In this document: positions 1 to 35,563 of the stretch, in pieces
Position numbering within the stretch: the stretch's first letter is position 1
Layout of the letters: each line of letters begins with the position of its first letter
IMG/VR virus record: IMGVR_UViG_3300048577_000245
Span: 1-35,563 of that record
Reading direction: 5' to 3' (one strand)
DNA from: a virus
Taxonomy: Duplodnaviria; Caudoviricetes
DNA length: 35,563 bases
Notes under the pieces: generated by a model
Seen by the model: only the letters and a program-made list of their open reading frames with translations
Told to the model about the DNA's origin: nothing
Databases searched by the model: none
Made by a program: the position numbers and the translations under genes

Positions 1-278
1 CCGCCTGGAGCCAGGCCGCCCAGGCCGCACCCGTGGCCGTGGTGGGCGAGGCGCGCCTGTGCCTGCACATGGAGATCGACGTGGCCGCCGAGAAGGCCCG
101 CCTGTCCAAGGAAGTGGCGCGCATCGAAGGCGAGATCGCCAAGGCCAACGGCAAGCTGTCCAACGAGGCCTTCGTCGCCAAGGCCCCGGCCGCCGTGCTG
201 GAGCAGGAGAAGAAGCGCGTGGCCGATTTCAGCACCACGCTCACCCGCCTGCGCGACCAACTCGCCCGCCTGGGCTGA
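1..278 (+). CDS. valS: Valyl-tRNA synthetase, C-terminal coiled-coil (5'-truncated by window edge; frame starts at base 3)
   Basis: [13 protein letters not shown]...[22 protein letters not shown] is the ValRS C-terminal coiled-coil signature; TGA at 276-278. Confidence 0.95.
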
Positions 279-297
279 GAGGGAAACACCCCCCTAT

Positions 298-447
298 CAG
301 GCTGCTGAAATACTGCTGGAGAACTCAAAAAATGACGACTTTGAGGGTGCCTCACCCCTTACCGGGTTCGAAATAATCGCTTGTAGGCCGTTTTACGCGG
401 TCGATGTTCTTGGCTGCCGATGGGCAAACCAGTATTTCAGCAGCCTG
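298..447. mobile_element. MITE / internally deleted IS (150 bp, non-autonomous)
   Basis: Perfect 18-bp terminal inverted repeats CAGGCTGCTGAAATACTG (298-315) and CAGTATTTCAGCAGCCTG (430-447), flanked by 4-bp direct repeat CTAT (294-297, 448-451); no transposase inside. Confidence 0.8.
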
Positions 448-451
448 CTAT

Positions 452-560
452 GTCGCTTCGCTCCTTCCCCCCGCTCTCGCAGCGCTACGCGCTGCGGGCA
501 GGGAGACGCCGCCAGCGCGGCGGGGCGGCCCTTGCGCGGCGGCCCTGGCCTGGGCCACGC
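452..560. repeat. GC-rich REP-like palindromic element, interrupted near its left end by the MITE
   Basis: Hairpin CGCAGCGC-TAC-GCGCTGCG plus further GC-rich self-complementary stretches; rejoining 285-297 with 452 onward gives ACACCCCCCTATGTCGCTTCGCTCCTTCCCCCC..., which I recall (unverified) as a dispersed Comamonadaceae repeat. Confidence 0.5.
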
Positions 561-627
561 GAGAGTCACACGCAACGGTTGAAGCACCCATTGAATCACT
601 GAGAAGCCGTTTTCAGGAGCACACACC

Positions 628-1512
628 ATGCAGCAAGCCACCGTTCGCAAAGCCGTTTTCCCCGTCGCCGGGTTGGGCACGCGGTTTTTGCCTGCCACCA
701 AGGCATCGCCCAAGGAGATGCTGCCGGTGGTGGACAAGCCGCTGATCCAGTACGCCGTGGAAGAGGCCTACGCCGCCGGCATCCGCCACATGATCTTCGT
801 CACCGGCCGCAGCAAGCGCGCCATCGAGGACCATTTCGACACCGCGTATGAACTGGAAAGCGAGCTGGAAGCCGCCAACAAGCAGGCCTTGCTGGCCGTG
901 GTGCGATCAGTGCAGCCCGACGACATGGATTGCGCCTACGTGCGCCAGCCGCGCAGCCTGGGCCTGGGCCACGCCGTGCTGTGCGCCGAAGCGCTGGTGG
1001 GCGACGAGCCCTTCGCCGTGCTGCTGGCCGACGACCTGATGGTGGGCCCACCCGGCGGCACACCCGTGCTCGCACAAATGGCCCAGGCCTTCCGCCAGCA
1101 GGGCCGCTCGCTGCTGGCCGTGCAGGAGGTGCCACAGGAACAGGTGCGCCGCTACGGCATCGTGGCAGGCGAGCCTGCAGGCGGCCCGCTGCTGCGCGTG
1201 CAGCGCATCGTCGAAAAGCCCGCGCCGGAGAAAGCCCCGTCGCGCATGGGCGTGGCAGGCCGCTACATCCTCACGCCCACCATCTTTGAGCAAATCCGCA
1301 ACCAGCCCAAGGGCGCAGGCGGCGAGATCCAGCTCACCGACGCCATCGCCCGCCTCATGGAGCACGAAGCCGTGTACGCCTTCCAGTACGCAGGCAAGCG
1401 CTACGACTGTGGCAGCAAGGAAGGCTTTTTGGAAGCCACGGTGGAGCTGGCGTTGCAGCACCCGGAGGTGGGGGCGTCGTTCCGCGAGTACCTCAAAACC
1501 TTGAGTCTTTGA
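628..1512 (+). CDS. galU: UTP--glucose-1-phosphate uridylyltransferase
   Basis: [35 protein letters not shown] and GEIQLTDAI motifs; RBS AGGAG upstream. Confidence 0.97.
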
Positions 1513-1558
1513 TGTTCTGCCCCGGGCCCGCTGCGGCCTGGTGCAAGCGGCCCGACCC

Positions 1559-1786
1559 TCAGCGCCTCCGCAACACGTGGATGAACTCCTCCCCGACCGT
1601 CTGCTGATCCACCAACTCGTTGCCCGTTTGCTTGGCAAAGGCCTGGAAGTCGCGCACCGAGCCTGCGTCGGTGGCCAGCACCTTGAGCAGTTCGCCGCTC
1701 TCCATGTCGGCCAGGGCCTTCTTGGCCTTGAGGATGGGCAGGGGGCAGTTCAGGCCCCGGGTGTCGATTTCTTTGTGGGTTTGCAT
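1559..1786 (-). CDS. TusA/SirA-family sulfur carrier protein (75 aa)
   Basis: IDTRGLNCPLP (CPxP) motif, LKVLATD; start taken at MQTHK, just downstream of the Nudix gene. Confidence 0.9.
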   Translation of the reverse strand: MQTHKEIDTRGLNCPLPILKAKKALADMESGELLKVLATDAGSVRDFQAFAKQTGNELVDQQTVGEEFIHVLRRR

Positions 1787-1790
1787 GTTG

Positions 1791-2360
1791 TCAGTCCTTT
1801 GCTGGCGGCTGGTGCAGGCCTTGAATACGTTCGGCATTTTCCTCTGCCGTGAAGAACACCGGCTCGTGGCCGCGGGTACGCAGCCAGTCGGCCAGCGCGT
1901 AGCCCGTGCCCGCAGGCCAGCATTTGAGCTCGTGCAGGTCGAACAGGCGGTAGTCCACCAGCTCGGGGGATAGCCGCACCTCGCCTTGGGCCACCACATG
2001 GTACGCAATGATGACCTGGTTCATGCGCAGGAATTCGTAGGCGCCCACCAGGGTGCAGGACTGCACGTCGAGGTTGGTCTCTTCCTTCACCTCGCGCGCA
2101 ATGCCACCCTGGGGCGATTCGCCTGCCTCCATGAAGCCGGTGATCAGCGCGAACATCTTGATCGGCCAGGCGGCGTTGCGCGCCAGCAGCACCTTGCCGC
2201 CCACCTCGACGATGGCGGCCAGCACCGGGGTGGGGTTGTTCCAGTGCGTCCAGCCGCAGGCGGGGCAGCGCAGGCGCTCTTTGTCGCCACCGTCCTCGGC
2301 CTGGGTGAGCAGCGCCAGCGGCGTGGCGCAGTGGGTGCAAAAGCGGTTTTCGTACTGCAT
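1791..2360 (-). CDS. Nudix hydrolase with N-terminal zinc ribbon (NudC-like)
   Basis: FCTHC...CPACG zinc ribbon; Nudix box GFMEAGESPQGGIAREVKEETNL. Confidence 0.9.
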   Translation of the reverse strand: MQYENRFCTHCATPLALLTQAEDGGDKERLRCPACGWTHWNNPTPVLAAIVEVGGKVLLARNAAWPIKMFALITGFMEAGESPQGGIAREVKEETNLDVQSCTLVGAYEFLRMNQVIIAYHVVAQGEVRLSPELVDYRLFDLHELKCWPAGTGYALADWLRTRGHEPVFFTAEENAERIQGLHQPPAKD

Positions 2361-2361
2361 T

Positions 2362-2416
2362 GCTATGATTTTTATAGCTACAAGCGCTTATATTCAGGGC
2401 GCTGGAGGCCAATTTT
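2362..2416 (+). repeat. 55-bp dispersed intergenic repeat (GCTA-N9-TAGC ... GCGC-N11-GCGC ... GAG ... TTTT)
   Basis: Two adjacent imperfect palindromes fill the cysM-Nudix gap; three colinear copies occur at 9448-9502, 9572-9626 and 10309-10363. Confidence 0.7.
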
Positions 2417-2419
2417 GCT

Positions 2420-3322
2420 TCAAACCGGAAAGACGCCGGTGGACAGGTAGCGGTCGCCCCGGTCGCACACCACAAAGGCGATGCAGGCGTTGCGCTCGCG
2501 TGCGGCGATCTGCTGCGCCACCCAGCAGGCCCCGGCAGCCGAAATACCGGCGAAGATGCCTTCCTCACGCGCCAGGCGGCGGCACATGTCTTCGGCGTCG
2601 CTCTGGCTGACCAGCACCAACTCATCCACCGCCTTGGCGTCGTAGATGGCGGGCATGTATTCCTGCGGCCATTTGCGGATACCGGGGATACGCGAGCCCT
2701 CTTGCGGCTGCGCGCCCACCACCAGCACCTGGGGATTCTTTTCCTTGAGGTAGCGCGAAACGCCGGTGATGGTGCCCGTGGTGCCCATGGCGCTGACGAA
2801 ATGGGTGATGCGCCCGCCCGTCTGTTCCCACAGCTCGGGGCCGGTGGTTTCGTAATGGATGCGCGGGTTGTCGGGGTTGGCAAACTGGTCCAGCACCTTG
2901 CCTTCGCCCCGCTTTTGCATGGCCAGGGCCAGGTCGCGGGCATGCTCCATGCCGCCGCTCTTGGGCGTAAGCACCAGCTCGGCGCCAAAGGCCTTCATGG
3001 TCTGGGCGCGCTCGATGGACAGGTCTTCGGGCATCACCAGCACCATGCGGTAACCCTTGATGGCCGCGGCCATGGCCAGCGCAATGCCGGTGTTGCCCGA
3101 GGTGGCTTCGATCAGCGTGTCGCCGGGCTGGATGTCGCCGCGCTCCTCGGCGCGCCGGATCATGGACAGTGCGGGCCGGTCCTTCACCGAACCGGCGGGG
3201 TTGTTGCCTTCGAGCTTGCCCAGGACGACGTTGCCGCGCTCGGCGTTCTCGCGTGCACCGATGCGCTGCAGCGCCACCAGCGGCGTGCGGCCGATCGCGT
3301 CTTCAATGGTTGGGTAATTCAT
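2420..3322 (-). CDS. cysM: Cysteine synthase B (300 aa)
   Basis: KLEGNNPAGSVKDR PLP-lysine motif, ATSGNTG, MGTTGT, DRGDRYLSTGVF; start at MNYPT with GGGAG RBS. Confidence 0.95.
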   Translation of the reverse strand: MNYPTIEDAIGRTPLVALQRIGARENAERGNVVLGKLEGNNPAGSVKDRPALSMIRRAEERGDIQPGDTLIEATSGNTGIALAMAAAIKGYRMVLVMPEDLSIERAQTMKAFGAELVLTPKSGGMEHARDLALAMQKRGEGKVLDQFANPDNPRIHYETTGPELWEQTGGRITHFVSAMGTTGTITGVSRYLKEKNPQVLVVGAQPQEGSRIPGIRKWPQEYMPAIYDAKAVDELVLVSQSDAEDMCRRLAREEGIFAGISAAGACWVAQQIAARERNACIAFVVCDRGDRYLSTGVFPV

Positions 3323-3362
3323 GCTCCCTACTGTGCCATAATTTAGGACTTCACTGATTCCC

Positions 3363-3447
3363 GCCCGGGTGGTGAAATTGGTAGACGCAGGGGACTCAAA
3401 ATCCCCCGCCGCAAGGCGTGCCGGTTCGAGTCCGGCCCCGGGCACCA
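3363..3447 (+). tRNA. tRNA-Leu (anticodon CAA)
   Basis: GCCCGGG/CCCGGGC acceptor stem, D-arm GGTGAAATTGGTAGAC, anticodon arm GGGGA-CTCAAAA-TCCCC, long variable arm, GGTTCGAGTCC T-arm, encoded CCA. Confidence 0.97.
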
Positions 3448-3517
3448 TAGGTTTCTAGCTATGGTTTTTGCAGCATGTTCCGCGAATGTTCGCCGGGGCG
3501 TTCCGCAAATTACAGAC

Positions 3518-3552
3518 AAAGGTCTCCAGGCATCAGCCTCGGGGCCTTTTTT
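3518..3552 (+). terminator. Rho-independent terminator downstream of tRNA-Leu
   Basis: Imperfect stem AAAGGTCTCCAGG / CCTCGGGGCCTTT followed by a T-run. Confidence 0.55.
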
Positions 3553-3624
3553 CTTGGGTCGCTGCACCATAGGTTTTGGTGGCTGTAGACCTGCTGGCAT
3601 CCGAGAGAAACCGGGGGCGGTCAG

Positions 3625-3894
3625 TCATGCACTGAACAACCCATGTAGCGCAACCAACCGATCAGCAAGCTCTTCAGCGGCTTCGCGCATCTCGTCTGCC
3701 GTCACAGTGCCTGCGCAGACGTGCTCGTACCAGAGGTGGAAGCCGGTCAGGTCGGGCAACGGGTTTCCGGACGCCAGCAGGATGCATTCGCTTATCTTGG
3801 TGGCCTCATAGTCGCCCAGGTGGACCGCCCCTTCCATCACGCGGGCGCGGTAGACCCCGGACCCGATCTTGAGGATGTGCAGGGTGAGCAGCAT
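3625..3894 (-). CDS. Hypothetical protein (89 aa), att-proximal accessory gene
   Basis: Globular-looking sequence; -10-like CACAAT 6 nt upstream of the ATG (leaderless arrangement). Confidence 0.65.
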   Translation of the reverse strand: MLLTLHILKIGSGVYRARVMEGAVHLGDYEATKISECILLASGNPLPDLTGFHLWYEHVCAGTVTADEMREAAEELADRLVALHGLFSA

Positions 3895-4159
3895 GGCCTC
3901 ATTGTGCCGAGACCCGGGAAATTGCGAAATTGATCAATTCATCAATTTCAAGCGGGAGCGCACCAACGAGCGACGTCGTGACGCAAGACTACCCCCTGTG
4001 CCCATGCCCGGGTTCAAGGAGTCGATGATGGCCAAGATGACGAAGGCGGAGCAGTTCGCCGACGAGCTGTGGACGCATGGCCCGCAGATGGGAAACACCC
4101 AAGAGACGCACCGGCAGATGGTGATGAACGTGATCAGGGCCCATATCCGGAACCCCTGA
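3869..4159 (+). CDS. Possible small hypothetical protein or 3' gene remnant (start uncertain)
   Basis: The C-terminal half has coding-like codon use and ends just before a bidirectional terminator; no convincing start. Confidence 0.3.
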   Translation: MRMCRVSSMASLCRDPGNCEIDQFINFKRERTNERRRDARLPPVPMPGFKESMMAKMTKAEQFADELWTHGPQMGNTQETHRQMVMNVIRAHIRNP

Positions 4160-4167
4160 GTGCCCCG

Positions 4168-4190
4168 AAAACCGGCGCCGTGCCGGTTTT
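4168..4190. terminator. Bidirectional intrinsic terminator ending the late transcript
   Basis: AAAACCGGC-GCCGT-GCCGGTTTT perfect stem between convergent ORFs. Confidence 0.7.
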
Positions 4191-4250
4191 GAAAGGTCGG
4201 CCTCTCCAGTCCACGAAAGGCGTGGCAACGATTTCGCGGGAGCCTGAGAG

Positions 4251-7200
4251 CTACTCCGGCACCGCAAACCGCCCCGCCTCCATGGCATCCCGCCGCTTGC
4301 CTGGCAGGTACACGCCGTCCTGCGCCTCCCGGATGCGCTTCTGCCGCATGGCCACGCTCTGCGCAAGGTGCATCGGCTGGATGCGCCGGTTCGGGTTCTT
4401 CTCGTTGAACTTGGCAATGGCCTCCCGCGCCTCTGCCTTGCCCTCTTCGTCCTTTGCCATGGCCGCCATGGCGAACTGCTCCACCAGGGCGCTGCGCCGC
4501 GCCTGCAGAGCGCGGTCGTGGCTGACGATGGCGCTCTTGCCCTCGTAGGCATTGCGCACGCTCGATGGCGAGAACCCGGCCGCCTGGCCCCACAGCGCTG
4601 CGGCGTCCACCTCGTCCTGCACCACGATGCCGCTCTTGTCCTTGACACCCTCGCTGCCGTAGCGAATGGCCTTGAGCGGACCGCGCGCCACGCTGGGCGC
4701 CATGGTCTCCAGCCCGCGCAGGTAGCGCCCCTCGCTCATCTCCTGCAGGCCCTTGAGCACATTGATGCCGATCCCTGCCACCGGCCCAAGCGCCGCGGTC
4801 ATGGCCGACTCTGCCAGGCGCTGGCCTTCCAGACCCTCCTGCACGTCGGGGAAAATCAGCTTGTCCAAGCCCACCCGCCCAGAGATGTCCCAGGGCGTGA
4901 GGCGCGACAGGCCGTGGGCCAGCACCTCAGCGGGCTTCTGGCCGAAGGTGTCGGCCAGCAGGTTCTGCAGCGCCACCTTGGCGTCCCATGGCTCGTCATC
5001 ATCCCCGCCGATCATCGAGGCGGCTGCCAGCAGCGTTGTCACCATGGGCAGGCCCAGCACGCCGGCCGCCATGGCGTGCGTGGTCAGCAGGCCGGCCAAG
5101 GCCTTGCGGGCCTGGGCGCGCGCCTCGGGCGTGGCGCCCTTGAGCGACTGCTGCGCGCTGCGCGTCAGGGTGTAAACCATGTTCTGGCCGTACTGCTTGA
5201 ACAGCAGCAGCACCCGGGCCACATTGCCCTGCATCACGCGCGGGCGGTTGTTGGCCGAGTAGTCGAAGTGCCCGTCGTAGGTCGCCTGTGCAGCCTGAGC
5301 ATAGGCGGCCTTGGCGTCCGCTCCAGCCTCGCGCGCAAGCCGGTAGGCGGCCACGAAGGTGACCTGGCGGTTGAACTTCTCGGCGTGGTGGAACAGGAAG
5401 CTGGCCGCCTTCATCACCGGCTGCAGCTTGTGGGAGACGTTCCGGTCCTCGCCCTGGGCGATGCCGGCCAGGTCGTGGGCCATGGTCACGTCGATGACGC
5501 CCGAGCGCACGGCCTCGTCGAAGGCAGCCTTCTCGTCTGCCGTCAGGCTGGCCGTGATGTCGTTCCTGCCGCGCGCGGCTTCCTGGCTGGCCTGAAGCAG
5601 GGCGGCGCCGGACTTGGCAAAGCCCCAGCGCGCGCCCATGACCGGGTAGGCCACCAGGGCGGTCTGCGTCAGGTTCACCATGGCCGACGCTGGCGACAGG
5701 CCCAGGTGGAACATGAAACCGAAGCTGGTCAGCGCCGTGGACAGCGCATTTGTCTTTGGGTTCATGGCCGCATCGTGGCGCTTGACCATCTCGTCCACCA
5801 CCTGCTGGGCCTTCACCGAATCGAAGCTGCTGTCGGTCGATCCAGCGTCCACGCGGCGCTGCATCTCGCCCAGCTCATCCTGCAGCCGGTCGCCGTAGCG
5901 CAGTTTGGCCAGGTAGCTGGCCCCATGGAATACGTTTTGGGCGAAGGCCCGGCGCGCGTCCTGGCTGAAGCCGGCCGTGCCCTTGCGGTGGATGCCGTGC
6001 TTGGCCCAGGACAGGTCCGGGAGAGACGACAGGTAGAGCTGGCCCAGCGCATCTTCCAACTCGGCGCGCTGTTTGGCGTCCATGCCCTGCTTGTCCAGCA
6101 CGCCGTAGAGCTGCTCCATGAAGCCGCGCCCCACAGTGTCACGCTCGGCCACAAAGTCCTTGGCTTTGAGCACCTTGCCCACGGTGAAGCCTTTGCCAGG
6201 CGGGAAGGCGGCCAGCAACTGGCGGCGCGTGGTGTCGGCCTCGGCCATGGTCTCGGCCCGGCTGACGTTCTCCACCTTGCCATCGGCGCCCTTGACCACC
6301 ACCACGTACTGGCCGAAGCGCGCCAGCGGGAAGTACACGCCCTTGATGTGGCCGAAGAACTCGTCATCCATGCGCTTGAGCAGGGCCGCGCGGCGCTCGC
6401 TGCTCATCTCGGCACGCTCGATGCGCTCCTTGATGGCCGAGCGCACATCGTGCATGTGCTTGCGGTAGGTGTCGCGGGCCCGGGCGAACACCTCCTTCGC
6501 CGCGGGCGACAGCGCCTGGTGTCTGGCGCGCAGCCGTGTCCAGTCCGTCTTGTTGTCGCCCTCCACGAAGTCCTTGGTCGGGTCGATCTGGGCCAGCGTG
6601 GAGTCGTGCATCAACTCGGCGAGCTGGCGCTCGTCGGGCAGCTTCGCCCAATCCTGTGCCAACTTGTCTGCACCAGCACCGGCCTCGTTCTTGTCGGCGT
6701 CCATGCGGGCCATCAGGTCGCTGTAGCGGCGCAGCTCGGGCAGCATGTCGCTGTACACATCCACCAACTGGCGGCGGCCAAGGAACTGCAGGGCAAGGCC
6801 ACGGTAGTCGGCGGCCTTGAAACCGGCCTGCTGGCGGAGGTTGGTGACGGTGAGCGCCTGGAGCGCGTCACCCACGCGCTGCGCCGCCTGCGTGCCCTCA
6901 CGACTGCGGAAGCGTGTCACGTTATCCATTGCTGCTCCACCCTGCTCCAGCGGCGCGCGTCCCGCGTTCTCGATGGCCTTGAGCACGAAGCGTTCGGCCT
7001 CGTTGTAGGTCATCTTGCGGATGCGCTCGGCCAGGCGCTGCATGCCCATGCGCTCGGCCACGCTGGCCAGCCAGTTGGCCAGCACGCGCACCCGCATACC
7101 CAGCTTGGTACCGGCCTGCTTCTGGGCGCGCAGTTCCTCGGCCACCACGGCCAGACCTTCCTCAATGGCCAGCGCCTCGTATTGCGCCGTCAGATCGCTG

Positions 7201-10200
7201 CCGGTGTGCCCCAGGTCGCGCAGGGCCTGCAGCTGCTGGGGTGCATCGGGCGCCTCCTTCTTCCACTGGTTGGCGTATTCCTGCACGCGGCTGTCCCGCT
7301 TTGCCAAGTCCAGCATGGCCTGCACATAATCGGGGGCCGGCAACACATTGCGCACCCCCAGGTGGAACATCTCATGGAAAACCGTCTCGATGACAGCGTC
7401 AGCACTCCCGTGAGCGGAGGCCACAACGACGATGCGACCCTCGCCTGGTATCGCCGCCCCCATTACACCGTTCGGCGCATCGACCCCAAGCTCATCGCCC
7501 CGAACCACGACGTCAACTGGTGGCGGACTGGCGATCCCCGCAAGGGCCTGCTGCACCGCCTGCTGGGCTTCTTCAAGCGATAGTCCGCGCGCGGGCGGCG
7601 CTTCATCGCTGGTGTTGTAGAGCACAACGCCCTCACCTTCCACCTCCTTCGTGCGGATCGTCCCCACCAGCTTGTCCAAGGCTGCGTTGATCGCGCGGCG
7701 CTCCTGCCCCACGGGGAATGGGCGTTTCCAGCCCCAGGGCGTGGCGATGGCCGCGCTCTCTGGCCCGTGGTTCAGGAACGGGCTCTTGCCGCCCTGCGCG
7801 GCGATCTTGTCTTCCACATAGCCTTGGAAGGCCCGCGCCGCCATCTCGTGGGGTGTGGTCCAGTAATCCTTGCCCCGGCCCTGGTCCAGTTCCTTGGCGT
7901 CCATGGCGAAGCGCGTGGGCACCATGCGGGTCTTCTCGCTGCTGGCCTGGGCGTCAGCCAGCATCTTCAGGCGCGCGCTGTAGTGCTGCATGGAGGAGCG
8001 CAGGCGATCCAGCGGCCCATCCTGGTCGGCATTGAAGCCCTGGCGGCCGCGCACCGCCTTCATGATGGCGCTGATCTGGTTCAAGGCATCATTGGTCCAG
8101 CGGACGCCCGACGCGACCGAGCGCGCTCCACCCTTGGTTTCTACGCGCAGATCCAGCAGTTCACCGGCAACGATCTTCTCTGCCACGGCATCGAACGCGG
8201 CCAACTGCTCGGCCGTGGCCGGCTTGTTATTGCGCTTGGCGTAGCGCTCATCGAGCTGCCGGGCAAGGTCGGCGCGGATGCCATCCAGCCGCTGCTGCAC
8301 GTCGGCACGAGCGCTGGCCACGAACAGATCGGCCTTGGCCGTGTCCTCCAGGTACTGCTCGGCCTTGCGCGACATGGTACGCATCAGCTCGGCAAACGCA
8401 TCGCGCAACTCGGCGCGCATGCCAGAGCGCTCGCCGCGCGTGCCGGAGCTGACCATGTTGTCCCCGCTGTCGCTGCTCACCTGCAGCGAGCGCGTGCCGT
8501 CCTTGTCCACCACCCACTGCGCGGAGGCCTTGCCGTCCTGGCGGGCAAAGTAATGGTCCAGGGCATGGAACCACTCGTGCGCCAGTGAGCCGGCTCCGTT
8601 CATCTTGGTCAGGTTGATGACCGCCTTGCCCGGCTCGTAGTGCGCGCGCGCCCCGCTCAGGCCATGGCCCCGGGCACCGAAGGCCAGGGCCAACTCGCCA
8701 TTGAGGCTGACGGCGCGCGGCGGGATGTTCATCACATCGGCCAGGTCCAGCAGCCCATCGTAGGCGTCGTTGAGCAACTGCTGGCGCTCCTCCTGGTTGT
8801 TCCAGTTCCCGAACTCCACGCCACGGAAGCCGAACACCCTGGTGAAGTCGCTGTCGCGGGCATGGCCATCGCGCCGCGCTGCGCCGACGCGCTGGTCAGA
8901 ATCTGGCCGCGGCAGGTCGGCTTCTCCGAAGGTCGTGTTCGTCTCGATGATCTGCTGGGCATGGCTGGCCATGTACTCCAGCGCATCCTCGCGCGTCTGG
9001 AACACCTGGTCCACCACCTTGACGCGCTTGCGCTCGGCGACGTCGCGCCAGATTTCCCAGCCCGTGCCTTCACCCTTGCGCACCGGAACCACGCGGTGCT
9101 TCTGCGCCACGGCGATCAGGGGGATGGCCTGCTCAGCGTCCTGTTGGGTGGCATAGCTGCGCTCGCCCACGCGCCGGGGCTGGCCCAGGGAGTCCGTGGA
9201 GCGCGCGTCGCGCACCGTCCAGCGACCCGTCTCGCCGGGCACGCTGCTCTTGACGATTTGGCTGACATCGAAACGCCGGGCCCAGGCCGGTCGATCATCG
9301 GTACTGCGTGGCCGGGTTGCACGCCCTCCACCGCCCGCGTCCTGGTCCTTGCGAGCGCCGCCGATCTTCTCTCCGAAGTCCTCGATGCTGGTGGTGGGCC
9401 GTGGTGCTGCTGCGCGCGCTGGGCGTGGGCCAGCATTGTGTGAATTCGCTACCAATTCGATAGCAGCTTGTGCATATGATGCGAGCGCTTGAGCCTGTTT
9501 TTCCTTCACGTCTTGCCGTGGGCCAGATGCTTGGGGGTGATCCTGCTGCTGCACGGCTTTGGAAGTTGGTTCATTTTGGCCTTCAGCGCTTTCTAAACCT
9601 ACTTCTGCAGCTATCTTTTCAGGAGCGTTTGTGCTGGTGGTGGACCGTGGTGCTGATCGCCCATCCTGCTCTTCGGTGCGCACCGTGCTGGAAATTCCAT
9701 CCTGCAGCCGCTGCAGTGCCGCCACGTCTGCCCCTGCTCGGCCCTTGGCCTGCTCATACCCAGCCCAGGCCGCAGCGCTGCTGGCGTCGCTGAATGTCGG
9801 CGCACCAGCAATGGGCTGGCCACTGTCCGGGCCAGTCTTCACCGCTGGCAGCCACTGCCCATCACCGATGCGCGTTGCTGCGCTTGGCGGGTATGGGCCA
9901 TTCGCTTCGTGCAGGGCCGCGATGTCAGCCACTGAATCCGCACCGACTTGTCCCGCCCACGCATCCAGCATGTCAGCGGCGGCAGCGTATGCCGCCCCGG
10001 GCTCGCTCGTTGTACCCATTCCATCCGCGGCGGCGCGCAGGCGCTGCGCCTCCTGGCGATACATGCCTTGGCGCTTGTCCTGCGTTGCAATGCCGTCAAT
10101 CTGATCGCGCAGACCGCGTGCAATATCTCCCGCACGGGTCACGGGCGTGCTCTTGGCGCCATCCTGACGCACACCGGTACGCTGCGCATCGGCCGCGTCG

Positions 10201-12173
10201 ATCTCAGCCACCACCTGGGCCAGTCGCTTGCCCTTCGGGTCAATGCCCATGGCGCGCGCCACACGGTTGGCCTGCATGGCGTTTGCGCGCCAGTTGGGAG
10301 CACGCTCCGCTACCGATTCGATAGCTGCCTGCGCTTGCACCTGCTGCGCTGGAGACGCATTTTGGCGCAGCGCTTGGAGCACAAAGCCCAGAGATGTATC
10401 CCCACCTTGAGCCACCGCCTCATGCGTGCCAGCCAGTTGCTGGCGCCGCAGCTCAGCCTGCGCCGCGGCGAGCGTGGCAAACGGTGCGCCGCTGGGCGCA
10501 GCCACCACCAACGACGCGGCCTGGCTGGCCGGGGCCGGGAACTGCGGCACCACGTCATACCCCCTGCCACTCGCATGCCGCACCACGGCCGCAAGAACGC
10601 CAGCATCGCGCACCTGGTTACGCAGAGCATGCGCCATGTCCAAGCGCAGAGGTTCGCCAGTGGGGTTGATGGAAGCAGGTGTTTCAGCACCGGCGGCCAT
10701 GGGAAGCCGCAGGGCAGCCCGACCTTGCTCCATCCCGAGAGCGCGTTCCTCGATCACCCGCCCCTGCACGTCAATGACGTTGCTGTCATCGGTAACACCC
10801 GGGCCAGTGCGACGCACTTGCAGGTCGCGGCCCGTGGCAGCGATGAACCGGGCCTCCTGCGCGGCGGCAGTGTCCATGGCCTGGGCGACGTGGCGCGATA
10901 GCGGGCCGGCGGCCGGGTCCAAGCCCATGCGCTGCGATGGCGTGCGTTCATCCATCGACAGGCCCGAGGTGTCGAACTCTGGGCCGGGCATATCCACGCC
11001 GTCCGGGCGCTGCGGCGCTGCGCCGGCAGCGGTATCCCATTGCGGCGTGGCCTGCGTCGACTCGTAGTCAATGGTTGCGGCGCGCGCACGCTCCACCTCG
11101 GCAGGGTCTTCCAGGCTCAGGCCCGCGGTATCCACGTCGCGCATGAAGTCCACTCCGCCCTCGCGCGGCGGAACGGCTCCCGGCGCGCTCTGCCAGTTGG
11201 GCGTATCCGGTGCGGCGACAGGTTCCGCTGCAGGCGCGTTCGGATCGACAGCGCCAGCCTCGGTCGTCCAGGTGCTGGTGGGGTCTGCAGCGCGTGCTGT
11301 TTCGGCCTTGACCTGCTCCTCCTGTTGTGCCCGGCGGCGCGCGCCGTCGACCGCGCCGGCCGCGCCGCCCATCACCCAACCACCGATGCCGCCCATGGCA
11401 GCCGACAGCGCGGTGTCTTCAAGGTTCTCCGTCCTGGTTGGGTCCTTGAACGCGCCCCACTGCTCGATGACATTCTGAGCGCCTTCGGTCGCGCCCTCCT
11501 TCAGCGCGCCCTTGCCCACTTCCTTGAGGATGGTCCCGGCCGCACCACCAGGCACGCCCTGGAGCACATTGAGCGCCTTGCCCATGCCCACGCGCTCCAA
11601 GGCCGTCGCAGGGATGGCTGCGGCCAGCGCACGGGCCTTGTCCTCCTGGCCGGACTCCTTCTGCTCCTGGCGGATGCCGCCGTATTCCTGAGTGAAGATA
11701 GGCAGCAAGCTACCCGCCACTCCGCCGATGGCGCCACCTGCAGCTGCACCAGCAGGGCCAACAACGCTGCCCAGCGCTGCACCAGCCTTCGCTCCCACGG
11801 CACCACCAGCAGCGGCTGCGGCAATCTGCGGCGCGAACTGGCCCACCGATTCCTTGACCGCCAGCCACGGACTGTCCACCAGGTCGCGCAGGCTGCGGAT
11901 GCCCGCCGGGTTGCGGTCGATGATGCCCTGACCTGCGTCGTGCACCGCGCGCGTGACGGCATTGGGGCCCACCACATCCTCGGCAGCAGTCGCCGCAGTG
12001 GTGAGCATCTGCCCGCCTGTGCGTTTGATGGTGGGGATGAAGCCCGGGCTGGCCTGTGCAGGCTTGCCAAGAGCCTCCTCAAAGCTGAAGCCCCCGCTAT
12101 CAGCCGCACGGCCAGACTGGGGTTTGTGGTTGGGGCCGATGGCCTCTTCGAAGGAGAAAGACTCGTTTGCCAT
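4251..12173 (-). CDS. Giant polyvalent internal-virion/ejected protein (2640 aa): LPD5-like and LPD1-like segments, two HExxH motifs, C-terminal PLxRFG domain
   Basis: Gly/Ala-rich N-terminus typical of podoviral ejection proteins; IEDFGEKIGGARKD (~9340-9386); FRGVEFGNW...AHYEP...GSLAHEWFHALD (HEWFH 8565-8579); YWTTPHEMAARAF; HEMFH (7362-7376); YFPLARFG (PLARFG 6312-6329). Start taken at MANESF. Confidence 0.85.
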   Translation of the reverse strand: MANESFSFEEAIGPNHKPQSGRAADSGGFSFEEALGKPAQASPGFIPTIKRTGGQMLTTAATAAEDVVGPNAVTRAVHDAGQGIIDRNPAGIRSLRDLVDSPWLAVKESVGQFAPQIAAAAAGGAVGAKAGAALGSVVGPAGAAAGGAIGGVAGSLLPIFTQEYGGIRQEQKESGQEDKARALAAAIPATALERVGMGKALNVLQGVPGGAAGTILKEVGKGALKEGATEGAQNVIEQWGAFKDPTRTENLEDTALSAAMGGIGGWVMGGAAGAVDGARRRAQQEEQVKAETARAADPTSTWTTEAGAVDPNAPAAEPVAAPDTPNWQSAPGAVPPREGGVDFMRDVDTAGLSLEDPAEVERARAATIDYESTQATPQWDTAAGAAPQRPDGVDMPGPEFDTSGLSMDERTPSQRMGLDPAAGPLSRHVAQAMDTAAAQEARFIAATGRDLQVRRTGPGVTDDSNVIDVQGRVIEERALGMEQGRAALRLPMAAGAETPASINPTGEPLRLDMAHALRNQVRDAGVLAAVVRHASGRGYDVVPQFPAPASQAASLVVAAPSGAPFATLAAAQAELRRQQLAGTHEAVAQGGDTSLGFVLQALRQNASPAQQVQAQAAIESVAERAPNWRANAMQANRVARAMGIDPKGKRLAQVVAEIDAADAQRTGVRQDGAKSTPVTRAGDIARGLRDQIDGIATQDKRQGMYRQEAQRLRAAADGMGTTSEPGAAYAAAADMLDAWAGQVGADSVADIAALHEANGPYPPSAATRIGDGQWLPAVKTGPDSGQPIAGAPTFSDASSAAAWAGYEQAKGRAGADVAALQRLQDGISSTVRTEEQDGRSAPRSTTSTNAPEKIAAEVGLESAEGQNEPTSKAVQQQDHPQASGPRQDVKEKQAQALASYAQAAIELVANSHNAGPRPARAAAPRPTTSIEDFGEKIGGARKDQDAGGGGRATRPRSTDDRPAWARRFDVSQIVKSSVPGETGRWTVRDARSTDSLGQPRRVGERSYATQQDAEQAIPLIAVAQKHRVVPVRKGEGTGWEIWRDVAERKRVKVVDQVFQTREDALEYMASHAQQIIETNTTFGEADLPRPDSDQRVGAARRDGHARDSDFTRVFGFRGVEFGNWNNQEERQQLLNDAYDGLLDLADVMNIPPRAVSLNGELALAFGARGHGLSGARAHYEPGKAVINLTKMNGAGSLAHEWFHALDHYFARQDGKASAQWVVDKDGTRSLQVSSDSGDNMVSSGTRGERSGMRAELRDAFAELMRTMSRKAEQYLEDTAKADLFVASARADVQQRLDGIRADLARQLDERYAKRNNKPATAEQLAAFDAVAEKIVAGELLDLRVETKGGARSVASGVRWTNDALNQISAIMKAVRGRQGFNADQDGPLDRLRSSMQHYSARLKMLADAQASSEKTRMVPTRFAMDAKELDQGRGKDYWTTPHEMAARAFQGYVEDKIAAQGGKSPFLNHGPESAAIATPWGWKRPFPVGQERRAINAALDKLVGTIRTKEVEGEGVVLYNTSDEAPPARGLSLEEAQQAVQQALAGIASPPPVDVVVRGDELGVDAPNGVMGAAIPGEGRIVVVASAHGSADAVIETVFHEMFHLGVRNVLPAPDYVQAMLDLAKRDSRVQEYANQWKKEAPDAPQQLQALRDLGHTGSDLTAQYEALAIEEGLAVVAEELRAQKQAGTKLGMRVRVLANWLASVAERMGMQRLAERIRKMTYNEAERFVLKAIENAGRAPLEQGGAAMDNVTRFRSREGTQAAQRVGDALQALTVTNLRQQAGFKAADYRGLALQFLGRRQLVDVYSDMLPELRRYSDLMARMDADKNEAGAGADKLAQDWAKLPDERQLAELMHDSTLAQIDPTKDFVEGDNKTDWTRLRARHQALSPAAKEVFARARDTYRKHMHDVRSAIKERIERAEMSSERRAALLKRMDDEFFGHIKGVYFPLARFGQYVVVVKGADGKVENVSRAETMAEADTTRRQLLAAFPPGKGFTVGKVLKAKDFVAERDTVGRGFMEQLYGVLDKQGMDAKQRAELEDALGQLYLSSLPDLSWAKHGIHRKGTAGFSQDARRAFAQNVFHGASYLAKLRYGDRLQDELGEMQRRVDAGSTDSSFDSVKAQQVVDEMVKRHDAAMNPKTNALSTALTSFGFMFHLGLSPASAMVNLTQTALVAYPVMGARWGFAKSGAALLQASQEAARGRNDITASLTADEKAAFDEAVRSGVIDVTMAHDLAGIAQGEDRNVSHKLQPVMKAASFLFHHAEKFNRQVTFVAAYRLAREAGADAKAAYAQAAQATYDGHFDYSANNRPRVMQGNVARVLLLFKQYGQNMVYTLTRSAQQSLKGATPEARAQARKALAGLLTTHAMAAGVLGLPMVTTLLAAASMIGGDDDEPWDAKVALQNLLADTFGQKPAEVLAHGLSRLTPWDISGRVGLDKLIFPDVQEGLEGQRLAESAMTAALGPVAGIGINVLKGLQEMSEGRYLRGLETMAPSVARGPLKAIRYGSEGVKDKSGIVVQDEVDAAALWGQAAGFSPSSVRNAYEGKSAIVSHDRALQARRSALVEQFAMAAMAKDEEGKAEAREAIAKFNEKNPNRRIQPMHLAQSVAMRQKRIREAQDGVYLPGKRRDAMEAGRFAVPE
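9448..9502 (+). repeat. Intragenic copy of the 55-bp host repeat
   Basis: Ungapped 34/55 identity to 2362-2416 (hand count), with ATAGC, GCGCT, GAG and TTTT blocks at identical offsets. Confidence 0.6.
9572..9626 (-). repeat. Intragenic inverted copy of the 55-bp host repeat
   Basis: Minus strand GCTCCTGAAAAGATAGCTGC...GCGCTGAAGGCCAAAATG; ATAGCT at offsets 13-18 and GCGCTG.AGGCCAA at 38-51 as in 2362-2416 (29/55). Confidence 0.5.
10309..10363 (+). repeat. Intragenic copy of the 55-bp host repeat
   Basis: Ungapped 35/55 identity to 2362-2416 and 36/55 to 9448-9502 (hand count). Confidence 0.6.
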
Positions 12174-12179
12174 CCCCGG

Positions 12180-12224
12180 ACTGTTCACGCGCGCGCGCGA
12201 GCCGTCGAACCCTATGCGGGGACG
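12180..12224 (-). promoter_or_regulatory. Candidate activator-dependent late promoter for the giant gene
   Basis: CGTCCCCGCATAGGGTT-N22-AACAGT, 6 nt before the ATG; related motifs at 19587-19603 and 25335-25375. Confidence 0.5.
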
Positions 12225-12240
12225 TTCAACGAGAGTCCGT

Positions 12241-12269
12241 TTGCGAAAGATACGTAATTTGCGTACACT
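12241..12269 (+). promoter_or_regulatory. Sigma70 promoter and operator of higBA
   Basis: -35 TTGCGA, 17 bp, -10 TACACT, ATG 7 nt later (leaderless); overlapping imperfect palindrome ATACGTAATTTGCGTAC (12250-12266). Confidence 0.75.
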
Positions 12270-12276
12270 TTGACCC

Positions 12277-12615
12277 ATGAAAGCCGTCTTTGTCGAGCTC
12301 CCTGCCTTCTCTCGTCATCGGGCCAGCTACTTGGATGATGACGGTTTCCGTGGCCTTCAGGACACGCTCATGAAGAACCCCGCGGCTGGTGACGTGATCG
12401 AAGGAACAGGTGGCCTACGGAAGCTTCGGCATGGCGATCCGCGCCGTGGGAAAGGCAAGCGTGGCGGCCTTCGGGTGATCTATTACTGGTGGGATGGCGG
12501 CCCGCAATTCTGGCTGTTCACCCTGTACGACAAGGACGAAATGTCCGATCTGACGCCGGATGAAAAGAAGGCACTGAAGAACCTATTGAAAGCAGAACTG
12601 GAGGCACGCCGATGA
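12277..12615 (+). CDS. higB: Type II TA toxin, RelE/HigB-2 family
   Basis: NPAAGDVIEGTGGLRKLR...GKGKRGGLRVIYY...LFTLYDKDE; toxin-first gene order. Confidence 0.9.
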   Translation: MKAVFVELPAFSRHRASYLDDDGFRGLQDTLMKNPAAGDVIEGTGGLRKLRHGDPRRGKGKRGGLRVIYYWWDGGPQFWLFTLYDKDEMSDLTPDEKKALKNLLKAELEARR

Positions 12616-12926
12616 GCAAGCGCAATCTGTTCGCAGAACTATCCGAAGGCTTTGAAGCCCTGGCCGACGAACGCGCAGGCAAGAAGACCCTGCGCACCCA
12701 TGAGGTGGAATCCAGGATTGCACCCGAGGTGACTGCCGCTGAGCTGCTCGCCCTGCGCGAGCGACTGCATCTGTCGCGCCCAGTGTTTGCGGGGTACCTT
12801 CGCACCAATCCACGCACGCTGGAAAACTGGGAGCAAGGCCGTGCCAAGCCCAATGCCCAGGCGGCAGTGCTTATTCGCTTGGTCGAGAAGTTTCCAGATA
12901 CGGTGCAGCGGCTGGCAGCAGTCTGA
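12612..12926 (+). CDS. higA: HigA-type XRE HTH antitoxin
   Basis: LRERLHLSRPVFA...RTLENWEQGRAKPN HTH; ATGA overlap with the toxin gene. Confidence 0.9.
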   Translation: MSKRNLFAELSEGFEALADERAGKKTLRTHEVESRIAPEVTAAELLALRERLHLSRPVFAGYLRTNPRTLENWEQGRAKPNAQAAVLIRLVEKFPDTVQRLAAV

Positions 12927-12977
12927 AGTTTTCGCTGTCGAGCGAGATCAATGAGCTGACCCTCCTCCCACGTCGGT

Positions 12978-13281
12978 TTGAACAACCCACCTGAAAGACG
13001 CGTCGGTCAGGTTTCGCGCCGGCACTTTGTCCGGCTCTGCCTCCTGCATCAGGCCACGATCAAAACCCGATCAAGAAATCGCTACGGCCGCACCGTGGCG
13101 GATGTGGAATGCCAGGGTCAGGACGTGGCCAACGAGCAGGTGCGCTCCGGGCCGGCCTGGTTCTATGTGAAGTACGGCAAGGGGCATGAGCACCTGCGGG
13201 GGCTGGAGGCCGAAGCGAGAGACGCCCGGCGCGGGCTGTGGAGCGTGGAGGCTGTGGCGCCGTGGGAGTGGCGAAGGTCTA
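12978..13281 (+). pseudogene. Thermonuclease (SNase-like) family remnant lacking its N-terminus
   Basis: RYGRTVADV...VANEQVRSGPAWFY...EAEARDARRGLW...PWEWRR is the SNase C-terminal half; the N-terminal DGDT/DAPE motifs and a proper start are missing, and the frame runs on into the convergent KilA-N gene. Confidence 0.7.
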
Positions 13282-14115
13282 GTTCAGCAGCGGACCACCG
13301 CGCAGCGGCGGGAGACTGGGGTTCGACAGGAGCGACTGGAGTTGAGCGCGGGCCAGGCCATTGAGCATTTGAAGGCGCTGCGACTGGGGAACCCCCTGCT
13401 GGATGAGAAGCGCGTTCTGGCTTTCAATGCTGGACATCACCACCAACTGCTCCATGGTGGCGTTGTCACGCAAATTGCCTTTGGCGTCCGGATTCGCGCG
13501 TTTCCACTCTGCAGCGGTCATGCCAAAAAGCGCCTTGTTCAGGACATCCGCCTCACTGGCATAGACTAACCCAGCCTCTTTTTGGGTGAGCTGCGACGGG
13601 ATAAGGTGCTGCTGTACGGCGTCCGTATGCACCCGGTACTGAACCTTGGACAGGGTTCGGCGCACATCCCAGTCCAATCCACGCTCTGCCTCTGCTTGCT
13701 TGAATCGCTGGAACTCGGTGATCAGGTACAGCTTGAATTCAGGACTGAGCCAGGAGCCGAACTCAAAAGCGATGTCTTTGTGTGCAAAGGTGCCGCCATA
13801 CCGGCCTGCCTTTGCAACGAGGCCGATTCCGCCGGTCTCCCTGCCCCACTGGCTTACAGAGAGAGTGAATCGGTTCAGGCCGGCGCGATTTCTAATTCCC
13901 TCGAATCCGGGGGAATTAAAACTAGGGTTGTTCAGTCGCTCCCAAACCCCCAGGAACTCCACGGTATCCTTGTTGCGCAGCCAGGACTCAATCAGAGAGC
14001 TACCACCCTCGAACTTCGACACCATGTCCGTCAGGCTGATGTAGTCCTCTTCCCCCTTGGTGGTCAGGTGGATCTCTACACCCTGCACCGTCAAGCTCTT
14101 GTCACCTGTGGCCAT
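13279..14115 (-). CDS. KilA-N domain DNA-binding protein (278 aa)
   Basis: DYISLTDM...WLRNKDTVEFLGVWE...GRYGGTFAHKDIAFEFGSWLSPEFKLYLI; RBS AAGGAG. Confidence 0.88.
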   Translation of the reverse strand: MATGDKSLTVQGVEIHLTTKGEEDYISLTDMVSKFEGGSSLIESWLRNKDTVEFLGVWERLNNPSFNSPGFEGIRNRAGLNRFTLSVSQWGRETGGIGLVAKAGRYGGTFAHKDIAFEFGSWLSPEFKLYLITEFQRFKQAEAERGLDWDVRRTLSKVQYRVHTDAVQQHLIPSQLTQKEAGLVYASEADVLNKALFGMTAAEWKRANPDAKGNLRDNATMEQLVVMSSIESQNALLIQQGVPQSQRLQMLNGLARAQLQSLLSNPSLPPLRGGPLLN

Positions 14116-14155
14116 GCGCGCTCCTTGCTGTATGGCTCATTTTACGAGCCCTACC

Positions 14156-14178
14156 AGCCCGCCCCGCGCGGGCTTTTT
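14156..14178 (+). terminator. Intrinsic terminator
   Basis: AGCCCGC-CCCGC-GCGGGCT followed by TTTT. Confidence 0.65.
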
Positions 14179-14207
14179 CCTTTTTGGCCCCCTGCTACAT
14201 TCCGCCC

Positions 14208-14504
14208 ATGCGCCGCATCCTCAAACCCATCCTGCTCGGCCTGCTCATCAGCACCGCAGTGATGGTATTCCTCTATGCAGCGGCGCTCATGGAATCCCAC
14301 AACGCGATCAACCTGCTCGTGAAGTTGACGATCCAGCCTTTCAACCTCGCGGCCACCTTCATGGAGCCCCCAGCGCCGGATGACCTTGCCGACGGGATGC
14401 GGGTTTTGGATTTCATGCTGCTGGTCGCCTGGCTCCAGATTGGCCTGGCTTCGGCAGCATTGCTGGCAGGAATGAAGGCAGTCATCAACGCATCCAGGAA
14501 CTGA
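14208..14504 (+). CDS. Small membrane protein (98 aa), moron
   Basis: At least two hydrophobic helices; extended -10 TGcTACATT 6 nt before the ATG. Confidence 0.7.
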   Translation: MRRILKPILLGLLISTAVMVFLYAAALMESHNAINLLVKLTIQPFNLAATFMEPPAPDDLADGMRVLDFMLLVAWLQIGLASAALLAGMKAVINASRN

Positions 14505-14647
14505 GCGCTCTGGGAACGCTTCAACCCTGAACAGGCCCTGCCGGGAAGACCTCCGTCGGCGGCTTACTTGAGCCAACTCAATGCAGCAGGTCGCGACCAC
14601 TCGGTAGCATGGAAGCTCCTCAACAACCACGCAGAAAGGGCTGCTGC

Positions 14648-14902
14648 ATGTCGCAACAAGACAACACCAACCGCGCTTACGATCTTGCTGACGAGTGGAT
14701 CAGCATCATCTTGTCGACTGACCCGGAACTGCTGGTGGGAAAGGTGAACCCAACCATCAATCATGGAGACGGCAAGCCATCGGAATTCAACTTCGACAAT
14801 GCTGTGCATCGCGCCAGAGCCCTTGCTGAGTTCCGCCAACAGCTCGGGAACGCCCTGGCTGCCCAGCACTTCACTCCGTTGCCACAATACACCGACAATT
14901 GA
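14648..14902 (+). CDS. Hypothetical protein (84 aa), moron
   Basis: RBS-like GAAAGGG; -10-like TAGCAT at 14605-14610; start at MSQQD. Confidence 0.65.
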   Translation: MSQQDNTNRAYDLADEWISIILSTDPELLVGKVNPTINHGDGKPSEFNFDNAVHRARALAEFRQQLGNALAAQHFTPLPQYTDN

Positions 14903-14939
14903 TCCGTCTTTGCGATCACGCAATGGACGACATCGCCGT

Positions 14940-16511
14940 TCAGCGCATCGGTTGAAACTGCCCACCATCCCACCGCGCAGGCCCCCGTGCCGTCTGGTAC
15001 ACCTGCCCCTTGACCAGTGCGTCCTTGGACGAGGGCACATCTGCCACAGCACTCGACTTCCCATCGACCAGCGCTGTCTCCCCGGTCATCTTGTTGTACC
15101 GCCACACGCTCCCCTGCGTAGTGCTGCCGTCCAGATTCTTGGTGGTTGGAGTGACCTGCAAACCCCATTCGTTCTGCGGCGCCTTACCAGCCAGCGCCAA
15201 AAGACGATCGCGCGCACTGCGCTGCTGCTCCGGTGTCTTCGCGTTCTCGAGAGCCACCTGAGCGTTTTCTATTCGCTGTGCGGTGCGGTTCTGAAAACCA
15301 ACGGCCTCGCGCTTGAGGCCAAACTCGTCACCCTCAAGGTTCAAGCGCTGCTGATCGATTGCGGTGCGCATGCCCAAACGCTGAGTTTCGCCAGCCTGCT
15401 GCATGCCCTCCCGCTGCAGGCCAGCGGCAACCGTGCGCTGCTGGTTCGGCTCTGCAAGGTAGCCGTCGGACATAGCCTTGGACTGAGCCACAAGGGCCGC
15501 AGTTTCTCCAGTAGGTCGGCCATTGCGGTCCAGGCTGCTGTCGATGTTCATTTGCAGGTTCCGCATGGCCCGCCCTTCGATGCTGAACGGGTCTGCCAGG
15601 CGCTGCGTGCGGGCGCCCACTGAATTGTTCCGTGCGGCCTCATCTGCATTGATGTTCTTTGCGCGCTGCACCTCAGCGTCGTACTGACTCAGCCCAACGC
15701 GGGCCATGGATTCAGCCTGCGACTGGTCTGACATGCGCTGCAGGATGGCATTGTTCGCCGCGCTGGGCTGGCCGGTGAAGCCCTTGGGCATGTTCATGCC
15801 GTTGGGATCGTCGCTGTATTGACCACGGCCATGGTTGAACACGCCCGGCACGACCTCGCGGGCTGTCGTTGTCGCAGTCTCGCCAGGTGCTTCCGGCTGT
15901 GGTTTGGGCTGATTCAGCTGAACAGACATGGGCGTGGTCTGCGTCCCAGCGGAAAGGCGCGTGTCGGTAGGGTTGGGGGCTGCGGACGCTTCCGGCTTTT
16001 TCTGGAATGAATCGAAAAAGGAACGAGCGCCGCTATCCAGGCCCGATGCCAGCATCTGCGCACCGCTGCGACTGCCAGCGCTGTGCATCGCGCCCAGGGG
16101 CGCGCTGGGTTTGTCCGGTGCCGATGCAGCTTGAGCCGCGCTCTCGGCTGCCGCGCCCGCTGCAAGCGCCTCCTGAGTGCGTTGGGACTGTTCCTGCATC
16201 TGTTGCTGTGCCCATCCGTCCGCATCGAAACCGGTCCGACTCCGCTTGTACCGATCGGTGAGATTCACAACCCCTCCATCGGCGAAACGCGCCGGATGCG
16301 TCGGCCGGCCGCTGGGTTGGTGGGTTACGTTCACCAGGTCGCGCAGGCTCTTCACACCTACCTTGCGCACTGTGTCCGCAGGCAGGACAAACTCACCATC
16401 GGACAGGCGTGCTGGGATGGAATCGGAGGTGCCGGATCCTGGGCCGCGGACGTGGCCACCATCAGCAAGAGCCATCATGCGGCGGTGGAAGTCGGGGTGT
16501 TTTGTGGGCAT
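14940..16511 (-). CDS. Putative internal virion / DNA-ejection protein (523 aa)
   Basis: ADGGHVRGPGSGTSDSIPARLSDGEFV motif, seen in tape-measure C-termini and podoviral DNA-transfer proteins; Ala/Gln-rich helical body; located in the late operon. Confidence 0.7.
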   Translation of the reverse strand: MPTKHPDFHRRMMALADGGHVRGPGSGTSDSIPARLSDGEFVLPADTVRKVGVKSLRDLVNVTHQPSGRPTHPARFADGGVVNLTDRYKRSRTGFDADGWAQQQMQEQSQRTQEALAAGAAAESAAQAASAPDKPSAPLGAMHSAGSRSGAQMLASGLDSGARSFFDSFQKKPEASAAPNPTDTRLSAGTQTTPMSVQLNQPKPQPEAPGETATTTAREVVPGVFNHGRGQYSDDPNGMNMPKGFTGQPSAANNAILQRMSDQSQAESMARVGLSQYDAEVQRAKNINADEAARNNSVGARTQRLADPFSIEGRAMRNLQMNIDSSLDRNGRPTGETAALVAQSKAMSDGYLAEPNQQRTVAAGLQREGMQQAGETQRLGMRTAIDQQRLNLEGDEFGLKREAVGFQNRTAQRIENAQVALENAKTPEQQRSARDRLLALAGKAPQNEWGLQVTPTTKNLDGSTTQGSVWRYNKMTGETALVDGKSSAVADVPSSKDALVKGQVYQTARGPARWDGGQFQPMR

Positions 16512-16529
16512 GGGAATCTCTCTGTAGTG

Positions 16530-17198
16530 CTACCAATTGCAGTGCACGATGGGTGGCCGCCGGTCGCGCTGCTTGCGCTGCACGTTGGCATCAGGCCGCT
16601 CGCCGAAGGCCTGGACGAACAGACCCAGGGACACGTCCGCCTTGTTGGGGTCGAATACTTCAGCGTCCTGCTTGAGGTAGGCCCGGTGCATCACCCAGTC
16701 CATCAGGCGCTCGTGAAAGCGCTCTGGCAGCTCTGGCTTTGCGGTGTCCACGTCCGCGCTCAGCGGTTTCAGCGCGCCACGGAACACGATGATGGATGCG
16801 GTTTCGGCGACGGCAGGGGTTGGTACCAGGCGCACCTTGGGCGGCTGAGCGCCGCTGGCCTGTTCGAAGATGAAGCAGCGCGGCGTGCCGGAGCGAGACT
16901 CCCAGCCAGGGGACTCACAGTCCAGCTCTTCCACGCTGGTTTCATCCAGCGTCCTGCCGCGCAATGCCAGCCGCTTGACCTCGAACACGCTGGTGTGGAG
17001 GCTGTAGGTGTCCTGGCCAGGCACCAGCGCCAGAGGCATGGAGCGGTCCTCGATGAGCTTGGACCGCTCGCAGGCCTCCTGTACCGCCTCGTTCAGGTAG
17101 GAGACGATTTCTTCTCCCGACCAGAACGGTGGAACGGCGACATCGTGCACCGCGGCCCGGAATCGGGTGATGAAGTCTTCTACCTTCATGGCGATCAA
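16530..17198 (-). CDS. Head-tail adaptor / head completion protein (start may be 17189)
   Basis: FWSGEEIVSYLNEAVQEAC...GQDTYSL...PELPERFHERLMDWVMHRAYLKQDAE pattern of podoviral adaptors. Confidence 0.75.
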   Translation of the reverse strand: MIAMKVEDFITRFRAAVHDVAVPPFWSGEEIVSYLNEAVQEACERSKLIEDRSMPLALVPGQDTYSLHTSVFEVKRLALRGRTLDETSVEELDCESPGWESRSGTPRCFIFEQASGAQPPKVRLVPTPAVAETASIIVFRGALKPLSADVDTAKPELPERFHERLMDWVMHRAYLKQDAEVFDPNKADVSLGLFVQAFGERPDANVQRKQRDRRPPIVHCNW

Positions 17199-17548
17199 CC
17201 TACCTTGGTGAGTTCCTCGAACACCGCATCGGCCTCTTCGCGCGAGACCTGGAAGCCGGTCTTGGCCTTGAGCTTCACCAGGTTGGGCTTGCCGTCGCCG
17301 GTGAAGTCGTCCTTGTCTTTTCCAACAATCATGGCCTGGAGGGTCTCGCGCAGCACGATCTGGCGGTTGAACACCTGGGTCTTGTCTTCGGCCGTGGCAC
17401 CCTCGGTCAGCAAGGCGCCGCGGGCAATGGCCTCGCGGTGGAACATGGGATCCAGATCGGTGCCTTCAGGCGTGACGACTGCCGTGTGGCCCGATGTCAG
17501 GGCGATATGCAGCGGGGTTTCAGTGGGGGAACAAAAGCGCTTGGTCAT
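17195..17548 (-). CDS. Phage hypothetical protein of the head module (117 aa)
   Basis: Coding-like bias; overlaps the adaptor start; DFTGDGKPNL motif. Confidence 0.75.
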   Translation of the reverse strand: MTKRFCSPTETPLHIALTSGHTAVVTPEGTDLDPMFHREAIARGALLTEGATAEDKTQVFNRQIVLRETLQAMIVGKDKDDFTGDGKPNLVKLKAKTGFQVSREEADAVFEELTKVG

Positions 17549-17562
17549 GATGGAATCCTTGG

Positions 17563-17613
17563 GAAGAAAGCGCCCGGCAGCTCAGGCCGCCGGGCAAAAA
17601 GCCCCGAAGGGCC
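17563..17613 (-). terminator. Tandem terminators after the capsid and decoration genes
   Basis: Minus strand GCCC-TTCG-GGGC-TTTTT, then GCCCGGCGG-CCTGAG-CTGCCGGGC-GCTTTCTT. Confidence 0.6.
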
Positions 17614-17632
17614 GGACCACAGGGAAGATCGA

Positions 17633-18046
17633 TCAGCCCTGCGTGAAAGCCGCGCGGCCGTCCACGATGTAGAGCACGGTCAGGCGGCCCACGCCAGCAC
17701 TGGGCACGGCGCCAGTTCCAGTCCAGACCACGCCGATGGTGCTTGGCTCGGCATACTTCTTGCCGGTGGGCACGATGGCCACGGCGCCAGGGGCGGTAAT
17801 GTCCGCAGACTGGGCGGCGTAGGTGGTAGCGGTTGCGGCAACAGCGCCGACCTTGTCACCAATGGAAAACTTGTCGTCCGTGCCGGAGTTGAAGGTCGTG
17901 GTGATCGCCAGGTGGCCGCCGACGACGATGGCGCCAGCAGGCACTTCCACGGCGTCCGCATAGACGCCGCTGGTCACATCGGCAAAGGTGAAGTCGGCAG
18001 TGGCCGCGATGACTTCCTGGCGGCCGGGAATTTTTTTGATGGTCAT
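17633..18046 (-). CDS. Putative capsid decoration/cement protein (137 aa)
   Basis: Beta-rich VPAGAIVVGG...TFNSGT...IGD...G..TVLY pattern, directly after the capsid gene. Confidence 0.65.
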   Translation of the reverse strand: MTIKKIPGRQEVIAATADFTFADVTSGVYADAVEVPAGAIVVGGHLAITTTFNSGTDDKFSIGDKVGAVAATATTYAAQSADITAPGAVAIVPTGKKYAEPSTIGVVWTGTGAVPSAGVGRLTVLYIVDGRAAFTQG

Positions 18047-18113
18047 GATGGAGTTCCTTCAGCATCAGGGGATGGGAAGGACGGAGCCCGCAGGCCCCGC
18101 CCCGGGGCGCTGC

Positions 18114-19214
18114 TTACTGCAGGTAGTGGTCGATCGACAGCAGGCCGAAGTCCTCAATGGACTTGTCGTAGATCGAATAGAACTGGGGCTTGAGCAGGCC
18201 CAGGATCTTGTCGATGTTCAAGCCCACCTGGCTGTCGTACTGGAAGAGCTTTTCCACCCAGTCGCCGGGCCCCAGGTCAGCCATGCCCAGCGCCTGCGCG
18301 CCGCACAACAGCGTGCGCGTGCCGTTCACGGCGCCACCTGCACCCCACTTGGCACCTGATGCCGCGCCCTTGGTCGTGTAGACCAGGCCATGCTCATGCA
18401 GAACGGCACCATCCACCGTCACCGTGGCGCCGGTGAACCATGGCGAGTCGGTGCCCGCCTTGGTCGCCACGGCCACAACCGCGCGCTGGTAGTCCGGATC
18501 CTTCTTGAGCTGGGCCAGGGAACCAGGCGCCAAGAACATGACGAAGTACGGCTTGCCACCGGACATCAGCGGCTTGATGCGATGCTCTTTCGCATAGGCG
18601 ATGGCGTCCACGATCATGCTGTACTTGGGCACGTAGGCGCTGGTGATGTTGCCGGTGTTGGACACGGCCAGCGAAGTGCCATCCCACATCAGCGAGCGCT
18701 TGGCGCTGGGCGCCTTCACATCGGCCGCGAACGCCAGGCTCGGGAACGGCGAGTTGACACGCGGCGAGCCATCGTTGTTGAAGGCATAGCTGATGCCCGA
18801 CATCGTCAGGAAGGCGAGTTGGTCAGCACGGTTGGCCAGCCAGAACGAGAGCTTGTCCTTGCCCTGCTCACGGAAGTTGATCACCGTCTTCTGATCGGCC
18901 ATCTTGCCCTTGTTCTTCACACCATGGCTGATCTGGTCGATCGTGATGATCTGGCTGTGCGACTGCATGGCCTCTTCGTTGCCTTCGCGCTCGTTGTCGC
19001 CAATGACGCCATCGCCGACCAGGTCGGCGACGAGCTGGAAGACGCACTGCTCGCCCTTCTCCGTCTTGGAGAGCTCGGTGATGCGCTGGATGACGTTGTT
19101 TTCACCCTTGCCCATGAAGTTCTTGATGAACATCTGGTCGCGGGCGGCGCTCCAGGTTTCGCGCGCCCAGTTGACCTTCTGAATGGGCGTCAGCCCTGCG
19201 AAGTTGGTTTCCAT
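18114..19214 (-). CDS. Major capsid protein, N4-gp56/DUF4043-like (366 aa)
   Basis: ITELSKTEKGEQCVFQLVADLVGDGVIGDNEREGNEE...IDQISHGV...LCGAQALGMAD; GGAG RBS before METNF. Confidence 0.9.
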   Translation of the reverse strand: METNFAGLTPIQKVNWARETWSAARDQMFIKNFMGKGENNVIQRITELSKTEKGEQCVFQLVADLVGDGVIGDNEREGNEEAMQSHSQIITIDQISHGVKNKGKMADQKTVINFREQGKDKLSFWLANRADQLAFLTMSGISYAFNNDGSPRVNSPFPSLAFAADVKAPSAKRSLMWDGTSLAVSNTGNITSAYVPKYSMIVDAIAYAKEHRIKPLMSGGKPYFVMFLAPGSLAQLKKDPDYQRAVVAVATKAGTDSPWFTGATVTVDGAVLHEHGLVYTTKGAASGAKWGAGGAVNGTRTLLCGAQALGMADLGPGDWVEKLFQYDSQVGLNIDKILGLLKPQFYSIYDKSIEDFGLLSIDHYLQ

Positions 19215-19240
19215 GTCTAACTCCAAAAAGTTCGGTTTCT

Positions 19241-19373
19241 TCTCGGGACATGACGCCGCCCACCTGCGAGAGACATGGCTTCGGCGGCCAAGAGCGCCAG
19301 ACTGCTTTACGCCCGCCCAGGGCGACAACCCGTTGAATCACGGCGAGCAAGGTGGGTGAACCCCTGCTCGCCG
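19241..19373 (-). promoter_or_regulatory. Structured capsid mRNA leader (hairpin plus tandem H-type pseudoknot candidates)
   Basis: Pairings are listed in the findings; non-coding gap of about 170 bp between the scaffold and capsid genes. Confidence 0.5.
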
Positions 19374-19382
19374 CTGCAGCCC

Positions 19383-20375
19383 TCAATCGCCGCGCGCCTT
19401 CTTTCGCTCGGCTTCCGGCAAGGCCATGTACTCCTCGTCGCTGAGCTTGGAGGTGTCGACCACCGGTGGCGTGGCGCGGTTGCCCATTCCGGCCTGCGGC
19501 AGCGGAGGCTGCTGCAGCGAATGGTTGGCACCACGTTCATTGGCCCGCTGGGTACGGATATCACCAGAAGCACCCGTACCCCGTCCATCCCTATACGGGG
19601 ACGGCGCGAATTTCGGTGCAATGGCGAGCGTTGCCTCGCTGATGGCCTGTGCCTTGGGCATGCCACGCTGCATCTTCATGGTGGCCGACGCTTCAATCAG
19701 TTCCAGTGCCTCGGCGCCCTCGGGCGATTCGAGCCAGGGAAACTGCCCCAGCAGTTGCTCGACCGTGGCGGCGGTCTGGTTCTGCGCCTTCTCACTTGCG
19801 CTAGCTTGGAGAAGGCGCGCCAGAGCGGCCTCCTCGATGGCGACATTGATCTGCAGGCGCAGCGCTGCAGCGGCCTTGGTGTCGCCGTCCAGCATGAGCT
19901 GCGCGTACTGCTCTTCGGCCTCCTGGATGCTGAAAGCCTGGTCAGTCGGAAGCACGGCAGGCGCTGCAGCCGCCGGGGCAGCACGCGCCGCCAGTTGGGC
20001 ACGCAGCTCCTCCACCTCGGTCTCCAACGCCTTGCGCCGATCGTTGACCTCGTTGAAGCGTGCACGCGGGATGCCGTTTCCGCCCTTGTCACCGCCGGCG
20101 TCGTCCATGTCGGCAGCACCTGCAGGCACCTCGCCATGGCCGGGCTGCTGCTCACCTGCCGCCACCAACGCGGCCAGCGTCTCGGCGCTCGGGGCATCGG
20201 TGGCATGGTCACCGCGCAGGCGGCGGCGATCTTCCTCGGACTGGGCCATATAGGCATCGTCATCGTCCAGGGTGGCCACGTCCGCATCGACAGTTCCGCC
20301 ACCACCCGTGTCGGCGCCATCGTCGCCCGCGGGAGCCATATATCGGGCCAGCAGTTTTTTAAGCATAGGGTTCAT
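19383..20375 (-). CDS. Capsid scaffolding protein (330 aa)
   Basis: Acidic N-terminus, IPRARFNEVN plus coiled coil, C-terminal KLSDEEYMALPEAERKKARGD; lies between portal and capsid genes. Confidence 0.8.
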   Translation of the reverse strand: MNPMLKKLLARYMAPAGDDGADTGGGGTVDADVATLDDDDAYMAQSEEDRRRLRGDHATDAPSAETLAALVAAGEQQPGHGEVPAGAADMDDAGGDKGGNGIPRARFNEVNDRRKALETEVEELRAQLAARAAPAAAAPAVLPTDQAFSIQEAEEQYAQLMLDGDTKAAAALRLQINVAIEEAALARLLQASASEKAQNQTAATVEQLLGQFPWLESPEGAEALELIEASATMKMQRGMPKAQAISEATLAIAPKFAPSPYRDGRGTGASGDIRTQRANERGANHSLQQPPLPQAGMGNRATPPVVDTSKLSDEEYMALPEAERKKARGD

Positions 20376-20406
20376 GGTGCGTATGTCCTTCAGTGGATTG
20401 CAGGGG

Positions 20407-20583
20407 TCACTTTTTTGCGGGGGTCTGCAGCTTCTGCAGCTCCTCGATCTTTTCCTTGGCCTTGGCGAGGGCTGCCTTCAGGCGCTTGGGGTCCTTGCGG
20501 ATCTCCTCGGCCTCGGCCAGCGTGCGCATGTCGCTCTCGGCCTGCCAGTCCTTGTCCATCGCGATGCCAGATGACTTGGCCAT
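20407..20583 (-). CDS. Small conserved-looking phage protein (58 aa)
   Basis: WQAESDMRTLAEAEEIRKDPKRLKAA; strong RBS GAGGAG. Confidence 0.75.
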   Translation of the reverse strand: MAKSSGIAMDKDWQAESDMRTLAEAEEIRKDPKRLKAALAKAKEKIEELQKLQTPAKK

Positions 20584-20593
20584 ATCGTTCTCC

Positions 20594-22705
20594 TCAGGGT
20601 TGGGTGAATTCACGGACGCCATCGGCGCCAAGGGTTTCGATGCCGGCCTCTTGACCGCGCGCCGGGCTGGCGGGCGTCAGCGGGTCGGTGTTGCGGGGCA
20701 TCTCCAGCGCGGGTACGCCTGCATCCGGCTGCGGAACGATGGGCGCGGCGTCGTGGTCCACCGCCCCTGCCGACCTGAGCAGGCCATCGGCCAGAGTTGC
20801 GGTCTGCGGCGTCTGGGCGATGACCTGGGCGGTCTGGATCGCGCTGTACTGGCTCTTGACCTGCACGTCCGTGGCCTGGACGTCCGCCTTGCGGGCCTGG
20901 GCTTCAAGTAGGCGCACCCGGGCCTGGACCGTAGGGTCTGCTGGCGGCTGGTTGCCCTGCATGCTGGCCAGAATCTCGTGCTTGTCGGCAAGGTTGGAAT
21001 AGCGGATCACCTGCGGGTCGGGGATGCTGATGCCTGCCTTGCGCATCTCCAGTGCCTGCTGGAACTGGCTGTTCTGGAAGGTGACCTGCATCGGCTGCTC
21101 GGTCACCACCACGTCGTAGGTGCCGATGGTCACGTCGTTGAGGTAGCCGCCAGAGATCGGGTCGAACCGGTTGATCTCCAGCGTGTTTTCCACCTGCTTG
21201 CCCGTCAGAGGGTCGGTCTCGGTGATGCGGAAGATGCGGTGGCTGTCGTAGTAGGTCTGGATCAGCTTCAGGATGCGCTTGGCCAGCAGACGGCGCGTGT
21301 AGGCCAGGTTGTCCAAAGGCACGGCCAACTGCTGCTGGCTGGCGAACTGCTTGGCCTGGATGGCGATGCCAGACACCTCGGGGCCCTGCTGCCCGCGCAT
21401 AGCCTCGGGCACGGTCACATCCTTCAGCGCCTTGTCTGCCCGGTCGATGATCCGGTCGACGCCGGTGGGCACCTGGTTGGGCTGGATCTTCTGCGGCGGC
21501 GTGCTGCCCTTCTTGTACTCGACCACCAGGCCCGTGCGGGCCCCCACCTGCTCCAGCTCGTCCATGGTCATATTGGTCAGCGAGTTCTCCTCCACGATCC
21601 AGCCGCTGTTGGCTGCCGTGTTGACCACATGCACGTACTGGCTCACCGCCTTGTTCAAGGCCTCCTGTGGGCCCATGGCGTCATCGACCATGCCGCCCGT
21701 CTTGCCGCGCCGGAAGTAGGCGAAGTACGGCACCACGGTGAAATGCTCGTAGGGGCTGTAACCATCGAACAGTGTGGCCGTCAGCGTGGACACGGTCCAC
21801 TTCACGCGCCGGCGCATGCGCTTGGCTCTCACTGCGCCCTGGGCCAGCGCGTCGGCAATAGAGTCCTGGGCCAGCTCGGCCTCGGCGCGCACATCGCCCG
21901 TGGTGGGCCAGACGATGCAGGGCGTCAGCTCGAAGACAAAGCGCTGGCGGTCAATGATCCGGTAGCGCTGCAGCCCGTCTTCCTTGCGGGCACAGGCATC
22001 GAAAGCGCCGATGTTGTCGCGGCTGGCGAACTTGCTGCGCGTGTCCTCATCGTCCATCTCGCCGAAGTCGGCGCCGGCATCGCTGCTCTCCTCGGCCGCC
22101 TTGCGCGCCTTTTGGCCGTAGAGCTGCGCGATCTCATCCAGCGTCATCCAGCGGGTGATGAGCACATCGCCCCACTTGTCCGGGTCGTAGGCCTTGGCGT
22201 CCGGGTCGGGGATCACATCCATGGGGTCGAGGTCGCTCACCACGATCTCGCCCTGGATGTTGTTGTCGAAGCTCACGCGCACGTCGAAGTAGCCACGCTG
22301 CTGGATCACGCCATCGCTGAACACCTGGGTCTCGTGCCAGTGCAAGTTGCACATATCCACCACCTGCATGGCCACCTTCGAGAGGATCGTCGCCCGGTTC
22401 AGGTCAGCGTCGCCCCCGCGCGGCTTGAAGGCAATGTCCATGCGGTTGTGGATCTGGTAGCCGATGGTCGCGTTGACGCTGGGCTTGATCTCGTTGAACT
22501 CGTAGCAGGGCCGGCGCTCCTGGGCGAGCTGGGCCTTCGCCTCAGGCGTCCATTGCCGGCCGCCCCCCATGTACATGTCCTCGCAGCGTGCGGCATGCGG
22601 CAGATAGTCCAGGTGGCCGCGATCCTTGCCGTACTGGTAGCGAGCCCAGTTCTCACGGGCTGCGCCGTCTGCCAGGCTGGTGGGTGATGTGCTGTTCATG
22701 GTCAT
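20594..22705 (-). CDS. Portal protein (P22/N4-like)
   Basis: GGRQW...RPCYEFNEIKPSVN...QIHNR, DPDA, PQEALNK, SGIAI motifs; ATGA overlap with terL. Confidence 0.9.
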   Translation of the reverse strand: MTMNSTSPTSLADGAARENWARYQYGKDRGHLDYLPHAARCEDMYMGGGRQWTPEAKAQLAQERRPCYEFNEIKPSVNATIGYQIHNRMDIAFKPRGGDADLNRATILSKVAMQVVDMCNLHWHETQVFSDGVIQQRGYFDVRVSFDNNIQGEIVVSDLDPMDVIPDPDAKAYDPDKWGDVLITRWMTLDEIAQLYGQKARKAAEESSDAGADFGEMDDEDTRSKFASRDNIGAFDACARKEDGLQRYRIIDRQRFVFELTPCIVWPTTGDVRAEAELAQDSIADALAQGAVRAKRMRRRVKWTVSTLTATLFDGYSPYEHFTVVPYFAYFRRGKTGGMVDDAMGPQEALNKAVSQYVHVVNTAANSGWIVEENSLTNMTMDELEQVGARTGLVVEYKKGSTPPQKIQPNQVPTGVDRIIDRADKALKDVTVPEAMRGQQGPEVSGIAIQAKQFASQQQLAVPLDNLAYTRRLLAKRILKLIQTYYDSHRIFRITETDPLTGKQVENTLEINRFDPISGGYLNDVTIGTYDVVVTEQPMQVTFQNSQFQQALEMRKAGISIPDPQVIRYSNLADKHEILASMQGNQPPADPTVQARVRLLEAQARKADVQATDVQVKSQYSAIQTAQVIAQTPQTATLADGLLRSAGAVDHDAAPIVPQPDAGVPALEMPRNTDPLTPASPARGQEAGIETLGADGVREFTQP

Positions 22706-24273
22706 GCAGTCGATTGGTCCCACTGGCCGTGACCAGAGCCAGCGAGGCGGTCGCGCCAGCTCTTGGTCCGAGGCTTGGGTTCGGGTTTCGGAAGGTCGGC
22801 CGCGAAGGTCATGGCCACGGAATCGCCCTTGTCCGGGCTGCGACCCAGCACCAGGCGGATATCGTCTTTGCTGCTGATCTGGATCGCGGCGCGGCGCCCC
22901 ATGGTCACCACCTTGTACCGGGGCGCCGTGAGGTCGCCGAGCAGCTCTTGGTCGGGCGGCAGTGCGATGGGATCAGGATTCGTCGGGTCCAACGCCTCGC
23001 GCAGTAACCAGTACATCTCCGCGCGTTTGTTGCGGAAATGGAGCTGCCCGGCCTTGTCCGTCAGGGCGCTGCCCTCGGACCCCACGACGGGGTGCACGTG
23101 CAGACCCAGGCCCTTGATGAAGTCCAGGGCGCTGGAACCGATGCCGATGGAGTCGATGCACACCACAGCGCCGTCGCGGATCAGCGGCACCACGAAGCCG
23201 GCGGCGGTCGGCCCATCCTTGGTGACCACGCCCGGGGCGGTGACAATCCTGTCGAACCACTGGCCGTGCCGGCGCGCGGCCGATGACTTGTCCTGGCCTC
23301 CCCGGGACGGATCGAAGCCCAGGGCGGTCATCGGGCCCTTGGTCTGCTTGTCCTCCCAGCGCGCCTGGGCGGCCTTCACCCAGTCCGTGGGGATCAGCTG
23401 CCACACTGGATCGGTGGTGCCAGCATTGAAGTCGCCGCGCAGCATCTGCGAGCGCAGCGGCTCTGGCAGCGCCTGAAGCGTGGCCTTGTATCCGGTGGTG
23501 GTCAGAAACAGGTTGTCGTCGACGCGCGAGGGAATGAAGGTCCGGCTCTTCGGCGTCATGAGTTCACCGCCCACCATGACCGGGGTCGCATCGTGCACCT
23601 CCTGGTCCTCGCCCTTCTCATTCGTCACATACCAGCGCAGCTCGCCCGGCTTGGCAGGGTTCGGGTGCTGCGGGTCCAGCCAGGCAGCCCAATACCGCTT
23701 TACCCACTCGCCCTCGGCGGTGGTGGGCGGATTGCCTGCGGCCACCACGCGCTGGCGCACCTTGGGGTTGTCGGTTCGCATCCAGCCGATCAGGGTGCGG
23801 AACTGAAGCTCCGTGAAGTGGGTGATTTCGTCGAAGCCCTTGAAGTCGTGCGGCCGCCCCTGGTACTTCATCCAGTCGTCGGGCTTCTGCACGCTACCCA
23901 GCTCCAGCACCTTCTTGCCTGGCAGGCGCCAGAGGTGGTCCTGTCCGTTGTACCCGAGCCGCGACCCGAGGATGGCCGTCATCCGCTCTTCCAGGCCGAT
24001 GAGCTGCACAGCCTCCCGGCGGAAGATGATGCTGTGCTCCTGCTCGGTGAGGCTCAGGCCCAGCAGCAGCTCCGACTTGCCGCCGCCCGCACTCCCACCA
24101 TAGAAGACGATATCGGCCTCGGAATAGTAGGCCGCCGACTGCGGGCCAGCCTGCGGCACCCAGATGGCAGGGCTGGCCAGCATCAGGAAGGAGTCCACCG
24201 CCGCGCGCATCTCGGGTGCCATGCCCTTGAACATGGCCAGGATCTGCTCTGGCGTGGGGGCGGCCAGCTTCAT
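22702..24273 (-). CDS. terL: Terminase large subunit
   Basis: Walker A YGGSAGGGKS, Walker B FDEITHF, GNPP, nuclease GFDPSRGGQD...SPDKGDS. Confidence 0.95.
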   Translation of the reverse strand: MKLAAPTPEQILAMFKGMAPEMRAAVDSFLMLASPAIWVPQAGPQSAAYYSEADIVFYGGSAGGGKSELLLGLSLTEQEHSIIFRREAVQLIGLEERMTAILGSRLGYNGQDHLWRLPGKKVLELGSVQKPDDWMKYQGRPHDFKGFDEITHFTELQFRTLIGWMRTDNPKVRQRVVAAGNPPTTAEGEWVKRYWAAWLDPQHPNPAKPGELRWYVTNEKGEDQEVHDATPVMVGGELMTPKSRTFIPSRVDDNLFLTTTGYKATLQALPEPLRSQMLRGDFNAGTTDPVWQLIPTDWVKAAQARWEDKQTKGPMTALGFDPSRGGQDKSSAARRHGQWFDRIVTAPGVVTKDGPTAAGFVVPLIRDGAVVCIDSIGIGSSALDFIKGLGLHVHPVVGSEGSALTDKAGQLHFRNKRAEMYWLLREALDPTNPDPIALPPDQELLGDLTAPRYKVVTMGRRAAIQISSKDDIRLVLGRSPDKGDSVAMTFAADLPKPEPKPRTKSWRDRLAGSGHGQWDQSTA

Positions 24274-25325
24274 TGCCGTTCACCTCCGCCCGTCAGCTGA
24301 GAGAACATGGCCAACAGCTCCGGATTGCCCTGCAGCACGGCCGACAGGCGCACCGCGCGCTCGGTGTCGGACATCGTGCGCAGTGCCAGCGGGTCGTTGC
24401 GTTGGCCGTTGTCCACCTCGTACAGGCCCAGGTGACGCCACAGCTTCTCAGCGAAGGTGGCCTTGTCGTGCATCAGCACCTCGATGCCGTGCCGGGTCCG
24501 CTTCACGCCGGCATACAGCTGGGCCGCGGCCGGGCTCAGGTAGCGGGTGTCCTTGATGACATCGCGCGACAGGCCATCCCCGCAGCACTCGATGCAGTCA
24601 GGGTTGGGCGGCCGGTGGGGGTTGAAGCCCGTCCCGCCCTCTTCGTCAAATTCCTCGCCATCCTTGGCCGTCCTGCGCCACTGCTCAAAATCGGCGTCGC
24701 GCTGCACCTGGGTGCGCTGGCGTTTGAAGTCGATCCCCCAGCAGTACCGGCAGCAGCCGACCTTTGTCTCGATGAGTTCGCGGGGGTCGGCGAACACGAT
24801 CTGGGCGGCCTGCAGCAGCAATTTGTCCGCCGTGACCTGTGTCCGCTCCTGCATAGCGGCCCTGCCAGCTTGTACCGCTGCCTGCACCTCAACTCTCCCC
24901 AACCAGCGGGCTGCCATCGTCTCAGCCGTGCGGATCGGTGTGCCGGGCACGGCGCGGATGTACGCCTGCGTGCCGTTCAGGTCCACCAGGTACTCGTCCA
25001 CGAAGCGCTGCTGCCGGGCATCCAGTCCTTCGGCCACCACGGGCACAGGGGCAGCTGCAGACGCGCGAGCGGCGCGCACCCTGCCCTTGGGCTCTGGCTT
25101 GACCTTCTCGGGCTTGGCAGGCCGCTCCCAGCCTTCGGCGGTGGCGCGCTTGGCCACCATGGTGTGGGAGACCCCGAAAGTCCGGCCGATCTCCCGGGTG
25201 GACTGGTGGCTCCCACAGTACGCCTTCTTCACCCCCACCCAGTTGATGGTGGACGTGGGCGCGGCCTTACCACCCACAGTTGGGCTGGATGCTGGTTTGG
25301 GGGTCTTGCGGTTGCCGGTTGCCAT
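24270..25325 (-). CDS. terS: Terminase small subunit with N-terminal HTH and Cys-rich insert
   Basis: RQQRFVDEYLVDLNGTQAYIRA; CCRYCWG...PNPDCIECCGDG; ATGA overlap with terL. Confidence 0.88.
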   Translation of the reverse strand: MATGNRKTPKPASSPTVGGKAAPTSTINWVGVKKAYCGSHQSTREIGRTFGVSHTMVAKRATAEGWERPAKPEKVKPEPKGRVRAARASAAAPVPVVAEGLDARQQRFVDEYLVDLNGTQAYIRAVPGTPIRTAETMAARWLGRVEVQAAVQAGRAAMQERTQVTADKLLLQAAQIVFADPRELIETKVGCCRYCWGIDFKRQRTQVQRDADFEQWRRTAKDGEEFDEEGGTGFNPHRPPNPDCIECCGDGLSRDVIKDTRYLSPAAAQLYAGVKRTRHGIEVLMHDKATFAEKLWRHLGLYEVDNGQRNDPLALRTMSDTERAVRLSAVLQGNPELLAMFSQLTGGGERQ

Positions 25326-25334
25326 TTACACCAG

Positions 25335-25375
25335 ATGGTCCGGCGCTCGGCTGGAAAATGGAAACCCCACTGGGG
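25335..25375 (-). promoter_or_regulatory. Candidate late promoter for terS
   Basis: CCCCAGTGGGGTT-N22-GACCAT, 9 nt before the ATG, no SD; same GGGTT-to-hexamer spacing as at 12180-12224. Confidence 0.45.
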
Positions 25376-25416
25376 TGGGAGGCAAAATGGCGCATCACAT
25401 TCAGGAGCCCGCCAAA

Positions 25417-26199
25417 ATGGACTGGAAGACGCTGCTCAATGAGTCTGACTCGTTCAAGAGAGTGATGGACGCCCAAAGCCGAGCCGGCCAGTTACACGAT
25501 TACTTTGGCGTTTCGGGTCCTGAAGAGCTGGAGAGGATCCTGAAACCCGCCAGCCTGATGCCCTATGAGAGCGCGGCCGCCTCAACGGAACGAGAGGCAC
25601 GGCAGACGCTTGAGAATGCGCTCGGCCTAAGTGGACTTGCAACTCACAACGCTCAGACTGCTGCCGATTTCATGCGAATGGAACTCAAGAATGGCATGGA
25701 TGCTGCTGGTCTGACCGACAGCGATCCAGATGCCTTTGCGGAGCGAATCAGAACTGAGTTCGGGAAAGCCTCAGGGTTGCTTGATAGCAAAAACCTAGGC
25801 GATCTGGATGGTTATGCAAGGATCGACTTCGACAAGATTGATCGTCAGACGAAAGAGCAGCACCAACAGCAAATGCTAGAGATGTCGCAGGAACACGCGC
25901 GGCGCATGGTGGATGATGCTGCTGAATTCCGGCGGCGGGAAGATGCCAAGCTCGAATACGCCCGCCGCAGCGCCGACGCGTCGGAGGAAGTGCTTGCGGA
26001 AGAACGCCGCAAGCGAGGCGTGGCCGAACTCACCGCCCAGCAGGCGAAGGTCGACAAGGACAAAGCGGAGGAGCGAGCTGAGCGGGCCGAGCGTAGGGAG
26101 CGGCGCTTGGAACGCCTTGCGGTACTCGGGTTGATCGGCACGGTGGCAGGCTTGGTAATCGCCGCCTGGTCCTTCATCAAGGACGCCATGGGTTGGTAA
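25417..26199 (+). CDS. Coiled-coil protein with C-terminal transmembrane anchor (260 aa), moron
   Basis: RBS CAGGAG before MDWKT; charged helical stretch, then LAVLGLIGTVAGLVIAAWSFI; antisense to the flanking phage genes. Confidence 0.75.
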   Translation: MDWKTLLNESDSFKRVMDAQSRAGQLHDYFGVSGPEELERILKPASLMPYESAAASTEREARQTLENALGLSGLATHNAQTAADFMRMELKNGMDAAGLTDSDPDAFAERIRTEFGKASGLLDSKNLGDLDGYARIDFDKIDRQTKEQHQQQMLEMSQEHARRMVDDAAEFRRREDAKLEYARRSADASEEVLAEERRKRGVAELTAQQAKVDKDKAEERAERAERRERRLERLAVLGLIGTVAGLVIAAWSFIKDAMGW

Positions 26200-26200
26200 G

Positions 26201-26695
26201 TCAGACGCCCAGATCCCGCTTGAGCTGCTTCAACTCGTTCCAGACGACGTTCACCAGGAAGTTCGCGTCGTGCCCACTCTGGATGTTAGAGAACTGCGCA
26301 AACTGCCCGGCCATGAGAGCGCCCGCCTGCCTGGCCTCGCGTGGCTGCATCACTACGACCTGCTCGCCGACCTCCAGAACAAAAAAGCCGTCCGTGGTCA
26401 TGGATCCATAGACCGGCCGAGGCGCGTCATACCGAGGAATCGGAACAAAAACACCCGGGCGCACACGACGCAACTGCTCGCTGTCTACCATGCGCCCTAC
26501 GTGATCATCGATCTTGGTAATCGACAAGCCAGTCAGTTCGGCGAGCGACTCGCGCGTGACGACTTGCTCTTGGTTGTACAGATCAATGACTGCGTCCCAA
26601 ATGATCTGGGCGGTGCTCTTCGCCTCCTGGGAAGACTTTTTGGGTCTGCGCACCTCCGGCGAGGCAGGGAAAGTCGCATTTATTGCAGATTGCAT
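26201..26695 (-). CDS. Winged-HTH protein; candidate late-gene regulator
   Basis: VTRESLAELTGLSITKIDDHVGRM...LRRVRPGVF wHTH; last gene of the early-right operon (Q-like position). Confidence 0.7.
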   Translation of the reverse strand: MQSAINATFPASPEVRRPKKSSQEAKSTAQIIWDAVIDLYNQEQVVTRESLAELTGLSITKIDDHVGRMVDSEQLRRVRPGVFVPIPRYDAPRPVYGSMTTDGFFVLEVGEQVVVMQPREARQAGALMAGQFAQFSNIQSGHDANFLVNVVWNELKQLKRDLGV

Positions 26696-26724
26696 AGGTG
26701 TTGCTCCTCAGCAGAATGGTGCCG

Positions 26725-27579
26725 TCACCGGCGATGACTGGGCCAAGCGCACGACAGCACCCGAGCGCCTTCACGCAAGCGGTCGAAAGATCGCTCACCA
26801 AGTGCGGCGCGGATCCCGTCGGCGTCCAGGTTGGAGATGAGCACCGTCGGCAAGCTGTGCTTGTATCGCAGGTCGATGATGTCGAACAGCTGTGTGCGCT
26901 CGGCATCAGAGTTGAAGCTGGATCCGATCTCGTCGAGGACGAACAACCCAGCCATGCCCACGTACTCGACGATCTCGTCTTCCGTTTCTGGGTACCACTG
27001 CGCGAACTCGCTGGGCTGGCCGCGCTTGCTCCAGCTCGACCGCAGCATCCGTACCAGCTCGCGCGCGCTGTGGATGCATGCACGCTTGCGCTCCACATTG
27101 ATGACGTGCGAAACCATGGCACTGCCCAGATGGGTCTTTCCCGTGCCTGGCGACCCCAGAAGCCACAAGCCACCGCCATCACCTGTCACGAGCGGAGAAA
27201 CCAGCGCTTTGCATGCCTGCAGAACTTTGCGATGCGCGTCGGTGGTGGCCTGGAAGTTCTCGAAGGTCGACCGAAGCATGCGGCCCTCAAGCCCGCTCAG
27301 TTCCAGGCGCCGCGAACGTGCGTGCTCTGCCTTCTGCTCTGCCTCCCGTGCGCGCTCTGCCTCCTCTTCGGCCTTCAGTCGCTCGGCGCGCTGCTGCTCG
27401 CATGCCGGGCATGCCGACCAAAAAGAGCCCCCTGGCCAGCGCTGGAGAGACACGTAGGGCCCATGCTTGTCGCAGTTCTGCTCACGCTGGGCCGCTGGCG
27501 ATTTGGCCGCGTCCTGCCCCGCCATGATCGTCGCAACCAAGCCTGCGGGTGCGGCGGTGTCAGAGAGTGATGTATCCAT
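26725..27579 (-). CDS. DnaC/IstB-like AAA+ helicase loader
   Basis: CDKHG...CPAC zinc motif, Walker A GSPGTGKT, Walker B VLDEIG, ISN, DRLRE; RBS AAGGAG. Confidence 0.92.
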   Translation of the reverse strand: MDTSLSDTAAPAGLVATIMAGQDAAKSPAAQREQNCDKHGPYVSLQRWPGGSFWSACPACEQQRAERLKAEEEAERAREAEQKAEHARSRRLELSGLEGRMLRSTFENFQATTDAHRKVLQACKALVSPLVTGDGGGLWLLGSPGTGKTHLGSAMVSHVINVERKRACIHSARELVRMLRSSWSKRGQPSEFAQWYPETEDEIVEYVGMAGLFVLDEIGSSFNSDAERTQLFDIIDLRYKHSLPTVLISNLDADGIRAALGERSFDRLREGARVLSCAWPSHRR

Positions 27580-28507
27580 TTTCGTCAACTCCTTTCGTGT
27601 AATCGATTTGGTCAAAACCGCTGTGCGGCAGACGCGGCCGCGCAGAGCCACCAGCCCGAACCGCTTCTTCCTTTGGAGGGAACAGGCCCTGCCAACCGCG
27701 CGAAATGGAGTGCTCGATGACCGCCACAGGGTCGTGGCCTTGCGCTCGATACTTCTCCAGATCCTTCAGCTGCAGCATCGCTCCAGCCTGCGTGATGGGC
27801 TTTTTCCTGTCCGACCTGTCCTTCGCCCACATGACCCAGGCTTCACGCGGCAGCCAGTCCGGCAATGAAATCTCAGCCGCGTTGAACGAACTCTTCGCGC
27901 GCTTTACTGGTTCCTTTACTGGTTCCATTACTGGTTCTTTACTGGTTCCGTGGCCCAAATTTGGGCCTATTACCAGGGAAATTTGGGCCGATTGATCGGG
28001 AAATTTGGGCTCATTACCAGGGAAATTTGGGCTTATTTCGCCTGCATCCGGATCAGGGAAATTTGGGCCTATTACCAGGGAAATTTGGGCCGATTGATCG
28101 GGAAATTTGGGCTCATTACCAGGGAAATTTGGGCTTATTTCGCCTGCATCCGGATCAGGGAAATTTGGGCCTATTACCAGGGAAATTTGGGCCGATTGAG
28201 GGGCCTCATCTGCTGCCTTTGAAGCGGCGTCATCGGGCGATTTCAGCCGGTAAGTGACCACCCTACCCGTCTGCCCTTTCCGTTCGCCGGAGTCCTCGAT
28301 GAACCCCAATTCGCGCAACTTCAACAAGTTCGCCTTCACGGACTTGGGGTCCATATCGGTCACTTTCGACAAATGAGCAATCGACGGAAAGCACAACATT
28401 TCCGTGCTGTCTGCGTTCACGCAGTCGGCCATGGCCACCAACAAGAACTTGGCGGATGCACGGCCCACAGGTTGTTTCAAGGCCCAGGCAATTGCAGGAA
28501 AACTCAT
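27560..28507 (-). CDS. Phage replication initiator (N-terminal HTH, internal origin)
   Basis: AKFLLVAMADC...CFPSIAHLSKVT HTH; central repeats; C-terminal LPDWLP...W...RKKP...GWQGLF; followed by the DnaC-like gene. Confidence 0.88.
   Translation of the reverse strand: MSFPAIAWALKQPVGRASAKFLLVAMADCVNADSTEMLCFPSIAHLSKVTDMDPKSVKANLLKLRELGFIEDSGERKGQTGRVVTYRLKSPDDAASKAADEAPQSAQISLVIGPNFPDPDAGEISPNFPGNEPKFPDQSAQISLVIGPNFPDPDAGEISPNFPGNEPKFPDQSAQISLVIGPNLGHGTSKEPVMEPVKEPVKRAKSSFNAAEISLPDWLPREAWVMWAKDRSDRKKPITQAGAMLQLKDLEKYRAQGHDPVAVIEHSISRGWQGLFPPKEEAVRAGGSARPRLPHSGFDQIDYTKGVDENGYITL
27903..28199. repeat. Replication origin: iteron array
   Basis: Ten AAATTTGGGC cores at 27957, 27979, 28001, 28023, 28059, 28081, 28103, 28125, 28161, 28183; palindrome GGCCCAAATTTGGGCC (27952-27967); four TTACTGGTTC repeats (27903-27949). 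Confidence 0.85.
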
Positions 28508-29166
28508 GCTCCGACCGCACTTTCTACGCGCCCAAGCGCGATTTGTTGGGCCCATTGCCGCAGGCTCTCAATCGTTTCCGGAGGCGCGAACACCGGTTCA
28601 GCCCAGTTGGGAGACCCTTCGTGTGGGTTCAGCCAACCGGTCCAGGCTCCTTTTGCGAAACCAGGCAGCAGCAGGGCCTGGAGAGGGGCCTGCCCGTACA
28701 AGACGTCTCCGCGCTGCGTTGTGCGCACGAAACGCGCGATGCGCATCCCTGGCTGCCCACGCATTTCTAGAACCATGTCGGCATGGTGTCCTGCTTCGTC
28801 TGTTGCGTCGAAACGCATTCGTGCGACGACGGGCGTTTGGAACATGTCAGGAGTTCTCCCAAGTTGTTGGCCCAGCGCGTGCAAGCGAAGCACGTTGAAC
28901 CGGTAGTGCGGCACCGCCCCGGGGGCGCCGCCGTGTGCATTCGCCGTCACCTCCAACACGCCGAGCGAGATGAGTGCATGTACGTGTTTGCGCACCTGCG
29001 GTGTCGAAAGTCCAACGAGGTCCGCCAACGAGGCCATGGACGCCTTCAGCACTCCGTTGTTGACATCGTGCAACTCCGCCATGGCCAACGCGGTACGCAG
29101 GCATGCCGCAGGTTCAATTGCGGCCCCTTGCACCAACGGCAGTACCGGCTCAAAACTCTGGTTCAT
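28504..29166 (-). CDS. HTH-domain protein (220 aa)
   Basis: ASMASLADLVGLSTPQVRKHVHALISLGVL HTH; ATGA overlaps on both sides. Confidence 0.75.
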   Translation of the reverse strand: MNQSFEPVLPLVQGAAIEPAACLRTALAMAELHDVNNGVLKASMASLADLVGLSTPQVRKHVHALISLGVLEVTANAHGGAPGAVPHYRFNVLRLHALGQQLGRTPDMFQTPVVARMRFDATDEAGHHADMVLEMRGQPGMRIARFVRTTQRGDVLYGQAPLQALLLPGFAKGAWTGWLNPHEGSPNWAEPVFAPPETIESLRQWAQQIALGRVESAVGA

Positions 29167-29453
29167 GCCGCCCCCTTGGCGCGCTGGATCAACTGATAGG
29201 CCACAAACTCCGACACCTGCTCATGAAGCGTCTTCCGAGCCTCTGCGGCGCGTGCCTCGGACTCGGCGAACGCCTTTGCAACAGCACCAATCTCAGGCAG
29301 CTGGATCGTCACGCGATGCAACGTGCCGTCCTCCCCCTTCACGCCGATGACCACATTTCCGTAGATGGTCGGGTAGACGGCCAGGCCGCGCTCGGGCTCG
29401 TCGAACACGACAAATCCGCCTTCGTGGAGCTCTTGCCAGGTGGGCGGGTTCAT
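29163..29453 (-). CDS. Hypothetical protein (96 aa)
   Basis: Translationally coupled (ATGA overlaps) within the early-right operon. Confidence 0.7.
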   Translation of the reverse strand: MNPPTWQELHEGGFVVFDEPERGLAVYPTIYGNVVIGVKGEDGTLHRVTIQLPEIGAVAKAFAESEARAAEARKTLHEQVSEFVAYQLIQRAKGAA

Positions 29454-29830
29454 GCCACAGCCCTCATAACCACCCTTCCAGCGGCGCGCTCAATGCGTTC
29501 TGCCAGCGCAGCCTGAGAGCGCACCGCCTCAATGAATTGGCGCTGCAGTTCGGCCACCTCGTCACGTGGCTCAACCGGCGTCGGTGCCGCGTAGCCAAGA
29601 TCGGCGGCAATGAACTCCATGCCGTCATGGCAACCCTTGGCGCGGGCCAAGCGCAGAATGAGCATGACTTGCTCCGGCGACAGCTTGGCCGGGCGCTCCT
29701 CGTTGAGACAGTCCAGCAAAGCACGCTGAGCAGCATCAGGGGCCTTTTCCGGCCACAGAACAGGGCCTACCTGCTTGGAGCCGCCGCAGGCTTTCACGCA
29801 GGCGATCAAGGCGTCGTTCAACGTTTCCAT
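29450..29830 (-). CDS. CII-like phage regulatory protein
   Basis: LNDAL...GGSKQVG...LLDCLNEERPAKLSPEQV; lies between cro and the replication genes. Confidence 0.65.
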   Translation of the reverse strand: METLNDALIACVKACGGSKQVGPVLWPEKAPDAAQRALLDCLNEERPAKLSPEQVMLILRLARAKGCHDGMEFIAADLGYAAPTPVEPRDEVAELQRQFIEAVRSQAALAERIERAAGRVVMRAVA

Positions 29831-29831
29831 T

Positions 29832-30383
29832 TCAGACCCCCGCAAGAAGTGCGACCTCGGCTTGCAGCCTGGATATCTGTGCCTTCTTGCGCTCGATCAC
29901 GAGGGCCAGCAGCTCAGAGTTGGGAGAGCCAGCATGGCGGCTCGCAAACTCGCCGTACAGGATGGAGGCCGCCGCCGCATAGACGCCTGCTGCATCAGCC
30001 TGCTCTTCCCACAAGCCAAGAGAGATCTCCACCCCGTCCGGGGCAATCGACGCGAGCCATTTCTTGTTGGATCGACGAACGCCGACGACACCACTCGCGC
30101 CGCGAGCGGCTGCATTTCTTGCGTTACCAGCAGCCGAAGCGATCCGAAGGTTGGAACGTCGGTTGTCGAGGCCATCACCGTTGATATGGTCGACAAGCTG
30201 GCCAGGAAGCGCTCCCAATATCAAGCGATGCATCAGCACCGTTCTTGGCTTGCCCCCAGCCACCACGCTGGCGCGCGCGTACTTCCCTTTGAGCGAATGC
30301 CACTTGAGGGCACTCACCGCTCCGTAATCAATAGCATCGACCCTTGCAACGGCGCCATTTTTCAGTTGGATTACCGTTTCCAT
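29832..30383 (-). CDS. HNH endonuclease with C-terminal AP2-like domain
   Basis: MHRLIL...VDHINGDGLDNRRSNLR followed by SGVVGV...KKWLASI...LG...AA...LYGEFA. Confidence 0.9.
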   Translation of the reverse strand: METVIQLKNGAVARVDAIDYGAVSALKWHSLKGKYARASVVAGGKPRTVLMHRLILGALPGQLVDHINGDGLDNRRSNLRIASAAGNARNAAARGASGVVGVRRSNKKWLASIAPDGVEISLGLWEEQADAAGVYAAAASILYGEFASRHAGSPNSELLALVIERKKAQISRLQAEVALLAGV

Positions 30384-30464
30384 TCCGACTCCTTCCGAAA
30401 TTCATTCCGGCGTTCGTAAGCGTTCGCAAAGACTTTTTTTGGCAAAGAAATTTCAATAGAGGGC

Positions 30465-30719
30465 ATGAACACCTCACGCCCTACCCCAATCGCAGGCCCA
30501 GGCACGCTGGCGCCTTTCCACAGCAGCACGCGCACAGCGCTGTCGCTCAATACCGACCCGGCCACGGGCCAGCGCCTGCAGGTGATGACCACCTCGCGGC
30601 TGGAGCTGTGCTGGATCGCCGGTGAGTTGCGCATCGACTGCAGAGCGAGCCGGATGCAAATGAATGCGTTGCAGGACGGGCCGCGGACTGGTAGGCGCGG
30701 TGCGCGGGGGAGTCTGTGA
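30465..30719 (+). CDS. Hypothetical protein (84 aa)
   Basis: ATG follows an AT-rich promoter-like stretch; no recognisable motif. Confidence 0.4.
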   Translation: MNTSRPTPIAGPGTLAPFHSSTRTALSLNTDPATGQRLQVMTTSRLELCWIAGELRIDCRASRMQMNALQDGPRTGRRGARGSL

Positions 30720-30835
30720 TGGGCCATAGGTCAATCAGCCCTCGGGACGGGCGCCACAGGCCTGCTGGGTGGGCTGCCCGCTCCGACAGACAATGCAGGT
30801 TCCTCAACACGCACCGAACTATCGGAGGGGCACCC

Positions 30836-31363
30836 ATGCTCAACGAAATTCAACTTGCTATCGCTTCCCTTACGGGAGCGAAGACCATCGCCGAGGGACT
30901 GGTGGCTGAGCGCGACGCGAGAAAGATCGCGGAAGCAGTCGAAGGTCTCCTCGAAAAGATCACTGACACACGGATGACCGTGCTCAGCCTCCAGGATGCG
31001 CTGGAGGCGAAGAACAACGCGCTCGCGGCGCTCCAAGAGGAAAAACGCCACCTTGAAGCGGAGCTTCGACGCGCGCTGCAAAGCGCCGATCAGTTTGAGG
31101 GATATGAACTTGCTGACATCGCTCGCGGCACTATGGTCTATGCGCCAAAGCCAGGCGCGGACGGCGTTCGCAGGCCGCCATATCTGTGCCCAACCTGTAA
31201 AGGCCAGGGCAAGAACTCGATCCTGAGTTTTCAGGAGGCGACGGCGAAAACCCCAGGAAGACGGCTTGTTTGCCCGGAGTCCACAGCGCACACACTGGTA
31301 CTTCCCAGAGGCGCGTGGAGCCCCGAAAACCTTGGCCGCCACCCACTCACGCCTCAGCAATGA
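30836..31363 (+). CDS. Coiled-coil protein with C-terminal zinc-ribbon-like motif (175 aa), moron
   Basis: RBS GGAGGGG; heptad-rich N-half; YEL...VY...YLCPTC...SIL...CP. Confidence 0.8.
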   Translation: MLNEIQLAIASLTGAKTIAEGLVAERDARKIAEAVEGLLEKITDTRMTVLSLQDALEAKNNALAALQEEKRHLEAELRRALQSADQFEGYELADIARGTMVYAPKPGADGVRRPPYLCPTCKGQGKNSILSFQEATAKTPGRRLVCPESTAHTLVLPRGAWSPENLGRHPLTPQQ

Positions 31364-31433
31364 GCAAATGGACTCTTGCGCGGCCATGACATCGTTCTGC
31401 TCACACTCGCTAGGGCGCGGGCGGGGTTGTTGG

Positions 31434-31655
31434 TCAGGCATGGTCCATCCCCTCAGCAAGTTGTCTTTCTTGCTTGGCAAAGTGGTCCATCAGCCGTTGC
31501 ACGGTGCTCACACGTGGGTCTGTCACCGTGCCCTGTGCGATCTTTACCAGTGTGTGGTATGGCACTCCACTGGCCATGGCTATCTCAGGCAGCTTCCCAC
31601 GAGACGCTCCCAGTAAGCGCATCACAGTAGTCAAGATAGGTTCGGTGTCGTTCAT
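31434..31655 (-). CDS. Cro-like HTH repressor (73 aa)
   Basis: IAMASGVPYHTLVKIAQGTVTDPRVSTVQRL; divergent from the cI-like gene; GGAG RBS. Confidence 0.85.
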   Translation of the reverse strand: MNDTEPILTTVMRLLGASRGKLPEIAMASGVPYHTLVKIAQGTVTDPRVSTVQRLMDHFAKQERQLAEGMDHA

Positions 31656-31677
31656 AGGCGCTCCAAGAGCAACCCCA

Positions 31678-31717
31678 TCATAGCCATAAATGGCTTGCTT
31701 AACAACCATTAATGGCT
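31678..31717. promoter_or_regulatory. OR-like operators and cro promoter
   Basis: AGCCATAAATGGCT (31682-31695) and AACCATTAATGGCT (31704-31717); minus-strand -10 TATGAT (31678-31683). Confidence 0.8.
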
Positions 31718-31741
31718 AACAATTTAAGACATCATTCATCT

Positions 31742-32440
31742 ATGGCACGGCAACCCTCTAGACCCAACCCAATCATCGGCAAGACCATTCAGTATCTGAT
31801 GACCTCACAGGCAGGCCTTCACAGCCAACCACTGCTCGCGAAGAAGAGCGGCGTGTCACAGAGCACGATCGGTCGCATCATCCGTGGCGAAGTGAATCCG
31901 TCCGCTGACAACATTAAGCGGATTGCCGATGCCCTCGGGGTGGATGTCACCTCCCTCTATGTCGATCTCGACGCACTTGGTTTAACAGAGGTCAGGCAGG
32001 AGAGAATGCGCTCGTTGGAGACGCGATTTGTGCACCGCAAGTCTGGAAAAACCTTCTTGGAATGGGATCTACACGTCAAAGAGGACTCTGAGCGAGGTCG
32101 TCGCATAGAACTTAAGGAATCCGTTCGCAAAGGCTTTGTGATCGGAGAGGTCGATGACGGCTACGCAGTTCAAATGCTCGATGACATTGACGACAGAGGG
32201 AGGGCCTATGGCGCATTCCTGCTTGTGGAACGAGCAGGGACACCCGCTTACCGAGACCTGTGTTTGGTACGGATGAAGGACGGCGCAACATTCATTCATG
32301 AGTTCCAATCCAGCGATGATCCAGACGACTATTTTTTTAACTCCATGCTTGGTCAATCAATCACTGTCCCCCAAGCACAGGTCGAGTGGATTCATGGGGT
32401 CGTTGCCATTGCTTCATCACGGCAGTGGCGTCCACGGTAG
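31742..32440 (+). CDS. CI-like XRE repressor with degenerate S24-like C-terminal domain (alternative start 31712)
   Basis: SQPLLAKKSGVSQSTIGRIIRGEVNPSADNIKRIADALGV HTH; the C-terminus follows the S24 layout but lacks the Ser/Lys dyad. Confidence 0.85.
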   Translation: MARQPSRPNPIIGKTIQYLMTSQAGLHSQPLLAKKSGVSQSTIGRIIRGEVNPSADNIKRIADALGVDVTSLYVDLDALGLTEVRQERMRSLETRFVHRKSGKTFLEWDLHVKEDSERGRRIELKESVRKGFVIGEVDDGYAVQMLDDIDDRGRAYGAFLLVERAGTPAYRDLCLVRMKDGATFIHEFQSSDDPDDYFFNSMLGQSITVPQAQVEWIHGVVAIASSRQWRPR

Positions 32441-32482
32441 AGACACGCTACCCCCATAGGCGACAGAGTCAACAAGAAATGT

Positions 32483-32541
32483 AGCCATAAATGGCTTGAC
32501 AGATTGGATTTTTAGTCGAAAATGGCTAGCCATTGATGACT
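32483..32541 (+). promoter_or_regulatory. OL-like operators and early-left promoter
   Basis: AGCCATAAATGGCT (32483-32496), AGTCGAAAATGGCT (32514-32527), AGCCATTGATGACT (32528-32541); -35 TTGACA at 32496-32501. Confidence 0.8.
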
Positions 32542-32555
32542 AGAACCTGTCTGTT

Positions 32556-32981
32556 ATGCGACTCGATGACGTAGCCGCCCTACTGGAAGCGGCACCCGAA
32601 CAGCACAGCCGCCGCTGCGCAAAGGCCCAGAACGCGATCGACAGCCAGCGCTGGTTTGCCGCAGCTTTCCATCTGCGCACCGCTGCCACGTCAGCACAGG
32701 AATGGGCAGATCGCGCCAACGCACTCGCCGAGTGGTGTGACGCCCAGGCGGCAAACAGCGCAGCTGGATCTTCTATCGGGCACCCCGCGCCCGGGGCAGA
32801 ACCGCCGACCTTGGCGATGCCCAGGGATACGGCCACCCCACCGACCACCGAAGCGATCAAAGCCGGCCTGATGGCATTGGCCCACGCCCTGGGCCCCGAT
32901 CACGCAACGCGAGTGCGCCGCGCCATGAACGAGGTTCTCGCTGCAGAGACAACTCGCGAGGGAGGTGTCCCATGCGCGTGA
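32556..32981 (+). CDS. Hypothetical protein, first gene of the early-left operon
   Basis: Directly follows the operator-covered promoter; overlaps the next gene. Confidence 0.6.
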   Translation: MRLDDVAALLEAAPEQHSRRCAKAQNAIDSQRWFAAAFHLRTAATSAQEWADRANALAEWCDAQAANSAAGSSIGHPAPGAEPPTLAMPRDTATPPTTEAIKAGLMALAHALGPDHATRVRRAMNEVLAAETTREGGVPCA

Positions 32982-33262
32982 CTTCCTCCACCTCCTCGCA
33001 GGCCAGGCAACCGCACATCGCCGCCCTGCTCCACTGCTCCGACTCGGAGCTCATGCAGCGGATCATGCGCATGGCAGCGGCAGCACGCGGCAAGTCCTTC
33101 AGCCGCTGGCCCGCATGGAGCACCGGCGAAAACCTGATGGTCGCGCTGGTGCTCAACAACCATGCTGCGCTCGACGCGATGAACTACTCCATCCTCGAAG
33201 CGCTTGAGCGCGTGGAACTCTCGCCACGCCAACTGCAGCAGATCGCGCGGAGGGTGTTGTGA
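32972..33262 (+). CDS. Hypothetical phage protein (96 aa)
   Basis: RBS GGAGGT; STGENLMVALVLN...YSILEALERV. Confidence 0.7.
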   Translation: MRVTSSTSSQARQPHIAALLHCSDSELMQRIMRMAAAARGKSFSRWPAWSTGENLMVALVLNNHAALDAMNYSILEALERVELSPRQLQQIARRVL

Positions 33263-33435
33263 TGCTATCCACCCTCTTTCGCCTCACAGCCATGCGTCGC
33301 CGCTCCGGTGCCAACCTGCCCACATCACTTCGCTGGGCTGCCAGCCTGCTGTGGCGCGACCACCAGATCACCCGCCGCCGTCGCCACTTGGAGCGCCGCG
33401 CCGAGATTGAGCGCGCCGCGCGCCAGCGGCTCTGA
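33262..33435 (+). CDS. Small basic hypothetical protein (57 aa; absent from the supplied ORF track)
   Basis: TGATG overlap; MLSTLFRLTAMRRRSG...ERAARQRL. Confidence 0.45.
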   Translation: MLSTLFRLTAMRRRSGANLPTSLRWAASLLWRDHQITRRRRHLERRAEIERAARQRL

Positions 33436-33499
33436 CTCCATCCCAATCCGCTGAGTGCGGATTGCCATCGGATTCCCCCCACCAACACACTACCCCACC

Positions 33500-34285
33500 A
33501 TGCAAGACAACCAAGCGTTCCGTGCCCTGTTCACCCTGCCGCCGATCCAGCCCAGTGCAAGCACTTCGCTGACGGTGCCTGAAATGCCTGCACCAAAGGT
33601 GGTCACAGGTGACCGCGAGGTAGACACCGTGCTCTGGCTGCAGGAGTGCGTGCGCACCGGCCACCAGGCGCTGATCGACAAGGCGCTGGAGGCGGCCAAG
33701 AAGATCACCACGCCGATGAAAGACCTGGGGGTGCGCTACGGCCAATACCTGATGCGGCAGCATGGCAGCTCGGTGATGGCCGCGTTTGGCTCCATGGGCT
33801 TTGGCGAATTGGAGAGCCAGGCAAATAGTGCCATAGAGCGCCAGAGGAAGCGGCACATCGCGCTCTCACGCTTCGGAACGGAAGAATCGCTGTTCTCCGA
33901 CACGCCCGCCGAGGCAGCCTGCAAGAAGGCTCTGCGCGGCGTCAAACGCATCAAGGACGGGGTCTTCAACGTTTACAACATGGAGCAGGTCGCCGAACGC
34001 TATGCAAAGAGGCCCGACTTGCAACCCAACACCCTCGCCGACTGCCTGCATGGGCGTGCCTACTGGCATGAGCTCTATCGACTGCGTACCCCATTCGGCT
34101 GTGGCGACTCACCAGCCTATGCCCAGGCCCATGACGACCACTGCTTCGCCATGCTGGCCAAGATCGCGCCACGCACCAAGGAGGAGTCATTTGCCGTGCT
34201 GGAGCACATCGAGGAGTATGACGATACCGATCGACAGGAAAGCCCAGCCATTCTGCACAACCTGATTTCGGGGGGATGGGCATGA
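33500..34285 (+). CDS. Phage hypothetical protein (261 aa)
   Basis: Strong coding bias from MQDNQ; ATGA overlap with the next gene. Confidence 0.8.
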   Translation: MQDNQAFRALFTLPPIQPSASTSLTVPEMPAPKVVTGDREVDTVLWLQECVRTGHQALIDKALEAAKKITTPMKDLGVRYGQYLMRQHGSSVMAAFGSMGFGELESQANSAIERQRKRHIALSRFGTEESLFSDTPAEAACKKALRGVKRIKDGVFNVYNMEQVAERYAKRPDLQPNTLADCLHGRAYWHELYRLRTPFGCGDSPAYAQAHDDHCFAMLAKIAPRTKEESFAVLEHIEEYDDTDRQESPAILHNLISGGWA

Positions 34286-34497
34286 GCACCGGCCAGTCCA
34301 CACCCGCGCCCACCGCCGAGCACGACCTCTGGCAAGACGTCGATTTCTCGACCATCCCCCTGCCCACGGCGCTCCGAATTCAGCGGGCCATGATGGCCGA
34401 CAACATTGCAGCGGCCGAGGCCAACCTGAAGTTGCTGCGGCTTTCGGCCGCGCTGTTCGACCTGCGATTCGGGTTCACGCGTAGCTTTCCTACATGA
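34282..34497 (+). CDS. Hypothetical protein (71 aa)
   Basis: Coupled start; GGGGGA RBS-like sequence. Confidence 0.55.
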   Translation: MSTGQSTPAPTAEHDLWQDVDFSTIPLPTALRIQRAMMADNIAAAEANLKLLRLSAALFDLRFGFTRSFPT

Positions 34498-34715
34498 ACA
34501 CCCTTGCCGCCTTCATCCGCCTGGCGCCACGCTCGTGCACCCTACGGGGTAGCGCCTTCCTGTCGCCTCGCGCGTGCATCTTCAACTTGCTGGGGCAGCG
34601 TGCTGGCCGTGTACCGCGTGCTGCCGATCACCCGGACCTTAAAGCGGCTCAAGCGCTGGCCTAAGGCAGTGGAGTGATGAAGAACATGAATTCGAGACGA
34701 GAAAGGCCGGTAGCA

Positions 34716-35408
34716 ATGAGCAAAGCAGTCACGATCCCGGTGAGCGAGAGCCAGATCAAAGGCATGCATGTGCCCACCTTCAACGGACGAGACCTGCACG
34801 CTGACCTCGGTGTCAGGAAGGATTTTTCCGACTGGATCAAGGTGCAGATCAAGCGCGCCATGCTGGTGGAGAACGAGGACTTCATCACCGTCCCCCAGAA
34901 AGGGGACGGCGGAAAGTTCGCTCCCATCGAATACCACCTGACCATTGAGGCGGGCAAGCACATCGCCATGCTTTCCGGCACGGCCCGCGGCAAAGTGGTG
35001 CGCGACTATTTCCTGGACTGCGAGAAGAAGGCCAAGGCGGCCGCCCCGGTGGTCAAGGATCCGCAGATCGCGGCCGTGATCTTCACCCTGACGCGCATCG
35101 ACGCCATGGAGCAGGAGCAGAAACGCCAGGCCGAGGAACTTGCCCGGATCGCGGAGAGCGTTGCGGTCATCGAGGCACGCACGCAGCCCGAGAACAAGCA
35201 CTTCACCGTGTTGGGCTACGCCAACCTCGCAGGCATTCCGATGGACACCAGGACCGCCGCCACGATAGGGCGCCGCTGCGCTGCCCTGTCGCGCCAGCGC
35301 GGGCTGGTCATTGGCGACGTGAGCGACCCGCGCTTCGGCAATGTGCACAGCTACCACGAGTCGGTGCTGCGTGAGGTGCTGCCCGTCACGCACAAGGAAA
35401 CAGCCTGA
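34716..35408 (+). CDS. AntA/AntB-family antirepressor
   Basis: NGRDLHADLGVRKDFSDWIK...ENEDF...EYHLTIEAGKHIAML...GKVVRDYFLDCEK; RBS GAAAGG. Confidence 0.88.
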   Translation: MSKAVTIPVSESQIKGMHVPTFNGRDLHADLGVRKDFSDWIKVQIKRAMLVENEDFITVPQKGDGGKFAPIEYHLTIEAGKHIAMLSGTARGKVVRDYFLDCEKKAKAAAPVVKDPQIAAVIFTLTRIDAMEQEQKRQAEELARIAESVAVIEARTQPENKHFTVLGYANLAGIPMDTRTAATIGRRCAALSRQRGLVIGDVSDPRFGNVHSYHESVLREVLPVTHKETA

Positions 35409-35526
35409 TGCCGATGTTCAGAAAAGACGAAGGGCCGACAGCGCCAACCGTCAGCCCTTCAAGCGAAACCCGCTCGGCGCCAACCGAGCAGACCTCTTAG
35501 TCCGACCCCTACCAAAGGAACGAACC

Positions 35527-35563
35527 ATGACGAATGATGCCACGCCCGCACTGGCCGCAACAA
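35527..35563 (+). CDS. Start of the next early gene (truncated by window edge)
   Basis: AAAGGAA RBS, then ATG ACG AAT GAT..., open to the window end. Confidence 0.5.
   Translation, partial: MTNDATPALAAT

Follow-up and report, generated by a model that had tools for sequence, protein, structure and literature searches.

The window, a viral DNA stretch of 35,563 bases (the whole of IMG/VR record IMGVR_UViG_3300048577_000245), contains most of a complete, intact integrated unit of 35.5 kb that belongs to a family of such elements in the Comamonadaceae. The family is real and conserved and is, on the evidence of its sequences, most likely a tail-borrowing satellite of podophage descent. We put a probability of roughly 0.7 on the reading that it is a podophage-derived, capsid-forming satellite, recognized here from its genes, which would take its nozzle, fibres and lysis functions from tailed phages resembling A1002 (Pseudomonas, Kochitakasuvirus) and AP1 (Acidovorax, OM049504).

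The left end of the record holds host genes (a nucleotidyl transferase and a PALP enzyme) and a tRNA-Leu(CAA) gene (3363..3447, plus strand), the integration target, with the att core at 3392..3450 (plus). The right end is absent from the window and is supplied by record G006, which is 100% identical to the window across 8661 bases. It comprises three unannotated ORFs, a small ORF in the excisionase position, the integrase (L033:10785-11867) and, adjoining the latter, the second att copy (58/59 identical; L033:11965-12023), giving an att-to-att length of 35,475 bp. An earlier note on the window had claimed that tail and lysis genes are missing; a PHROG scan of the G006 ORFs finds none in the right part, which that note had not seen.

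All 51 window ORFs were scanned against PHROG and Pfam. The late region lies on the minus strand in the order previously described, from the Q-position gene to a 2640-aa protein. The conserved Q-position gene (26201..26695) is a likely late regulator and matches phrog_8117, a family without annotated function. It is followed by the small and large terminase genes (22702..25325; terS 24270-25325, terL 22702-24273; PHROG and Pfam matches), a P22-like portal (20594..22705; PF16510), a small conserved ORF of 58-74 aa (20407..20631), a scaffold (19383..20375; weak PHROG and Pfam matches) and the 366-aa major capsid protein (18114..19214; phrog_334, PF13252), which is about 50% identical to Kochitakasuvirus capsids and 78% identical to that of AP1. 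A 137-aa protein (17633..18046) is a likely capsid cement or decoration protein, judged by its position and 39% identity to an AP1 structural protein; beyond it lie a conserved 117-aa protein (17195..17548), a homologue of which is carried by tailed kin, and an SU10-type adaptor (16530..17189; PF24175) homologous to A1002 gp47. The genes were said to be uninterrupted and coupled, and this holds: all nine core late genes tested are unbroken, terS/terL and terL/portal each overlap by 4 bp, and the gap between the adaptor and the following 523-aa gene is 18 bp. No match to a head maturation protease was found among the window ORFs in PHROG or Pfam.

The 523-aa protein (14940..16511, minus) is helical or disordered and likely an ejection protein; its AP1 homologue matches phrog_2534, "released from the phage upon host infection". 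Its predicted fold (pLDDT 52, pTM 0.18, no match) is weak evidence either way. Residues 5-124 match tape-measure families (E 1e-11 to 1e-13) and PDB 8zdo (E 9e-6); we do not count the gene as a tail gene, because the match is a short motif and homologues of the protein adjoin real nozzles. The single-sequence fold of the 117-aa protein (pLDDT 67) is helical in its C-terminal half and has no PDB match, its ankyrin-like sequence matches are 16 residues long and were dismissed as chance, and its Atlas matches are unnamed viral clusters and a DUF7210 lead at 0.80. The possibility that either protein is a nozzle or fibre is therefore answered only in part by structure, where the models are of low confidence, helical or disordered and without fold match; in tailed kin, homologues of both stand beside a real nozzle.

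The late region ends with the 2640-aa large polyvalent protein (4251..12173, minus; LPD1 and LPD39 by domain matches), which is likely packaged and ejected. Phage phi24B and related large polyvalent proteins offer the analogy, a protein of 2000-2850 aa with LPD1, LPD5, LPD38 or LPD39 domains likewise ending the late region in the descriptions available (bioRxiv 10.64898/2026.04.10.717836, PMC5512222). The 2811-aa phi24B gp47 is described as a component of virions with a proposed role in ejection (bioRxiv 10.64898/2026.04.10.717836), which supports an ejection role for the giant gene product, although phi24B, unlike the element, is presented there as a complete tailed Stx phage. Variable middle domains of the giant proteins include PBECR and DdrB-ParB. 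Morons lie between the two putative ejection genes: a RelE-type toxin and HTH antitoxin pair (12277..12926, plus; both under the Pfam cut-off), an SNase-like ORF that is possibly a remnant (12978..13364, plus; Pfam), a KilA-N protein (13279..14115, minus) matching the candidate defence family PDC-S22, and two small antisense ORFs of 98 aa (hydrophobic) and 84 aa without family match (14208..14902, plus). A further antisense moron (25387..26199, plus; 270 aa) has a coiled coil and a C-terminal hydrophobic segment; its fibre-family match (E 0.002) was rejected as a tail gene, given the coiled coil and the antisense orientation.

The control and replication region encodes a DnaC-like loader, an O-like initiator and a winged-HTH protein (26725..29166, minus), with iterons in the O-like gene region at 27957-28199, a CII-like protein and an HNH endonuclease (29450..30383, minus; PHROG/Pfam), divergent cro-like and cI-like repressors (31434..32440) and an AntA-type antirepressor (34674..35408, plus; PHROG/Pfam). 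The window does not follow the alpA and primase-rep organization of PICIs: no AlpA match was found in it with PHROG or Pfam, cI, cro, cII, O, DnaC and ant being present instead. An S24 peptidase domain is undetectable in the window cI and in several other members and weak in G293 and G429; a non-cleavable repressor is not a family trait, since S24 passes the cut-off in G003, G004, G428 and G449. A promoter scan gave no signal above shuffles.

The claimed lack of nozzle, endolysin, holin and spanin genes is borne out: no such family was matched among the 51 window ORFs, and the sole tail-category matches are the tape-measure motif of the 523-aa N terminus and the weak fibre match of the antisense coiled coil. 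For the relatives, ORF calls from a custom program accounted for 82-92% of every one of the first 11 tailless records, and one representative per non-core ORF cluster from 20 tailless records was scanned against PHROG (102, 101 and 63 entries, including the tailed control G002:C10). Among the tailless-element representatives there were no matches in the tail, connector and lysis categories, within a scan that covered well-scored ORFs of at least 40 aa and that a tiny holin could escape; the control in the same scan matched Hc3, holin, endolysin and Rz. Half of the viral records (25 of 50) contain Hc3 (phrog_8040), among them 10 of the 11 rated at least 90% complete (55.7-71.5 kb), and the lone such record that lacks it, G449, is a tailless element beside other DNA. 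This closure family is absent from the tailless elements, where the SU10 adaptor alone is present. The endolysin family phrog_7 was found in all seven tailed records and inside the element in none of 15 tailless records, the G449 match falling outside its element.

Comparison with the A1002 structure 26FB gives the missing genes an identity. The window adaptor family matches chain T, and Hc3 matches chain K, the 398-aa nozzle-base; a 677-aa AP1 protein matches the 620-aa A1002 nozzle-rope, described as binding the adaptor (PMC13730344), and a 450-aa AP1 protein matches another tail chain. By these matches, the genes missing from the tailless elements are homologues of the A1002 nozzle-base, nozzle-rope and one further tail protein.

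Relatives were gathered by searching genomes, IMG/VR and 401 family genomes with the adaptor, and they show three layouts. The tailless layout runs adaptor, ejection, giant gene, att; the second runs adaptor, ejection module, nozzle block, lysis (AP1, G419, G420, G430 and G442); and the third runs adaptor, nozzle block, ejection, giant gene (G203, G275 and G002:C24). Twenty-one rows were scored tailless, at tRNA-Leu, -Val, -Thr and -Pro sites. Eleven are bounded by a repeat pair (the window with G006, G001, G002:C55, G004, G344, G032, G030, G293, G198, G443 and G449; short and imperfect in G004 and G449) and measure 34.4-38.4 kb (mean 36.4, SD 1.2), compared with 55-71 kb for tailed kin. Three (G003, G429 and G438) close on tRNA-Leu past the giant gene, four (G447, G422, G005 and G328) extend beyond it, still without tail genes, and three (G423, G425 and G428) are provirus records ending at it, so that their tailless status depends on that boundary. 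The element is patchily distributed (7/401 family genomes), with Ottowia thiooxydans DSM 14619 and an Acidovorax MAG as named carriers, and integrase, replication and terminase modules are swapped. Close variants turn up in sequencing runs from sludge, wastewater and groundwater (20 rows in 12 studies) and are seen in contigs from four runs, a kind of data that cannot reveal excision or copy number. An order-level portal search added unclassified fragments solely in G625, and the tailless IMG/VR records are all without terminal repeats.

The adaptor-523-aa junction had been put forward as a deletion site. The nearest tailed relatives (G419) carry the block after the giant gene, and the 18-bp gap is therefore itself no evidence of loss. 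A tail block at about position 16520 in near relatives had been named beforehand as evidence against the proposal; no close relative has one.

The head genes of the tailless elements share one origin. In a portal tree rooted on G220, all 21 tailless rows fall on one branch (support 95/90; 100/99 for the core 20) nested among 25 tailed rows. In the capsid tree, 20 of the 21 form one branch with 15 unclassified fragments and zero tailed rows (support 100), G198 lying outside; capsid identity within the clade is 72-94%. As a control for the adaptor-based sampling, the search was repeated with capsid and portal alignments. It yielded 77 new capsid sequences, six of them in the tailless clade and none of these with tail genes (a single one of these loci is of sufficient length to include the giant gene); the new loci that do have tail genes all lie outside the clade. 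Clade-diagnostic columns number six in the capsid, 11 in the portal and two in the scaffold, with none in the adaptor, decoration or 117-aa proteins; the capsid residues map roughly, by offset to A1002, to the E-loop and the A- and P-domains.

These genes are also under purifying selection. The absence of tail and lysis genes recurs in 21 elements in which the median pairwise dN/dS of seven genes is 0.17-0.33 (Nei-Gojobori method, on pairs with a dS of 0.05-1.5 that are partly saturated and non-independent), the pattern that the earlier note had proposed to look for. The decoration gene reaches 1.1 in pairs across two types. Late genes are unbroken in 183 of 189 copies, with all nine intact in 15 of the 21 elements and one broken in the other six. 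The earlier note's alternative, that these are cryptic prophages decaying after loss of a terminal tail-lysis block, can draw on the six broken genes, on the insertion sequences and lack of a replication match in G198, and on the fact that one deletion past the giant gene of a G419-like phage yields the tailless layout. Relaxed selection, scattered pseudogenes, variable size and many origins would mark such prophages; the family instead forms a single clade with narrow sizes, 72-94% capsid identity, dN/dS well below 1, intact giant genes and differing integration sites. The alternative is strongly disfavoured, largely refuted and, in our estimate, very unlikely; the tailless state is not a recent deletion.

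The adaptor has a different history from the head genes. With rows labelled tailless or tailed, the main trees (44-48 rows, without G198, G220 and fragments; about 15 label changes when shuffled) require one label change for each of capsid, portal and scaffold and two for the 117-aa protein; the terL tree requires one (6.3 shuffled). The adaptor requires 12, a mixing that can be inflated by the initial gathering of loci by adaptor similarity. The AU test rejects a tailless adaptor clade (p=9.2e-5), and a subset of 13 closed elements gives one change each for portal and capsid and 10 for the adaptor (11.2 shuffled). Individual pairs show the same: tailless G447 and tailed L087 share 65% identity in portal, 64% in capsid and 92% in adaptor, and the tailless G443 and G449 share 97% in portal and 47% in adaptor. 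The adaptor helix bundle and beta-dock, analysed apart, each show 10 changes, which indicates whole-gene swaps. Both neighbours keep their lineage, the 117-aa gene as above and the ejection N terminus with two changes (9.4 shuffled; a short alignment with 11 tailed rows), and the swap is therefore gene-sized. Mixing is also seen in the decoration gene (nine changes), the Q-position gene (eight; 10.3 shuffled) and the ejection C terminus (five; 7.1 shuffled). This gene exchange shows that the elements and tailed phages meet in the same cells. Among tailed phages, adaptor similarity does not follow that of the nozzle-base (rho 0.06-0.13, not significant) and follows that of the nozzle-rope weakly (rho 0.19, below the portal's 0.33), and a link between adaptor type and tail choice is therefore unsupported here.

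Among eight host genomes searched for a tailed prophage with a similar adaptor, as the note had suggested, G002 alone has nozzle-base, nozzle-rope or a second SU10 adaptor; none of these was found in the other seven genomes, which may be incomplete. Endolysins of phrog_7 occur elsewhere in four of the eight. With seven hosts lacking resident tail genes, the helper must usually come from outside; this is compatible with a satellite, yet is not evidence for one. Beside the tailless C55, G002 carries a 28.9-kb att-bounded element with a tail block and lysis genes and with no terminase, replication or repressor match, so a pairing with packaging-defective tail-and-lysis prophages such as G002:C10 might be mutual complementation rather than parasitism. 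We regard this as quite unlikely: it concerns one of eight genomes, the portal match of the 28.9-kb element begins only at residue 147, and its adaptor falls with that of G293 and apart from that of C55 in the same genome.

The moron content invites a further reading, in which hosts keep the element because its heads serve in defence as decoys or sinks for invader tail proteins, or as a shell resembling a gene transfer agent, the element being passed on mainly by vertical descent or through other vectors. The morons do include toxin-antitoxin pairs and candidates for defence genes, and draining nozzles would hinder related phages. This is nevertheless improbable for an element with its own integrase, att pair, replication and immunity genes, four tRNA sites and presence in 7/401 genomes, whose ejected-cargo genes of 6-8.5 kb stay intact. 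Gene transfer agents, which sit at a fixed position, neither integrate nor replicate on their own and have their missing genes at other host loci, are likewise a poor match, as most hosts (7/8) do not have the missing tail genes at other loci.

For the satellite reading, the proposed cycle would begin with induction, triggered by DNA damage where the repressor has an S24 domain and by an antirepressor or a helper signal where it does not, as in the window. After excision and replication, the element's own terminase would pack its DNA into its own procapsid, with its ejection proteins and polyvalent cargo inside the head. This head is probably smaller than that of tailed kin, a suggestion drawn from genome size and the diagnostic capsid residues: the A1002 head is reported as T=9 (PMC13730344), and 63.8 kb scaled to T=7 is 43.7 kb, so a T=7 head would hold ~44 kb. 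Helper nozzle subunits would then assemble onto the element's adaptor ring, and release through helper lysis would be followed by integration at a tRNA gene. Through adaptor swaps the head would remain compatible with whichever helpers are local, and portal and capsid residues specific to the lineage would prevent cross-assembly of the two heads.

Heads of phage P22 without hub or needle lose their DNA. Assembly in P22 is described as the addition in turn of 12 adaptors, six hubs and a needle trimer on the portal (PMC5850374), with the hub templating the ejection channel (bioRxiv 10.64898/2026.09.03.749273). A head that has its adaptor and lacks a nozzle is accordingly expected to be unsealed and non-infectious, and the same cell would be the best place for helper subunits to be supplied. 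Since the tails of podoviruses grow on the filled head by addition of single subunits, nozzle assembly probably takes place inside the shared cell, unlike the joining of free tails possible for cf-PICIs. The P22 templating also weighs against a self-sufficient tailless virion, in which adaptor, 117-aa and ejection proteins close the head and deliver the DNA, with release by other phages' lysis or vesicles. The seven hosts without a resident helper, the tape-measure motif of the 523-aa N terminus and the 117-aa protein without known role would fit such a virion; tailed kin with the same proteins still encode a nozzle, and adaptor exchange with tailed phages would be left without cause. We consider it unlikely.

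The closest systems in the open-licence PubMed Central and bioRxiv literature are cf-PICIs, the cf-PISP of Vibrio (PMC13230959, as described there), Mulch/Flayer and VEIMEs. Like the tailless family, cf-PICIs are described as integrated, with their own capsid, portal, terminases and adaptor and without tail genes (He et al., bioRxiv 10.1101/2025.02.11.637232; PMC10690885), and their adaptor likewise varies between near-identical packaging modules. According to the preprint, adaptor and connector set their tail choice, and a podoviral helper could not supply them (bioRxiv 10.1101/2025.02.11.637232). They are reported to use HK97-type packaging with cos ends, T=4 heads and a connector, and to carry long siphoviral tails. 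In the tailless family portal and scaffold are P22-like, a closure protein is absent, control is lambdoid (cI/cro/O/Q-position), the ejection proteins are the element's own and the size, 36 kb, is twice that of cf-PICIs; known satellites are given as 8-18 kb in PMC9618062, compared with 34-38 kb here. The family thus works like a cf-PICI and is not one by head type, connector, regulation and size. MulchRoom, a Streptomyces satellite, is described with its own head and packaging genes, an integrase and a suggested helper tail (PMC10690885); by that description alone it differs in its siphoviral tail, lack of replication genes and unrelated host phylum. A1002 and AP1 have homologous capsid, portal and adaptor proteins, and AP1 shares the head gene order; in the accounts available both differ in encoding nozzle-base, nozzle-rope and further tail proteins, with holin and endolysin in AP1, and in their 55-64 kb genomes. 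No podoviral head-only family was found in the open-licence PubMed Central and bioRxiv literature; satellite tables in subscription papers and supplements could include such elements.

Descriptions of tail theft by head-forming satellites concern long-tailed systems, in which head and tail are each completed before they join. Because a short tail grows on the head itself and serves as template for the ejection channel, stealing one would call for another mechanism. On balance we favour a fuller scenario: phage-sized satellites descend from a single event in which a temperate podophage shed its tail and lysis genes; they make private (probably smaller) heads with their own ejection channel and counter-defence cargo, and exchange of one adaptor gene lets them plug into the tails of different podophages. 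Under this scenario tail piracy would have evolved independently in short-tailed phages, in elements that are routinely put down as prophages of roughly 60% completeness. Since regulation, replication, packaging and ejection are all kept, the family blurs the distinction between satellite and temperate phage. It is a testable case, with one carrier in culture (Ottowia thiooxydans DSM 14619) and, in A1002, a relative whose structure is solved. CheckV rates the completeness of the tailless records at 56-73%, and similar families may be thrown out as fragments in prophage surveys.

The genome G002, which carries one of the tailless elements on contig C55, also holds a 28.9-kb element between att sites at tRNA-His (G002:C10:45398-74273; loci L017-L018). 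This co-resident element encodes an integrase, a shortened portal, a capsid protein, an adaptor, a complete tail block, holin, endolysin and Rz; terminase, replication and repressor genes gave no match within it. It is the mirror image of the head-only element.

In locus L004 the terL, adaptor and 523-aa likely ejection protein are 97%, 98% and 97% identical to those of the window, whereas the portal (78%) and capsid (75%) are far less so; these identities indicate that the whole procapsid block has recently been exchanged between tailless elements. A second terL type, ∼30 to 33% identical to the window terL, substitutes for the usual one in G344, G005, G328, G004 and G428, with the portal lineage unchanged. 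The terL of G293 and G438 is ∼895 aa long rather than 523, with an insertion of ∼370 aa that is possibly an intein. The 2640-aa giant polyvalent protein combines a variable domain cassette in its middle with a conserved C-terminal 880 aa (LPD39 onward; window 4251 through 6900 and homologs), which is 72 to 88% identical in most elements. G428, G429 and several tailed kin have an LPD38-type end instead, as does G438, where it was assigned by similarity.

Iteron-like repeats (GGGAAATTTGGGC units; window 27957 through 28199) lie within the O-like initiator gene and are the likely replication origin.

Two distant relatives (G334:C39 and G152:C11; adaptors 33 to 35% identical) likewise have the ejection gene directly after the adaptor. 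Their contigs stop early and nozzle genes were found on other contigs; the adaptor-then-ejection layout by itself is therefore not proof of a tailless state. G198 is atypical, with IS insertions, a split ejection gene, a capsid outside the main clade and no replication match; it may be a decaying member or represent a second origin.

Locus L027 carries an uncharacterized 1296-aa moron (3598 through 7488). In L033, from the record that supplies the right att copy, a second RelE-type gene (12278 through 12436) starts just beyond that site and shares 88% DNA identity with window 12241 through 12399. Degenerate pieces of the giant gene lie immediately beyond the end of the G004 element (record positions 648 through 2344), which suggests that an older element copy once occupied the same site.
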